Assembly: GCA_963711835.1 (NCBI GenBank)
Contig: CAVQFQ010000004.1
Coordinates: 256,001 to 320,000 of the forward strand
DNA length: 64,000 bases
Reading direction: 5' to 3'
DNA from: an uncultured delta proteobacterium
GTDB lineage: Bacteria; Desulfobacterota; RBG-13-43-22
Part shown: piece by piece, positions 1 to 64,000 of the stretch
Numbering within the stretch: position 1 is the first letter of the stretch
Layout: every line of letters starts with the position of its first letter
Program-made: the position numbers and the translations under genes
The notes under the pieces: model-generated
What the model was told of the DNA's origin: nothing
Database searches by the model: none
Seen by the model: only the letters and a program-made list of their open reading frames with translations

Positions 1-2
1 AC

Positions 3-101
3 TGGATCATGATCGTCAGCCTGGTCGCTATACTCCTGGTCTTAGCCTTGAAGCCTTCAGGGCTTTTCGGCCGGCAGAAAGAACTGGAAGAAAGGATTTA
101 G
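3..101 (+). CDS. livH: Branched-chain amino acid-type ABC permease (LivH-like), 3' end only
   Basis: Manual translation WIMIVSLVAILLVLALKPSGLFGRQKELEERI*; the KPSGLFG C-terminal motif is typical of LivH; precedes livM/G/F. Confidence 0.8.
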   Translation, partial: WIMIVSLVAILLVLALKPSGLFGRQKELEERI

Positions 102-233
102 TTTTTCTGCCACAGACAAAAACTGGACAGGCTGGTTTTGCCCGGAGAATAGCCTGCCCCGTAGGTATTAATACGGGGTCCTCCGGGCAAAAAATAATAG
201 TCCGCTGTTGTCCGTGTGGCTCTGTGGCTAAAT
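96..233. repeat. Nested intergenic hairpin between the livH stop and livM start
   Basis: Inverted pairs GCCACAGA(109-116)/TCTGTGGC(221-228), TTTTGCCCGGAG(136-147)/CTCCGGGCAAAA(181-192), CCCCGTA(157-163)/TACGGGG(172-178). Confidence 0.75.
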
Positions 234-239
234 TCTAAT

Positions 240-1247
240 ATGTACTATCGTAAAGAACGCATCGACAGAGGCATCAAGGCCCGGACCGAAGACATTTTCG
301 CCCTCTCCTCCGGCTGGGATCTGCTCTACGTGCTGGCTCCCCGGGTCCTGCCCCTCCTGGTCCTGTTAATCCTGACCTTCACGGTCAGTCTCTACTGGCA
401 GAAGGTCCTCATCTCCACAGCCGTTTTTGCCCTGCTGGCCATGAGTTGGGATTTCCTGGCTTCGGCCGGCATGGTCTCCTTGGGCCAGGCCTATTTCTTC
501 GGCATGGGGGCTTACCTGACCGGCATCCTGAACCATTATTTCCTTTGTCCTATCTGGCTCAGCATCCCCCTGAGCGCGGTGCTGGGCGGCGGCATCTGCA
601 CCGTGTCCCTGCTGCCGGTCCTGCGTCTGCGGGGGATCTATTTCTCCATGATTACCCTGGTTCTGCCTCTGATGCTGGTTAGGATCATTGAGGCCACCAA
701 GATCTTCGGCGGGACCGAGGGGATCAGCGGACTGGCCTCCTACCCCAACCGCTGGCTGGAACTCTACCTCGGGTTAACGGCTGCCTGGCTCTGTCTCTTC
801 GGCCTCCGGCGCCTCTTAAATTCCGATTACGGTCTGATCCTGAAGGGCATCAGCGACAACGACCGTTCGGTGATGAGTTCCGGGATCAACATTTACTGGT
901 ACAAGGCCCAGGCCCTGTTCCTGGCCGGATCGGTGGGTGCCCTGGCCGGGGCCTTAATGACCCACTCCTATATGTTCGTGGGCATGCCGGTCTTTGCCTT
1001 AGACTACTCGATCCTGCCCATCGCCTCGGCCGTGGTGGGAGGCATGGGCACCATGGCCGGCCCTCTGCTGGGGGCCTTTATCCTGGTCCCCCTGTCCGAG
1101 CTCCTGCGCGGATTGGGGGGCTTAAGAATCGTCATTTACGCCCTCTCCCTGACCGTGTTCATCGTCGTCCTTCCGGAAGGGATCTTCCATTATGTACAGC
1201 GCAAATACCAGCAATTCGAGCGCAAGGTAAAGGTGGAAACCGAATGA
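240..1247 (+). CDS. livM: Branched-chain amino acid-type ABC permease (LivM-like)
   Basis: Hydrophobic helices, SLGQAYFFGMGAY, LRGIYFSMITL, GGMGTMAGP; ATG at 240 preferred over GTG at 216. Confidence 0.9.
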   Translation: MYYRKERIDRGIKARTEDIFALSSGWDLLYVLAPRVLPLLVLLILTFTVSLYWQKVLISTAVFALLAMSWDFLASAGMVSLGQAYFFGMGAYLTGILNHYFLCPIWLSIPLSAVLGGGICTVSLLPVLRLRGIYFSMITLVLPLMLVRIIEATKIFGGTEGISGLASYPNRWLELYLGLTAAWLCLFGLRRLLNSDYGLILKGISDNDRSVMSSGINIYWYKAQALFLAGSVGALAGALMTHSYMFVGMPVFALDYSILPIASAVVGGMGTMAGPLLGAFILVPLSELLRGLGGLRIVIYALSLTVFIVVLPEGIFHYVQRKYQQFERKVKVETE

Positions 1248-1999
1248 GCCTGCCCATCCTGAATGTTTCCAATCTCTCCAAACGGTTTGGCGGGATCCGG
1301 GCCGTGGATGGGATCAGCTTTAAAGTTCAACCCGGAGAACTGATGGGGATCATCGGGCCCAACGGATCGGGCAAGACCACCTTAGTCAATCTGATCACCG
1401 GCTTTACCCGGCCGGATAGCGGGTCGGTTTTTTACCGGGACCGGGAGATCACCGGTTGGATGCCCTACAAGATCAGCCGGCAGGGATTGGCCCGAACCTT
1501 CCAGATGGTCCGTCCTTTCTACCACCTGCCGGCCTTCAAAAACATGATCATCCCCCTTTCCTCGCCCCGGGTGAAGCGGTTGTCCGGAGGACGCTACGGC
1601 GACCGGGACGCCGTGGCCAAGGACCTCCTCGAAGAAGTGGGTTTCGAACGGGATTCTTCGGTTATCAACAAAGTGGCCGGCTCGCTGCCCCACGGTTATC
1701 TCAAACGTCTGGAGCTGGCCAAGTGCCTGGCCCTGCGGCCCGAGCTGATCATCTTGGACGAGCTCTTTTCCGGCCTGAGTCTGGCCGAGGTAGCCGGCAT
1801 CCTGCCGATAATCGAAAAGATGAAAACCGAGGGCAAGACCATCCTCATGATCGAACACCGGCTACGGGAACTATTTCGCATCGCCGACCGGGTGATCGTC
1901 CTCAATTTCGGGCAAAAAATCGCCGACGGCCGGCCGGAGCAGGTCATGCAAGGGGAGGAAGTCAAAAAGGCCTACCTGGGCACGGAGGGAGAGGGTTAA
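1244..1999 (+). CDS. livG: ABC ATP-binding protein (LivG-like)
   Basis: Walker A GPNGSGKTT, LARTFQ, ILDE, IEH, C-terminal AYLG. Confidence 0.9.
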   Translation: MSLPILNVSNLSKRFGGIRAVDGISFKVQPGELMGIIGPNGSGKTTLVNLITGFTRPDSGSVFYRDREITGWMPYKISRQGLARTFQMVRPFYHLPAFKNMIIPLSSPRVKRLSGGRYGDRDAVAKDLLEEVGFERDSSVINKVAGSLPHGYLKRLELAKCLALRPELIILDELFSGLSLAEVAGILPIIEKMKTEGKTILMIEHRLRELFRIADRVIVLNFGQKIADGRPEQVMQGEEVKKAYLGTEGEG

Positions 2000-2749
2000 G
2001 TGCTGCTGAACGTCAAGCACCTGATGGTTTTTTACGAGAACGCCCTGGCCCTGAACGATTTTAGCCTGCAGGTGGACTCCGGGGAGATTGTGGCCGTCAT
2101 CGGCGGGAACAGCGCCGGCAAAACCACCCTGATGAATACCATCTCCGGCCTGATCCTGGATATTCAAATCAAAGAGAGACGCAAAGGGGGAGAGCGCATC
2201 ACCCTCTTAGGGGAACTGATTTTTAATAAAGAAGATGTGATGAACACCCCTCCGGATCAGAGGGTCAAGAAAGGGATCGTGCTCTGCCGGGAACGGCATC
2301 CCATCTTTCCCGAGAGCGATGTCCTGGAAAACCTGCGGATAGCCGGCTACCTGCGCAAGCGGGCGGAAGCGGAAGAAACCATAAAATTTGTTTTCAGCCT
2401 TTTTCCCAACCTGGCCGGCCTGAAAAATCAGAAAGCCGGTTTCCTGAGCGGTGGAGAGCAGCAGATGCTGACCATCGGCATGGGCCTGGTGGTGCGCCCT
2501 ACCCTGCTGCTCCTGGATGAGCCCCTCCTGGGCTTGAGCCCGGCTATGCAGACCAAGCTGATCTCGGCCATCAAGACCATCCGGAAAGAGACTCGAGTCA
2601 CTATCCTGATCAGCGAACAGTTCGCCCGGCCCATCCTGCCCATGATCGACCGGGGCTATGTGATCGAGAACGGCATGCTGACCATGTCCGGCAACAGCCG
2701 GGAACTGATGGAGAACCCGGAGGTCATTTCCGCCTACTTCGGGGTGTAA
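2000..2749 (+). CDS. livF: ABC ATP-binding protein (LivF-like)
   Basis: GGNSAGKTT, LSGGEQQML, LLLDEP. Confidence 0.9.
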   Translation: MLLNVKHLMVFYENALALNDFSLQVDSGEIVAVIGGNSAGKTTLMNTISGLILDIQIKERRKGGERITLLGELIFNKEDVMNTPPDQRVKKGIVLCRERHPIFPESDVLENLRIAGYLRKRAEAEETIKFVFSLFPNLAGLKNQKAGFLSGGEQQMLTIGMGLVVRPTLLLLDEPLLGLSPAMQTKLISAIKTIRKETRVTILISEQFARPILPMIDRGYVIENGMLTMSGNSRELMENPEVISAYFGV

Positions 2750-2757
2750 AGACTTTC

Positions 2758-3354
2758 ACCGCAAAGGCGCAAAGGACGCAAAGAAAAAAGTATGTTCTGG
2801 TCGGGGAAGACCCGGCCAGAAAAAACGCATCACCCAATTACGTTAGAACAGATTCTATTGGAACTTTAATGGATATAAATCCATTAAGTAATAAGGTCAT
2901 CGGGGCAGCTATCGAAGTTCATAAAACTTTGGGCCCGGGATTGCTGGAATCTTCTTATGAAGAATTCTCTGCTGGGAGTTGGACCTCCAGAAAGATAAGT
3001 TTTGAAAGGCAGAAAACCTTTACCGCTTATTTATAAAAATAAAAAATTGGATTGCGGCTACCGGTTGGATATTCTTGGTTGAAGGACAAATTGTCTTGGA
3101 ATTGAAATCTTGTGAGCGCATTGAATCTATTCACAAAGCCCAACTCTTAACTTATTTGAAACTCTCTGGGTACCCTATGGGCATCCTTTTGAATTTTAAT
3201 GTTCCTCTAATGCGAGACGGAATCGTGCGTATGGTTAACCATTTTAAAGAATAGCCATAGATAGCTGCGCGGAAGCGCCGGAAGGGTTCCCCTTGGCGGC
3301 CTCTTATCGCCAAGGGAAAATAATTTAACTTTGCGTCCTTTGCGCCTTTGCGGT
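2758..3354. mobile_element. Inverted-repeat-flanked insert carrying a GxxExxY gene
   Basis: Perfect 26-bp inverted repeat ACCGCAAAGGCGCAAAGGACGCAAAG (2758-2783) and its reverse complement (3329-3354); AT-rich interior. Confidence 0.7.
2869..3254 (+). pseudogene. GxxExxY protein (PD-(D/E)XK-like family), frameshifted
   Basis: Manual translation across frameshifts: MDINPLSNKVIGAAIEVHKTLGPGLLESSYEE...SFERQKPLPLIYK...CGYRLDILVEGQIVLELKS...HKAQLLTYLKLSG...GILLNFNV; absent from the ORF track. Confidence 0.85.
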
Positions 3355-3367
3355 AAAAAAATCTTAA

Positions 3368-5041
3368 ATGAGTTCTGACCTCCAACATATTTGCAGGGCT
3401 TTTCAGGAGCAGGCGGGCAAGACGCCCGGCAAGACGGCGGTCATCTACCTGGGCACGCGCTATTCCTATGCCCGCATCCTGTCCGACGTTAAGAAACTGG
3501 CCGGCTCTTTGACCCGAATGGGCATAAAAGAAGGCGATAAGGTCATTCTCTACCTGCCCAATTCCATTCAATGGATCCTGGCCTGGCTGGCCGTCCAGTG
3601 GATCGGCGGGGTGGCCGTGCCCATAACCCCCATCTACACCGCTCACGATCTGAACTACATCGCCGGCGATACCGGCGCCGTGGCCGTATTCTGCTCCGAT
3701 CGGAATTTCGGCTACGTCCAGCAGGTCCTGGATGCCGGCCTGCTGCAAACAATCTTCGTCACCACCTTAGCCGACCTGCTTCCCTGGTGGAAGCGTTTCT
3801 TCGGTTGGGCCCTGGACATCGTTCCCCGAGGCAAGGTGGCCAAAAGAAAGGGTGTTCATCCGCTTCGCCGCCTCTTGTCCACAGCGCCGAATTCGATCCC
3901 GGAGATCCGGGGGGGCGGCGACCAGATAGCCGAGATCCTCTACACCGGCGGCACCACCAAACACCCCAAGGGCGTGCCCATCAGCCACCGGCTTTACCTG
4001 GGCTGTGCCGAGGAGCAGCTCAGCACCAGCCTGCCCCTTTTCCCCAATGAAGAAAATATCATTCTGGGCGGTGCCCCCCTGTTTCATATCTTAGGCCAGA
4101 CCTGCAGCTTGGGGACGATTCTTCTCGGGGGAACCCTGGTGGTCTTCCCCAAGGTCCATCTGGATGCCCTGATGCACGCCATGCAGCGCTACCGGGCCAA
4201 GACCTTCATCGGCGTCCCTTCCCTTTTCCGTATGATCCTGGAACACCAGCGGGTGGATTTCTACGACCTCAGTTCACTGAGGTATTGTTTTTGCGGCGGA
4301 GATGTGCTGCCCTTGGAGGTGGAAAAACGCTGGCAATCCAAAATGAATAGACCCATTTACCAAGGGTATGGGGCTACCGAGACCTGCGGTGGGATTTCTA
4401 TGGCTTCCACGACCCAGGCCAACCCCAGCCGGAGTATGGGACGCATCGTGGCCAGCAAATCCGTCCTGGTGGTGAATCCGAATACCCTGGAGGAGAGGCC
4501 CCACGGAGAAGCCGGGGAACTGCTGGTAACTTCCGACCCCATGGTGACGGCCTACTGGAACAAACCTGAAGAAACCGCCTCCGCTTTTGTTTCCCGGCAA
4601 GGAAAGCTGTGGTACCGCACCAGCGATATGGTCAGCCGGGATGAGCAGGGATACCTTTATTTTGTGGACCGCACCGTGGACACTATCAAACATAAAGGCT
4701 ATCGGATTTCGGCCTCCGAGATCGAAGCGGTGCTCCAGGAGCACCCGGCCGTGATTGAATCCTGTGTGGTCGGGGTGCCCGATGAAAAAGTCGGCCAACG
4801 TATCAAGGCCTTTGTAGTCCTGAAAAAAGACATCAAGGGCGTCACCGGCTACGATTTGATTACCTGGTGCCGGGAGCGGCTGGTCTCCTACAAGCTTCCC
4901 CAGTATATTGAATTTCGAGATATGCTGCCCAAGTCCAAGGTCGGCAAGCTCCTGCGCCGGGAAATCCGGGGCGAAGAGCACCGGCGAATGGAAAAAGATG
5001 AAAATAGAGATTCGGTGTTGAAGGATACTGGATTGGGATAA
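3368..5041 (+). CDS. AMP-dependent acyl-CoA ligase (long-chain fatty acid-CoA ligase family)
   Basis: YTGGTTKHPKG, YQGYGATE, YRTSD, LPKSKVGK adenylation motifs. Confidence 0.9.
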   Translation: MSSDLQHICRAFQEQAGKTPGKTAVIYLGTRYSYARILSDVKKLAGSLTRMGIKEGDKVILYLPNSIQWILAWLAVQWIGGVAVPITPIYTAHDLNYIAGDTGAVAVFCSDRNFGYVQQVLDAGLLQTIFVTTLADLLPWWKRFFGWALDIVPRGKVAKRKGVHPLRRLLSTAPNSIPEIRGGGDQIAEILYTGGTTKHPKGVPISHRLYLGCAEEQLSTSLPLFPNEENIILGGAPLFHILGQTCSLGTILLGGTLVVFPKVHLDALMHAMQRYRAKTFIGVPSLFRMILEHQRVDFYDLSSLRYCFCGGDVLPLEVEKRWQSKMNRPIYQGYGATETCGGISMASTTQANPSRSMGRIVASKSVLVVNPNTLEERPHGEAGELLVTSDPMVTAYWNKPEETASAFVSRQGKLWYRTSDMVSRDEQGYLYFVDRTVDTIKHKGYRISASEIEAVLQEHPAVIESCVVGVPDEKVGQRIKAFVVLKKDIKGVTGYDLITWCRERLVSYKLPQYIEFRDMLPKSKVGKLLRREIRGEEHRRMEKDENRDSVLKDTGLG

Positions 5042-5210
5042 TCCCTTTCATGATCTCCACCAACAAAATCAAGAACAACTTCCTCGGCAAAATCTTTCTC
5101 AGCGTCCTTTCCATCCTTAGTATCCGCAAAACCGCCCGCCGAAATCGAATCAATGCGGTCATCGGTCTTGGTCTAACCCTTTCGTAGGAATCTTAAAAAA
5201 TATGACCTTA

Positions 5211-5551
5211 CTAAAGGTCCAGGCTTAACCGCAGGGCTTTATCAACCTCCTTCATCTTTTCCGGTTCAACAGCGCCCTATCTCTTTTCCAGTCGACCCTT
5301 GAAAACCGTGAGTAGTTGGCTGGTGTTCACCATCGAAGTCTTACTCAATCCTCCCTGGGGAGGATCCAGCAACACATTCATCGGAAAAAGCCGAATGGCA
5401 GTGGAAAGGGCGACCACAATCGTAGTGGCTGCGTGTTCATTCCCAATGTTGTTTTGAATGATCAGGACTGGTCTTTTCCCGGCCTGTTCGCTGCCCCTGG
5501 CCGGGTTCCAATTAACCAGCCACACTTCACCCCGTCTGGGAAAGGCTTCAT
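5211..5551 (-). pseudogene. MazF/PemK-family toxin with an in-frame stop and a 5' frameshift
   Basis: RRGEVWLVNWNPARGSEQAGKRPVLIIQNN...SQLLTV; the frame continues past TAG (5277-5279) as GAVEPEKMKEVDKALRLSLDL*; ATG at 5551 is out of frame by 1 nt. Confidence 0.85.
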
Positions 5552-5553
5552 TC

Positions 5554-5865
5554 CTAAACTTCCCTTTGGGCTTTCAAGGTCAATTCTGAAAATTCCCGAG
5601 CCTCGGCGGCCACTCTGACCGGGTCGGAATCCTCCGGCCCAAGGTTGATCCAGATGGAAGGCCGTTTGGTTTCCCTGAAATACAAGGCGGCCAGAGTGGA
5701 TTTGCCCTGGGCGGCCTGCCCGGTAATCAGGATCAGTTTTTTATCTTCATTTTTTTCAAATAGTTCCAGGAGACGCGGACGCAGGATGATTTTGGACGGG
5801 GCGGGCGGGGAAATCTTGGAAAAGCTCAACGGAAAACCCTTCGCGGCTTTTTCCGGGGAAGGCAT
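5554..5865 (-). pseudogene. N-terminal fragment of a MalT-type (STAND) regulator fused to an unrelated tail
   Basis: SKISPP...ILRPRLL...KLILITGQAAQGKSTL (P-loop)...WINLGPEDSDP matches the MalT-like N-terminus; similarity stops after DSDPV. Confidence 0.7.
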
Positions 5866-5928
5866 ATCTTTTGTCCCGTTTGCCTGGGTTAAGGGTTTCG
5901 ACGAAAAGTTTTGGTGACAGGCACTTTT

Positions 5929-6441
5929 TTAGGGGCGGAGTCTTTCGTTAAATTCCTTCCAAAATCTTTCTTCTTTGTTCTGCCAGCCGGCGCCAAAGCG
6001 TTTATTAAAGGTGTCTCCCAATTGTTCAAATAGCCGTTTCCAGCCCGGCAGGAGTTCATGTCGGAGGGCATCTTCCAGAAAGGAAACGATGTCCTCCAGT
6101 TTTTCCTTGGGCAGGTAGGCGCGGGCCCCCAGCTCGATGGATTTTTTCAGGGCCTCCGGTGACAGGGCGTGGGCCGTGAGCATAACGACGGGGAACTTAC
6201 GCAGGTTGGCCTCCGTTAAAAGATCAAAGCCGCGCACCCCCATGATGTCCAGGATGACCAGGTCATAGGTGTAGGCGGCCAACAATTCCTTGGCCGTTTT
6301 ATAATTGTCGGCCCGATCGAAAAAACATTCCCCACAGGCCCCTTTGATCTCCTCCTCCAAAATATCCAGGATATCCCTTTCGTCATCCACCGCCAAGATC
6401 GATTTTCCCTGCAGGATCGAATTAGTTTTCTTTTTTGCCAT
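5929..6441 (-). CDS. Stand-alone response regulator receiver (paralog 3)
   Basis: ILAVDDE, ILDIMGVRGFDLL, MLTAH, AYLPK. Confidence 0.9.
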   Translation of the reverse strand: MAKKKTNSILQGKSILAVDDERDILDILEEEIKGACGECFFDRADNYKTAKELLAAYTYDLVILDIMGVRGFDLLTEANLRKFPVVMLTAHALSPEALKKSIELGARAYLPKEKLEDIVSFLEDALRHELLPGWKRLFEQLGDTFNKRFGAGWQNKEERFWKEFNERLRP

Positions 6442-6663
6442 AAACATCCCTCTGTTAGTAGTATCGCCGCAATGGCCCGAATTAAAACCTTAATATTTTA
6501 GTGACAGTCAGCTTTTTGTGATGCCCACCCACCCCATCACTCCCCCCCCCGAAGAATGTGTCGCAATTGACCAAAACGTCATTCTCTCCGAGGGTGAGGG
6601 GCTTATCTTCTTCTTCTTGGCCTCCCGCAAGTGGCAGTTTCTGTTACACGGAGAGGGAACAGG

Positions 6664-7212
6664 CTAATAACAGCCCAGTTTCTGGGAAGGGGTTTCCACA
6701 TAGGAGGAACCGTCGGATTTCAGCTTGTCATTAAAATCCTTCCAGAACTTGTCATCCTTTTTTTGCCAATCCGGGCCGAAACGCATATTGAAAAAGTCCC
6801 CTAATTTTTCAAAGAGTTTTCGCCAGCCCGGCAAAGATTCGTAGCGTAGGACGTCCTCCAGGAAAGGCACGATCTCCCCTAATTTTTCCTTGGGCAGATA
6901 AGCCCGGGCCCCTTTTTCAATCGACTGTTTCAGGGCCTGGGGCGATAAGGCATGGGCCGTCAGCATCACCACGGGAAGATGGCGGACCAGTGCCAGATCC
7001 AGGAGATCGAAACCCCGGACGCCCATAATGTCCAGGATGACGATGTCATAGGTCCAGGAAACCATCAGTTCTACAGCCTTCTCGTAGCTCTCGGCTTTTT
7101 CAAAAGTGCATTTCGGGCAGGCCTCCATGATTTCATCTTCCAGGAGGGCCAGGACATCCGGTTCATCATCCACCGCCAGGATCCGCTGTTCCTTAAGTAA
7201 GGATTCCTTCAT
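6664..7212 (-). CDS. Stand-alone response regulator receiver (paralog 2)
   Basis: Same motifs; GGAGG RBS upstream of the ATG. Confidence 0.9.
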   Translation of the reverse strand: MKESLLKEQRILAVDDEPDVLALLEDEIMEACPKCTFEKAESYEKAVELMVSWTYDIVILDIMGVRGFDLLDLALVRHLPVVMLTAHALSPQALKQSIEKGARAYLPKEKLGEIVPFLEDVLRYESLPGWRKLFEKLGDFFNMRFGPDWQKKDDKFWKDFNDKLKSDGSSYVETPSQKLGCY

Positions 7213-7412
7213 AATACCTCCCTTGGTCGTTTGCCGACGCCGCCGATCGGAACGTATTCAGTATCCATCTGAAGATTTCCGATTTTCGGATGGAGCATTC
7301 AGTCGTCAGCATAATGCAGTCAGCTTACATCATTATTTTTAAGGTTTATTGCTGATTGCTGAGAGCCGATCGCTGATAGCTCTCAGCTGAAAACGTCTTT
7401 TTCGGATGAGAG

Positions 7413-8780
7413 CTATTTAATAATGACGCGATCGAACCGTCCGCCCACGTCCTGCTTGAATTCATTCCAGAATTTCTGATCCGACCGCCGCCAGTCCGAG
7501 CCGAAGCGGCTGTCGAAAAAACCGCCCAGCTTATCAAACAGGCGGTTCCAGCCGGCCGGGGCCTCGTACTCCATGATATCTTCCAGAAAGGGCACGATCT
7601 CGCCTAATTTCTCTTTAGGCAAATAGGCCCGGGCCCCCATTTCAATAGAACGCTTCAAGGCCTCGGCCGAAAGGGCATGGGCCGTCAGCATGGCCACCGG
7701 GTAATTCTTTGATTTGGCCAGGGCCAGGAGATCGAAGCCCCGGACCCCCATGATATCCAGGATGACGATGTCGTAGGTCCAGGAGTTCAACAGCTCCACG
7801 GCCTTTTCATAACTGGTAGCCTTGTCGATCAGGCTGTCCGGGCAGGCGTCGAGTATTTCTTCCTCCAGCACCTCCAGGACATCCGGTTCATCATCTACGG
7901 CCAAAATCCTTTTTCCATTCAGAATTGAGTCACTCACCCTATAATCCTCCTTTCGCAAATTTAAGGGGGGGATGCGGACCAGAAAACGGGTCCCTAATCC
8001 TTCCCGACTGATCAAGGTAATTTCACCGCCCATGGCCTTAACCAGGGTCTTGACCCCGGCTAAGCCCAGACCCAGACCGGGGATGTGGGCGGTCTCCTTA
8101 TTGGTCAAACGTACAAAGCGCTCAAAAACAGCCTGCTGTCCATGGGAGGGAATTCCTAAACCGTCATCTTCGACCCGCAGGTAGAGGTCCCGCGATCCCC
8201 GAATCGAGATCTTCATCCGGGTCCGGCGGTACTTGAGGGCATTACTGATCAGGTTTCGCAGGATTTGCTGGATCTTTTTTTGGTCATGACAAAAAGGGGT
8301 CCGGCAATATTTGCCTTTAATTTCGTAAAAAATACCCTGGGTCTTGAGAAAGGCCTCGTATTCCTCCGGGTTGTTCTCCAGCCGACAAAGCTTCTCGGCT
8401 TCCTGGGGCAGGATCGCCTCCAAAACTTCCAACAGGGAATCTTTGAAAGTCTCATCAACCGGGAAATAATTCTCCTGAAAAAAGCCTTCCTCGGAGCGAA
8501 AAAGCTCGATCATATCCTGCAGCAAGGTCTGAGCCTTGCGGGTATTTCTCAGGATGCGCTGTAGGGCCAGGGTTTGAGACTCCTCCAGCGGACCGTAGCG
8601 GTCCGGTTTTTGGATTAAATTGGAGGCACTGGTGGCAATGACCGCCAAGGGCCCCCGCAGGTCATGAACCAGAAGATCCACGATGAGGGCCTTTTCTTCA
8701 AGGTCCTGTTTACTCTGACCGATTTCCTTTCCCTTTTCTTTATTTTTGTCTTTATCTTTAGGCAATCCCAGCCGCATCAA
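7413..8780 (-). CDS. Sensor-less histidine kinase fused in frame to a receiver (paralog 1); may be two genes
   Basis: HDLRGPL H-box, NLISNALKY, DDGLGI, GLGLGL; the receiver has its own AGGAGG and GTG at 7937. Confidence 0.8.
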   Translation of the reverse strand: MMRLGLPKDKDKNKEKGKEIGQSKQDLEEKALIVDLLVHDLRGPLAVIATSASNLIQKPDRYGPLEESQTLALQRILRNTRKAQTLLQDMIELFRSEEGFFQENYFPVDETFKDSLLEVLEAILPQEAEKLCRLENNPEEYEAFLKTQGIFYEIKGKYCRTPFCHDQKKIQQILRNLISNALKYRRTRMKISIRGSRDLYLRVEDDGLGIPSHGQQAVFERFVRLTNKETAHIPGLGLGLAGVKTLVKAMGGEITLISREGLGTRFLVRIPPLNLRKEDYRVSDSILNGKRILAVDDEPDVLEVLEEEILDACPDSLIDKATSYEKAVELLNSWTYDIVILDIMGVRGFDLLALAKSKNYPVAMLTAHALSAEALKRSIEMGARAYLPKEKLGEIVPFLEDIMEYEAPAGWNRLFDKLGGFFDSRFGSDWRRSDQKFWNEFKQDVGGRFDRVIIK

Positions 8781-10362
8781 AAGCCTTTCCTCCGCTGACG
8801 GGAAAGGAGAGACAAAACGTACTCCCTCCCGAATTAAGACAATCGTCCACGCTGTTGCAATGGGGGCATCGGCTGATATCCCCCGGACAGAGATCCATAT
8901 CTTTGGGGATAAACGGGCAGCGCCGGCTTTCTATGGAGAGCTCGAACCCGAAGCGCCGGCCGTAGAGCTTGGTCTGCAGGAGACCCAATCCCTTGCCCCC
9001 GGCGTTAAAGTCGTAAGGTTTCTTGGAGGTGTACAGGTCCGTATCCTGGGTGTGAAACAAGCCGTCAAAAAGATAGCGTTGGTTTTCAGCGCTGATGCCG
9101 ATGCCGAAATCCCGGACTTTGAGGTCCAGGCGGTCCTCTTTTTTTTCCAGGCGGACCTCGATGCACCCCTGGTCGGGGGTATTTTCAACGGCATTTTTTA
9201 AGAGGTTTTCCAAAGCTTCCTTTAAAACCAAAGGCTCCATGGGAAGATGGATCTCCTTTTCCCCGATCAGAACCAACGTAAGATTTCGATGACGGGATCG
9301 TTCCCGGATCTGTTTCATGATCTCCTCGATAAAGGGGTAAAGGAAGATTCGTTCAAATGGAAGAGGCCGGGCAGAAGCGGAACTCCTGATCCATTCCTTG
9401 AGACCGGCGCTATGATAGCGGATCTCAGGCGAAAGGTCCAGCTCTTCTTCCAGCTTGACTAAAAGGCGGTCCAATTCGCCCAGGATAAAGCCCTTTTCAA
9501 ATTCATGGCTGGAGCGGATGATTTTATCCGTTTCCTGCTGGATCTCCATCAAGCGGTTCAGATTCTTATCCAGTGATTCAAATAGTTCCCCTTTTACCCC
9601 CAATTCGGGAAATTTCTCTATCTTTCTTTTTAAAAGCCGAAGATTTCCCTGGATGATGGACAACGGGGTCCGCAGTTCATGGGACAGGTGATCCAGGGCC
9701 TTGTCCTTGGCCCGGTTGAGACGCCGGAGCTCTTCCCGGGATTGTTCCAGGGCTTCGATACGGGCGGTCTGCAGTTGGGCCATCTCCAGGAAGACGGCGG
9801 CCTGATTGGCGAAAGTCTTCAGAAAAGACTGGTCTTCCTCGGTGAATAGCCCTTCTCTTTTATTAAGGACCTGAATGACTCCCAGGATTTGCTGGGAACG
9901 AGTGACCAAGGGGAGACACAGGAGACTCCGGGTCCGGTAGCCGGTGCTGGCATCCACCTCGCGATTGAAGCGCGGGTCTTCATAGGCATCCTTTAAATTG
10001 AGCGACTGCCCACTCCGGAAACAATATCCGGCAATCCCGCCCTGGGAGGGGATTCGAATGACCTTTCCTTCGATGCCCAAGGCCACCTTGGACCAGAGTT
10101 CGTCTGTTTTGGCATCATAGAGAAAGACGCTGCAGCGGTCGGCCTCCATGACCTGGGCTGTTTTTTGGGCAATCCGGTAAAGCATGTTATCGACCTGAAG
10201 GTCCAGTCCGATGATCCGGCCCAAATCCAAAAAGGCCTGGAGTTTCCGGGCCTGGTGATCCTGGTTTTGCTGGGGGGCCTGGTCCTTGCTTCTTCGAAGC
10301 CGGTTTCTTCGGTCGCCCATCAAGGGCTTGGGATCTAGTGACCTTTCCGCAGGTCTATCCAT
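8758..10362 (-). CDS. GAF-domain histidine kinase with a Cys-rich insert in the ATPase domain
   Basis: GAF (DAYEDPRFNREVDASTGYRTRSLLC), SHELRTPL, NLLKNA, DFGIGI, GKGLGL, then CPFIPKDMDLCPGDISRCPHCNSVDDC. Confidence 0.9.
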   Translation of the reverse strand: MDRPAERSLDPKPLMGDRRNRLRRSKDQAPQQNQDHQARKLQAFLDLGRIIGLDLQVDNMLYRIAQKTAQVMEADRCSVFLYDAKTDELWSKVALGIEGKVIRIPSQGGIAGYCFRSGQSLNLKDAYEDPRFNREVDASTGYRTRSLLCLPLVTRSQQILGVIQVLNKREGLFTEEDQSFLKTFANQAAVFLEMAQLQTARIEALEQSREELRRLNRAKDKALDHLSHELRTPLSIIQGNLRLLKRKIEKFPELGVKGELFESLDKNLNRLMEIQQETDKIIRSSHEFEKGFILGELDRLLVKLEEELDLSPEIRYHSAGLKEWIRSSASARPLPFERIFLYPFIEEIMKQIRERSRHRNLTLVLIGEKEIHLPMEPLVLKEALENLLKNAVENTPDQGCIEVRLEKKEDRLDLKVRDFGIGISAENQRYLFDGLFHTQDTDLYTSKKPYDFNAGGKGLGLLQTKLYGRRFGFELSIESRRCPFIPKDMDLCPGDISRCPHCNSVDDCLNSGGSTFCLSFPVSGGKAFDAAGIA

Positions 10363-10646
10363 ACTTGGACCGGGCCTTTTCTTTGAGAAAAGAAAAATAC
10401 GCGTGGGGAAAAAGGGTTTCTTTTAGGAAATTATCGTCAAGACAAGTGGGTCCTGAAAACCGACTGCCGGATAAGGGTCTAAGACATTTAAACCGGTTCA
10501 CAGCTTAATGGGTCTCCTGATTTTGTCAAGAAAATTCTTATCGTTAGGGTCGTCCGAACGGACCTTTGCTCCCGTTTCGAATCCCGGGAAAGGGTCTTTT
10601 CCATTCTCAGATGGATAACTTTCTTAAAAAATTAATAAATTTATGA

Positions 10647-10675
10647 TTGACTTCCTTCCTGAGTTAAGCTATAAA
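10647..10675 (+). promoter_or_regulatory. Sigma70-type promoter for rpsU
   Basis: TTGACT-N17-TATAAA. Confidence 0.6.
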
Positions 10676-10768
10676 ATAACATTTTTCTTGCCGGAGCCGG
10701 ATTATTACAGTCCTAATTCAACCGACCACAGTTTATTATTCTCTATATAGAAAGGGGTGTTAAATGGC

Positions 10769-10963
10769 ATGTCCATCAATGTGATTGTCAAGGACAACAA
10801 CATTGAGGCGGGCATAAAGCTGTTACGGAAAAAGATGCAGTTGGACGGGTTAAAGAAAGAACTCAAGCAGCGGGAGTTCTATGAAAAACCCAGTGTCAAG
10901 AAAAAACGGAAACAGCGGGAAGCGGCCCGCCGAAAACGAAAAGCCAATATGTACAATCGCTGA
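10769..10963 (+). CDS. rpsU: 30S ribosomal protein S21
   Basis: Basic 64-aa protein with REFYEKPSVKKKRK. Confidence 0.95.
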   Translation: MSINVIVKDNNIEAGIKLLRKKMQLDGLKKELKQREFYEKPSVKKKRKQREAARRKRKANMYNR

Positions 10964-11096
10964 TGTTGGCCTTTATCCTTCTGCACTTAACCTGATAACT
11001 ATTTTAGGGCCGGACTGGCTATCCTTTCCAACCTTTCGATAAACAGCCGGCCCTAAAAATTATCCCATCTCCTCAACGGGTTTAGTTCCTTACTCC

Positions 11097-12098
11097 TTGA
11101 CCACTGATCCTTCCACCCGATCCTGCCATCGGATCTCCTGGATTTACGGCGAAGGGGATCTTAAATCCCTGCGATTAGACAGCCGGATTCGGAAAAGACT
11201 CCCGGGTCTTTCCCGTCAGACGCTGTTAAAACTTTTTGCCGAAAATCACATCCGGGTGAATGGCCGTCCGGCAGCCAAAGGGGTTCGGATTTCCACCGGG
11301 GACCAAATCGAAATCGATCTGCCTGGTCCCTTCGATCCTTTCCCCAGGCCGGATTCCTCTTTCGTACCCCCGGTTCTATTTGAAGACCAGACTCTGCTGA
11401 TCGTCGATAAGCCGGGCTTAGTGCCCTCCCACCCCTTAACACCTTTTGAAACCGGAACGTTGGCGAACACCTTAATGGCTCACCGGCCGGAATTGAAAGG
11501 TCTAGGCAACAAACCCCTCGAACCGGGTCTGGTCCACCGCCTGGATACCGGGACCTCCGGTCTTATGGCCATAGCCAAAACCCAGGAGGCTTGGGTGAGG
11601 CTTAAAAAAGACCTGGCCAATCGGCGCTGGCAAAAAACCTATCTGGCCCTGGTTCAGGGCCGGGTTAGCGAACCGGCCACCCTTTCCCTTCCCCTGGCCC
11701 ATGACCGCCTGGATCCGCGCCGGATGAAAATTATCCGGGGGCCTTCCGATCCTCATCGGGGCCGGGTTTATCAGGCCTTCACCCGGATTCGGCCCAAGGA
11801 ACATTTTCCCCTGCATACCCTGATCGAAGCGGAGCTCATCACCGGCGTTACCCACCAGATCCGGGTCCACCTGGCCGCACTAAACCGGCCCATTGTAGGG
11901 GACATTCTCTATGGGTCCTCAGAAGGAATACCTTCGGGCCTGCCTCCCGGAAGATTTTTTCTCCATGCCTCACAAATCTCTTTTCCTCATCCTCTTACAG
12001 GGAAAAGAATGGTCATCACTTCTAACTTGCCTGAAGATCTTGGGAAATTTTTAAAACGATTAAAATCGAATACGCTTATTGATAAAAATGCTTTCTGA
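11097..12098 (+). CDS. RluA-family pseudouridine synthase with an S4-like N-terminus
   Basis: VDKPGLVPSHP, HRLDTGTSG (catalytic Asp), TGVTHQIRVH, PIVGDILYG, LHA. Confidence 0.9.
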   Translation: MTTDPSTRSCHRISWIYGEGDLKSLRLDSRIRKRLPGLSRQTLLKLFAENHIRVNGRPAAKGVRISTGDQIEIDLPGPFDPFPRPDSSFVPPVLFEDQTLLIVDKPGLVPSHPLTPFETGTLANTLMAHRPELKGLGNKPLEPGLVHRLDTGTSGLMAIAKTQEAWVRLKKDLANRRWQKTYLALVQGRVSEPATLSLPLAHDRLDPRRMKIIRGPSDPHRGRVYQAFTRIRPKEHFPLHTLIEAELITGVTHQIRVHLAALNRPIVGDILYGSSEGIPSGLPPGRFFLHASQISFPHPLTGKRMVITSNLPEDLGKFLKRLKSNTLIDKNAF

Positions 12099-13165
12099 TC
12101 CGATCCACCTGAGGCTGGAAGGGCCGGCGGAGATAGGTTTGTTTCAGAGCGAAAATTCGCAACAGGGCCTCTTTAAGCAGCGATTCGGGGAGGGATCCCT
12201 TTTTAAACCCTTTCAAGAGATAGCGATAGGCCCGTTCTATCTTCTCCGGGTCATGACAGATCAGGAGCCCGTCAACCCCGGCCTGGAAAGCCAGAGAGGC
12301 CGCCTCTTCGATTTCAAAGTGCTTCCCGATGGCCCCCATCTCCAGATCATCGCTCAGAACAACCCCCTGATAACCCATTTCCTGACGCAACAAACCCCTG
12401 ACGATCAGCTGGGAAAGGCCGGCCGGCCATCTCGGGTCCAGGGCCGGATAATGGACATGGGTAACCATGATCGCAGCCGGCGGGATGGGGATGACTTCCC
12501 GGAAAGGAATCAGTTCCATCTCTTCCAGGGCCGGTCGGTCTTTTAAGAGAATAGGAAGGTCCTGATGGGAATCGAGTTCGGTGGCGCCGATCCCGGGGAA
12601 GTGCTTGGCGCAGGCCATGATCCCGCTCTGCTGCAGCTCGGAAATACAGACCCCGCCCAGCCTGGCTGTCTGAAAGGGATCGGCGCCGTAGGATCGGCGG
12701 GCCATAAGGCCATCCGCACCCCGGGTGTTGACATCCAATACCGGGGTCAGGTTCAGATTGATCCCCACCAGCCTCAATTCCTCTGCCGTGGTCCGGGCGA
12801 AGGAACGGACAGTCTCTTCAGGGTTTTCTAGAGAGGGCCTGGAAGGATTGGCCGGGCCATTGGGTAAAAGGAGGGTCTAAGCGGCTGACCTCCCCTCCCT
12901 CCTGATCAACGGCGACAAACAAAGGAAGGGAGGAAGTCTCCAGGGCCTTCTCCTGCAAATCCCGGGTGAGTTGGGCCGTCTGCAGCGGGTCCTGAATATT
13001 TCTTTTGAACAGGATGATGCCGCCGACATGGAGCTTTTTCAGCAAGAAGGTCAGGTCGCTGTTATACCGGGTCCCCTGAAATCCCACCATGAAGAGCTGG
13101 CCGACCAGTTCCTCGAGGGAGTGCTTTCGAATCAGGGTTTCAATGGAGATCTGAGGGATCATCAT
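12076..13165 (-). CDS. nagZ: Beta-N-acetylhexosaminidase (GH3), split by one frameshift near 12830
   Basis: GGIILFKRN, AVDQEGGEVSRL, PVLDV, KHFPGIG, DSH, SDDLEMGAI across ORFs 12818-13165 and 12076-12777. Confidence 0.85.
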
Positions 13166-13230
13166 GGTTCGTTCAGCAGCGTTCAGAGTTCAGAGTTCGG
13201 AGTTCAGGGTTCAGCGTTCAGAGTTCGGCG
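13166..13230. repeat. Imperfect heptamer tandem repeat (GTTCAGA-like, about 7 units)
   Basis: gttcaga gttcaga gttcgga gttcagg gttcagc gttcaga gttcggc, immediately 5' of the nagZ start. Confidence 0.85.
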
Positions 13231-13269
13231 AAAACCGACAACCACTTGCTTAGCCTGGAATCACTGTGC

Positions 13270-14019
13270 CTATTCCAGGCGGAAGGTAATGGGGATCTGA
13301 ACCCACATATCCGTGGTCTGGCCATCCTTTTGACCGGGGATGAATTTCCACTCCTTGACTGCCTGCAGGGCCGACTGGTCCAAAACGGAAAATCCGGAAG
13401 AATGGATCACCTCGGCCGTACCGACAGCTCCGGTCTTGAGCACTAAGACCTTCAGCAGGATGGTCCCCTGCCATCCCTGCTCCCGGGCCCGATGGGGATA
13501 AAAGGGAGGCCGGTTCTGTCCGTAGCGGGGAACGGCCAGGGCCGATCCGCTCCCGGGGCCTTTATTCCCCAGCGAGGCCCCCTGGCTTCCCCGAAATATT
13601 TCCGGGGATCCTTCAGTTCCCGGAACTCCCCTTTCTCCCGAGGTCTGCCCAATCGATCCCCCTGTCGGGCTGACCGGGACGGCAAAAATCATCCCTGCCT
13701 CCGGCTTCTCGGCCTTGACCTCCAAAAGAGCGGGCTTCTCTACGTTGGGAGCGGGTTTTTCAGGAGCGACCGGAACCGGGGTCAGCGAAGGGCTGTCCTT
13801 GCGCTGAGGCCGATGATCGCTTGAAGGAACTTTTTTTTGGACCAGGGGGATCGGGGCTTGAGGGAGATGGGAATTGACCAGGGAAACCCTCAGGATCTGA
13901 TAGCGGTCAAAGGAGAAGACATTCCGGGCCAGGAAGGGCCAGGTCAATATTAGGAGACCGAAGAGACTTCCGTGAAAAAATAAGGCCCAGAAAAGCGATT
14001 TATAAAATTCCTTAGGCAT
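13270..14019 (-). CDS. tonB: Energy transducer TonB
   Basis: N-terminal TM helix with His, Pro-rich linker, YPHRAREQGWQG...SSGFSVLDQSAL...WKFIP...ITFRL. Confidence 0.85.
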   Translation of the reverse strand: MPKEFYKSLFWALFFHGSLFGLLILTWPFLARNVFSFDRYQILRVSLVNSHLPQAPIPLVQKKVPSSDHRPQRKDSPSLTPVPVAPEKPAPNVEKPALLEVKAEKPEAGMIFAVPVSPTGGSIGQTSGERGVPGTEGSPEIFRGSQGASLGNKGPGSGSALAVPRYGQNRPPFYPHRAREQGWQGTILLKVLVLKTGAVGTAEVIHSSGFSVLDQSALQAVKEWKFIPGQKDGQTTDMWVQIPITFRLE

Positions 14020-14809
14020 GTCCTTGATGTCCGCTGACCAGGGTAATCCTGGGCGTCCGGGTCAGGGGGTTTTGGTCCACCACCACCGCCGTATCAAACA
14101 CCTTTTGTATGGTCGATTCGGAAATAACCTGGCCGGGATGACCCATGACTTCGATCCGCCCCTCGCGGATCAGGATCAGACGCCGGCAGTATTGGGCCGC
14201 CAGATTAATATCATGGGAAGCCACTAAAATAGTCAATCCTTTTTCCCGGTTCAATTCCAAAACCAGGTCCAGGATCTTGACCTGGTGTTTAATATCCAAA
14301 AAGGCCGTGGGTTCATCCAGCAGCAACAGACTGGGCTCCTGGCATAGAGCCCGGGCGATCAAGACCCGCTGCTTCTCTCCGCTGGAAATTTCATTTAAGC
14401 GCCTCCCTTGTAACGAGGTCACCTGGGTTTGGGCCATGGCCGCCTCGGCCAAATGGAGATCCGGAGAACCTTCCAGTTGAAACCGTTTCAAATAGGGCGA
14501 CCGGCCCATAAGGATCACCTCCAGGACGGTAGGCGGGAAAACAAAGGCCGGGTCCTGTGATACCAGGGCCATCCGCCGGGCGATCTGAGTTTGTGAAAAT
14601 TGGGCCAGCGGTTGTCCCTCCCAGAGGACCTGGCCCTCTTTCGGGGTCAGAAGATGGGCAATCAGTTTCAGAAGGGTGGTCTTCCCGGAGCCGTTGGGTC
14701 CGATCAGACCCACCAATTCTCCCGGGAACAGCTCAAAATCAACCCCTTTGACAACCCAGCGGTGGTTGTAACGATAACCCAACTGGCTTACCTGGATCAA
14801 AGAATCCAT
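14012..14809 (-). CDS. btuD: Cobalamin/Fe-siderophore ABC ATPase
   Basis: GPNGSGKTT, SSGEKQRVLIARAL, LLDEPT, HDINLA; B12 riboswitch operon context. Confidence 0.8.
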   Translation of the reverse strand: MDSLIQVSQLGYRYNHRWVVKGVDFELFPGELVGLIGPNGSGKTTLLKLIAHLLTPKEGQVLWEGQPLAQFSQTQIARRMALVSQDPAFVFPPTVLEVILMGRSPYLKRFQLEGSPDLHLAEAAMAQTQVTSLQGRRLNEISSGEKQRVLIARALCQEPSLLLLDEPTAFLDIKHQVKILDLVLELNREKGLTILVASHDINLAAQYCRRLILIREGRIEVMGHPGQVISESTIQKVFDTAVVVDQNPLTRTPRITLVSGHQGHA

Positions 14810-15792
14810 TGCCTTCTCCTTAAATATAAAAGGTGGAGGAAAAAGGGCGCCCCCAGAAAGGCGGTAATAACCCCCACCGGCAGTTCACTGGGAGAGATCA
14901 CCGTCCGGGCCAGTAAGTCGGCTCCGATCATGAAGGAGGCCCCAAAAAGCCCGGAAGCCGGCAAGAGAAGACGGTGATCGGGCCCAAAGGCCATGCGCAC
15001 CAAGTGGGGGACGATCAACCCCACAAACCCGATAACGCCGCTGAAGGCCACGGTTACCCCGCACATCAGGGAAACCAGGATCAGGGAAAGCCATTTGATC
15101 CGTTCCACTTCCAGGCCTAATTGGGAGGCCGTTTCTTCACCGGCGGCAATCAGATTAAAGGACCTGCCCAGGCCGTAAAGAACGGCTGAGCAGCCGCCGA
15201 TGACCGGGACCAGGAATAAAAAGTCCTGGAATCGGCACCGGCTTAAGTCGCCATAAAGCCAGAAGAGCATAGAGTGCAGCTTTTCACCGGCTGTCGTGGC
15301 CAGGGCAACCATAATCAGGGCCGCAAAAAAGGCATTGATGATCACCCCGGTTAAAATCAGGGTATTGGGATCAATGATCCGGGCTTTCTGGGCAATGGCC
15401 AGCACCAGGGTGATGGTTATCAAAGCCCCCAGAAAGGCCATCATAGGGATCCCGCCCCAGAACAGGACGCCCAGGATGATGCCGGCCACAGCCCCCAGGG
15501 CGGCCCCGCTGGAGATCCCCAGGAGGAAGGGTTCGGCCAAGGGGTTTCGCATCAGGGCCTGGAAGACCACCCCTCCCAGAGAGAGGGACCAGCCTACGAT
15601 CCCGGCCAGAAGGACCCGGGGCAGGCGCAGGTCCAGCAGAATAGTCCTGGAAGTGGGGTCCAAGCCGGCCCCGAAAATACCCTGGGCAATCGGGATCGAA
15701 ACCGCCCCCAAGGCCAGTCCCAAGATGAAGGTCCCGGCCAGTAAAACGGTCAAGCCGGAAAGAACCATAATGAGTTTTTTAATGGTCAGCAA
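14797..15792 (-). CDS. btuC: FecCD/BtuC-family permease
   Basis: LRLPRVLL, RNPLAEPFLLGISSGA, GFVGLIVPH, ELPVGVIT. Confidence 0.85.
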   Translation of the reverse strand: MLTIKKLIMVLSGLTVLLAGTFILGLALGAVSIPIAQGIFGAGLDPTSRTILLDLRLPRVLLAGIVGWSLSLGGVVFQALMRNPLAEPFLLGISSGAALGAVAGIILGVLFWGGIPMMAFLGALITITLVLAIAQKARIIDPNTLILTGVIINAFFAALIMVALATTAGEKLHSMLFWLYGDLSRCRFQDFLFLVPVIGGCSAVLYGLGRSFNLIAAGEETASQLGLEVERIKWLSLILVSLMCGVTVAFSGVIGFVGLIVPHLVRMAFGPDHRLLLPASGLFGASFMIGADLLARTVISPSELPVGVITAFLGAPFFLHLLYLRRRQWIL

Positions 15793-15837
15793 CTAACTCC
15801 TTTTCAGTCATCCGCTTTCAGTTATCAGCCGAAAATG

Positions 15838-16136
15838 GATTCTTACATCTTTTAGTTTGAGAATTTATCTCTATCTTTCCAAAATCAGGTGTAGGGGGGT
15901 CTTATTTTTTATGTTGTCCACCCCTAAGCCATGAGCTTCTTTGCCGGGCCAAAATCGGATAATGTTTTGGCAGCAGGCCTACACCCAAGCTGGAAATGGG
16001 CTTGGGTGTAGCCCTACTCTCAAATGATCTTAGCTATTCGGGCCGGATTGGTGGCTCTTAGTTACCCTTTGGACAACTTAAAAAATAAGATCCCCCTACA
16101 CCATTTCTTCAGTACGTTAGAAAAATTTCAAAGATC
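15838..16136. mobile_element. Shell-2 element containing the hairpin core (15888-16102)
   Basis: Arms GGTGTAGGGGGGTCTTATTTTTTATGTTGTCCA / TGGACAACTTAAAAAATAAGATCCCCCTACACC; flanks homologous to 25674-25785 in inverted orientation. Confidence 0.7.
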
Positions 16137-16173
16137 TTTGGTTAGATTATTATCCACCCCATCCCTCACCAAT

Positions 16174-17092
16174 TTACTTCCAGTCTTTCAACTCCGGATG
16201 AATAGCCCGGGCCAAGGCCTCCAGCCCGTCGACCAGGCGGGGCGAAGGCCGGTCCAGCACATCCGAATCCAGGAGATAAATCCGCCCCTTGGCGACCGCC
16301 GGGATCTGGCCCCATTGGTTCCAGCGTTCTTTTTTCTTTTCGGCCGGGGCGCCCCTTTCCATGGAGGTGATCAATATAACCTCGGGCTTGGATCGGAGGA
16401 CCTGCTCCAGGCTGTACTTGGGGTAGTTGATCGCTTCCCGGCCGCTGATATTGATTCCGGCCGCCAGGGTGATCAAATTATTATGAAAGGTATCCCGGCC
16501 CACCGTCATCAGGGGCTGTTCATTGATTTGTAAAAACACCTTGGGCCGGGATAACCGGGAACAGGCCCGGATAACCCGCTCGGCCCTTTGTTCAAGCAGG
16601 CCCACCATCCGGTCGGCCTCATTTTCGGTCCGGGTCATCCGGCCGATGGTCCGGATGGTTTCGAAGACCTCATTTAGATTTTTTGGATTGGTCACCAAAA
16701 CCCGGAGATCAAATCTTACCAGCCTCTCCACCGATTCCTTCTCATTGCCGTCGGCGGTGGCGATGATCAGGTCGGGCTTTAAGAGACAGGATCCTCTCGA
16801 TATTGAGATCCACATAACTGCCCACTTTGGGTTTGGCCAGGGCCCCGGCCGGGAAGTTGCAGTGCTGGGTCACCCCGACCACCTGATTTCCCAGGCCGAG
16901 ATTAAAAAGTATCTCGGTTATACTCGGCGCCAGAGAGATAATCCGCTGGTAGTGGCCGGGTGAAACGCGCCTGTTTAAGGCTTCCAGATCCGCAGTAGCC
17001 GCCAGCAGGTGACCCGGAAAGACCCAACCGGCGACCAGGACTAAGCCCAAAAACCAGTTGGTCTTTTTCCCCCTTCTTAGTGATCTTCTCAT
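16174..17092 (-). CDS. btuF: Cobalamin-binding periplasmic protein, one frameshift near 16779
   Basis: RIISLAPSITEILF, VGVTQHC, ERILSLKPDLII once the extra A is removed, RPSPRL. Confidence 0.85.
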
Positions 17093-17187
17093 AAGGCTTT
17101 TGCCTCTCGACCGCTCATTTGAGAAAGACGGCAGCCTAAAATTAATCTTCCTCTTCGCCTTTGCGGAGATTCCTAATTTTCTTTAGG

Positions 17188-19182
17188 CTAAAAAATATAA
17201 CTCAGCCCGGCCGAAACCGCGATCCCCGGGGCCGGGTAATTCTGATCCAGAAAGCTGGTACCCGGCTGGGCGTCATACTGCTGGTTCGTCAGGTTAAACA
17301 CGGAGACCGTGGCCTGCCAATGCTTGGCAAAGAGATGGCTCAGTTTCAGGTCCACCGTGTAATACGACCCCAAGCCTTTTTCCTTCTGGCTGACCTTGGG
17401 GAAATCGTCGTAGTCGCTGTAATAGAAAACCCGATCGCCGACGTAGCGGCCCGTCAGATGACCTAAGGTCCCCCAGGGCAGGCGGTAACTCAGGGTAAGC
17501 CGGCCTGGTGCCGGGGAACAGCGGCGGCCCGCCGTTCCACCAGTTGGGTCTGATTGGTCAGGGCCTCCTGGAGTTCTTTGTTTTTCTGCTTGGCCTCCAG
17601 ATAGGTGTAGCCCAGGGAGAAGGAGAGATTGGAGACCGGGTTCCACTGCAACCCCAGTTCCCCTCCCCAGGTATTTTGTTCGTTCACATTCCGGGGCTGC
17701 CAGGTGCCGGCGGCATCCGGTATCCATTCAATCTTATCCCTGACCTCCCAACGGAAGAGGCTGAGTCTCAGGCTGCTCTTTTTATTCATCAGGTCCTGAT
17801 CCAGGCTGATTTCATACGAGGTCCCCTTTTCCGGTTTCAGCTCGGTGTTGCCGGACCCCGGCCAAAACAAGTCGTTAAAAGTGGGCGCCCTGAAGGCCTG
17901 CCCGTAATGGGCTTTAAGGCGGGTCTCTTTAAAGGGGGTGTAAACCAGACCCAGATCCGGGCTGGTTTCGGAACCGTACCGGGAGGTGCCGTCGTAGCGC
18001 AGCCCGCCGACCAGGCGCAGGGCAGGCAAAAGCTGCCAGTGATCCTGGGCAAAAAACCCCCAGATGGTATTGTCCGGCTTCCACTGAGTAGCGGTGGTCA
18101 TGGAGGTGCTCAGATCCGTGGTTATCGTCTCGGCCTCCAGATCCTCTTTCCGGTAATCCGTGCCCAGGGTCAATTTGTTATGATAGGGAAGATTCCAGCT
18201 CAGGATCAGATTTCCGCCCCAGATATTGGTCTTATAGGTAGAGCGGTCTTCGAAGGCCGATAAAAAAGCATAGCGCTGGCGGAAAGAAAGTTCCCGCCAA
18301 TCCTGATAGATCTGGCTGCTAAGCTGAATCTTTTCGTTGATGTCCCAATTCAAATTGAAATTATTATTAAACAGAGTGCTGTCCTGATGATCGAAAAGGC
18401 TGCTGACCTCGCTGTTTCCGAAAGGGGTTGGCGTCCCGGCGGCCGGTTTAGGCCCGGGGACCCCCAAACCATCCTGATGAAAGGTGGTCAACAGACTGAG
18501 GGAGAGACGTTCCAGGGCCTGATAGGATAATTTCAAGGAGCCGTCCTTGCCCTCATAGGCGGAGTTATCCCTGAACCCGTCGGAGGACTTATGGGCCCCG
18601 CTGAAAAAGTACCCGAACCGATCGATAGTCTGGCCCTGTTCAACCTGATAGGTTTGGGTATTAAAGCTGCCGTAGGAAAGACCGGCCTTAAAGGAAGGCT
18701 GGTCCGGGGCCTTTTTGGTGATGATGTTGATCACTCCCCCCACGCGCATTGGCCCCATAGAGATGGGAGGAAGGCCCTTCAACCACCTCGATCCGCTCCA
18801 CCTGTTCAATGGGAACCTCGCTCAGGTCGGCGGAGCCGAAGGTGATGGAATTAATCGGGCGCCCGTCCACCATCACCAAAACCTGGGAGGCGCTCGAACC
18901 CCGGATGCCGACCGACTGGGCCGCACCCAGAGGACCATAGCTATTGATCTCAATCCCCAAGGAGCCTTTCAAGAGTTCTCCGACATTTCTGGCCGGAGAG
19001 GCCTCTATGTCCGCCGGACCAATCACCGTAACCGTGTTGGGGACATTCTTGATTTCTTCCCTGGTGCGGGTAGCCGTCACCATGACCTCATCCAATCTTG
19101 CCGGTGCAGAATCCGTCCAGCCCGGGTTAACGCCGGTCAAGACCAGGCCCAAACCCAAAAACAATATCCATACTCTTTTCAT
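17188..19182 (-). CDS. btuB: TonB-dependent cobalamin receptor, frameshifts near 18745 and 17498
   Basis: Signal peptide, VMVTATRT TonB box, plug (IRG...VLVMVDG...IERIEVV.GPSS.LYG), FRAPTFNDL, LKPE, C-terminal Phe; riboswitch upstream. Confidence 0.85.
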
Positions 19183-19214
19183 GTTGTTCTCCTTTCCCTC
19201 GAAGGAATAGTATT

Positions 19215-19364
19215 TTTTGCCGGCCCAGTCTCCTGACTGACAGCGCCCTACTCTCCTCGCCTTCCCATCCCGCGACTAACGGGTCAGTGGCCTGCTGGGA
19301 TTTCGTTCTGTCGACAGTTGCGGGGCAGTGCTGGTAAACCCAGACTTCCTGGTACCCGGCAAAA
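19215..19364 (-). ncRNA. Cobalamin riboswitch (compact variant) upstream of btuB
   Basis: Minus strand: CTGCCCCGCAACTGT, GCCACTG, GGGAAGG, AGTCAGGAGACT; closing stem TTTTGCCGG/CCGGCAAAA. Confidence 0.85.
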
Positions 19365-19422
19365 TTGAAAAACCTGGACAATATAGAATTCTTTTCTCTA
19401 CCTCTTCACGCCTCACCCGTCA

Positions 19423-20040
19423 CTAGTAGTAAGTGGCATTCATGAGCTTGACCACCGCGAACCGGCGGTGATATTCAATGATGTTCAGACAGGCGTAGGC
19501 CTGTTCCATGAAAAACATATTTCTAAACCGCAATCCCAGGGCCTGGGCCAGAATGATCCGGTTCACTCCGGCGTGGGCCGCCAGCAGAAACTCTTTCCCC
19601 TGCTCCTCTTCCAGGACCTTTTTAAGCCGGCGCAGGACCCGGCTCCTGAATTGGCTCCAATTTTCCCCCTCCGGAAAACGGAATTTTTTCAAGTCGGAAA
19701 AATTGACCGGTGGGGTTTCGGGATATTGCTTTTTAATCTCCGCCCAAGACTTGCCGTCCCAGACCCCCATATCCATTTCCCGAAATTCAGGATAAGGGAT
19801 GGGGGTCAGACCCCGGCCCCGGCAGAGGAGTTCGGCCGAAGTTATGGCCCGTTTCAGATCGCTGGCATAGGCCCGATCCAAAGGAAAGGACTTAAGGTGG
19901 CGGGCCAGGGCTTGCACCTGCTTTTTCCCCTGGTCACTCAACCCCCAATCGGTAAAACCCAGAAAGGTCTTCTGCCCCTGGCTGACCACTTCACCATGAC
20001 GAACCAGAAAAAGACGGGTGGGTTTTTCCGGTTCAGCCAT
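19423..20040 (-). CDS. cobC: Alpha-ribazole phosphatase (histidine phosphatase family)
   Basis: LVRHGE, ASDLKRA, EMDMGVWDG, AHAG; follows cobS. Confidence 0.8.
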   Translation of the reverse strand: MAEPEKPTRLFLVRHGEVVSQGQKTFLGFTDWGLSDQGKKQVQALARHLKSFPLDRAYASDLKRAITSAELLCRGRGLTPIPYPEFREMDMGVWDGKSWAEIKKQYPETPPVNFSDLKKFRFPEGENWSQFRSRVLRRLKKVLEEEQGKEFLLAAHAGVNRIILAQALGLRFRNMFFMEQAYACLNIIEYHRRFAVVKLMNATYY

Positions 20041-20785
20041 GGTGTGGGACCTTCAGGATATAAAGCATCCCCCAGACTTCGCTGGTTTCTATAACCGCGC
20101 CCATAATATCACCGGTAATGCCCTGCAGTTTTCTTGAAGCAAGCCAACCGCAAGCCAGGCTCCAGACAGTACAAAGAAATATTAATCCCAAGGCCCCCAC
20201 CCCGGCGATGACCAGGCCGAAACCCAGGGCCATCAACGAGGCCGCCAGGAATTCCTTTTTACCGCTGCCTTCAACCAAGGCCCGGCCCAAGCCCCCTTCC
20301 GGCCGGGCATAAGGAAAGAAAAAACCCAGGAGGACCGGGGTCCAGCGACTCACCAGAGGCAGCATGATAAGCCAGGGCATCAGGGCCGGGAAGGAAAGAA
20401 TCTCCTTTAACAAAACATATTTAAGTCCTAAAACCAAAATAAGGCCGACCAGGCCCATGGTCCCGATATGCACATCCTTCATAATACGCAGCCGTTCCTG
20501 GGGCGTTTTTCCGGCATAAAAACCATCCAGGGCATCGGCCAGGCCATCCAGATGCAAGGCCCCGGTCAAGATCACCCAAAAAGCCAATAACAATCCTACC
20601 GAGACCGAGAGGGGGAAAAGCGAATCGACCAAAAGAAAGAAACCCCAGAACAGCCCACCCAGAAGCAGTCCCACCAGAGGGTAATATCGGACCGAAGCCC
20701 CTACTTGGGTCTGGTCCGGCCGGGCAGCGGAACGGCCGGCCGGGATAATGGTTAAAAAACGTATGGCCAGCAGGAAGGCCTTCAT
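20033..20785 (-). CDS. cobS: Adenosylcobinamide-GDP ribazoletransferase
   Basis: FLTIIP, TGALHLDGLADALDG, MKD..IG.MG, GITGDIMGA. Confidence 0.95.
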   Translation of the reverse strand: MKAFLLAIRFLTIIPAGRSAARPDQTQVGASVRYYPLVGLLLGGLFWGFFLLVDSLFPLSVSVGLLLAFWVILTGALHLDGLADALDGFYAGKTPQERLRIMKDVHIGTMGLVGLILVLGLKYVLLKEILSFPALMPWLIMLPLVSRWTPVLLGFFFPYARPEGGLGRALVEGSGKKEFLAASLMALGFGLVIAGVGALGLIFLCTVWSLACGWLASRKLQGITGDIMGAVIETSEVWGMLYILKVPHHG

Positions 20786-21327
20786 TTTTTAAGGACCAGG
20801 GGGAGGCCGGCCACCATCAGGATCACCTGATCGGCGATCCGGGCTATGGCCTGGTGCAGGCGGCCGATTTCATCCCGATAAGTGCGGGCCAGGGGATATT
20901 CCGGGACAATACCCCAGCCGACTTCATTGGTTACGATTAAAAGCGGGGCCGGATACCCTTTAAGGAGTTCCAGAAAGGCCTGAATTTCCTTGGCCGGGTC
21001 GGCCGGCTGTTCCTGGCCGTGTCCGATCAGGTTATTCAGCCAGAGGGTCAGGCAATCAATAATCAGGATGGAAAATTGTCCGCGGATTTTTTGGAGTAAG
21101 GCGGCCAAGGCCAGAGGTTCTTCAAAGGTCCGGAAGGCCTGCCCTCTTTCCAGCCGATGACGACGGATTCTTTCAACCATCTCATCGTCCAGAGCCGGGG
21201 CGGTGGCCAGGTAAGCGCGAGGCGGAGGATGGTCCATGGCCCAGTTTACGGCCAAGCGGGTCTTGCCGCTTCTTACCGGGCCGGTGATCAGGGTCAGGCG
21301 GGCTTGGGGGTTGATTTGGGTATCCAA
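20782..21327 (-). CDS. cobU: Adenosylcobinamide kinase/guanylyltransferase
   Basis: ITGPVRSGKT, YLATA, EMVERIRRH, DCLTLWL, VTNEVGWGIVP, VAGLP. Confidence 0.95.
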   Translation of the reverse strand: MDTQINPQARLTLITGPVRSGKTRLAVNWAMDHPPPRAYLATAPALDDEMVERIRRHRLERGQAFRTFEEPLALAALLQKIRGQFSILIIDCLTLWLNNLIGHGQEQPADPAKEIQAFLELLKGYPAPLLIVTNEVGWGIVPEYPLARTYRDEIGRLHQAIARIADQVILMVAGLPLVLKK

Positions 21328-21431
21328 AAATAAAAATCCTTAAGCTCTTTTTCTGAACTTAAGGATGGCACCCAGTTTACTTGATCCATTAAGTTGAATC
21401 CCGGCGCTCCACGCACCCAGGGATCCTTTGG

Positions 21432-21613
21432 ATAAAGGCAGGTCTTCTGACTCCCCCGCCCTTCTAACGGCCTTCCCATCCCGCTTCAGCGAAACAGTGG
21501 CCCTATCAAGGTTAGAAAGGTTCCTGCTCAGTCGCGAGCAGGCGGGGTTACAGCGGCGGGACCGTGACGGCCTGAAACCGTCTTCCCTATTAAGCCCTTT
21601 ACGGCACCTTTAT
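21432..21613 (-). ncRNA. Cobalamin riboswitch upstream of cobU
   Basis: Minus strand: AGGTGCC...TAATAGGGAA...CCCGCCGCTGTAA...GCCACTG...GGGAAGGC...AGTCAGAAGACCTGCC. Confidence 0.92.
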
Positions 21614-21622
21614 AAGTCAGGA

Positions 21623-21650
21623 ATTATACAAAAATAAATAAAGATGTCAA
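21623..21650 (-). promoter_or_regulatory. Sigma70-type promoter of the cob/btu operon
   Basis: Minus strand TTGACA-N16-TATAAT just upstream of the riboswitch. Confidence 0.7.
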
Positions 21651-21748
21651 TGAAATTCTTTTGTTTTGAAGATTCTGACTTGACTTTTATAATCGAGGGT
21701 ATAAAGTTCCGTTGAACATTCCGGAATTGCTCCCTAAGTAGGACTATC

Positions 21749-22663
21749 ATGCTCTTATTTAAACGAAACTTGGCCGGCTTCATTTTTATATCCCTCCTTC
21801 TTCTTCCCTGGATCGGCTGGGCCGGCGGGGCCTATCCCTATCGATTTCCCGATCCGAAAATGAGATTCGATCCCAATGCCAACACCGTCATCGGCCTGCC
21901 CGGCGAGTATATCATCAAAGAAAAGGATACCCTTTTGGATGTGGCCCGGGATCACGGCCTGGGATTCAATGAACTGGAGATCTTGTACCCCGAATTGGAT
22001 CCCTGGGTCCCCCCCCGGGGAATGAAATTAATTATCCCCAGCCAGTGGGTCCTACCCCCAACCCAGAAGTACGGAATCGTCATCAATATCCCGGAAATGC
22101 GGCTTTATTATTTTTTTAAATCCATCCGGATGGTTCGGACGTATCCGATCGGCATCGGAGATCTGGGCTGGTTTAGCCCGGAGGGGACCTTCTGGGTTGC
22201 CGAAAAACGCCCCAAACCAACCTGGTACATCCCCGAATCCCTCCAGGAAAAATACGGGATGAAGCAAATGGCTCCGGGTCCGGATAACCCGCTGGGCGAT
22301 TATTGGCTGGGATTGTCGATCTCGGGCTACGGGGTCCACGGGACCAATTTCCCCTGGGCTGTAGGCCGGTTGGTTACCCACGGCTGTATCCGGCTTTATC
22401 CGGAGGACATCGCCAAACTATTTCCCATGGTAGCGGTTAAAACCCCGGTTGAAATGATCTATGAACCGGTAAAATTAGGCCTCCAGCACGGCCGGCTCTT
22501 CGTGGAGGTCCATCCGGATATCTATGGAAAGATACCCGATTTCCTGGAGTACGGATTGACCAAGATCCAGGCCTCGGGTTGGGCAGCCAGGGCGGACCGG
22601 GACCTTTTCTTAAAGGCCCTGGAGGAAAAAAAAGGCCTCCCGATAGACATAACCGAAGATTAG
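21749..22663 (+). CDS. L,D-transpeptidase (ErfK/YbiS-like)
   Basis: Signal peptide, LysM-like region, INIPEMRLYYF, PGPDNPLG, HGT...THGCIRL catalytic His/Cys. Confidence 0.92.
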   Translation: MLLFKRNLAGFIFISLLLLPWIGWAGGAYPYRFPDPKMRFDPNANTVIGLPGEYIIKEKDTLLDVARDHGLGFNELEILYPELDPWVPPRGMKLIIPSQWVLPPTQKYGIVINIPEMRLYYFFKSIRMVRTYPIGIGDLGWFSPEGTFWVAEKRPKPTWYIPESLQEKYGMKQMAPGPDNPLGDYWLGLSISGYGVHGTNFPWAVGRLVTHGCIRLYPEDIAKLFPMVAVKTPVEMIYEPVKLGLQHGRLFVEVHPDIYGKIPDFLEYGLTKIQASGWAARADRDLFLKALEEKKGLPIDITED

Positions 22664-22668
22664 TTTTT

Positions 22669-23062
22669 GGGATAATCCCAAAGTTACGTGATTCTCAAAC
22701 CGAAGGGGTAGCGCCTTAAAATATTAAATCACCCCAAAGGGCTTCAGGGGTCTTGATTTTAAGGATTGTCCGCCAAAACGCCGGCAGCCTGAACCCGGGC
22801 AGGAAGTTTATAATGGGGTTTAGAAGCAGGCCAACACCAAAGTCCCGCCTTCGGCGGGATGAATGCCCGGCTCCCAACCAACTTAGTCCGCCGCGGCGGA
22901 CGGGCCGGGTTCTTCGCATCCAAAACAATGCTCAGTCCCACTCCTGCGGAGTGGATCCCTGTTTGGGGCTCCGGATACCCTTGCGGACAACCTTGAAATC
23001 AAGACCCCTGAAGCCCTCGACGAATGGAGTGCTTAAAATTCACGTAACCTTGGGACAAACTC
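22669..23062. mobile_element. MITE family 1, copy 1 (complete)
   Basis: Imperfect ~25-bp TIRs GGGATAATCCCAAAGTTACGTGA / TCACGTAACCTTGGGACAAACTC; 8-bp direct repeat TAGTTTTT on both sides; inner hairpin core 22738-23017. Confidence 0.88.
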
Positions 23063-23180
23063 TAGTTTTTTTTCTTGACAAAGCGGGTTTTTTGTCTTTT
23101 ATTAATTAGGATTAGTTTTAGATACATGTTATAATAATTTATAGAGATTTTTTGTATTTTAGGAGAGGAGGTGAATAAGG

Positions 23181-23543
23181 ATGATCCGAAAGGGATTGGC
23201 TTTAAAAACCGTTTTACTTGTGTCGTTAGTTTTTGCGATGTTTGCTTTTACAACAGGCTGTGGCTGTTTCATAGAGGCTACCGCCGAACCTCCTAAGGCT
23301 GCACCGGCTCCTGCACCTGTGGTACAAGCAGCTCCCGCCCCTGTGGTGGATTGCAGCTCCTGCGAGTCTATCGTCAAACGAGCCGAGGCTGCCGCCAGCA
23401 TGGCTGAGGCCTCTGCCAAGAAGGCCGAATTAGCCGCTCAGAAGGCCGAAGCCGCCGCCGGCAGAGCCGAAAAAGCCGCTGAAAAGGCCGAGGCCGCCGC
23501 TAACAAAGCCGAGGCGATTTTTATGAAAAAAATGAAAAAGTAA
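23181..23543 (+). CDS. Alanine-zipper (Lpp/OprI-like) lipoprotein
   Basis: Lipobox-like FTTGC, Pro/Ala linker, AxKAExAA heptads, C-terminal KKMKK; GAGGAGG RBS. Confidence 0.75.
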   Translation: MIRKGLALKTVLLVSLVFAMFAFTTGCGCFIEATAEPPKAAPAPAPVVQAAPAPVVDCSSCESIVKRAEAAASMAEASAKKAELAAQKAEAAAGRAEKAAEKAEAAANKAEAIFMKKMKK

Positions 23544-23553
23544 CTGTTTTACG

Positions 23554-23600
23554 AAAACAAAAAGGCCGACAGGAAGAAACTCTGTCGGCCTTTTTGTTTT
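23554..23600. terminator. Rho-independent terminator (bidirectional)
   Basis: AAAACAAAAAGGCCGACAG-loop-CTGTCGGCCTTTTTGTTTT. Confidence 0.85.
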
Positions 23601-23711
23601 CCGGGCCGGGAAACAGCTTCCAGCCCCTGGTGGCCCCTTTATCCGGTTTGACCCTGAGAGCAGGGAATGATAGAATAAGAAGTTGAGGATTGATGCTGCT
23701 CATCCGGATAT

Positions 23712-25625
23712 ATGAATTTAATTTTGGAGACTATTCTGAAAGACCTTTATGATGTCATCGTCGTCGGGGCCGGCCATGCCGGCTGTGAAGCCGCCCTGGC
23801 CGCATCGAGGATGGGCTGCTCGACACTGCTGCTGACCATAAACGTGGACCATATCGGGGCCCTGTCCTGCAATCCGGCTGTCGGAGGCCTGGCCAAAGGG
23901 CACCTGGTAAAGGAAATTGATGCCCTGGGCGGAGAAATGGCCAAAAATATTGATGCCGCCGGGATTCAATTTCGCCGCTTAAATACCCAGAAAGGCCCGG
24001 CGGTCTGGTCTTCCCGGGCCCAGGCCGACATGGAGGACTACAAACAAAGACTGCGCTGGGTGATTGAAAATCAGCCCGGTCTGGACCTCAAACAGGGAAT
24101 GGTTGAATCCCTCTGGGTGGAAAATGGCCGGATCAAGGGACTGCGCACTGATTTAGGCCTCACCTTCCAGGCCAGGACCGTAATCCTGACCACCGGCACC
24201 TTCCTCCGGGGGTTGATTCACATCGGTTTCAACCAGTTCCCGGCCGGCAGGCTGGGCGACCCAGCCTCCCAAAATCTTTCCGAAGCCCTGAGGACCTTGG
24301 GCTTGGAACTGGGCCGGCTTAAGACCGGGACCACCCCTCGTTTGCAGGGCAAAACCATTGATTTTCAATCCCTGGGAGTTCAGGGAGGCGATGAGCCCCC
24401 GGTCCCCTTTTCCTTTTCTACCGAAAGCCTTTCTTTGCGCCAGGTGCCTTGCTACATCACCTATACCCAGACCCGAACCCATGAACTGATTCGAGCCAAT
24501 CTGGACCGCTCGCCCCTTTACAGCGGCCGGATTAAGGGTACCGGGGCACGCTACTGCCCATCCATCGAAGACAAAATAGTCCGCTTTCCCGACAAGGTCC
24601 GGCATCAAATATTCCTCGAGCCGGAAGGCCGCCGGACAACGGAGTACTATCCCAACGGCATCCCAACCAGCCTGCCGGTGGATGTCCAGTTGGCCATGCT
24701 TCGTTCCATCCCCGGATTGGAACAGGTGGAAATGGTCCGGCCCGGTTATGCCATCGAGTACGACTACGTCTTCCCCACCCAGTTGAAACCGACCCTTGAA
24801 GTCAAGGGCCTGTCTGGACTCTATCTGGCCGGCCAGATAAACGGGACCTCGGGTTACGAGGAGGCAGCCGCTCAAGGTCTGATGGCCGGTATCAATGCCG
24901 CCTTATGGATTCGGGAAAGGTCTCCACTTATCTTAAGGCGATCCCAGGCCTATATCGGGGTCCTGATCGATGACCTCATTACCAAAGGGACCAAAGAACC
25001 TTACCGGATGTTCACCTCCCGGGCCGAATACCGTCTCCTGCTCCGGGAGGACAATGCCGATCTTCGCCTAACCGATCTGGGCCGCAACCTTGGTCTGATC
25101 GAAGAGGAGCGCTACGAAAAATTCAGCCGAAAGAAGGAGCAGCTCCGGAAAGGCTGGGAACTTATCAGCCAAGTCACGGTCTCACCAACACCCGAACATA
25201 ACGGCCTTCTGCAAGGCTTGGGGAGTCAGCCGCTCCGCAAACCGGCCTCTCTCAAGGAACTACTCAGACGCCCGGAGTTGCACTGGGAGGCCTTATTTCC
25301 TTTTTATCCCGAGCTGGACCGGATCGAATCCAAGGTAGCCGAGCAACTGGCCATCCAGGCCAAATATGAAGGTTATCTGCAGCGGCAGGAAGAACAGGTG
25401 CAACGCGCCGAAAAAAATGAACAGCTTCTTATCCCCTGCGATCTGGACTATCAAGGTCTTTCCGGTCTATCGAACGAGATCAAAGAAAAACTGCAGACCA
25501 TTCGCCCCCTTTCCCTGGGACAGGCGGCCCGCATTGCCGGGGTGACCCCGGCCGCTATGGCCATCCTTCAGATTCATATAAAAAAATGGAAGGGCCGGGC
25601 GCCCTCAACCACCAGCCAAGGATGA
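23712..25625 (+). CDS. mnmG: tRNA uridine-5-carboxymethylaminomethyl synthesis enzyme MnmG (GidA)
   Basis: [63 protein letters not shown]. Confidence 0.97.
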
Positions 25626-25673
25626 CAGCTTGGCAAGCGGTTATCTTCAACAAACCGGGAAACCCTGAACAAG

Positions 25674-25785
25674 GATATTTCAATTTTTTTCCCAAGTCTT
25701 GAAGAAATGGTGTTGGGGGGTCCCCCCCAAACACCTGGTTTTGAAAAATTAGAGATAAATTCTCAGACTAAGAGATGAAAGGATC
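25674..25785. mobile_element. Shell-2 element lacking the core interior (empty or deleted form)
   Basis: Reverse complement aligns to both flanks of 15838-16136; centre reduced to the hairpin GGTGTTGGGGGGTCCCCCCCAAACACC. Confidence 0.7.
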
Positions 25786-25800
25786 TGAACAGGAAACTAT

Positions 25801-25829
25801 TTGACAACCTCCCTAATTTATTCTATGTT
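25801..25829 (+). promoter_or_regulatory. Sigma70-type promoter
   Basis: TTGACA-N17-TATGTT upstream of the OYE gene. Confidence 0.5.
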
Positions 25830-25959
25830 TAACTCTCTAACCCGTTGGCATCGTTCAAAAGTTTGGGCATTATATTTCTGCTACCCGATGGAAGGGGACC
25901 GGAGGTCTCGCTTCCGTGTGCGCATTCAAGCAACCGTTTCTTAAGAGGCTCTCAGAAAC

Positions 25960-27939
25960 TTGTTAAAAAAACTTTTTGAACCCCTTCCCATAGGCCCCAT
26001 CACCCTTTCCAACCGCATTGTCATGCCTGCTCTGGGGACGAACTTTGCCGGTTCAAAAGGCGAAGTTACCCCGCGATTAATCCATCACTACCAGGCCCGG
26101 GCCGCCGGGGGAGCCGGTTTGATCATCGTCGAGGGTACGGCGGTCCACCAAACCGGGAGGGGCTTTCTCTATCAGTTATCAATTGATCGGGATGAACTGA
26201 TTCCTTCCCTGAAACAACTGGTTCAGGCCGTCCAGGGACAGGGAGCCAAGATCTTTATCCAATTGCATCATGGCGGCCGGAACACCAACTCCCGGATTTC
26301 AGGGACCCAGCCCTGGGCCCCTTCCGCCGTCCCCAGTCCCGTGGGTCAGGAAACCCCCAAGGCCATGACCCTGGAAGAAATTCAGGAGATTATCCGGGCC
26401 TTTCTTGAGGGAGCCCGAAGGGCAAGGGAAGCGGGTTTCGACGGGGTGGAGCTTCATGGAGCCCACGAATATCTTCTGAGCCAGTTCTTGTCCCCTTACA
26501 GCAATTTCCGTCAGGACGCCTACGGGGGAAGCCTGGAAAACCGTTTACGCCTGTCCCGGGAAATTATCCAGGGGATCCGAAAAGAACAGGGGGAGAAGTT
26601 TCTGATTTCCTTTCGCCTCAGCGGGGATGAGATGGTATCCAAAGGCATGCACCTTCCGGAGTCCCTGAAAGCCGCCCGGGCCCTGACCGGCTATGGGGCC
26701 GATCTGATTAATGTTTCCGGAGGGGTATATGAAACCCCGCACCTTATTATCCCTCCTGCCCCTTTTCCCCAGGGGGTCCACATCCCTCTGGCAGAGGCCA
26801 TAAAAAAGGCCCTTTCTGTTCCGGTGATCGGGGTGGGCAGAATAATCCACCCGGAGTTTGCCGAAGCCGTCCTCAATTCGGGGCAGGCCGATCTGGTGGC
26901 CATCGGCCGGGGTTTGATTGTCGATCCTGAATGGCCCCAAAAAGCCCGAACCGGCAGCTTCGAGGATATCCGGTTCTGCGTGGGCTGCAACCAGGGCTGC
27001 ATCGATTTTTTGATGGCCGAGCGGCCCATAACCTGCCTTTACAATCCGGGTGTAGGTAAAGACCGGGAATTCAGTTTGCTTCCCGCCCGCCACCCCGGCA
27101 CCATGGTTGTGGTTGGTGCGGGCCCGGCCGGACTCGAAGCCGCCGTGACCTTAGATGAGATGGGCCACCGGGTCTATTTGTTCGAAAAACGGGATCGCCT
27201 TGGGGGGCAGGTCGGAACGGCCCTGATCGCACCGGGCAAATCCGAATTCCAGGAAATAATTCGCTACTACCAGAGGAAGTTGGAGAAATCCGGGATCCAG
27301 CTTTTTCTGAATACCAAGCCGACCATTGAAACCATCCTGGACCTGACCCCTGATTTTGTGGTGATTGCCACCGGTTCAATGCCGGTCGATCCCGACCTTC
27401 CCGGCCTGCAAGGGAAAGAGGTGCTTTCCATTGAAACCGCCCTGACCCAGCCGGAAAAAGTAGGGGAGAAAGTGGTGGTTTTAGGAGGGGGAAACGCCGG
27501 CTGTGAAGTGGCGGACTATTTATCTCTGTCGGGCCGGAAAGTCACCATCATGGAAATGGGCAACCGGATGGCCCGGGATGTCGGTCCGGCCAGACGGTAC
27601 CTCCTTATGCGGCGCCTTCGGGAGAACAAAGTCAAAAATTTTATCCGCTGCCGTATCAAGTCGCTTTCTTCCGGTCAAGTCACTTATATCAGAGAGGAAA
27701 AAGATGGCCACCGTTCCATGAGGACTTTGAACGGTCAGGATACCTTCGTCAATGCCCTGGGGGTGAAGTCGAACGATATTCTGGCCGCACCGTTAAAAGC
27801 AAGGGGAATTCAAATAGATATCATCGGGGACGCCTTAAGTCCGGGCAAAATTTTGGATGCCGTGGCCGAGGGGGCCCGGGTCGCCAGAGAGATTTACGGA
27901 AAAATGGAAGCCAAAAATAAGGCCAACAAAAACACTTGA
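25960..27939 (+). CDS. Multidomain old-yellow-enzyme family oxidoreductase (FMN, 4Fe-4S, FAD; 2,4-dienoyl-CoA reductase-like)
   Basis: NRIVMP, FDGVELHGAHEYLLSQFLSP, CVGCNQGC...C, GAGPAG, GGGNAG. Confidence 0.9.
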   Translation: MLKKLFEPLPIGPITLSNRIVMPALGTNFAGSKGEVTPRLIHHYQARAAGGAGLIIVEGTAVHQTGRGFLYQLSIDRDELIPSLKQLVQAVQGQGAKIFIQLHHGGRNTNSRISGTQPWAPSAVPSPVGQETPKAMTLEEIQEIIRAFLEGARRAREAGFDGVELHGAHEYLLSQFLSPYSNFRQDAYGGSLENRLRLSREIIQGIRKEQGEKFLISFRLSGDEMVSKGMHLPESLKAARALTGYGADLINVSGGVYETPHLIIPPAPFPQGVHIPLAEAIKKALSVPVIGVGRIIHPEFAEAVLNSGQADLVAIGRGLIVDPEWPQKARTGSFEDIRFCVGCNQGCIDFLMAERPITCLYNPGVGKDREFSLLPARHPGTMVVVGAGPAGLEAAVTLDEMGHRVYLFEKRDRLGGQVGTALIAPGKSEFQEIIRYYQRKLEKSGIQLFLNTKPTIETILDLTPDFVVIATGSMPVDPDLPGLQGKEVLSIETALTQPEKVGEKVVVLGGGNAGCEVADYLSLSGRKVTIMEMGNRMARDVGPARRYLLMRRLRENKVKNFIRCRIKSLSSGQVTYIREEKDGHRSMRTLNGQDTFVNALGVKSNDILAAPLKARGIQIDIIGDALSPGKILDAVAEGARVAREIYGKMEAKNKANKNT

Positions 27940-28075
27940 CAAGCTTAAATCCTTGGAGCATATTAAAATCCGTTTTAAATTAGATGGGTTAAGTCAGGTA
28001 AGGACCAACGGTCAAAAACTCTCGGGGGATTTCAATCGGGTCTGAAGGGTCCCGATAAAGGAAAGGAGATTACCT

Positions 28076-28363
28076 ATGGCCCTGACCAAGGAAAAGATTA
28101 TTGCCTCGGTCTATGAGACGATCGGCTTTAGTAAAAGCCAGTCGCGGGATGTGGTGGAACAATTATTGGAAATTATGAAAAAAGGTCTGGCCAGTGAAGA
28201 GAATGTCTTGATCAGCGGTTTCGGCAAGTTCGTGGTAAAAAGGAAAAGGTCCCGACGGGGCCGGAATCCCCAGACCAACCAGGACCTGCAACTCAAGGCC
28301 AGGAAAGTAGTGGTCTTTAAGACCTCCGGGGTGTTGCGTAAAAAGATTAATGAGGGCGGCTAA
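28076..28363 (+). CDS. ihfA: Integration host factor subunit alpha
   Basis: MALTK, ISGFGKF, GRNPQT, ARKVVVFK.SG.LR. Confidence 0.88.
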   Translation: MALTKEKIIASVYETIGFSKSQSRDVVEQLLEIMKKGLASEENVLISGFGKFVVKRKRSRRGRNPQTNQDLQLKARKVVVFKTSGVLRKKINEGG

Positions 28364-28416
28364 AGAGAACTGGTTCGGCCTTTCCTGACCCTGAGAGCCT
28401 TAACCTTTACTGCCTT

Positions 28417-29235
28417 TTACTGGGCAATGACCATGACTTGGCTAAACCCTTTTCCCTCTAATTCCTTTTGTAAACGAAGTGCTTCCTGAAGTTGACCGGA
28501 GCTGTTGACCCGGACCCGGAAAAAGGTATCTCCTGAACGATCCGTTTGCGAGATCTCCACCCTGGCATACTCTTTCAGAAGTCTGTCCTGCAGGCGTCGG
28601 GCATTTTGGAGTTCTTTAAAGGCCCCGACCTGAACGGTAAAATCTCCCAGTTGAAAATCAACCTGCTGAACCAAACGAGTGACTTTTTGCCCGTTCTCCT
28701 CCACCTCTTCCAAAATCCCTAAGGCTTCCAGTTCAATCCGGGTCGTACCCGGGCCGACCACGCCCAATTCCCGGGCACTCTTATAGGAGAGATCCAGGAT
28801 GCGCTCCTTTACAAAAGGCCCCCGATCATTTATGCGAACCAGGGTTTCCTTGTTATTAACCAGATTGCGCACCCGGACCTGGGTATTAAAGGGCAACAGG
28901 CGATGGGCGGCGGTGTCACCGTGCATGTCATAGATCTCCCCGGATGAAGTCGGTTTCCCATGAAAATCCGGACCATACCAGGAACAGACCCCTTGCTCCC
29001 GATAACCCTCCACCGAGGGGACCGGGAAATACCACTTCCCGTCAACGGCATAGGCTTTTTCTTTTCGATCCGTCTTTTTTACAACCGCCGGCGAGCTTTT
29101 AGGACTAGTCGCTGGGGCCGGGATCGACTGGGGAGCAGAGGTTGGACTCGAGGTCCGAAGGCCCTGCTTCGAACAGCCTGCCAGGAAAAAAATCGCCGAG
29201 AGAAGTAAGAATCCTTTAATATAAGCCAAACGCAT
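28417..29235 (-). CDS. rlpA: Septal ring lytic transglycosylase RlpA (DPBB plus SPOR) lipoprotein
   Basis: LAGC lipobox, SWYGPDFHG, TAAHRLLP, VRINDRGPF, VQVGAF. Confidence 0.92.
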   Translation of the reverse strand: MRLAYIKGFLLLSAIFFLAGCSKQGLRTSSPTSAPQSIPAPATSPKSSPAVVKKTDRKEKAYAVDGKWYFPVPSVEGYREQGVCSWYGPDFHGKPTSSGEIYDMHGDTAAHRLLPFNTQVRVRNLVNNKETLVRINDRGPFVKERILDLSYKSARELGVVGPGTTRIELEALGILEEVEENGQKVTRLVQQVDFQLGDFTVQVGAFKELQNARRLQDRLLKEYARVEISQTDRSGDTFFRVRVNSSGQLQEALRLQKELEGKGFSQVMVIAQ

Positions 29236-29383
29236 GATACCTATATTAGCAAAATTGGCAGGTTCTTTCAAAATAATTTTAACTTTCCTTGTAATGGTGG
29301 TATGATAGCTGCCTCAAACAGCAACCAAAGGAATTCCATCCTAATCCCTCAACCAGATAGGTCGTCCCTATAAAGTCACCGGA

Positions 29384-30511
29384 ATGAAACCCTTCGAGAT
29401 CATTGGGGAGGAGGTTTTAAACAGCGTCATCCAAAGCATCAACGCCGCCGTCATCCTCCATGACCGGCGCTTGAAAGTCATTTTTATCAATGATTCCTTC
29501 GAAGAAATCTTCGAAATCAAAAAAGAGCAGGCCCTGGGAAAATCCCCTTTAGAGTTTTTACCCGATTTCGACCAGCGTCACAAAGACGCGATCGTAAACC
29601 GTCTACAGAACACATTGCTGACAGGGACCAAAAGCCCCGTTCACGAATTCACCTATTATACTCCTACCGGGAAATTGCATTATCTGACCGCCATCTCCAT
29701 TCCCATCTTTGATCCCTCGCAGCGGATCAGCCATGTCATGTCCATTGTCAGCGATCATACCAGCCAGAAAAAATTGGAGCGGGAACTTATCGAAGCCGCG
29801 AAGCTTTCCTCCGTTGCCGATATGGCCTATCCTCTGGCCCATGAAATAAATAACCCCTTAACCGGCATCAAGTTAGGGCTCTCCACCCTTTATCAAAGCC
29901 TTCAGAAAAAAGAAAATATCCATATTTTAGACGGTATCATGAAAGATCTGGGCCGCATTCAGAAAACGGTCCAGGCCTTTTTAAATGCCCAAAAGTCCCA
30001 ATACCGGCTAAAGATGAGGCATCAAGCCGTCATCAGAGAAATTATCGAGGAGGTCCTCTTTCACCTGGGCGGCCAATTGGATTTGCAGAGCATCCGGGTC
30101 AAAAAATCCTTTGCCAAAAAAGAGGCCAACCTCTTGATGGATCGCGACAAACTTTACCAGCTCTTTTTAAACCTGCTCCTCAATGCCATCCAGGCCATAC
30201 CGGATGGGGGCCAAATTACTATTTCCACCCAGATTAAAAAACTCACCAAGGCCCCGGACCGGAATCTGACCCATCTCTGCATCCTCCTCTCCGATAGCGG
30301 CACGGGCATTGAACCCCAGCATTTATCACAGATTTTTAAGCCTTTTTTTACTTCTAAATCCTTCGGAACGGGTCTGGGCCTTTCTATTTGCAAAGAAATT
30401 GTTGCCGCTCACAAGGGCTTTATTCAGGTCGATAGCCAGATGGGTAAGGGAACGGCCATCCGGATCTTTTTACCGGTTTTAAGAGAGGAAAGTCCAGACT
30501 CATGGAGATAA
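29384..30511 (+). CDS. Cytoplasmic PAS histidine kinase
   Basis: PAS domain, AHEINNPL, NLLLNAIQA, DSGTGI, PFFTSK, GTGLGL; no TM helix. Confidence 0.92.
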   Translation: MKPFEIIGEEVLNSVIQSINAAVILHDRRLKVIFINDSFEEIFEIKKEQALGKSPLEFLPDFDQRHKDAIVNRLQNTLLTGTKSPVHEFTYYTPTGKLHYLTAISIPIFDPSQRISHVMSIVSDHTSQKKLERELIEAAKLSSVADMAYPLAHEINNPLTGIKLGLSTLYQSLQKKENIHILDGIMKDLGRIQKTVQAFLNAQKSQYRLKMRHQAVIREIIEEVLFHLGGQLDLQSIRVKKSFAKKEANLLMDRDKLYQLFLNLLLNAIQAIPDGGQITISTQIKKLTKAPDRNLTHLCILLSDSGTGIEPQHLSQIFKPFFTSKSFGTGLGLSICKEIVAAHKGFIQVDSQMGKGTAIRIFLPVLREESPDSWR

Positions 30512-31926
30512 CCCGAAGCATCATGATCGTTGATGATGAAGAAAATATCCGAAAATATCTCAGCCATTCTTTGACTCAGGACGGTTTCGAGGTCTATACC
30601 GCCCAATACGGCAAGGAAGGCCTTAACCTCCTGCTTCAAAAACAGATCGACCTGATTCTTCTGGACTTAAATCTTCCCGACATTAACGGCCTGGAAGTCC
30701 TGAGAGAAATAAAAAAAATGGACGTCCAATCCATCGTCGTCATCATCACCGCCTATGGGGATATCAGCAGCGCAGTCAATGCCATCAAACTCGGGGCTTA
30801 TGACTATCTGACCAAGCCTTTTGATTACAACGACATCAAAATCGTCATCAACAAAGCGCTGCAACTCATCAGCCTGGAGAATCGTATTGAAGTTTTGGAA
30901 AGACAGATCGATCGTTATCAATACGGAGAACTCATTGCCCGGAGCAAGAAGATGCATGATATCTTTGAGCTGGCCGACCGTATCGCCCAGACTCAGAGCA
31001 CGGTGATTATTTACGGTGAAACCGGTACCGGGAAGGAATTAATCGCTGCGCTGATTCACCGAAAAAGCCCCCGGGCCAAACTCCCTTTTGTAACCATTGA
31101 TTGCACTTCCCTGCCGGAAAATCTTTTGGAAAGCGAACTTTTCGGCCACGAGAAAGGGGCCTTTACCGGGGCCGTGGCCCTTAAACGGGGGCTATTTCAG
31201 GTGGCTCATGAAGGAACCATTTTTTTAGACGAGATTGGAGATCTGGACATCAAGCTCCAGGCCAAGATCCTGCGCATCCTCGAAACCAAAACCTTTCGCA
31301 GAGTGGGCGGTGAAAAATTCCTGGAAACCGATGTGCGCATCATTGCCGCCACCAATCGGGATTTGAAGCATCTGGTCGAAGAAGAACGATTCCGGCAAGA
31401 TCTTTATTATCGCCTGAATGTAGTTCCCGTCACCTTGCCTCCCCTGCGGGAACGGAAGGAGGATATCTTTCCTTTAATTGAATATTTTATTGAAATATTT
31501 AATAAAAAAATAGGAAGAAAAATATTTCATATTTCCAACGAGGCAGTCAAAGCCATGATCGAATATCCATGGCCGGGAAATATCCGGGAGTTAAAAAACG
31601 TGGTGGAACATGTGATTATCACCAGTCAACAGGAAAGCATCGGATTGGAAAATCTGCCCTTGGAAATCCGCCGCGAATCGAAGGACCATTATTTTCAGGT
31701 GCCGGCCCTGCCCTCGAGTGAATCCATACCCTGGCCCGATTTCCGAACCGCCAAGAAGAAGATCATAGAGGCCTTTGAATATAATTATTTTAAAAAATTA
31801 CTTGAAAAGAACAACGGCAATATTTCTGAATGCGCCCGAAATCTAAAAATGCAGCGCAGCAATTTTCAGAGGTTGATCAGGAAATATAAACTGAGTCATC
31901 ACCCCAAAGGGGTTCAGGGGTCTTGA
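30502..31926 (+). CDS. Sigma54-dependent response regulator (NtrC family)
   Basis: Receiver, GETGTGKE, GAFTGA, FLDEIGD, WPGNIREL, C-terminal HTH; last ~9 codons and the stop come from the MITE. Confidence 0.95.
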   Translation: MEITRSIMIVDDEENIRKYLSHSLTQDGFEVYTAQYGKEGLNLLLQKQIDLILLDLNLPDINGLEVLREIKKMDVQSIVVIITAYGDISSAVNAIKLGAYDYLTKPFDYNDIKIVINKALQLISLENRIEVLERQIDRYQYGELIARSKKMHDIFELADRIAQTQSTVIIYGETGTGKELIAALIHRKSPRAKLPFVTIDCTSLPENLLESELFGHEKGAFTGAVALKRGLFQVAHEGTIFLDEIGDLDIKLQAKILRILETKTFRRVGGEKFLETDVRIIAATNRDLKHLVEEERFRQDLYYRLNVVPVTLPPLRERKEDIFPLIEYFIEIFNKKIGRKIFHISNEAVKAMIEYPWPGNIRELKNVVEHVIITSQQESIGLENLPLEIRRESKDHYFQVPALPSSESIPWPDFRTAKKKIIEAFEYNYFKKLLEKNNGNISECARNLKMQRSNFQRLIRKYKLSHHPKGVQGS

Positions 31927-32231
31927 TTTCAAGGATTGTCCGCCAAAACGCCGGCAGCCTGAACCCGGGCAGGAAGTTTATAATGGGGTTTAGAAACAGG
32001 CCAACACCAAAGTCCCGCCGAGGCGGGATGAATGCCCGGCTCCTAACCAACTTAGTCCGCCGCGGCGGACGGGCCGGGTTCTTCGCATCCAAAACAATGC
32101 TCAGTCCCACTCCTGCGGAGTGGATCCCAGTTTGGGGCTACGGATTGCCTTTCGGACAACCTTGAAATCAAGACCCCTGAACCCCTCTATGAATGGGTAG
32201 CTTAATAATCCCGTAACTTTGGGACAAACTC
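31898..32231. mobile_element. MITE family 1, copy 2 (left TIR missing)
   Basis: Nearly identical to 22728-23062; right TIR GTAACTTTGGGACAAACTC. Confidence 0.85.
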
Positions 32232-32290
32232 AAGTCTTTTCATCCGGCCCATCCAGATTATCTTTTTTGACGCAAATCCATTTTTAAGCA

Positions 32291-32446
32291 TGCACCATAA
32301 ATGATTCACCTATTAATTAAATAAAACATAATGATTCCAATAGGTTTAAAATGACCATAATAATTCCAACACGTTACCCTAAAATATTAAAATATATAAC
32401 AAATTCAATTTGTTAAAAGATGAGTATTTTTGGCATGAATCTTGGT
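32291..32446 (+). promoter_or_regulatory. Putative sigma54 promoter region of the catabolic operon
   Basis: TGGCAT-N5-TTGGT (32431-32446; -12 GC is GG), IHF-like ATTCAATTTGTTA (32403-32415), NtrC-box-like TGCACCA-N4-TGATTCA (32291-32308), AT-rich spacer. Confidence 0.55.
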
Positions 32447-32491
32447 TTAGAAAGCCTCAAGAAAAATCCTGCAGGGTTAGAGGGTGACGGA

Positions 32492-33460
32492 ATGGGAAGC
32501 TTTGTGAGGTTTTTTCAGGTAATGACCAAACAAGACATCCAGGAAGCAGGTGGGAAAGCCGCCAACTTGGGCGAGCTTACCCAAGCGGGTTTTACTGTGC
32601 CTCCCGGTTTTTGTGTGACCGCCAATTCCCTTTCCCATCATATAAAAGAGAACGATCTTCAAGAAAAAATCGAAAAGATCGCAGCCGGTTTTAATTATGA
32701 AGACTATGGAGAGATTGAATCTAAAACCTCCGCTATCCGATCCCTGATTACCGCAGTCCCTATTCCCGAAGATCTTGAAAAGGAATTAAAAGAGGCCATT
32801 CAACAATTAACCAACCATGACCGTCATTTGGTAGCCGTGCGTTCCTCGGTGGCGGTAAAAGGAAGCCCTATTTCCTCCTTCCCGGGGATGATGGACACCT
32901 TCCATTATTTGGCCGGCCAGGAGGAAATCATAGGCCACATTAAAATGTGCTGGGCTTCCCTCTGGACTTCCCGGGCCACCTACAACCGTTTTCATAAGCA
33001 TATCGACCATAACCTCGGCCTTATTGCCCCGATCGTCCAGCAGATGATCAACCCGGAAGTGGCCGGTATCCTTTTTACCGCCAACCCGATTACCAGCGCC
33101 AGAGACGAAATGGTGATCGAATCCAACTGGGGATTGGGGGAATCGGTTGTTTCGGGAAAGTCCATGAATGACTTTTTCGCCCTGGACAAGGCCACGCTGA
33201 CGATCAAGCAGAAGAAAATCGCCAAAAAAACCGTCATGGTTTGTTTCAACAAGGAAGCCGGGGTGGGGCGCAAGGAAATGGCCGTGGATCCTGAATTAAT
33301 GGACATCCCTACCCTTTCCGATGATCAGGTCCGGGGATTGGGGAAAACCGGCCTTCAGATCGAGACCCTCTTCGGCTCCCCCCAGGATATTGAGTGGGCC
33401 TATGCGCAAGAAAAGCAATATATTCTGCAGAGCAGGAATATAAGAAACCTGAAAGAATAA
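32492..33460 (+). CDS. Stand-alone PEP synthase/PPDK ATP-binding domain (phenylphosphate synthase subunit B-like)
   Basis: GGKAANLGEL, VPPGF, AVRSS, SFPGMMDT, VQQM, WGLGESVVSG, PQDIEWA, LQSR; no phospho-His domain. Confidence 0.85.
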   Translation: MGSFVRFFQVMTKQDIQEAGGKAANLGELTQAGFTVPPGFCVTANSLSHHIKENDLQEKIEKIAAGFNYEDYGEIESKTSAIRSLITAVPIPEDLEKELKEAIQQLTNHDRHLVAVRSSVAVKGSPISSFPGMMDTFHYLAGQEEIIGHIKMCWASLWTSRATYNRFHKHIDHNLGLIAPIVQQMINPEVAGILFTANPITSARDEMVIESNWGLGESVVSGKSMNDFFALDKATLTIKQKKIAKKTVMVCFNKEAGVGRKEMAVDPELMDIPTLSDDQVRGLGKTGLQIETLFGSPQDIEWAYAQEKQYILQSRNIRNLKE

Positions 33461-33481
33461 TCAGACAGGAGGAGCAAAACG

Positions 33482-34510
33482 ATGGCGCAAAGAACAGTCG
33501 ATGCACACAATCATTGGTACCCCAAGGAATATCTGGAATATTTGTGTAGCCGGGGGACCAAGAATTCCCCTAACGGGGTTCACGATGGCGGGACTCATTA
33601 CCGCATGTGGTATGAAGGGGTTTGTGTAGCCCATATTGATCGGGCCGGCCATTATGATTTGGATGAAAGGATAAAGGATCTGGATGCCGGGGGTCTGGAT
33701 ACCCAACTGCTCAGTGTAACCATTCCGGGGCCGGAATCCCTCGAAAAAGATGTCGGGCTTTACTGGGCAAAAAAATGCAACGACGCCTTAAAGAAGGCAA
33801 CTGAAGATTATCCGGGACGTTTTTACTTCCTGGCTTCTCTTCCTTATCAAGACCCCGATGAGGCCTGCAAGGAACTGGAACGATGCCACCAGATGGGCTG
33901 CGTCGGCATTCAGATGTTTTCCAATTTCAACTTCGAACCCATCTTTCTGGAAAAATACCACGGCATCTATGAGATTGCCAATAAGTATGAACTCCCCATG
34001 TTAATGCATCCAGCCGTTCCCATGACCAAGGATGTTATGAATACAATGCGGTTGCCCTACCAACTCTGGGGGTATACCTTAGACACCAGTATGGCCGTCA
34101 TGAGCCTTATCTTCCAGGGAGTTATGAAGAAATTCCCCAAGCTGACTATTGTGCATGGCCATTTGGGCGGCATGGTCCCTTATTTTGTACGACGGCTGCA
34201 GGACTCCTATAAGGGCTACGGCAAAGAGTGGGGGGTGGTGTTGGATGAGTCCCCCGATATTACTTATAAAAACAGGGTCTACCCGGATACCACCTCTTTT
34301 TATCACCCGGCCATGAAGTGCTGTCTGGAATGGGTCGGTCCCGAGCATATGTGCATTGGAACCGACTACGCCCACCGGGTCGGCGATCCTGAAGGGGCCA
34401 TCAAGGCGGTCAAGGAAGTAGGAGAACAAGCGGGATTGACCCAGGCCCAGGTGGATATGATCCTGGGGGGAAATCTCGAGAAACTTTTTAAACTGCCACC
34501 CCGAAAGTAA
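33482..34510 (+). CDS. Amidohydrolase-2 family protein (ACMSD/aromatic decarboxylase-like)
   Basis: DAHNH metal motif, LMHP, HGHLGG.VP, GTDY.H, ILGGN. Confidence 0.85.
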   Translation: MAQRTVDAHNHWYPKEYLEYLCSRGTKNSPNGVHDGGTHYRMWYEGVCVAHIDRAGHYDLDERIKDLDAGGLDTQLLSVTIPGPESLEKDVGLYWAKKCNDALKKATEDYPGRFYFLASLPYQDPDEACKELERCHQMGCVGIQMFSNFNFEPIFLEKYHGIYEIANKYELPMLMHPAVPMTKDVMNTMRLPYQLWGYTLDTSMAVMSLIFQGVMKKFPKLTIVHGHLGGMVPYFVRRLQDSYKGYGKEWGVVLDESPDITYKNRVYPDTTSFYHPAMKCCLEWVGPEHMCIGTDYAHRVGDPEGAIKAVKEVGEQAGLTQAQVDMILGGNLEKLFKLPPRK

Positions 34511-34562
34511 AAGAACCCGTTGGAGCTTCGTTAAAAGGGGTTTACAACAGTACTGTAGGTTT

Positions 34563-34602
34563 AGGGCGGGGGTTAGCCCCCCGCCCTTGCCCTTTTCTTT
34601 TT
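34563..34602 (+). terminator. Intra-operon hairpin or terminator
   Basis: AGGGCGGGGG-ttagc-CCCCCGCCCT followed by a T-rich tract. Confidence 0.5.
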
Positions 34603-34666
34603 TACCCAGGGTGGGTCGACCTGGGGATCAAACGAGCCAGTTAAACCTAACCTGAGGGAAAGAACC

Positions 34667-35401
34667 ATGTTGGAAGTCAAATGGTGCGGCTTTGACTACG
34701 GACAATGCATCATGGAACCGGGTGGGCTCAGAAATCCCCTTGTTTTTGGAGATATTTACAAGGCCCTGGGAAAGCCGGAGCTGATCTCGGAAAAGATACA
34801 CAAGTACCGGATCCTCAAGGAAAAATACGGCAGCTACGGCCGAATTAAAGAGGGCCATCGCGATGAAATTTACAGTTTTGTCCTGGACAATGACCCCAAG
34901 GCTTCAGAGCTTTTTGGCGAGAAAGAGCAGGAATACCTGGACATAGGTACCGGGCTGGAGGAGGCCCTGGCCTATCTTCACGACCAGGGAATCGAGTTGC
35001 AGGTTGTTTCAGAAATGAAAAAAACGTTGGGGGCTGTGGGAACCGACATGGTTTCCCGGTTCCTTAAAAGAAGAGGGCTGGTCAAATACTTCCAGGAACT
35101 GGTCACCCCCCAAGGCAAGATCGATTTGACCAACGACCAAATTGACTTGCGCTATAAAGGATACACTAAAGAAAGCGGAACCCTTTATGATGTCCTAGCT
35201 CAAGAATTGAAGGAAAAAGGAATCGAACCCGATGAAGCGGTCATGGTCGGAGACAAACCGGAAACCGATATCAATCCGGCTCATGACCGAGGCTTCAAAA
35301 CCATTCAATATACGGGCTTTATTGACTTGGGTCCTTCCAAAGCCGACCTGGTCATTCGTTCTTTTCAGGAATTAAAAACCATCCTGAAGAAAAAGGGGTA
35401 A
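34667..35401 (+). CDS. HAD-superfamily hydrolase
   Basis: Motif I GFDYG, motif IV MVGDKPETDI, C-terminal ADLVIRSFQEL. Confidence 0.8.
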   Translation: MLEVKWCGFDYGQCIMEPGGLRNPLVFGDIYKALGKPELISEKIHKYRILKEKYGSYGRIKEGHRDEIYSFVLDNDPKASELFGEKEQEYLDIGTGLEEALAYLHDQGIELQVVSEMKKTLGAVGTDMVSRFLKRRGLVKYFQELVTPQGKIDLTNDQIDLRYKGYTKESGTLYDVLAQELKEKGIEPDEAVMVGDKPETDINPAHDRGFKTIQYTGFIDLGPSKADLVIRSFQELKTILKKKG

Positions 35402-35405
35402 TCAC

Positions 35406-36035
35406 GTGGCCGCATTGAAGCCTTTTCACTTAACCATGGAATACGAAGATGGAACAAAAACCACCCTCCCCTTCGGTGCGCTTCCCCTGACCTTGCAAGC
35501 CGAACTTATGCGACAGCCCGCCTTTAGCCGCCCCAGTCCCGATCCGGAAAACGAAAACTTTTTACTTCTGGAATGGGAGGACGGCTGGATAGAGGTTATC
35601 AAAGTCGATAGCGACTGCCGGGAAATCAATCGGTATTACGTTATCAACCGCCCCGAGGACAGCGGCCGACTATCCCTGACCAGAAAAAACGGCTATCCGG
35701 AATTGATTGAAATCAACCGCAAACCGCTTCAACTCAAAAAAATCCATTTCATGGATTCCTTTGGACTGAACCTGAAAAAATCGGTCCGGGAAGGAAAAAA
35801 AACAGACCACTTCTTCACCCTGGAAAAATGCGAACCGGTCCTTTCGGAAATTCTGGCTCGTTTCAAAAGAATCGTCAAACAGGAAGGATTGGATCTTTCT
35901 CGTCTGAGGCCTCCATCTTCCGGACAGGAAGATGAGGATTATCAGAAGGTCTGGCAAGGGCTGGGCATCCTGGCTGGTCAGCGCCAGCAGGATGTCTTTG
36001 ATTTTATCACCTGCTTGGCCAAAAAGGCCACTTAG
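35406..36035 (+). CDS. Hypothetical protein in the catabolic operon
   Basis: 209-aa ORF packed tightly between HAD and OYE; no motif recognised. Confidence 0.65.
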   Translation: MAALKPFHLTMEYEDGTKTTLPFGALPLTLQAELMRQPAFSRPSPDPENENFLLLEWEDGWIEVIKVDSDCREINRYYVINRPEDSGRLSLTRKNGYPELIEINRKPLQLKKIHFMDSFGLNLKKSVREGKKTDHFFTLEKCEPVLSEILARFKRIVKQEGLDLSRLRPPSSGQEDEDYQKVWQGLGILAGQRQQDVFDFITCLAKKAT

Positions 36036-36057
36036 GTTCTAAAAAAGGGAAAAGGCC

Positions 36058-37188
36058 ATGACGCTCTTTAAACCGTATTCCATTCATAACAAACTCGCCT
36101 TGAACAATCACATCATGATGCCTCCGGTAGTCACCCGTCTGGCCACCACTGAGGGCCAAGTGACCGAGGCCTTGATCGATCGCTATGTCCTCTATGGAAA
36201 AGGAGGGGCTGGGATTGTAGTCACCGAGGCCGTATCCGTTAAGAAGCAAAAAAGCGGTCAGCTTCTGCGTCTCAGTGACGATGCCTTTGTCCCCGGCCTG
36301 AAGGAATTGACCAGCCGTTTTCATCAGGAGACCAACTCCAGGATCGCCCCCCAGATTATACACTTTCTCAAGATCGCCAAGAGCGGGTACCGCCAGAAGG
36401 TGGAGGACCTGACGCTGGAGGAGGTCCGGGAAATACCCGGTCTTTTCGCCCAGGCCGCCTACCGGGCCCGCCAGGCTGGTTTTGATGCCGTGGAACTCCA
36501 CTTTGCTCATGCCTATACCATGTCTTCGTTTCTCTCGCGTTACAATCACCGAAAGGATGAGTATGGAGGGAACCTTGAGAATCGTCTTCGTTTGGCCTTA
36601 GAGGTGGTTCAGGCCGCACGAAAGGCTGTCGGAGAGGATATCGTATTGGGTGCCCGGATGAACGGGGATGAATTCACCTTGGGGGGGAACACCCTCGAAC
36701 AAACCCGAAAGATTGCCCTCCGATTGGCTGAACTGGGTCTGGATTATCTGAGCATCTCGGCCGGCGGGAAATTTGAAGACGCCCTGCAAAAGGAAGGAGA
36801 GTCTCTGGATCCTTATACCGGTTACAGTGGCAATCGTTCCATGCCTCCCCTTTGGATGCCCGAAAAAGTGAATGTCTACCTGGCGGCGGATCTTAAACGC
36901 ACCTTGAAGCAAGCCGGCTTTTCTCCAACAGTCATCACGGCTGGACGGATCCCCACGGCCCAAGTGGCCGAGGGCATCCTGGCCAACCAGGAAGCCGACA
37001 TGGTGGCCATAGCCCGGCCTATTCTCTGTGACCCTTATTGGCCTAAAAAGCACCAGGAAGGCCGTGAAAAGGACATCGTAAAATGTATCTACTGCAACAA
37101 GTGCCGTGAGGCGGAAGGCGCCTTTGAGGAAGTAACTTGTTTTCAGTGGCAAAAGAAGGACGGAACCACCCGGATCCCTAACCCATAA
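36058..37188 (+). CDS. NADH:flavin oxidoreductase (OYE domain plus C-terminal Cys cluster, no FAD domain)
   Basis: FDAVELHFAHAY...FLS, DEYGG.LENR, CIYCNKC...C. Confidence 0.88.
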   Translation: MTLFKPYSIHNKLALNNHIMMPPVVTRLATTEGQVTEALIDRYVLYGKGGAGIVVTEAVSVKKQKSGQLLRLSDDAFVPGLKELTSRFHQETNSRIAPQIIHFLKIAKSGYRQKVEDLTLEEVREIPGLFAQAAYRARQAGFDAVELHFAHAYTMSSFLSRYNHRKDEYGGNLENRLRLALEVVQAARKAVGEDIVLGARMNGDEFTLGGNTLEQTRKIALRLAELGLDYLSISAGGKFEDALQKEGESLDPYTGYSGNRSMPPLWMPEKVNVYLAADLKRTLKQAGFSPTVITAGRIPTAQVAEGILANQEADMVAIARPILCDPYWPKKHQEGREKDIVKCIYCNKCREAEGAFEEVTCFQWQKKDGTTRIPNP

Positions 37189-37262
37189 TCACTAGACCGG
37201 TGCGGACTGATTCTTTTTCCCCTTTTTGAATCAGGACGTCTCCTTCGAGGAATTGGGCCATT

Positions 37263-38933
37263 ATGAATCTGGAAGGGTTTACCCCGTACGATTCAAAGGC
37301 GGTTGACCGGTACGAAAAGAAGCGCTGGTGGCTGGGCATAACCCTGGGGGATATGTTCGACAAGACCAGCGACCTTTATCCGGCCAAAGAAGCCCTGGTT
37401 GGGGAGGGCAAGCGCTACACCTATGGCCGGTTACGCCAGGTGGTGGATACGCTGGCCCACCGGTTGCTTCAAGAAGGATTCCGTCCCGGCGACCGGGTAT
37501 TGCTTCAACTGCCGAACTGGCCGGAATTTGTCATCTCCTACTTTGCCCTTCAAAAGGCCGGCCTGATTATGGTCCTGCTGACAGTAAACCATACCGCCCG
37601 TGAAGTCTCCCACCTGGCCGGCCTCACCCAGCCCAAAGGTTGGATCCTTCCCCGCCGCTACCGGAAGATTGATTTTTTGCCCCTCGTCCAGCAGGTCAGA
37701 GGGCAGAACCCCATTCTGGAAAAAATCATTTTTTTAAATCCAACCCGTCCGGAACTCGAAAAAGGGGATCTCTGGTTTGATGACCTGATCGAAATTCGGG
37801 CCGAACCGGACAGCCTGCAGAAAACCCTGGAAAAGATCCGTCCCGATCCCGGTCAGGTCTGCCAAATATTGCCTTCCGGAGGGACCACCGGACTTCCCAA
37901 AGGGGCTCCCCGGACCCATAACGATTACATCTGTAATATCGAATATAAATCTCGTGCTTGGGATATAAATGTAACGGATACCTGTTTAGTAGCCTCCACG
38001 GCAGGACACAATTTAGCCTTACTGGTGTGTGTCACCGGGCCGATTTTTCACGGGGCCAAAGTGGTCATGATGGACTCGACCTATCCCAAAGACTTCTGCC
38101 AACTGGTCCAAGATGAAAAGGTGACTTGTACAGGTATGGTGCCCACCTTGATCAGCCGCATTGTCAGTTATGAAGATCTCGGAAATTTTGATTTGACCAG
38201 TCTTAAAAAAATTTATGTCGGAGCGGCCAACAGTCCTCCCGAACTGGTTCGAAATGTAGAAGTGAAAATCGGAGCCCGCTACATAAATGCCTTCGGCATG
38301 GTCGAGGGCCCCTGCTCCCAGTCCCGCCCAGCGGACGCCATCGAGATTCGATATAACACGATCGGAAGGCCCGTCTGCCCCTACGATCAATTCATTACCC
38401 TGGACCAGGCGGGAAGTCCAACCCTTCCCGGCCTGGAAGGTGAAATGGCCGCCAAAGGCCCAGGTGTATTTACCGGCTACTTCAAAAATCCCCAAGCCAA
38501 CCAGAAAAGCTTTACACCCGATGGCTATTTTCGTACCGGTGATCTGGCCGTCATCGACCAGCAAGGCCTCATCCGAATTACGGGTCGGATAAAAGACATT
38601 ATAATCCGGGGAGGAGAAAATATTGCAGCTCGAGATGTGGAGGATCTCATTTCCTCCCATCCCAAGGTTGAATATGTGGCTGCAGTGGGAATGCCTGATC
38701 CCGACCTGGGAGAGCAGATATGCGCCTACATTAAAGTTGTGGAAGGGACCAGCCTTTCTTCAGACGAATTGCTGCAGTATTTGCTGATAATGGAGGCCCC
38801 CAAGGCCCATATCCCGGCCCGAATTGAACTGGTTTCCTCGATTCCGCTTACCGCGGCAGGCAAGGCCGACAAGAAGGTCCTTAAAAACGCTATTGAAGAA
38901 AAATTGAAAGCGGAGGGTAAGATCCAGGTCTGA
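37263..38933 (+). CDS. Aryl-acid adenylating/CoA ligase (DhbE-like subfamily)
   Basis: SGGTTGLPKGAPRTHNDY, AGHN, FGMVEG, YFRTGD, GRIKD.IIRGGENI. Confidence 0.8.
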   Translation: MNLEGFTPYDSKAVDRYEKKRWWLGITLGDMFDKTSDLYPAKEALVGEGKRYTYGRLRQVVDTLAHRLLQEGFRPGDRVLLQLPNWPEFVISYFALQKAGLIMVLLTVNHTAREVSHLAGLTQPKGWILPRRYRKIDFLPLVQQVRGQNPILEKIIFLNPTRPELEKGDLWFDDLIEIRAEPDSLQKTLEKIRPDPGQVCQILPSGGTTGLPKGAPRTHNDYICNIEYKSRAWDINVTDTCLVASTAGHNLALLVCVTGPIFHGAKVVMMDSTYPKDFCQLVQDEKVTCTGMVPTLISRIVSYEDLGNFDLTSLKKIYVGAANSPPELVRNVEVKIGARYINAFGMVEGPCSQSRPADAIEIRYNTIGRPVCPYDQFITLDQAGSPTLPGLEGEMAAKGPGVFTGYFKNPQANQKSFTPDGYFRTGDLAVIDQQGLIRITGRIKDIIIRGGENIAARDVEDLISSHPKVEYVAAVGMPDPDLGEQICAYIKVVEGTSLSSDELLQYLLIMEAPKAHIPARIELVSSIPLTAAGKADKKVLKNAIEEKLKAEGKIQV

Positions 38934-38978
38934 CTTCTATCCAGGCCAGGCTATCAACAGAAAGAAAGGAGAACCAAG

Positions 38979-39740
38979 ATGAACTTGAAGGGGAAAACCG
39001 CCATCATTACCGGAGGAGCCCGGGGAATCGGGAAGGCTATTGCCTTGCGCCTGGCCCGTGACGGAGCCAACATCGGTCTGCTGGATATCCAAAAGGAGGT
39101 TGCTGAAAAAACCAGCCTGGAGATTCAGGCCCTTGGGGTGAAGGCCTTGTCCCTGACCTGTGATGCTACCGTTTATGACCAGGTTAAGGAATCGGTGGCC
39201 AAGATGGTTCAAACCTTCGGCTCACTCGATATCCTGATCAATAACGCCGGCATGGATGTTTCCAAATTCTTTGTTGATACCGACCAGGCCCTCTGGGACC
39301 GGGTGATCAGCGTCAATTATAGAAGTTTTTTAATAACCACCCATGTCTGTCTGCCCTATATGATCCAACAGAACAGCGGCAACATTGTCAGCTTGGGATC
39401 AGACGCCGGCCGCGTTGGAAACTCCGGCGAGGTTCTTTATTGCGGCACGAAAGCGGCCATTATGGCCAGTTCCAAGGCCCTGGCCCGCGAACTGGCCCGA
39501 TACAATATCCGGGTCAATTGCGTCAGTCCGGGCCCAGTCCAAACCGACCTCTTAGCCGGGCTTCATGAAGGAGAAAAGGGGAAAAAGATCATGGAAGCCG
39601 TGGCTAAAATGATCCCCATGAGACGCCTTGGAGAACCGGAAGATGTGGCCGATGTAGTGGCTTTCTTTGTCAGCGAAGACTCCCGCTATCTCACCGGGCA
39701 GGTCTTGAGCGTGGACGGCGGTTTGACCATGATCGGCTAA
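38979..39740 (+). CDS. SDR dehydrogenase (BadH-like cyclic hydroxyacyl-CoA dehydrogenase)
   Basis: TGGARGIG, NNAG, SDAGRVG.SGE..Y...K, CVSPGP.QT. Confidence 0.75.
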   Translation: MNLKGKTAIITGGARGIGKAIALRLARDGANIGLLDIQKEVAEKTSLEIQALGVKALSLTCDATVYDQVKESVAKMVQTFGSLDILINNAGMDVSKFFVDTDQALWDRVISVNYRSFLITTHVCLPYMIQQNSGNIVSLGSDAGRVGNSGEVLYCGTKAAIMASSKALARELARYNIRVNCVSPGPVQTDLLAGLHEGEKGKKIMEAVAKMIPMRRLGEPEDVADVVAFFVSEDSRYLTGQVLSVDGGLTMIG

Positions 39741-39761
39741 TCCCGAAGGAAGGAGTGACCT

Positions 39762-40889
39762 ATGGACTTCAGTCTGCCGGAAGAAATACTGAAATACAAA
39801 TTAGAGGCCAAGGAATGGGTTGAAAGAGTCTTAGACCCTTTATCGGTACCTTTGGAAGAAGAGGAGCGGATCCCACCGGAACTGGTCGAGGCCCTGAGAA
39901 AAGGACGTTTTTTTGGTCTAACCATCCCCAAGGAATACGGAGGCCAGGGTTGGAAGGCTGTGGAATGGTTTACCGTCCTGGAGGAGCTGTCCAAGGCCTA
40001 TGCCACGGTACGCTTGATCGCCCATACCATGAACGGGCTCTTTTGGAGGCCCTTGCTTTATTTCGGGACGGAAGAGCAACGGAAAAAATATCTTTCCAAA
40101 TTAGCCAGCGGAGAGATCTGGGCCGCCAACAGCCTGACCGAACCGGAGGCCGGGACAGGAAAGGATATTAATTCAAAGGCCGTTCAGGACGGCAGTGATT
40201 ATATCTTAAACGGCCAAAAATGGCTGATTACCTTATTCCCAGACTACACCAAGCTGATTTACGCCTTTGCCGCTACCGAAGAAGGGGTTACCTCCTTTCT
40301 GGTGGATGTCCCCACGGAAGGATTGATTCTTAAACCCATGGCGAAAATGATGGGCTGTGTAGGGCCGCGCCATTTCAAGGTCATCTATCAGAACTGCCGG
40401 GTTCCGGCCACCAACGTCCTGGGCCAAAAAGGGAAAGGATTGGATGTGGCTTTTGGCATGCTCCATTTAAGCCGGGTTTCCATCGCCTTTTGCTGTGTCG
40501 GCTTGGCTCAACGGATGCTGGATCTGGCCGTTGATTACGCCAGGAAAAGAACCACCTTTGGAAAGCTGATTGCCCAGCGTCAGGCTATCCAAAACAACCT
40601 GGCCCAGATGGCCACTGAAATACAGGCTGCCCGTCTCCTGGCCTACGAAGCAGCCTGGAAATTCGACCAAGGTCAGGATATCGTCAAAGAAGCGGCCATG
40701 TCCAAGTTGTTTGCCGAGCAGGTCGTTACCCGGGTTTCCGAGATGGCCTTGCGGATCCACGGCGGGATCGGATATACCAAGGCCTATCCCATGGAACGCC
40801 ATTTTCGGGATGTGCGCTCCTTTCACTTCGAAGAAGGCACCGAGGAAATCCAAAAACTTTTGATTTCCCGGTTTATCTTGAGGTCGTGA
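39762..40889 (+). CDS. Acyl-CoA dehydrogenase
   Basis: IPKEYGG, LTEPEAG, LNGQKWLIT, IHGGIGY, EEGTEEIQ. Confidence 0.92.
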   Translation: MDFSLPEEILKYKLEAKEWVERVLDPLSVPLEEEERIPPELVEALRKGRFFGLTIPKEYGGQGWKAVEWFTVLEELSKAYATVRLIAHTMNGLFWRPLLYFGTEEQRKKYLSKLASGEIWAANSLTEPEAGTGKDINSKAVQDGSDYILNGQKWLITLFPDYTKLIYAFAATEEGVTSFLVDVPTEGLILKPMAKMMGCVGPRHFKVIYQNCRVPATNVLGQKGKGLDVAFGMLHLSRVSIAFCCVGLAQRMLDLAVDYARKRTTFGKLIAQRQAIQNNLAQMATEIQAARLLAYEAAWKFDQGQDIVKEAAMSKLFAEQVVTRVSEMALRIHGGIGYTKAYPMERHFRDVRSFHFEEGTEEIQKLLISRFILRS

Positions 40890-40964
40890 GGCAGGGGGCC
40901 GGACGATTTTTTTTGGTCCGGCCAAAATGGTAGAGGACTTTAACCAGATGAAAGGGAGGGCTTT

Positions 40965-42257
40965 ATGAGTCAAAACACATTTTGGTCAACCAAGGTTACA
41001 CGGAGAGATTTTCTAAAAACCACCGCCGCCGCCTCGCTGGTCGTTGGCGGATCATCGCTGTTGCCCCGACTCGCCCGGGCCGAGGCCAGGGACCACATTT
41101 TGATCGGCCATCCCACCCCGGCCACCGGGCCTATTGCAGCCTTCGGGGAAACTTCCGCCTGGGCCGACAAAAAACTGGTGGAAGAAATCAACAAGGGGGG
41201 GGGCATCTTTATCAAGGAGCTGAACAAAAAATTGCCGATCCGGGTTAAACCCATGGATACGGAAAGCAATCCGACCAAAGCGGCCGAGGTGGCTTCCAAA
41301 CTGATCCTCCAGGACAAAGTCGATTTGATGATCGTCCTCCATACACCCGATACGGTCAATCCGGTGGGGGCCATCTGTGAGCGCTACGAAGTCCCCTGCA
41401 TTTCCTCCGTAGCGCCCATTGAACCCTGGTTAACCGGTGGGCCCTACAAGTGGACCTTTCATTATTTCTGGTCCTTAGGACAAATCATTGATGTCTTTAG
41501 CGGGATGTGGAACGAAAATGCCGCCAAGACCAATAAGGTGGTGGGAGGGCTCTGGCCCAACGACCCTGACGGAACCGTCTGGGCCCAGGAGTTTACCAAA
41601 AAACTGCAAGGCGCGGGGTACAAGGTCATTGATGTGGGGCGCTTTCCCTACGGGATGCAAGATTTCAGCGGTTTTATCAGCACCTGGAAAAAGGAAAAAG
41701 TGGAAATTTTGACCGGCGTGCCGATTCCCCCGGACTGGGCCACTGCCTGGCGGCAATGCCATCAGCAGGGTTTTATCCCTAAAATGGCCACCATCGGCAA
41801 GGCCTGTTTGTTCCCGGCAGCCGTTGAGGCCATTGGCGGCACCCTCCCCCGTGGCCTGACCACCGAAGTCTGGTGGACCCCCGGGCATCCTTTTAAATCC
41901 TCATTAACCGGGCGCACCTGCAAAGCTCTGGCGGATGAATGGACCAAAGAGACCAAGCGGCAGTGGACCCAACCCTTGGGATTTGACTATGCCGCCTTTG
42001 AAATCGCTGCCGACGTCCTGAAAAGAGCCGGATCCCTGGATAAAAACAAAATCCGTGAGGCCCTGGTAAATACCAAATTGGATACGGTCGTCGGTCCCAT
42101 CAAGTTTAATGAAAAGAATTTTTCCACGACACCGCTGGTCGGAGGACAATGGATCAAAGGGTCCAAGTGGCCTTGGGAAATGCAGGTGGTCTACAATAAG
42201 GAATACCCGAAGATCCCGGCCACTGGAAAACTGCTCTTCCCAATCACCAAAACATAA
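40965..42257 (+). CDS. Tat-exported ABC substrate-binding protein (Liv/aromatic-acid type)
   Basis: TRRDFLK Tat motif, TGPIAAFG, DTESNP; precedes livGFHM. Confidence 0.88.
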   Translation: MSQNTFWSTKVTRRDFLKTTAAASLVVGGSSLLPRLARAEARDHILIGHPTPATGPIAAFGETSAWADKKLVEEINKGGGIFIKELNKKLPIRVKPMDTESNPTKAAEVASKLILQDKVDLMIVLHTPDTVNPVGAICERYEVPCISSVAPIEPWLTGGPYKWTFHYFWSLGQIIDVFSGMWNENAAKTNKVVGGLWPNDPDGTVWAQEFTKKLQGAGYKVIDVGRFPYGMQDFSGFISTWKKEKVEILTGVPIPPDWATAWRQCHQQGFIPKMATIGKACLFPAAVEAIGGTLPRGLTTEVWWTPGHPFKSSLTGRTCKALADEWTKETKRQWTQPLGFDYAAFEIAADVLKRAGSLDKNKIREALVNTKLDTVVGPIKFNEKNFSTTPLVGGQWIKGSKWPWEMQVVYNKEYPKIPATGKLLFPITKT

Positions 42258-42359
42258 TCCGGAGAAGGCCGGTATACCCTGAACCCCAAGGCCTTCTGAA
42301 TCATCCGGGAGGGGCCGAAACCCCTCCCGGTTTAATAGCCCCAGGAATATCCAAAAAAA

Positions 42360-42549
42360 GGGATAGTCCCAAAGTTACGTGATTCTCAAACCGAAGGGGG
42401 TAGCGCCTTAAAATATAAAATCGCCCCAAAGGGCTTCAGGGGTCTTGATTTCAAGGATTGTCCGCCAAAACGCCGGCAGCCTGAACCCGGGCAGGAAATT
42501 TATAATATGAATGGTTAGCTTAATAATCACTTAACTTTGGGACAAACTC
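42360..42549. mobile_element. MITE family 1, copy 3 (internally deleted)
   Basis: Both TIRs present; flanks CAAAAAAA/CAACAAAA (7/8 match). Confidence 0.85.
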
Positions 42550-42598
42550 CAACAAAAAGGTTAGCTGGAACTGATACGGGATCCCCATTCGTCGGCCG

Positions 42599-43345
42599 AT
42601 GACTGAAAACTCTCAAATCCTCATTGTTGAGGAACTTTTTAAATCCTTCGGCAAACTGATGCCGATCTGTGACCTCAGCTTTGAAGTGCAACCCCGGGAG
42701 ATCCTCGGCATAATCGGCCCGAATGGAGCCGGCAAGACCACCCTCTTTAATTTGATCTCCGGCCGATTTAAACCGGATAAGGGTCGGATCATATTTAACG
42801 GGCAGGATATTACTTCCGCCTCAGGATACAAGCGTTGTCGGATAGGCATCGCCCGCACTTTCCAGGTACCCCGGCCTTTTGTCAATATGACCGTTTGGGA
42901 AAATCTTTTAGTCGGAGCTTTCTACGGATCCGGGCTAAAAAAGCAGCAACAGCGGGAACGGTGTGAAGCGGTTCTCGGGCAAACGGGCCTGATTTCAAAA
43001 CGCCATATCCTCACCGACACCCTGCCTCTGCTCGACCGAAAAAGATTGGAATTGGCCAAGGCCCTGGCTACCCAGCCGAAGGTATTATTAGTCGATGAGG
43101 TCGCCGGGGGGTTGACCGAAGCGGAAGTGGAAGAGGTGCTGCGGATCATCCACCAGATCCGGGAGGCCGGGGTGGCGGTCCTGTGGGTCGAACACATCAT
43201 GATGGCCATGCAGAAGGGCCCCGACCGGCTCCTGGTCATCAATTTTGGGGAAAAGTTATTTTGCGGACCCCCCCGGGAAGCCTTTGAGAATAAAGATGTC
43301 CAGGAAATCTATTTAGGCACCGAGGACCATGGAACCCCTGCTTGA
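42599..43345 (+). CDS. livG: ABC ATPase (LivG-like)
   Basis: GPNGAGKTT, IARTFQ, VDE, VEH. Confidence 0.88.
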   Translation: MTENSQILIVEELFKSFGKLMPICDLSFEVQPREILGIIGPNGAGKTTLFNLISGRFKPDKGRIIFNGQDITSASGYKRCRIGIARTFQVPRPFVNMTVWENLLVGAFYGSGLKKQQQRERCEAVLGQTGLISKRHILTDTLPLLDRKRLELAKALATQPKVLLVDEVAGGLTEAEVEEVLRIIHQIREAGVAVLWVEHIMMAMQKGPDRLLVINFGEKLFCGPPREAFENKDVQEIYLGTEDHGTPA

Positions 43346-44045
43346 AATCAAGGACCTGGATGTCTATTACGGTGAATTCAAAGTCCTGACCTCCATTTCC
43401 CTGCGTGTGGAAGAAGGGCAGATCGTTTCGATCCTGGGCGCCAATAACGCCGGAAAGTCCACATTGCTCAAGACCATTGCCGGCCTGTTAAAGAATAAAT
43501 CCGGCAGCATCCATTTTATGGGGCGACCGATCCATCGGCAGGAACCTTATGTCATTTTAGATCTTGGTTTGGCCCTGGTTCCTGAAGGGCGCAAGATATT
43601 TGCCAGCCTGACCGTGGAGGAGAACCTCCTCATGGGCTCCTTCACCCCCAGGGCCAGAAAAAAGAAGAACGAAGGGCTGGAGAACATTTACACCCTTTTC
43701 CCCAGATTGCAGGAACGAAGGCGGCAACTGGGAACCAACTTGAGCGGGGGAGAACAACAGATGCTGGCTATCGGACGGGCGCTGATGTCCCGGCCGCGTC
43801 TGGTAATTTTTGACGAGATTTCCCTGGGGCTGAGTCCGATCGTCGTCCAGGTCCTCTACCAGGCGGTGCGGCAGATCAACCAGGAAGGCATGACGGTGGT
43901 GCTGGTCGAGCAGGACGTAAAAAGAAGCCTGAAAGTGGCCCAATACAGCACTATCCTCCAGGAAGGGAAAATCACCCTTCAGGGTCATCCCTGGGATTTC
44001 TCGGAGGGGGATGTTAAAAGGGCCTATTTTGGATTAAAAACCTAA
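43329..44045 (+). CDS. livF: ABC ATPase (LivF-like)
   Basis: GANNAGKST, VPEGR, LSGGEQQMLAIGRAL. Confidence 0.88.
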   Translation: MEPLLEIKDLDVYYGEFKVLTSISLRVEEGQIVSILGANNAGKSTLLKTIAGLLKNKSGSIHFMGRPIHRQEPYVILDLGLALVPEGRKIFASLTVEENLLMGSFTPRARKKKNEGLENIYTLFPRLQERRRQLGTNLSGGEQQMLAIGRALMSRPRLVIFDEISLGLSPIVVQVLYQAVRQINQEGMTVVLVEQDVKRSLKVAQYSTILQEGKITLQGHPWDFSEGDVKRAYFGLKT

Positions 44046-44086
44046 TCATCAAACCCAAGTGCTCAGCCCATGGACCTTTTTTCCTT

Positions 44087-44950
44087 ATGATGGCCTATCT
44101 TGAACCTATCATCAACGGATTTCTCCTCGGCGGCCTCTACGCCGTCATAGGCATCGGCCTGTCCTTGATCTTCGGCATTATGCGTCAGGTCAATCTGGCC
44201 CACGGAGAACTGATGATTCTTTCCAGTTATTTCAGTCTGCTGGCCCTCACCCGGTTAGCCGGTTCCCCGCTCTGGACGCTCCTTTTGGTCCTGCCGGCCA
44301 TGTTTTTTTTCGGCTATTTCCTGCAAAGGATCCTGTTTAACCGGGTACTTCAAAAGGGCATGGAACCTTTCCTGATGATCTCTTTCGGGCTTTCCATTAT
44401 CCTTCAAAATGCCTTGTTGCTGATCTTCAGTCCCGACGCCCGGACCCTGGCCACCGATCTGGTTTTTAAAAGCATCAACGTCTATGAACACTTTTTCATT
44501 CCCGTGATTTACCTGGTCGATTTTGGATTGGCTTTTTTAATTTTGATCGGACTCCATTTGTTTCTGAAGCACACCTATCTGGGCTGGGCCATTCGGTCCT
44601 CGGCGGACGACCTTACCGCGGCTAAGTTGATGGGCGTAAACCCCCAAAAGATTTACGCCCTGGCCATGGGGATTGCAGCCGTCACCGCCGCAACCTCGGG
44701 CGTCCTGGTGGGGATGACCTTCACTTTTTATCCCCACTCCGGCACCCAGTACCTGATTATCGCCTTCGCCGTGGTCATAATCGGCGGCTTGGGCAGCTTG
44801 CCGGGGACCTTTCTGGGGGGAATCATCCTGGGGATCTCTCAGTTGTTGGGCGGCCGCCTCTTGGGTCCCGGACTTCAGCTCTTGAGCGGCTATTTTATTT
44901 TGCTGATCGTGCTGACCATTCGACCCCAGGGAATCCTGGGCAAACGGTAG
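44087..44950 (+). CDS. livH: ABC permease (LivH-like)
   Basis: GLSLIFG...VNLAHGE, GGLGSLPG, RPQGILG. Confidence 0.88.
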   Translation: MMAYLEPIINGFLLGGLYAVIGIGLSLIFGIMRQVNLAHGELMILSSYFSLLALTRLAGSPLWTLLLVLPAMFFFGYFLQRILFNRVLQKGMEPFLMISFGLSIILQNALLLIFSPDARTLATDLVFKSINVYEHFFIPVIYLVDFGLAFLILIGLHLFLKHTYLGWAIRSSADDLTAAKLMGVNPQKIYALAMGIAAVTAATSGVLVGMTFTFYPHSGTQYLIIAFAVVIIGGLGSLPGTFLGGIILGISQLLGGRLLGPGLQLLSGYFILLIVLTIRPQGILGKR

Positions 44951-44956
44951 GTCTCC

Positions 44957-45895
44957 ATGGGCTCCTTCAATCTTCGACCGATAGCGGCCATTCTGATCTT
45001 GGGCCTGCTTGTTTCCCTGCCCTTCTGGACCTCCCGATATGTGGTGAATGTCTTGTTACTGATCTGCGTCCACGCGGCTTTGGCCTCCATGTGGAATCTT
45101 CTGGCCGGTTATTCGGGGATGATTTCCCTGGGGCAACAAATGTTTATCGGGTTGGGGGGTTATACCCTGGCCGTCTTATCCGTTTATTACCAGGTGCCTA
45201 TTTTTCTGAGCGTCTTTATCGGCGGCCTAACGTCTCTCCTCCTGGCCCTGACCATTTCCCGGCCGATTTTTCGCATGAAAGGGGTTTATTTTGCCATCGG
45301 CACCTGGGTGATTGCCGAGGCCCTCGGCATTTGCTTCAGCAATTGGGGTTACGTCCGCTATGGGATGGGGATGTTTATTCAACCGGCCTATAAGCTCTCC
45401 ATGTCCGTTATCTATTATGCCGCACTGATCCTGGGAGCCGGCTCCGTAGCCCTGATCCATTGGCTGCTCCGCTCAAAATTGGGGCTGGGCCTCATGGCTA
45501 TCCGTGACGATGATATCGCCTCCGAGGCCTTGGGGGTGAATATCTTTCGCTGTAAACTGACCTGCTTCCTGATCAGTGCCTTCTTTACCGGCATGACCGC
45601 CGGGGTGCTCTACCTGAATACCATCTTCATCCAGCCCTTTGAAGCCTTTGGGATCGGCTGGACGGTCAAGCTGCTCTTCATGGTCATCATCGGCGGCATC
45701 GGGACCATCGAAGGCCCAATTTTAGGGGCCATCCTGTTCGTCCTGCTGCAGCAGTATCTTTCCGAATACGTGGGTTATAATATGATCATTCTCGGAACCA
45801 TCACCATCGCCGTCATCCTGGTCGCCCCTAAAGGCATTATGGGCACCCTTCAGGAGAAACTCGGCTGGACTTTATTCAGAGTCCGCCGCCTATAA
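44957..45895 (+). CDS. livM: ABC permease (LivM-like)
   Basis: WNLLAGYSG.ISLGQ, GVYFAIGT, GGIGTIEGP. Confidence 0.88.
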   Translation: MGSFNLRPIAAILILGLLVSLPFWTSRYVVNVLLLICVHAALASMWNLLAGYSGMISLGQQMFIGLGGYTLAVLSVYYQVPIFLSVFIGGLTSLLLALTISRPIFRMKGVYFAIGTWVIAEALGICFSNWGYVRYGMGMFIQPAYKLSMSVIYYAALILGAGSVALIHWLLRSKLGLGLMAIRDDDIASEALGVNIFRCKLTCFLISAFFTGMTAGVLYLNTIFIQPFEAFGIGWTVKLLFMVIIGGIGTIEGPILGAILFVLLQQYLSEYVGYNMIILGTITIAVILVAPKGIMGTLQEKLGWTLFRVRRL

Positions 45896-45949
45896 AAATT
45901 TTCAAGCTCTCTGAAATAATGAGTTAAACCTTTAGAGGAGGCAAAAAAC

Positions 45950-47647
45950 ATGTTGGACAGGAGCATTTCTTCCTTACGGACCTTAAGGCCCGAAACGGAT
46001 TTTGACAAATCCATTTTCTGGTTTCGAGATGATCTTCATCAACCTTATGCCATTTCACCCATGGGTATGACCACCGTCCAGGTTCATCATGCCTGGGGCT
46101 ATCATGTAGCCGCCGCCCAAACCCAACTGCCTCCCTCCAAAGGAGGCCACGTCAAGATATACAAGGGCAAGGTCTATCTGGGATTTGCCCTGATAGAGGA
46201 CCCTGAGGAAATCGCCTCGCGTGCCCCCGCTTTCGAGAAACTGATCGATCACTGCATCGATCACTGGGATGCCTATTACCAGCGCCACATCAAAGAGGTG
46301 ATTTCCAACCTGGATACCCTTAATGGGGTGGACACGGACAAATTAATCCTCCCCCATCTCCTGGAACATCTGAAAAGAGCCGAAAAATTGAATCGTCGGA
46401 ATTGGGAAATTCATTTTATCCTGATGTACCCGGCTGATGCCGTCTATTTTGCCTTTGAAGATTTCTGCAAACAGCATCATCTGGAAGAAAAAGATTTTGT
46501 CATCATGCTGCGCGGCTTTGAAAGTATCGCCACCCAGACCGACGAGGAATTGTGGCAGTTAGCCCTATTCGCCGAAGAGTGCGGTCTGAAGGATCTGCTG
46601 ATCACCACCCCGGCCGATGATATCCTGGAAAAGTTGAACAAAAGCCTCGAGGCCAAACCCTGGCTGGAAAAATTCCAGCGCTTCCTTTCCATTTTCGGTA
46701 ATCGGGTGGTGGCCGCTCATCTGGATATCACCACCCCCACCTGGAAAGAAGACCCCGCTCCGGTCCTGGACACCATCAAAGGCTATTATCCAAGGATGGA
46801 AACAGGCTGGGATTTTTATCAATCCAAGAAGGGAATCCATGAGCAGCGGGAAAAGACCATTCAACAATTTGAGGGCCGGCTTACTACCGAGGAGGAAAAG
46901 AAGCAGTTTAAGCGGTTACTCAAGGCGGCCCAGGGGGTTTATGCCTTTCAGGAGGACCATGGTTTTTACATTGACCAGGGCTCAACGGCGGCCCTCCATA
47001 ACGCCGTCATGGCCTGTGGAAAACGCCTCTACCGACGAAAACTGATTGAAGGCATTGAGGACGTGTGTTTCCTGACCTTTCATGATTTGCTCGAGGTCAT
47101 GGAAGCCCTGGTTTATAATGATGAAATCGCCAGATACCATTACAGCGCCCTGATACCCAACCTGGTGCGGGAAAGAAAGGAAGACGCCCGCATGGCTGCC
47201 GAGTCTGATGCCCCTTTGACCTTCGGCAATGTCCCTGAAAAGATGACCGACCCGATTGGGATCAAGGTTTTCGGGATCATTGATGATATCCTTCATCCTA
47301 AAGGAGAACGGGAAATTGAGGAGCGGCTGGAGGGATTTCCGGGGGCCCCGGGAACTGCCGAAGGCCTGGCCCGGGTGGTCCTGGACTACAAGGATTTCCA
47401 AACGGTGAAAGCCGGGGAGATCCTGGTCTGCCCTTATACCGGCACGGCCTGGACTCCCCTGTTTATTAAAATCGCCGGTGTGGTGACCGATACCGGGGGC
47501 ATGCTGACCCATGCCGCCATCGCCGCCCGGGAATACAACATCCCGGCCGTTGTCGGGACCTGGAATGCCACCCGGTCCATCCGGGACGGGGATCTGATCA
47601 AAATCGACGGCAACATCGGAATCGTCGAGGTCATCAAAAGGGCTTAG
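45950..47647 (+). CDS. PEP-utilising phospho-His domain protein with a large N-terminal substrate domain (phenylphosphate synthase subunit A-like)
   Basis: C-terminal GEILVC..T...WTPLF...VTDTGGMLTHAAIAAREY.IPAVVG; no ATP-grasp domain. Confidence 0.85.
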   Translation: MLDRSISSLRTLRPETDFDKSIFWFRDDLHQPYAISPMGMTTVQVHHAWGYHVAAAQTQLPPSKGGHVKIYKGKVYLGFALIEDPEEIASRAPAFEKLIDHCIDHWDAYYQRHIKEVISNLDTLNGVDTDKLILPHLLEHLKRAEKLNRRNWEIHFILMYPADAVYFAFEDFCKQHHLEEKDFVIMLRGFESIATQTDEELWQLALFAEECGLKDLLITTPADDILEKLNKSLEAKPWLEKFQRFLSIFGNRVVAAHLDITTPTWKEDPAPVLDTIKGYYPRMETGWDFYQSKKGIHEQREKTIQQFEGRLTTEEEKKQFKRLLKAAQGVYAFQEDHGFYIDQGSTAALHNAVMACGKRLYRRKLIEGIEDVCFLTFHDLLEVMEALVYNDEIARYHYSALIPNLVRERKEDARMAAESDAPLTFGNVPEKMTDPIGIKVFGIIDDILHPKGEREIEERLEGFPGAPGTAEGLARVVLDYKDFQTVKAGEILVCPYTGTAWTPLFIKIAGVVTDTGGMLTHAAIAAREYNIPAVVGTWNATRSIRDGDLIKIDGNIGIVEVIKRA

Positions 47648-47686
47648 GCCTCATAAGGGCGCCTTTCAATTCCTATCCGGGCTTAT

Positions 47687-47977
47687 TAAGGGTCTCAAGA
47701 TAATAATAACCAACAGGGACCGGGGGGTCTTCTTTTCTGGGGTTGTCCAAAGGGTAACTCATCGCCCTATCCCGGCCCGAACGGCTAAAGGGGTTAGATG
47801 CAGGGCATTCACTCAAGTCCGTTTCGGGCATTAGTGGTGGCCTGTCTCTGAATCGATCCAATTTGGCCCGGCAACGAAGCTTTAGGCTTGAAGGTGGACA
47901 ACCCAGAAAAGAAGACCCCCCGGTCCCATTTAATGCAAACTCCTCAGTTTCATGTCAAGACTATTATGAGACCCTTA
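47687..47977. mobile_element. Shell-3 element with the hairpin core in reverse orientation (47716-47927)
   Basis: Outer 11-bp IR TAAGGGTCTCA/TGAGACCCTTA; inner ~33-bp IR; interior homologous to 15888-16102. Confidence 0.75.
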
Positions 47978-48009
47978 GTTGACAACACCTGAAAGGATAG
48001 AACCACATT

Positions 48010-48535
48010 ATGTCCTCCTATGAATTTGAAGGTAAAAGGCCTCGGGTTGATACCGGGGCCTTCGTCCACCCCGAGGCGGTGCTGATCGGTGAGGTCATCA
48101 TCGAGGCCGGATGTTATATTGGAGCCGGGGCCGTCCTGCGGGGGGATTTTGGCTCCATTCACATCGGATCCGGTTCGAATATCCAGGAAAATTGCGTCCT
48201 CCATACCTTTCCCGGCAAAGGCCTCTTGCTCCATGGCAACACCCATATCGGCCACGGTTGTATTCTCCATGGCTGTGAGATCGAATCCCAGGTTTTAATC
48301 GGCATGGGGGCCATCATTGCGGATGGTGTCGTCATCCACGACTATTGTATCATTGGGGCGGGAAGCTTCGTCCCTTTTAACCTGGAAATTCCCAGCGGAA
48401 GTCTGGTAGTCGGTTCCCCGGCTAAGGTCCTCAAGACCATCACCCCCGAGCAGAGAGAACAGATTGTCAGAGGACTGGGCCTTTACCAAGGAATTAACAA
48501 CCCGTTATTTAAAATCCTTTAACAAAATCAGGTGA
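48010..48535 (+). CDS. Gamma-carbonic anhydrase family (PaaY/CaiE-like) protein; probable 1-nt frameshift near 48490
   Basis: Hexapeptide repeats, LRGDFG.I, NIQENCVLH, IGH..ILHGC; the shifted frame gives ELTTRYLKSFNKIR*. Confidence 0.85.
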
Positions 48536-48598
48536 TCCGCAGGAAGTCTAACAAATGACCTTTTCGTCATTATAAGGCTCCGTCTCTCCTTTCTTTTT

Positions 48599-48933
48599 GG
48601 GGTAGTCCCAAGGTTACGTGATTCTCAAACCGAAGGGGTAGTCTCTTAAAATCTTAAATCACCCCAAAGGGCTTCAGGGGTTTTGATTTCAAGGATTGTC
48701 CGCCAAAACGTCGGTAGCCTCAACCCGGGCAGGAAGTTTATAAGTGGGTTTAGAAACAGGCCAACACCAAAGCAATTTATCGCCTTGGTGAATGCCCGGC
48801 TTCCAAACCAGCTTAGAAACTTCGGGCCGGGTTGGGGCTATGGATTCGCTTTGGCGGACAACCTTGAAATCAAGACCCCTGAAGCCCTCGACGAATGGAT
48901 GGCTTAAAAATCACGTAACCTTGGGACAAACTC
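48599..48933. mobile_element. MITE family 1, copy 4 (complete)
   Basis: Both TIRs; 8-bp direct repeat TTCTTTTT on both sides; core 48668-48888. Confidence 0.88.
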
Positions 48934-49108
48934 TTCTTTTTCCTTCACCGCCTGGGAACGGCCCTTTATTCATTCCACCCATTAGTGAAAAATTTTACTT
49001 GACAAAACTTGCCGAATTATGGTTACTTTATAATTATAAAGTAGTTAATATGTGATTACAAGCAGCCTAAGCTTCCAATCATAATTTTCTAAAACTGGGG
49101 GGTTTTTC

Positions 49109-49861
49109 ATGCGACTTAAAGACAAAGCAGCCGTTGTCACCGGCGCCAGCCGGGGAGTGGGCAGGGCTGTAGCCTTAGCCTTTGCCCGGGAAGGAGCCGA
49201 TGTCATCGTCAATTATGCCTCCAACGAAGCAGCAGCCCGTGAAGTGGTTCAAGCCATTGAGAAAATGGGCCGGAAGGCGGTCATGGTCAGGGGGGATGTG
49301 GCCAAAAAAGAAGAGGCTCAGGCGGTCGTTGGCGCCGCCAAGGAGCATTTCGGCCGACTGGACGTCCTGGTCAATAATGCCGGCATTTCCCGCCCGGGCA
49401 TGCTCCACAAAATGACCGAGGCCCAATGGGATGAAGTGGTGGATCTCCACCTGAAGGGGGCCTTCCTTTGCACCCAGGCGGCTGCTCGGATCATGATGGA
49501 GCAAAAGAGCGGCAAGATGATCAACGTCACCTCCGTGGCCGGCCTGGTGGGAACCGTCGGCCAGATCAATTACAGCGCCGCCAAAGGAGGACTGCTCTCC
49601 TTCACCAAATCAGCGGCCCGGGAATTGGCCCGCTACAACATCTGTGTCAATGTCATCTCCCTGGGCATCGTCGCCACCGATATGACGGAAAAGATCCGCA
49701 GTGACCCCAAATTGCAAGAAATTTATATGAAGCGGATTTTATTGGAACATTTTGCCGAACCGGATGATATTACCCCGGCCTTTGTTTTTCTGGCCTCCGA
49801 TGAGGCCAATTACATTACCGGCCAGCTTCTTTGCGTCGACGGCGGCTATGGAATGATATGA
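49109..49861 (+). CDS. SDR, FabG-like 3-oxoacyl/3-hydroxyacyl-thioester oxidoreductase
   Basis: TGASRGVG, NNAGI, GQINYSAAK. Confidence 0.85.
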   Translation: MRLKDKAAVVTGASRGVGRAVALAFAREGADVIVNYASNEAAAREVVQAIEKMGRKAVMVRGDVAKKEEAQAVVGAAKEHFGRLDVLVNNAGISRPGMLHKMTEAQWDEVVDLHLKGAFLCTQAAARIMMEQKSGKMINVTSVAGLVGTVGQINYSAAKGGLLSFTKSAARELARYNICVNVISLGIVATDMTEKIRSDPKLQEIYMKRILLEHFAEPDDITPAFVFLASDEANYITGQLLCVDGGYGMI

Positions 49862-49947
49862 ACCAAAGGTACGGCAAGGTACAAGGCGGTATCTTTATTT
49901 CCCTGACGCCTGAACCTTGCGCCAATTTTTATAAGGAGGAATAGAAT

Positions 49948-51057
49948 ATGAGCGAAATACCGAAGACCATAAAGACCTGGCAGATGGTCCAACCCACTGT
50001 TTATAACAAAGAAACCAAGGAAACCACCCCAGGTAAATTGGCCTTGGCGGAAATCCCGGTACCGGAATTAAAGCCCGGAGAAGTCCTGGTGGAAGTGGCC
50101 GGCTGCGGCGTCTGCCATACCGACCTGGGTTATTTTTATGACGGCGTCCCGACGGTTTCCAAGCCACCCTTAACCCTGGGGCACGAAATCGCCGGCACGG
50201 TGGTGGCCGGAGATCCGGCCTGGTTGGGCAAAGAGGTCATTATCCCGGCCGTAATGCCCTGCCGCCAGTGCTATCTCTGCAAAACCGGTCGAGGGAATCG
50301 CTGCCTCAACCAAAAGATGCCCGGCAACAGCATGGGTTTATACGGAGGGTTTTCCAGCCATATCCCTGTGCCGAGTATTGATCTTTGTGCGGTAAAAAAC
50401 CGGGGGACCTTCCCCCTGGCCCATCTGGCCGTCATTGCCGATGCCGGTACCACCCCTTATCAGGCGGCCAAGCGGGCCGATCTGCAGCCGGGTGACAATG
50501 TGGTCGTGATTGGGATTACCGGAGGGGTGGGACAATATATGGGCCAGATGGCCAAGGCCTTGGGCGCCCTGACGGTAATCGGTATCGGTCGTCATGAGGA
50601 AAAATTAAAACGGGCACTTAACTACGGAGCCGACTTTGTCATCAGCTCCAAGGACAAGGATGCCGGGGCTGTTTCCAAAGAATTCAGGGAGATCTGCAAA
50701 GCCAACGGTCTTCCCAATTACGGCTGGAAGATCTTTGAGGTAACCGGATCCAAGGCCGGTCAGGAAATCGGTCTGGCCCTGCTGGGTTTTATCGGCAAAT
50801 TGATTGTGGTCGGTTTCGGCATGGCCAGGACCGAGTATGCCATAGGGCGCCTGATGGCCTTCGATGCCGAGATCATCGGGACCTGGGCCTGCCTGCCCGA
50901 ATACTACCCGGCGGTTCTGGATATGGTCCTAAAGAAAAAAATCGACATCGCCCCTTTTGTCGAGACCCGGCCCATGAGCACTATCGCTGAAACCTTCGCC
51001 GAGGTCCATAAAGCCGGTTCACCGGCCAAACGGATTGTCCTGACGCCGGATTTTTAA
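49948..51057 (+). CDS. had: 6-hydroxycyclohex-1-ene-1-carbonyl-CoA dehydrogenase (BamQ)
   Basis: Zn-ADH with GCGVCHTDLGYFYDGVPT, GHEI, QKMPGN, LMAFDA; adjacent to oah. Confidence 0.9.
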   Translation: MSEIPKTIKTWQMVQPTVYNKETKETTPGKLALAEIPVPELKPGEVLVEVAGCGVCHTDLGYFYDGVPTVSKPPLTLGHEIAGTVVAGDPAWLGKEVIIPAVMPCRQCYLCKTGRGNRCLNQKMPGNSMGLYGGFSSHIPVPSIDLCAVKNRGTFPLAHLAVIADAGTTPYQAAKRADLQPGDNVVVIGITGGVGQYMGQMAKALGALTVIGIGRHEEKLKRALNYGADFVISSKDKDAGAVSKEFREICKANGLPNYGWKIFEVTGSKAGQEIGLALLGFIGKLIVVGFGMARTEYAIGRLMAFDAEIIGTWACLPEYYPAVLDMVLKKKIDIAPFVETRPMSTIAETFAEVHKAGSPAKRIVLTPDF

Positions 51058-51190
51058 TAAAAAGGATCTCAAGGGTCCAGGGGTCCAGGAAGGGGAGCGA
51101 AGAATTTTATTTCACTTGAACGCTCGAAACGCCTGACACCTTACCCCTCTTTCGCCAACAAAATAAAAATTAATTAAGGAGGTCTTTGTT

Positions 51191-52339
51191 ATGGGAATTG
51201 AGTGGATGCCGAGAGAAAACGAAGAAAAGAACCATGATCGCTATGGTTCGGAACATTGGGGGACCAACGCCCCCTGTACGGTCTATGAGAAGAGACCCTT
51301 GAAGGACCCCAAAGGGAATGTCGTCCCGGGGCTTCATGTGGCCTGGATCACGCTGAATAACCCGGCCCAGTATAACTCGTATACCACGGAAATGGTCAAG
51401 GGCGTCATCGCCGGCATGGAGAATGCTTCCACCGACCGTTCCATCGTGGCCGTTATATTTACCGGAAGCGGTGCCTTTGCCTTCTGCACCGGCGGCAATA
51501 CCAAAGAATACTCCGAGTATTACAGCCGGCGTCCTGAAGAATACGGGGCCTATATGGAGCTGTTCAACAACATGGTCGATGCCATCCTGGCCTGCAAAAA
51601 GCCGGTGATCTGCCGGGTCAACGGCATGCGGGTGGCCGGCGGGCAGGAAATCGGCATGGCCTGCGACCTGGCCATCTCTTCCGATCTGGCCATCTACGGC
51701 CAGGCCGGACCCAGGCACGGTTCGGCCCCGGACGGCGGCTCATCCGACTTTTTGCCCTGGTTTCTGTCCATGGAAGACGCCATGTGGAACTGCGTCAGTT
51801 GCGAGATGTGGAGCGCCTATAAGATGAAGGCCAAGACGCTGATCTCCAAGTGCGTCCCGGTCCTCAAGGATGAAAAAGGAAATTGGGTCCGCAATCCCCA
51901 GATCATCACCGACCAGTATGTTGTGGACGGGGAGATCGTTTACGGCGAGTTCAAGAAGGGCGAGGAATTCAAGAAGGCCCGGGAATGGGTCAACGGCAAG
52001 CTGAAAGCCAACGATTATGACTTTGCCCTGCTCGACGCCGAAGTGGACAAAGTGGTCTGGACCTTTGCCAACCTCTTTCCCGGCTGTCTGATCAAGTCCA
52101 TCGACTCCGTCCGGGCCAAGAAGAAATTCTTCTGGGATTATTCCAAGAACTATAACCGGCACTGGCTGGCGGCCAATATGATGGGCGAGGCCTTCCTGGG
52201 CTTTGGGGCCTTTAACACCAAAAAAATCACCGGGCAGGATGTCATCAACTTCATCAAATACCGCCAGAATATCGCCGAAGGCAAATTGATGGACGAGACC
52301 TTTTTCGAGGAAGTGATGGGCAAACCGCAGACCAAGTAG
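51191..52339 (+). CDS. oah: 6-oxocyclohex-1-ene-1-carbonyl-CoA hydrolase (BamA)
   Basis: Crotonase with QYNSYTTEMVK, FCTGGNTKEY, GQAGPRHGSAPDGG, WLAANM.GEA. Confidence 0.93.
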   Translation: MGIEWMPRENEEKNHDRYGSEHWGTNAPCTVYEKRPLKDPKGNVVPGLHVAWITLNNPAQYNSYTTEMVKGVIAGMENASTDRSIVAVIFTGSGAFAFCTGGNTKEYSEYYSRRPEEYGAYMELFNNMVDAILACKKPVICRVNGMRVAGGQEIGMACDLAISSDLAIYGQAGPRHGSAPDGGSSDFLPWFLSMEDAMWNCVSCEMWSAYKMKAKTLISKCVPVLKDEKGNWVRNPQIITDQYVVDGEIVYGEFKKGEEFKKAREWVNGKLKANDYDFALLDAEVDKVVWTFANLFPGCLIKSIDSVRAKKKFFWDYSKNYNRHWLAANMMGEAFLGFGAFNTKKITGQDVINFIKYRQNIAEGKLMDETFFEEVMGKPQTK

Positions 52340-52382
52340 CCCTCGAAGTAACCAGGTTCAACCTCTTACATTTATCTTATCT

Positions 52383-52432
52383 AAAAAGTCCCCCCATCCT
52401 TCTTTAGCCAAAGGAGATGGGGGGACTTTTTT
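52383..52432. terminator. Bidirectional terminator between convergent genes
   Basis: AAAAAGTCCCCCCATC...GATGGGGGGACTTTTTT. Confidence 0.85.
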
Positions 52433-52459
52433 AGGTCAGAGTTCCCCGGGCTGTCGCTT

Positions 52460-53539
52460 TTAAAGGCGGGTGGCCTTTATGGCCTCCCTCAAGGCCCGGC
52501 CGTCTTTGGGGGGTTCCGGGAAACCGGGTTTGTTGACCATGGTAATGGCCTCCGAGGGACAGCCGGTGGCGCATACGGCACACCCGAAACAACGGTCAAG
52601 ATCCGCTACCGGCACCTGCCCTTCCTCCAGAGTAAGCGCCTCGGCCGGACAGCGCTCCAGGCAGGTTTCACAGGCCAGACAGCGGTCCGGGTTAAAGCGC
52701 GGTTCAAAACCGGAGTTAAAAAACAATCCGGGTTTAGGTTTGGCCAGGGCATGAGTTACGGCGACACAGTGCCAGCGGTCGCAGTTGCAGATAAAACCGA
52801 TATCCTCGGTCATGTTTTGACTCATATGAATCAGGCCCGCCTCTTCGGCCCGGTCCAGCACTTCTCTGGCTTCCTGCTTGGTTACTTTTCTGGCTCCCAA
52901 TCTTTGAATGGCAAATTGGGCGCCCAGACCAAACTGCATACAGACATCGTTGGGCATCCCATGAGTGTCTTCCCCGCGTAAGGCGGCCGCGTGACGGCAG
53001 AAGCAGGTACTGACGGCTATCGGATCGTATCTGTCAATAAAGCTCTGCACCTGGTCATAGGTATGGACTTGATTGTCCACCTCCACCGTCTTAGCCACCG
53101 TGATGACCCTGTTGACGGGAAAGCTCACCTCAGTAAGGTCGGTTTTTTGGTCATAGGCCTTTTTGTAGGCGTGTATGAGCTGGGCATTCCTTTTGTCCCT
53201 TTCGCTGGTTTTCCCGGGCATGAACTGAAACTCTAATATTCCGGGCATGAACCGGGCAGACTGGTAAATCTGGGTTCCATCCATGGCCAAGGCCACGCAA
53301 AGTCCTTTGTCGGCCATGGCCTCCAGAATGGCTTCCGTTTCCCCTGCCTCCCGGCCCATTTCCATTGCCAGAGACTGCGCCGTAAAAGGGCCTCTGGGCA
53401 TGGCATTGTTGATTTCCGCTTCTTCAGGGGTGAATAAAGCCTCGACCATTTGGTAGAATTCGGGGATATCCATCCCGGCAAAATCGCCGCCCCGCTTTTT
53501 CATCACTTCCAGTAGTTTGTGGTAGACTTCTTTGGCCAT
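52460..53539 (-). CDS. 4Fe-4S dicluster-domain protein
   Basis: CFCR, ICNCDRWHC, CLACETCLERCP, CFGCAVCATGCP. Confidence 0.88.
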   Translation of the reverse strand: MAKEVYHKLLEVMKKRGGDFAGMDIPEFYQMVEALFTPEEAEINNAMPRGPFTAQSLAMEMGREAGETEAILEAMADKGLCVALAMDGTQIYQSARFMPGILEFQFMPGKTSERDKRNAQLIHAYKKAYDQKTDLTEVSFPVNRVITVAKTVEVDNQVHTYDQVQSFIDRYDPIAVSTCFCRHAAALRGEDTHGMPNDVCMQFGLGAQFAIQRLGARKVTKQEAREVLDRAEEAGLIHMSQNMTEDIGFICNCDRWHCVAVTHALAKPKPGLFFNSGFEPRFNPDRCLACETCLERCPAEALTLEEGQVPVADLDRCFGCAVCATGCPSEAITMVNKPGFPEPPKDGRALREAIKATRL

Positions 53540-53554
53540 GTCCTCTCCTTTGAT

Positions 53555-54079
53555 TTATTCGGGGGTATTGTAAACGGCCAGCATGCCGTCCTTTCTTTCC
53601 AGGCTGAAACCGAAGTTCATGCCCAGCTTCCCCTTCTGGGCATTAAGATAGCCCCCCTTGTCCCCCATCTGCATGATATCGGTCTGCCAGCCTTTTTTTT
53701 TCAGCATCTCGGCGTACTGATTTATCCCGTCACCTTTAAGGTCTTTATAATAGATATTGAATTTCTGCATGCCCCCTTCGTTACCCTTGCTCACCCGCTC
53801 GATCTTGGCGAAAGGGAATGGCGGGACCTCTGGAAACATATCCGCGGGCCAAACCGTCGTTTCGGCTATCTCGCTCTTGAAATCCTTGCCTTTAAATTCT
53901 ATCTTGCCCTCCTGCATCCTCACATCCACATCTTTCCCGGTGGTTTGCTTGATCATCTTCCTGGCCATGTCCTCGGCCATCTGTTCATCCGAGCTCTTTC
54001 CGCTGCAGCCGGCCATCAGAAATAAACCCAAAACCAGAACGGCCGCCATGATCCCGATCCGACGCTTATTTATTCCCAT
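53555..54079 (-). CDS. Hypothetical lipoprotein
   Basis: MAGC lipobox, AGGAGG RBS. Confidence 0.75.
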   Translation of the reverse strand: MGINKRRIGIMAAVLVLGLFLMAGCSGKSSDEQMAEDMARKMIKQTTGKDVDVRMQEGKIEFKGKDFKSEIAETTVWPADMFPEVPPFPFAKIERVSKGNEGGMQKFNIYYKDLKGDGINQYAEMLKKKGWQTDIMQMGDKGGYLNAQKGKLGMNFGFSLERKDGMLAVYNTPE

Positions 54080-54228
54080 ACCCCCTCCTTTTTGATCTCA
54101 AGTGTAATATTGCTTTAGAGCTTTTAGAGGTTTGTCATTACGGGCTTGACCATCCCGGCCCGGCCCATTTATACTTGAATCCTATTTACCCCATTTCCAT
54201 TGAACGGATCAAGGGAATTATCCTAATA

Positions 54229-54551
54229 ATGCAGTTAGCGGCCGGACGGACGGGGCAGGAATACAACCAGCGAAAGGATCGCCAGGGGGCTTACTGGGAA
54301 GATCGGTATCATGCCACGCTTGTCGAAAACGGCGACCATTTGGCCAGATGCATGGTCTATACATCGACACCAATATGGTGCGTGCCGGTGTGGTCGGCCA
54401 CCCCTCGCTGTGGCCCTTTTCCGGGTACAATGAGATCCAGGAGCGCCATAAGGCATTTTTCGTGGTCAAAAACGACCATAATAACCCCTGAAATTATTTA
54501 TTTCTGGAACGTTAAACTTGAATAATCAAGAAGTTAGCGTGGCCCGACCCC
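54229..54551 (+). mobile_element. REP-associated tyrosine (Y1/RAYT-like) transposase remnant with its right end
   Basis: MQLAAGRTGQEYNQRK...YWEDRYHAT...VYIDTNMVRAGVV.HP..W..SGY, then a deletion to the end CGTGGCCCGACCCC. Confidence 0.75.
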
Positions 54552-54761
54552 ACGAAACAGGACCAAGAAACAGAGTAAAACTGGGAAATAGGCAGCCGAG
54601 ACAGCCAGTATTGGCATACTACGGCAGTCATCCAGATTGACCAATCGCTGGATTGGGAGTTCTACTATGGCGCGGTTAACAAGCTTCACGTAATGAAGTA
54701 TTGATAGATGTTTATGAGTGGAATTTGCAAAAGAAAGTAATGGAGAAAAGTATGAAGAAAT

Positions 54762-55057
54762 GGGGTCGGGCCACGTGAACTCGTTGATATGGTAGAGAAA
54801 GTTATTAATTCAGCCTCTAAAATAGGTCTATATCGAGTTTTTTAGGGGCAAAAAGAGAATTTTTCAAAATAAATTATGGCCCGAGCCAAACGACATTTTA
54901 TCCCAAACCAAATCTGGCAGCAAAAGATATCAGCTTCGGGAAAGTGCCGCGGACTATAAGGCACTTTTCAAGGTCAAAAACGATGATATAGCCCCTAAAA
55001 TTACCTATTTCTGGAATGTTAAATTTGGATAATCAAGAAGTTAGCGTGGCCCAACCT
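54762..55057 (+). mobile_element. Internally deleted RAYT-like element
   Basis: Ends GGGGTCGGGCCACG / CGTGGCCCAACCT; MARAKRHFIPNQIW start joined directly to a 3' end shared with 54455-54551. Confidence 0.75.
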
Positions 55058-55121
55058 CAAGAAAAATTTCTCAATTTGGAAGTATTTTCAGGGCAGTTCC
55101 GACATAGGACGAACTGAGAGG

Positions 55122-55184
55122 CACTAACAACGGTTTGCACTCGGACGCGGATTAGACCCACGCCGGTGAAACCGAAAGTTCGGG
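55122..55184 (+). other. Integron attC site
   Basis: CACTAAC...GGTTT(G)CAC...GTGAAACC...GTTCGGG with an extrahelical base. Confidence 0.75.
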
Positions 55185-55222
55185 TGATAGGATTCATACT
55201 TTTCATTCGGTAGAGGTTAAAG

Positions 55223-55399
55223 ATGTCTGACGAAACTAAGGGTGCTGACGATGCCGCTGTGGATAAGGGATTGGTCGCCATGTTTTTAAGAATGTCGACC
55301 GAGGAGCGATTACAGGCAAACGACAACGCTTTTCGAACGATTCTGGAGTTGAGAGATGCCTACAGGCAGCAAAAAGAGAACAAGCGCAAACCTAAGTGA
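55223..55399 (+). CDS. Small hypothetical partner of the nucleotidyltransferase (58 aa, not in the ORF track)
   Basis: MSDETKGADDAAVDKGLVAMFLRMSTEERLQANDNAFRTILELRDAYRQQKENKRKPK*; GAGG RBS; overlaps the next gene. Confidence 0.65.
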   Translation: MSDETKGADDAAVDKGLVAMFLRMSTEERLQANDNAFRTILELRDAYRQQKENKRKPK

Positions 55400-55898
55400 A
55401 GTACTTGAGGGGCTGTTAGAGGCCGGCGTCGATTTTATTCTGGTCGGAGGTCTTGCAGCCGTAATCCAGGGCGCCCCGGTTACGACAATGGACGTGGACA
55501 TAGTTCACAGCCGATCTCACGAAAATATAGCAAAACTCCTTGCCTTTCTTAAATCGATCAATTCAGTTCAACGTCGCTTGGACGACAAGTTGATAGAACC
55601 GAGGGAGCGCGACCTGTCGGGAAAGGGCCAGGTGCTTCTTACGACACGGCTCGGCCCGCTAGATGTATTGGCCGTTATTGAGGGAGGAAGATCCTATGAA
55701 GACCTCCTGGATCACGCCATAGAAATCGAGTTCAGGAGCCATACCCTCCGAGTGCTTGACCTGAAAACGTTAATCGAGCTCAAGAAAACTTCCAAAGATC
55801 TCAAAGACAAGCAGCGACTACCTGTGCTTAGAGAAACTCTGCGGCAACTGGAGGAGGAATATGGTCGCGAGAAGGACAAGGAAGATAACGACAACTAA
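55356..55898 (+). CDS. Pol-beta-like nucleotidyltransferase family protein
   Basis: LVGGLAAVIQGAPVTTMDVDIV, LDV, LIELKK...KD. Confidence 0.8.
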   Translation: MPTGSKKRTSANLSEVLEGLLEAGVDFILVGGLAAVIQGAPVTTMDVDIVHSRSHENIAKLLAFLKSINSVQRRLDDKLIEPRERDLSGKGQVLLTTRLGPLDVLAVIEGGRSYEDLLDHAIEIEFRSHTLRVLDLKTLIELKKTSKDLKDKQRLPVLRETLRQLEEEYGREKDKEDNDN

Positions 55899-55982
55899 TA
55901 CTGCCGATCAAGGGCACTCACCAGATTGCTACTCCGCCGGCGCTTCGTGGCTGAAATGGGGTCGGGCCACGTGAATTCCGGA

Positions 55983-56666
55983 ATGAAGACAATCAGGTGC
56001 TTGGTAGGCTTTACATTGTTCTTTTTAGGCGTGGTTGTCTACGCTGACATGCCGAAAGGGGCGTACCTGGAAGGAAAAGATTCAACAGTGGGAGTGATTC
56101 TGGTACACGGGCAAGGGTTGGATCCTGATTCCAACGTAGTGGGGCCTCTACGCAAATCTATCAACAAGGAGCTTGGATTTCATACGCTATCCCTTCAGAT
56201 GCCTGTTGTATCCGGAGCGAAATCACCGGATAAATTCTTGGAATACGTCTCGACGTTTCCCGAAGCCTACAAGACCATCCAGGCAGGGATTGACTTCCTC
56301 AAGAAGGAAAAAGGAGTCGAGCGCATCTATCTAATGGGCTACAGTATGGGCGGGAGGATGACCACTGGTTTTCTTGCACAGACCCCCGATAGCGGGATCA
56401 TTGGCTATATCGGCGTCGGATTGTTGGGTGGAGGCCAAGAGCCACTGAATACCAATTTGAATCTCAAAAGCATAAAGCTGCCCGTGATTGATATCCACGC
56501 CGACAGTGGTCCTGACGCAAAGAGCGCCGCGTTCAGAAAGCCCTTCGTCTCCGACCGATATACACAAGTGATCATCTCTGGGGCTAAACATGACTATCGC
56601 GGCTATGACAACGAGGTTGCCACAGCAGTAATCGCTTGGCTGAAACAACAAGAATCGGCCAAATGA
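55983..56666 (+). CDS. Secreted alpha/beta hydrolase
   Basis: Signal peptide, LVHG, GYSMG nucleophile elbow, GAKHDY. Confidence 0.8.
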   Translation: MKTIRCLVGFTLFFLGVVVYADMPKGAYLEGKDSTVGVILVHGQGLDPDSNVVGPLRKSINKELGFHTLSLQMPVVSGAKSPDKFLEYVSTFPEAYKTIQAGIDFLKKEKGVERIYLMGYSMGGRMTTGFLAQTPDSGIIGYIGVGLLGGGQEPLNTNLNLKSIKLPVIDIHADSGPDAKSAAFRKPFVSDRYTQVIISGAKHDYRGYDNEVATAVIAWLKQQESAK

Positions 56667-56720
56667 AGGCCGCGCCAAAAAGCTGCGTGCCGCGGGTCAA
56701 CGCCGCATTAGGAGGGATCT

Positions 56721-57197
56721 ATGATCAAGAGGTTTCTGATTGTTTTTGCGATTGCCCTATTTAGTCTGTCCTTGGCATCTGCTCAAAAGGAACAAATGAC
56801 TCCAAAAGCTATCTCGGATAAAAAGGCCGAGGCTAGAGCAATGGTGGAAAAGGCCGCAGCCTTTGTGAGCGAACACGGGAAAGAAAAAGGAATTGCCGAA
56901 ATGAACAAGCCGGGCGGCCTATTTGTGAAGGGGGAACTCTACGTGTTCGCATTCGACCTGAACGGCGTCATGGTCGCCCAGCCTAAAAATCCCAAAGCAA
57001 TCGGCGAGAACCTCATCGACAAGCCAGATAACAAAGGAAAACTGTTTAGAAAAGAGATAATTGAAAAAGCAAAAACTGAAGGGAGTGGATGGGTTGATTA
57101 CTTCTACCTGAATCCCCAAACAGGCAAGGAAGAAGATAAAACCACCTACCTCAAGAGGGTTGGGGACCTAGTGATTTGTTGCGGTGTTTACCGATGA
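56721..57197 (+). CDS. Secreted single Cache-domain protein
   Basis: Signal peptide, GELYVF, G.NLID.PD..GK, GSGWVDY...NP.TGK.E.K. Confidence 0.85.
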   Translation: MIKRFLIVFAIALFSLSLASAQKEQMTPKAISDKKAEARAMVEKAAAFVSEHGKEKGIAEMNKPGGLFVKGELYVFAFDLNGVMVAQPKNPKAIGENLIDKPDNKGKLFRKEIIEKAKTEGSGWVDYFYLNPQTGKEEDKTTYLKRVGDLVICCGVYR

Positions 57198-57274
57198 CAG
57201 CGTTTTCCTTTGACAGCAGGCACTATGGTCGGGCACGTCGCTCGTTTAGTCGGCGATACTTTGGAACGCGCCCG

Positions 57275-57364
57275 GCCAAACTAGTCCGTCAACCGGGCAC
57301 CAAAATGCTGCGCATTTTGGTGCCCTCCGCTGCGCTTCGGCGCCGGTTACGTCCAACGTTCGGC
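57275..57364 (+). other. Integron attC site (long type)
   Basis: GCCAAAC...CGT(C)AACCGG...CCGGTTACG...GTTCGGC with central palindrome GGGCACCAAAATGC/GCATTTTGGTGCCC. Confidence 0.8.
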
Positions 57365-57417
57365 ATTGCGCTATGTGCACCGGAATACAAAATACTAACA
57401 AGAGAGAAGGCAATTCC

Positions 57418-57870
57418 ATGATGAAACAAACCATTCGAATCCTCGCAGGCCTTTACGTCATTCTTCTTCTACAGTCTGGCTGTGCCACGGTTCGAATCAG
57501 TCCGGAGGCGAACGAGGCGTCTCCAGTCGTCAAGGAACTCATTAAAACTACCCAAAGCTGGGATGGGAAGTTGTTGCCCGCGTATCCGCAAGGTCGGCCC
57601 GAGATCACTATTCTGCGGATTAGCATCCCTGCGGGAGCCCGGCTCCATACTCACAATCATCCGGTGATAAATGCCGGCGTGCTGATAAGCGGGCAACTCA
57701 TGGTCGTGACTACAGACGGGAAAACACTGCATCTCAAAGCAGGAGATCCTATCGTCGAGGTGGTGAAGACGGTACACTATGGCATTAATGAAGGAAAGGC
57801 TCCTGCGGAGATTATAGTCTTTTATGTCGGCGTTGTTGGTACGCCGATAACCGTTGTCGAGCCGCAATGA
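57418..57870 (+). CDS. Cupin-domain lipoprotein
   Basis: QSGC lipobox, HNHPVINAG, EVV...HYG.NEG. Confidence 0.85.
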   Translation: MMKQTIRILAGLYVILLLQSGCATVRISPEANEASPVVKELIKTTQSWDGKLLPAYPQGRPEITILRISIPAGARLHTHNHPVINAGVLISGQLMVVTTDGKTLHLKAGDPIVEVVKTVHYGINEGKAPAEIIVFYVGVVGTPITVVEPQ

Positions 57871-57960
57871 GAGGGTGTCGTTACAGCACCTGTAGAATGA
57901 ACTCGTAACCGAGCGGCATCGTGAAAAAGATTTGCCGAACAAGCTGGGGATTAGAAGGCC

Positions 57961-58591
57961 ATGATGGATAATCCGGTTCTCGAAATTTTTTCCGACTACA
58001 TCTGACCCTGGTGTTATTTCATTACCGGGCGTAGTGAGCGATTGCAAAAGGAATTTGATCTGACTGTCCGCTGGACCGCCTTTCCCCTCCACCCGGAAAT
58101 ACCGGAAGAGGGCATGACCCTGGAACAACTTTTTGCCGGACGGCCCATAGACTGGAATGAGGTCAAGGCTCGTTTGAAAAAGGCGGCCCGGGACGCCGGC
58201 CTGCCCTTCGCTGAACGAGAGGATGACCTATAACAGCCGTCTGGCCCAGGAGTTGGGCAAATGGGCCGAAACCCGGGGAAGCGGAGAGGCTTATCACCGG
58301 GCGGTCTTTCGGGCTTATTTTGTCCAGGGGATAAACATCGGGAAGATAGAGGAACTGGCTGCCCTGGCCAAAGATTTGGGTCTTCCGGCCGACGAAGCCA
58401 GAGCAGTCCTGGAGCGAAGGGATTTCAAGGAGGCGGTGGACCGGGACTGGGCCCGCTCCCATCAACTGGGGATCCGGGCTGTTCCGACCTTTATCCTCGG
58501 CCCTCAAATCCTGGTCGGGGCCCAGCCCTATGAAAAATTGACGGCGCTTATGGCCGCCGCCGGGATAAAAAAACGTACAGGAGAAGGCCCG
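57961..58591 (+). CDS. DsbA/FrnE-family thiol oxidoreductase, probable selenoprotein (UPWC); frameshift near 58220
   Basis: MMDNPVLEIFSDYI-TGA(58003-58005)-PWCYF, FPLHPE, NSRLAQEL, GIRAVPTF, GAQPYE. Confidence 0.75.
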
Positions 58592-59518
58592 ATGAATATC
58601 GCCGTAGTCGGGATCGGCGGGGTGGGAGGCTATTTCGGAGCTAAACTGGCCGGACGCTATAGCGGTGGAACGGAGGCCAAGGTCACCTTTATCGCCCGAG
58701 GAGCGCATTTAGAGGAAATCAGGAAAAGCGGTCTTCAACTGATTACCCCGGAAGGGACTTATGCGATCAGGCCGGATTGGGCGACCGACGACCCGGCCGG
58801 CAACGGCCCCTTCGATCTGGTTTTTTTCTGCGTCAAATCCTATGACCTGGAAGAGAGCGCCGGGTTGATGAAAAACCATCTCAGCCCGGGCGCTGTGATC
58901 ATCAGCCTCTTAAACGGGGTGGACAACGCCGAACGGTTGCGCTTTTTTTTACCGGAGGTCCAGGTCCTCAACGGCTGCGTCTATCTCAGTACCCATATCA
59001 TCCGTCCCGGCGTTGTCCGCCAGAGCGGCGGGCTGGCCCGGTTGTTTTTCGGTCCGGAGGGGGAAGCGCAGGACCGTTACCAAATAATCGAGAAAGTGCT
59101 AAGAGAAGCGGGTATCCAGGCCGAGTACCGGAAGGACATCGCCAGGGTGGTCTGGGAGAAATACCTATTCATCGAGCCCCTGGCCAGCGCCACCACCTAT
59201 CTGGATAAAACCTTTGGCCAGCTCCTGGAAAGTAGTGAGGGCCGTCAACTCCTGGAGGGCCTGCTCGAAGAGGTGGAACTGGTAGCCCGGGAAAAAGGCA
59301 TTCCCCTGCCCCGGGATATCCATCAAACCACCCTGGAGAAAATAGCCTCCTTCCCGGCCGATACCAAGTCCTCCATGCAGCTCGATTTCGAAAAAGGCAA
59401 GCACACGGAAATCGAAACCTTCACCGGCTATATCGTCCGTTTCGGCCGCAGTCAGGGTCTGTCCACCCCTCTCCATGAAAGGATCTACAAGGCCTTAGCC
59501 AGGACCCCTTCCTATTAA
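58592..59518 (+). CDS. panE: 2-dehydropantoate 2-reductase
   Basis: MNIAVVGIGGVGGYFG, CVKSYD, LLNGVD, WEK, SSMQLD...TEIE; own AGGAG RBS. Confidence 0.85.
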   Translation: MNIAVVGIGGVGGYFGAKLAGRYSGGTEAKVTFIARGAHLEEIRKSGLQLITPEGTYAIRPDWATDDPAGNGPFDLVFFCVKSYDLEESAGLMKNHLSPGAVIISLLNGVDNAERLRFFLPEVQVLNGCVYLSTHIIRPGVVRQSGGLARLFFGPEGEAQDRYQIIEKVLREAGIQAEYRKDIARVVWEKYLFIEPLASATTYLDKTFGQLLESSEGRQLLEGLLEEVELVAREKGIPLPRDIHQTTLEKIASFPADTKSSMQLDFEKGKHTEIETFTGYIVRFGRSQGLSTPLHERIYKALARTPSY

Positions 59519-59568
59519 AAAAAGTTAGACCTGATTTGGATTAGATATCCGGAGTAAGAGGCACTTAC

Positions 59569-60357
59569 ATGAACATAGAGAAAAAATACTGCCAGGAGAT
59601 TTTGCAGCCCTTTGATTACAAGGAAAAAACCGCCTTGGTCACGGGCAGCGCCCAGGGGTTGGGCCGGGAGATCGCCCTGGCCCTGGCCCGCCAGGGGGCT
59701 TCGCTCGTTCTGGCCGACATTATCCCCCCTGAAGAGACGGCTGGCGAGATAATCCGGGCCGGTTCCCAGGCCATCGCCGTGCAGACCGATATATCCGAGG
59801 AAACCGCGGTCATGGATTTGGTAAAGGAGGCGCTGACCCGCTACCGACAGTTGGATCTACTGGTTAATAATGCCGGTATTTCCCAGTTGGACTTCAACCC
59901 CACCGAAGACACGCCGATGGAGGAATGGGACCGGGTATTAGGGGTGAATTTGCGGGGGACTTTTTTGTGCTGCAAACACGTGGGCAAGCACATGATTGAA
60001 AAGGGCGGCGGCAACATCATCAACATCGCCTCCACCGCCGGCTTCAACGGGATTCCCCGGGCCTCCGCCTATTGCGCTTCCAAAGCGGGGGTTATTTCCT
60101 TGACCAAAAGCCTGGCCGTGGAGTGGGCCAGGTACAATATCAGGGTTAATGCCGTGGCCCCCCATTATTTAGAAACGGAATTGACCAGGGGGTTGAGAGA
60201 TTCCGCCAAAGTCTATGAAAGCATTATCAGGCAGATACCCCTGCAGCGCTTTGCCAGACCGGAGGAAGTTGTCGGCAGTATTCTCTTTTTAGGTTCTCCG
60301 GCCTCCAGTTACATTACGGGATCGGTTTTAGCCGTGGACGGGGGGTTTTTGGCTTAG
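59569..60357 (+). CDS. SDR oxidoreductase
   Basis: TGSAQGLG, NNAGI, YCASK, VDGG. Confidence 0.88.
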   Translation: MNIEKKYCQEILQPFDYKEKTALVTGSAQGLGREIALALARQGASLVLADIIPPEETAGEIIRAGSQAIAVQTDISEETAVMDLVKEALTRYRQLDLLVNNAGISQLDFNPTEDTPMEEWDRVLGVNLRGTFLCCKHVGKHMIEKGGGNIINIASTAGFNGIPRASAYCASKAGVISLTKSLAVEWARYNIRVNAVAPHYLETELTRGLRDSAKVYESIIRQIPLQRFARPEEVVGSILFLGSPASSYITGSVLAVDGGFLA

Positions 60358-60457
60358 CCATCGCCCCCCTGCCCTTCTCGCACTTGTCCAAAACAGATTT
60401 TGCAGCCTAGACTTTTGTACTGTGCCATTCCCTCTCCACTCAGCCTTTGTGCTGGAC

Positions 60458-61000
60458 TCAGGACCTCCAGGAGGCCAGTCCGGCCAGCAACCCCTTAACG
60501 CGGTTGTCGATGTCCAAGAGATCATGCTCGTCGGGGCGGCCTCGGATATCGCCCAGCCTGCCATAAATGTTCGGCTCTTCCTGTTTGTGGAATTCGCCTA
60601 CAATGTGCCACTCGCCCATGATCCGGCAACCCAGGTGCCCGGTAAAGGCGCTGAACCATTTGGTCAGGGGGACGGCCTCGTCCTCGCCGATGTGTGTGCC
60701 GGAGAAGGTGCAGAAACTGACGGCGAATTTTCCTGGACGAAGAGGTGCGGACGGTTGGATGTCTTTGTGATACGACCGGAGCTTTTTCATGACAAAGTCC
60801 CGCATGGAGTTGGTAGGTCCCCAGGCGATTACGGGGGAGCCCAGGAATAGAAGGTCGTAGGCGTACAGATCGAGGTCCGTATCCTCTTTTATCTTGATCA
60901 AATCGCTTTCCACACCGTTTTCGACCAGTGTGTCGTGGATCCGTTTCGCCACTTTTTCGGTATTTCCGCCCAGTGAATCGTATAAGACCAGCGCTTTCAT
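60458..61000 (-). CDS. Flavodoxin-domain protein
   Basis: MKALVLYDSLGGNTEKVA, LGSPV; AGGAGG RBS. Confidence 0.8.
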   Translation of the reverse strand: MKALVLYDSLGGNTEKVAKRIHDTLVENGVESDLIKIKEDTDLDLYAYDLLFLGSPVIAWGPTNSMRDFVMKKLRSYHKDIQPSAPLRPGKFAVSFCTFSGTHIGEDEAVPLTKWFSAFTGHLGCRIMGEWHIVGEFHKQEEPNIYGRLGDIRGRPDEHDLLDIDNRVKGLLAGLASWRS

Positions 61001-61065
61001 ATCGTGCCTCCTTGAATCGGGATAATAACGGAACAACCGAGTGCTACTTATAGCTGCGGTTTACC

Positions 61066-61455
61066 TCAGACAGTCAGACTGGCTTCCCGCTCCTCCAGCA
61101 GCTCCCTGAGAACCGAGCGATGGCATCGGTTTTCATTTTCACAGTAGCAGCCGAGGGACATATTGGTCTGGTGCGAAAGGGCGGCCAACAGATCCAGGAC
61201 CCGGCTTGCCTCCGGTTTTTTCATTTCCTCCAGGAACTTGCGCTTAAAAGCAGCCCAAGACCGGTCATCTCCTGCAATTCTTCCTTCTTTCAGCAGGTTC
61301 TCGCTGGGGGAGAGGTTCGGAAGCCAGACATCATAAAAGTCCCTTTTGGCAAATTCCGATTTTGGAACCCCGCGAGGAGGCCGGCGGACCGTACCCAGGC
61401 GAAGGCCTTCTCCTTTTTCCCGCGGTGAACCCAGTCTGACAATGCGAATGGCCAA
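61066..61455 (-). CDS. DUF488-family protein
   Basis: TVRRPPRGV, WLPNLSPS, C.CE....CHRS.L. Confidence 0.8.
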   Translation of the reverse strand: MAIRIVRLGSPREKGEGLRLGTVRRPPRGVPKSEFAKRDFYDVWLPNLSPSENLLKEGRIAGDDRSWAAFKRKFLEEMKKPEASRVLDLLAALSHQTNMSLGCYCENENRCHRSVLRELLEEREASLTV

Positions 61456-61665
61456 TGTTGACTCCTTTCATCCTTCTCATTTCCCGCCCTCTTATCCTTT
61501 GACAGCTTGATAAGACCTTTGCTTTTGCATAGAGAGAGTATAAAATACAAAAAATTTGGGGGTCAAGGGAGGAAAAATAAGGGCTAAGCGGGTTAAGAAT
61601 GACCGGGCAGGCGTTTCCTGGGAAAAAATCAAAAGGGACATCTGAAAAATTTTTTTCAGCAGCGT

Positions 61666-62019
61666 GTGCTGGAGATTGTGCGGGCCATTCCACCCGGGTC
61701 CGTTCTGACCTATGGACAGGTGGCTGCCCTGGCCGATACACCGCGGGCCGCGCGGCAGGTAGGACGTATCCTCTACTTTTGCGGGCAAAGTGTGCCTTGG
61801 CAGAGGGTGATCAATTATTACGGCGGGCTTTCGACCTACAAAGTCGGCAGCGGGGAACTGCAACGGGTTTTATTGGAGGAAGAAGGCATTTCCTTCAGGG
61901 CGGACGGGACGATTGATCTGAACCGATATCAATGGCGGCCGGGCATAAGGATAATTAAAAAACTGAGGCTGCCGGAGGAGATCGCTTTCCAAATTAACCC
62001 GAAGTCGCCTAAAAATTGA
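61666..62019 (+). CDS. Alkyltransferase-like (ATL) MGMT-family protein
   Basis: IPPG.V.TYGQVA, ARQVG, PWQRV (Trp replaces the catalytic Cys), LL.EEG; start uncertain. Confidence 0.8.
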   Translation: MLEIVRAIPPGSVLTYGQVAALADTPRAARQVGRILYFCGQSVPWQRVINYYGGLSTYKVGSGELQRVLLEEEGISFRADGTIDLNRYQWRPGIRIIKKLRLPEEIAFQINPKSPKN

Positions 62020-62241
62020 TCGATTAAAGTTTTTTTATCATTAAAATGGAATGGGGACGCTTTAAGGTTTTTAACTTTCGCAATAGGATCATGAGATACC
62101 CTGGGGCGTCGAACGCCAGCAACCTGAAAACCTAACAGCGTCACTATATATACCTACACTTGAGGATTCTACCAATCACAAACAGAAAACAGGATAACGA
62201 ATTGTCAGATGAATTCACTGAACCAGATTGGGATAAACTGA

Positions 62242-64000
62242 ATGCCCATTTTCGCCGAACATCTCCGATGGGCGAATCTGTCTGTAACCATCGAAGAGAT
62301 TACAAAAGAAAACAAGTCGCTTATCCACGATCTTTCTAGATATGATCCAACCGTTGCCGTTCCCCTCCTGGCAAGTCTCTTAACACTCCCGAACTCCAGT
62401 CGCATTGTATTCGGCTTGAAATTCTCGTTGCTTTAGCCGTGGCGCACTGCCGCGGTCGGAAGAAGGCGAATATCGGCCAAGCCGTTCGCTGGTTCTTCCA
62501 GATCGGCAAATCGAAATGCGTGGCGGGTGAAGATCCGGCTGAAGATGTCTTTGTCTCCTTAGTGCAGGATAGGAACGGAGACTACCGGCTTCTCGAAGGT
62601 GTCTGGGAGGCCGCAGGCTTCTATACTCAGCGTGTTCTCGACGTAATTGCGACGATGCCCGACACCGGACAATTCGGGCAAATCAAGAAGAGCGTCCGCG
62701 CGCTGCTCGTAATCTCCGACATGGTCTGCGAGAAAGCCGGGCTGCACCGCTATCAGCTTGGCTCTGATGAACACTATTCGGCGTTATCACCGCGGATACT
62801 CCCGGGGCGCGACGCCCTAATATCTCGTGTGACGATCACCTTTGCTGAGCTCAATGAACGTGGCATCACACCCGACGATATTGAGCCATTCCTCTTGCAT
62901 CCGCAGATGCGAGAGGATTTACCTGCACAGCAGATTGGCCTCAGCTATTTGGATCGCTGTCCGCTGATCGTGTATGGCGCGAAGCGTCTAACAGTCGCGC
63001 TCCCCTCAGCACTATCCGTTGCCGTGCGGGACTATGCGATCGCAAGCTATCATCAAAGGCGGATTGGCTGAAACTTTCGATGACGTGCTTGCTCAAAATT
63101 ATTCGAAACTATTCTTCGACACGCCCTTGCTTGGCGGTCCAATACGAGCGCCGGTCCATTGGAAGAAGTCAGGTGCGCACCGATGGTCGAATTTCTACCT
63201 CAAGGTTGATGAGGGTTACTTCATCTCGTTCCACCTCTTTTTACCGTCGGTGCAGACGCATCCCGATGGTGGTTTTAAGGGCGTTTATCGACGATGAAGG
63301 CGCCCTGACCGAAGCGCTGCAAGCCTCGATCAATGAGGTTCTAAAGCATTTCGAAGGGCAGGACGATTTCAAAGAGGGGCTCGTCGTTCTCGTTGGCTGC
63401 GGCTGGGGTAAAGGCTATGTGACCCAAGTTATCGAGTCAGATCACCCGCATTGGCGTTTCGAAAGCATGTCCGCGGCTGACCTCGTGCGACTCAGTTGGC
63501 TTGGCGACATGAATCCCGGTTACTTCTGGCGCATTCAAGACGGGCTGGAGGCTGTCAGGAAGGCTGGGGTCCAGATCTTCAATCCCAATGGGATCTTGAA
63601 CCTGATCGGATGGGTACGCAGTAACAACGGCCACTTCGTGCCACATTCACAGCTACCGCAAGGCGAGATTTCGCCAGAGCGGCCCTTGATGCTCAACCCG
63701 CCCCTCAACCTTCTGCGGGAAGTGCGCGCTGACGCCGATCGTGGTTACGACCGCCACTGCGCGGTTGATAACACCGGAACTTGGCACGAAGTCCAGCATG
63801 TCTCGCCGAACCCGTTCTTCAGCAGCGAAAGCGCGCGACGCGTCTATGCCTCCATGGACGACGTTCGACGGCGGGACGCTTACGTCCGTGTACGAAGGCG
63901 CGACTCAAACTTTGGATGTCCGTTGCCACGCCCAACATTTCCGAAAGAGAAGTCGAGTACCGGCTTTGGGAAATGGCGAATGAATGGCTGCATCGCATCG
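62242..64000 (+). CDS. Large hypothetical protein, several frameshifts, runs off the window
   Basis: ORFs 62242-62436, 62439-63071, 63019-63297 and onward join into one protein-like sequence through single-base shifts. Confidence 0.55.

Follow-up and report, generated by a model that had tools for sequence, protein, structure and literature searches.

The window (the whole stretch of 64,000 nucleotides that was analysed) carries several copies of one inner sequence, the core, within outer sequences (shells) that are unrelated to each other, which raises the question of what the core is and how such different carriers came to share it. An earlier note, made from the letters of the sequence, had answered with a structured RNA, possibly a stand-alone guide cassette of the bridge-RNA type. 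Its view of the core as a unit that sits in unrelated shells and is spread by other elements held up; the guide-RNA part did not.

The core is a hairpin-ended, non-coding cassette of ~218 bp with inverted arms of 32-33 bp in every shell. All six copies claimed for the window were present, with 6/6 recovered by our core model (R2), and the claimed complementarity of the terminal arms was borne out, with 94-100% pairing in the five copies measured (Table 1). The ordered sequence blocks pointed out earlier fall in columns that are invariant or nearly so in an alignment of 38 diverse copies. The count of three shells was too low, as the window also holds the end of a fourth shell and an AT-rich shell without a core. 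Copies of 280 nt represent the 218-nt core enlarged by small hairpins that have inserted into it. We regard these REP-like hairpins as passengers of the core.

Table 1. Core copies and shells in the window, with the arm segments compared and their pairing
Feature	Position	Strand	Arms compared (pairing)	Remarks
AT-rich shell (S2) with full core	15838..16145	+		ends approximate; no terminal inverted repeat found
Core, S2-type arms	15888..16102	+	15888-15920/16070-16102 (94%)	arms 32 bp, 2 mismatches
S1 MITE with core	22669..23062	+		TIR ~25 bp, 8-bp target duplication
Core, 33-bp arms	22738..23017	+	22738-22764/22991-23017 (96%)	280 bp through small hairpins inserted at apex and right spacer
S2 shell without core	25686..25785	-		short G/C hairpin only at the place of the core; near-copies elsewhere in the genome
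Fourth shell (S4, ISH6-type TIR), left end	25847..25909	+		ends in start of arm; absent from the list of the earlier note
S1 element, most of left shell lost	31898..32231	+	31908-31934/32160-32186 (100%)	core 31908-32186, inserted hairpins same as in the 22738 copy
S1 MITE, core internally deleted	42360..42549	+		left core part 42430-42506 only
S3 MITE with core	47690..47974	-		short TIR, TTAA-type 4-bp flanks
Core, perfect 32-bp arms	47716..47927	-	47716-47741/47902-47927 (100%)	model R2 and arm measurement
S1 MITE with core	48599..48933	+		8-bp target duplication
Core, 33-bp arms	48668..48888	+	48668-48694/48862-48888 (96%)	model R2 and arm measurement

The 3.9-Mb genome contains 149 core loci, 117 of them full-length, in four main shells. 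The core was found in 19/20 other genomes of the family and in 0/146 sampled genomes outside it; with relatives included, at least 8 unrelated shell types share the inner cassette, across four genera. Searches of viral contigs gave 0 matches; in another search 0/80 examined loci, of at least 120 matches, were real, 24 viral loci with the arm pattern had neither core nor partner arm, and 16 viral loci with S4 ends had no core. Plasmids gave no core match. Sequencing runs contain at most 15% of the words sought, which allows no inference on habitat or strain. Stop-free frames cross the core in 28 loci, and we read them as chance products.

The S1, S3 and S4 shells are short, non-coding and bounded by terminal inverted repeats (TIRs), as MITEs are, with element sizes clustering near 332, 294 and 307-320 bp. 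Target duplications of 8 bp flank 31/44 S1 and 26/32 S4 elements, and duplications of 4 bp flank 13/18 S3 elements. A 1.6-kb ISH6 element from another genome (L110; NF041731, 483.5 bits against a cut-off of 240) has an 8-bp duplication and the same ends as S4, and differs in having no core; judged by this closest known system, the S4 shell is probably a non-autonomous derivative of ISH6-family insertion sequences. ISH6 itself had no match in the assembly of this genome and none above cut-off in 21 family genomes. We found no autonomous partner with S1 or S3 ends, and paired shell ends located 0.5-6 kb apart in this genome enclosed only host genes or the L004 insertion; for the S2 shell we found no TIR, nor a parent in 151 genomes. 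L004 was considered as an autonomous parent and rejected: it is a distinct DDE element with two ORFs, has short inverted ends of its own and a duplication of 7 bp, and has landed in a small hairpin that lies within a core. Since core-less shells exist, with variable breakpoints, and some have multiplied, the core is dispensable. The core-bearing shells resemble bacterial MITEs in being gene-less, short, intergenic and high in copy number, with TIRs and target duplications, and differ from them in that at least 8 unrelated shells share one long-armed cassette that flips and changes shells.

The arms are of nearly the same length in every shell (median 32 bp in this genome, where 47/115 copies have no mismatch; 31-36 in most of 64 copies taken from several genomes, this one included; 31 in 11/19 measurable arms of a second genus, sampled by shell TIR), although outer arm sequence is merely 30% identical across genera. 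Changes confined to a single copy were matched in both arms in 28 cases and one-sided in 69 (107 copies), versus 2 matched and 76 one-sided in the shell TIRs taken as a control (84 copies). The core arms are corrected against each other; the contrast with the TIRs could reflect merely arm length and proximity. The core is flipped in 29/111 classified copies, both orientations recur in the second genus, and flipped cores are scattered on the core trees, which are poorly resolved (9 changes for 10 flipped S1 copies). A 1-nt arm marker in 9 flipped S1 copies followed the core in 6, followed the shell in 2 and was present in both arms in 1, a split that is expected if the crossover can fall anywhere along the arm. 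Closely related cores occur in different shells. Shell labels, which come from loose motif matching and are wrong or doubtful in several cases, require 12 changes on the core tree, where 5 would be the minimum; the core has changed shells repeatedly.

Invertible DNA segments of site-specific invertases lie between inverted repeats and occur in both orientations, as does the core; unlike them, the core is present in >100 copies, has no neighbouring invertase and gives no sign of a fixed crossover point. No recurring recombinase was detected among the neighbours in 161 core loci, and the 7 tyrosine-recombinase matches of the genome lie elsewhere. REPINs, the REP doublets of RAYT transposases, share with the core an inverted pair with spacer, concerted arms and many intergenic copies, as far as the account in PMC3116915 goes; in contrast to them, the core arms are no short REP hairpins and most lack a GTAG-type tag (64 arms, judged by eye).

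Within the core we identified three symmetric box pairs ~30 bp apart, whose 28-32-bp spacing is kept on both halves across genera. Cross-genus identity is 0.65-0.96 in the boxes versus 0.30-0.39 in the spacers, a contrast that is in part a matter of ascertainment, since a core model had been used to find the five distant copies compared. With boxes and spacing kept across genera, the core is more than a decaying palindrome. The inner arm box was also compared with the DnaA-box consensus quoted in PMC6006769 and rejected as a DnaA box, with mostly two mismatches (60/93 arms; 17 with one).

Our preferred reading, which we hold at somewhat better than even chances, is that the core is a non-coding, DNA-level cassette carried in unrelated MITEs, in which the ends of some older mobile element, once bound by protein, are probably joined, and not a guide RNA. 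Shell and core would be copied together by transposases supplied in trans, as the TIRs of S1, S3 and S4, the target duplications and the ISH6 ends suggest. At the replication fork, the core arms may anneal to each other in single-stranded DNA; a template switch or recombination event at any point of the arm would then produce flips, arm correction and core loss, and recombination between copies through shared arm and box sequence would move cores between shells. A protein may read the boxes on one helix face, to judge by their conservation and 28-32-bp spacing. A TIRYT-type HUH (Y1) transposase is the best lead for this putative reader, since the two-box spacing of the arms recurs in one class of TIRYT ends in these genomes; this is a weak step, because no cognate gene was found.

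A variant with a low though appreciable probability makes the core a transposase-independent helper and hyperparasite of MITEs, in which arms and phased boxes would recruit a host or HUH protein that brings both ends of whatever element surrounds it together; core-bearing MITEs would then outcompete empty forms, and the cassette would outlive transposase families by swapping shells.

We consider it less probable again that the core is merely an old, passive palindrome that MITEs picked up on one or a few occasions, with replication slippage and gene conversion keeping its many copies alike and no function involved. Flips without a fixed crossover point agree with this, and so does the spread of some core-less shells with their variable breakpoints. 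The genomic setting of the core also agrees with it: the flanking-gene context equals background by the counts of gap classes (73 tandem, 25 divergent and 15 convergent, against 1178, 368 and 317 background gaps), and no neighbouring gene is conserved among the 412 ORFs that adjoin cores in 161 loci. The boxes and their spacing on both halves speak against a passive origin, as does the near-constant arm length across shells with such divergent outer arms, and conversion within a genome leaves box-only conservation between genera unexplained.

A similarly small probability goes to a self-mobile core, which a TIRYT/HUH-type transposase would cut and join as single-stranded DNA and insert into MITEs; repeated independent shells would be explained in this way. 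Candidate enzymes abound: Y1 matches number 12 in this genome and 210 in the family, with all 21 family genomes positive, and most of the long matches have flanking inverted repeats that open with a G run. TIRYT-type genes are present in the genome, as judged by matches to Y1_Tnp and to the REP-associated tyrosine transposase profile (92.4 bits for L420, above the cut-off of 80; 67.8 bits for L419, below it). We know of no biochemistry of TIRYT enzymes so far. The repeats of TIRYT genes (TIRtrons, PMC3733652; TnpA-Y1 subclass 2.1, PMC6006769) are, like the core arms, inverted and start with a G run, and they form dimers (PMC3733652). In our data, 22/57 TIRYT ends have GGGTC followed 12 nt on by a TTGAC-like box, 60/94 core arms show a two-box spacing of 12-13 nt, and of the 208 hits of the two-box pattern in the genome, 192 fall within cores; a half-core (L503) abuts a TIRYT end. 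The arms share with TIRYT ends the first six bases and the spacing of the distal box. They differ in the seventh base (T or C versus A in the sampled TIRYT ends) and in the middle 12 nt, which do not fit; against a profile of TIRYT ends they reach -7.4 bits, compared with 27.1 for such ends themselves, and they lack the GGGGWSAS end motif of PMC3733652.

The core differs further from TIRYT repeats in that its box is set back 9-10 nt from the tip of the arm, in an interior of 150 bp that holds two more pairs of boxes, and in its position inside DDE-type MITEs. Against a self-mobile core, no Y1 gene was bounded by core arms (0/76 genes in 92 loci, of the 210 family matches), we found no clean pair of empty and filled sites and no example of a solo core outside a shell, and core-less shells resemble deletions. 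It also counts against our preferred reading that we found no gene-bearing parent whose ends resemble the arms, neither at these Y1 genes nor at 20 half-core loci nor, among the matches listed, at pattern loci from genomes (59), metagenomes (80) and viruses (104).

That the core is some other structured RNA, co-transcribed with its neighbours and acting through a long closing stem that affects mRNA stability or binds a protein, seems to us more improbable still. MITEs in general can act in this manner according to PMC3733652, and single copies do fold very stably (z = -9.7, -9.3 and -16.3 for three copies, with 0/200 shuffles as stable). The statement that internal stems also pair is right for single copies; it found no consensus support across copies. 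Consensus folding of the 38 copies retained the outer arm only, at odds with a conserved RNA fold, and the two-sided changes seen in 25/38 predicted pairs all lie within the arm. The inner rod named earlier is 79% paired, yet 497/500 shuffles were at least as high. One-sided arm changes were wobble-compatible alike on both strands (46 vs 49), core strand showed no bias relative to flanking genes (36 vs 37), and the core flips freely. Processes acting on DNA can thus produce perfect covariation between arms that imitates a structured RNA. Rfam gave no core match near gathering score (best on 8 core loci 28.5 bits vs 105), and in the window detected two cobalamin riboswitches only. Two metatranscriptome assemblies (from other strains) hold related sequence; their contigs, which give no ends, strand or level of a transcript, cover shell and core alike and resemble DNA runs.

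The orphan IS110-family bridge or seek RNA is the least probable reading, and the lead is to be dropped. In its favour, the core is close in length to the IS621 bridge RNA (177 nt in the account of PMC11208160), alternates conserved blocks with variable stretches and has stand-alone copies like the orphan small-RNA module ssr9/MITEPpu9 of IS110 (as outlined in PMC12288879), the genome has two IS110 loci, and the S2 shell lacks a TIR or an assigned family. Against it, neither IS110 locus (L001, L002) has a core match, no IS110 gene is among the recurring core neighbours (161 loci, top 25 clusters), and 15 comparisons of loops with shell, arm or junction, based on the longest match of 5 variable segments in 38 elements as a proxy for bona fide target and donor, gave a smallest p of 0.081; the core differs from IS110/IS1111 bridge RNAs in that it is tied to no recombinase gene, its loops match no target in these comparisons, its inner stems are not conserved and it shows no strand preference, and its long perfect arms and free flipping misfit a promoter-driven RNA.

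Among the literature matches, most of them judged from listings, we found no earlier description of the shared inner cassette. The single layers of the arrangement are known; what is unusual is one conserved inner cassette common to at least 8 unrelated MITE shells in four genera. Should a protein read the boxes, the core would be a passenger that outlives its carriers, possibly a portable transposition enhancer, or a natural substrate of a TIRYT enzyme.

The six copies of the core (the 218-bp non-coding, hairpin-ended cassette) that the earlier note had placed in the window were all recovered, at the correct coordinates; other features of the window are collected in the table. A first profile run on the whole genome gave 146 loci, 117 of them full-length, and a later profile built from 26 representative copies gave 149, again with 117 full-length. 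Scanning the genome collection with a pattern returned 59 loci, of which 51 were real, spread over six deltaproteobacterial-type assemblies such as RBG_13_43_22. Using a sequence model, we detected the core in 19 of the 20 other genomes of the family (the 20 being the whole class in the collection, and some of the 19 carrying decayed halves only) and in none of 146 genomes sampled from other families. Among loci fetched from metagenomes, 58 of 80 were real, those listed being either short elements or cores interrupted by hairpin insertions. Half-core loci (n=20) are decay products with neither a partner arm nor a transposase. In two genomes (L569 in G019, L580 in G012), the same position upstream of a transporter gene cluster holds a half-core that has decayed within an S6 shell; this is an old, vertically inherited insertion.

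Features of the window other than the six core copies (coordinates in the window)
Feature	Coordinates	Strand	Remark
Cobalamin riboswitches, two	19206-19391, 21420-21626	-	Above Rfam gathering score
AT-rich shell (S2)	15838-16145
AT-rich shell (S2) without core	25686-25785
End of fourth shell (S4)	25847-25909
REP-like hairpins in core	22844-22960, 32013-32130
77-nt AT-rich repeat, two copies	54481-54557, 54988-55064		507 bp apart; no relation to core
35-nt inverted repeat pair	2754-2788/3324-3358		91% complementary, 535 nt apart; short tandem units
Three paralogous stretches in tandem	5945-7936		About 750 bp apart

The shells S1, S3 and S4, unrelated outer elements around the core, are MITEs, with element sizes that fall in clusters and target duplications at 31 of 44 elements for S1, 13 of 18 for S3 and 26 of 32 for S4. 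A 1.6-kb element of G096 (L110) encodes an ISH6 transposase (483.5 bits) between S4-type ends with an 8-bp duplication; the core profile and model found no core inside it, and no ISH6 gene was found in the assembly that contains the window, which is 89% complete. Parent elements were sought for S1, S2 and S3, and a terminal inverted repeat for S2, and none was found. Among the S2 shells, with those in the table, several copies by eye carry an identical 3-4-base word at either end. Relatives hold further shell types, for a total of at least eight as judged by eye, and in other families MITEs with S3- or S4-type ends hold different interiors. Separately, we observed, in a genome of another family, a 306-bp MITE (L080 1212-1517, G215) with ISH6-type ends and a long fold-back interior unlike the core, and MITEs with S3-type or S5/S7-type ends in which REP-like hairpins replace the core (L585 1501-1728 in G038; G000 C15:49326, C17:370395 and C21:303430). 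Our literature search, whose coverage stopped short of most subscription papers, found no description of one cassette common to unrelated bacterial MITEs.

The core behaves as DNA. Of 111 copies with an assigned orientation, 29 are flipped (six more are unclassified and several labels are wrong), orientation is scattered over the poorly resolved core trees, and genus g2 again has cores of either orientation. Single-copy changes were matched on both arms in 28 cases and one-sided in 69, against 2 and 76 in shell terminal inverted repeats, and crossovers fall on either side of a 1-nt arm marker. Shells that have lost the core show varying breakpoints. A tree of 38 interiors requires 12 changes of shell label, 5 being the minimum, and the labels nonetheless cluster (none of 200 shuffles needed so few changes); S1, S3, S4 and S5 each require at least three on well-supported branches, two S3 labels being doubtful. 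Shell change is seen directly where an S1-type interior lies inside S4 shells and at L034, where an S3 left half is joined to an S5 right half.

Each core of about 218 bp comprises a 32-33-bp arm per end and an interior of about 150 bp. Arm length is near-constant (median 32; 47 of 115 without mismatch, allowing one 1-nt bulge), other genomes being alike; across genera outer arm identity is only 30%, yet arm length is kept. Three boxes per core half, spaced 28-32 bp, follow a mirror order. When five g2/g3 copies are compared with eighteen others, identity is 65-96% in boxes and 30-39% in spacers, a conservation that is partly ascertained because the five came from the core-model search. When g2 loci were chosen by shell end alone, 19 of 30 had all six boxes under a loose match, the remainder being truncated or empty. 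We regard a passive palindrome, against which both the boxes and the kept arm length speak, as unlikely. Small REP-like hairpins, some forming nested 100-200-bp arrays, have entered the core repeatedly at a few points (table; L024, L052, L304, L378 and others), which makes the core an insertion site for a third layer of repeats as well. At L004 ~300-2480 (G000 C10), a two-ORF element encoding an HTH protein and a DDE transposase without NCBIfam family is inserted in a small hairpin within a core, with a 7-bp duplication.

No gene family recurs beside cores. The genome has 12 matches to Y1 (HUH) transposases, most of them long with inverted repeats at both sides, and these long genes correspond to the TIRYT class as described in PMC3733652 and to subclass 2.1 in PMC6006769. 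Of 76 Y1 genes in 92 family loci, none is bounded by core arms and one abuts a half-core. One class of TIRYT ends shares its first box with the arm and has a resembling second box at a distance of 12 nt (22 of 57 ends); in the arms the distance is 12-13 nt (60 of 94), and their second box outscores 1000 of 1000 shuffles. The arm middle is unlike TIRYT ends, and on the whole profile arms score -7.4 versus 27.1 for TIRYT ends. The arm resembles these ends without being one of them, although a closer match may exist among the Figure 9 sequences or supplements of PMC3733652. That the core is a self-mobile HUH substrate, as the shared two-box spacing would allow, is unlikely given arms that bound none of the 76 Y1 genes. 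TIRYT-type Y1 genes are abundant in the family (L419-L430, L459-L538), with three end classes, and their upstream end often includes a -35-like hexamer ~30 nt before the start codon.

The earlier note had raised the possibility that the core is an orphan IS110 bridge/seek RNA; compared with the defining features in PMC11208160, it does not behave as one. Single copies do fold far more stably than shuffles (z -9 to -16), but the inner rod lacks covariation and a consensus fold supports the arm alone. Loops matched their own shell, arm or junction no better than those of others, the genome's two IS110 loci have no core match, and Rfam returned nothing for the core. One-sided arm changes are equally wobble-compatible on either strand, and strand preference relative to flanking genes is absent (36 versus 37). 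In two runs of a single study, RNA contigs extend over shell and core equally, which speaks neither for nor against a transcript of the core. An RNA of another kind, with the single-copy folding in its favour and the covariation and strand results against it, is improbable. Orphan IS110 small-RNA modules do exist and have their own element's ends as boundaries (PMC12288879). We give the bridge RNA reading of the core very little chance.

We lean slightly towards a DNA-level cassette that is moved with its shells and has a putative protein on its boxes. Transposases acting in trans would move shell and core together, arms pairing on single-stranded DNA would give rise to flips, arm correction and core loss, and recombination among copies would produce the shell changes. 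The phased boxes may be bound by a putative protein, for which a TIRYT-type enzyme is the best lead.
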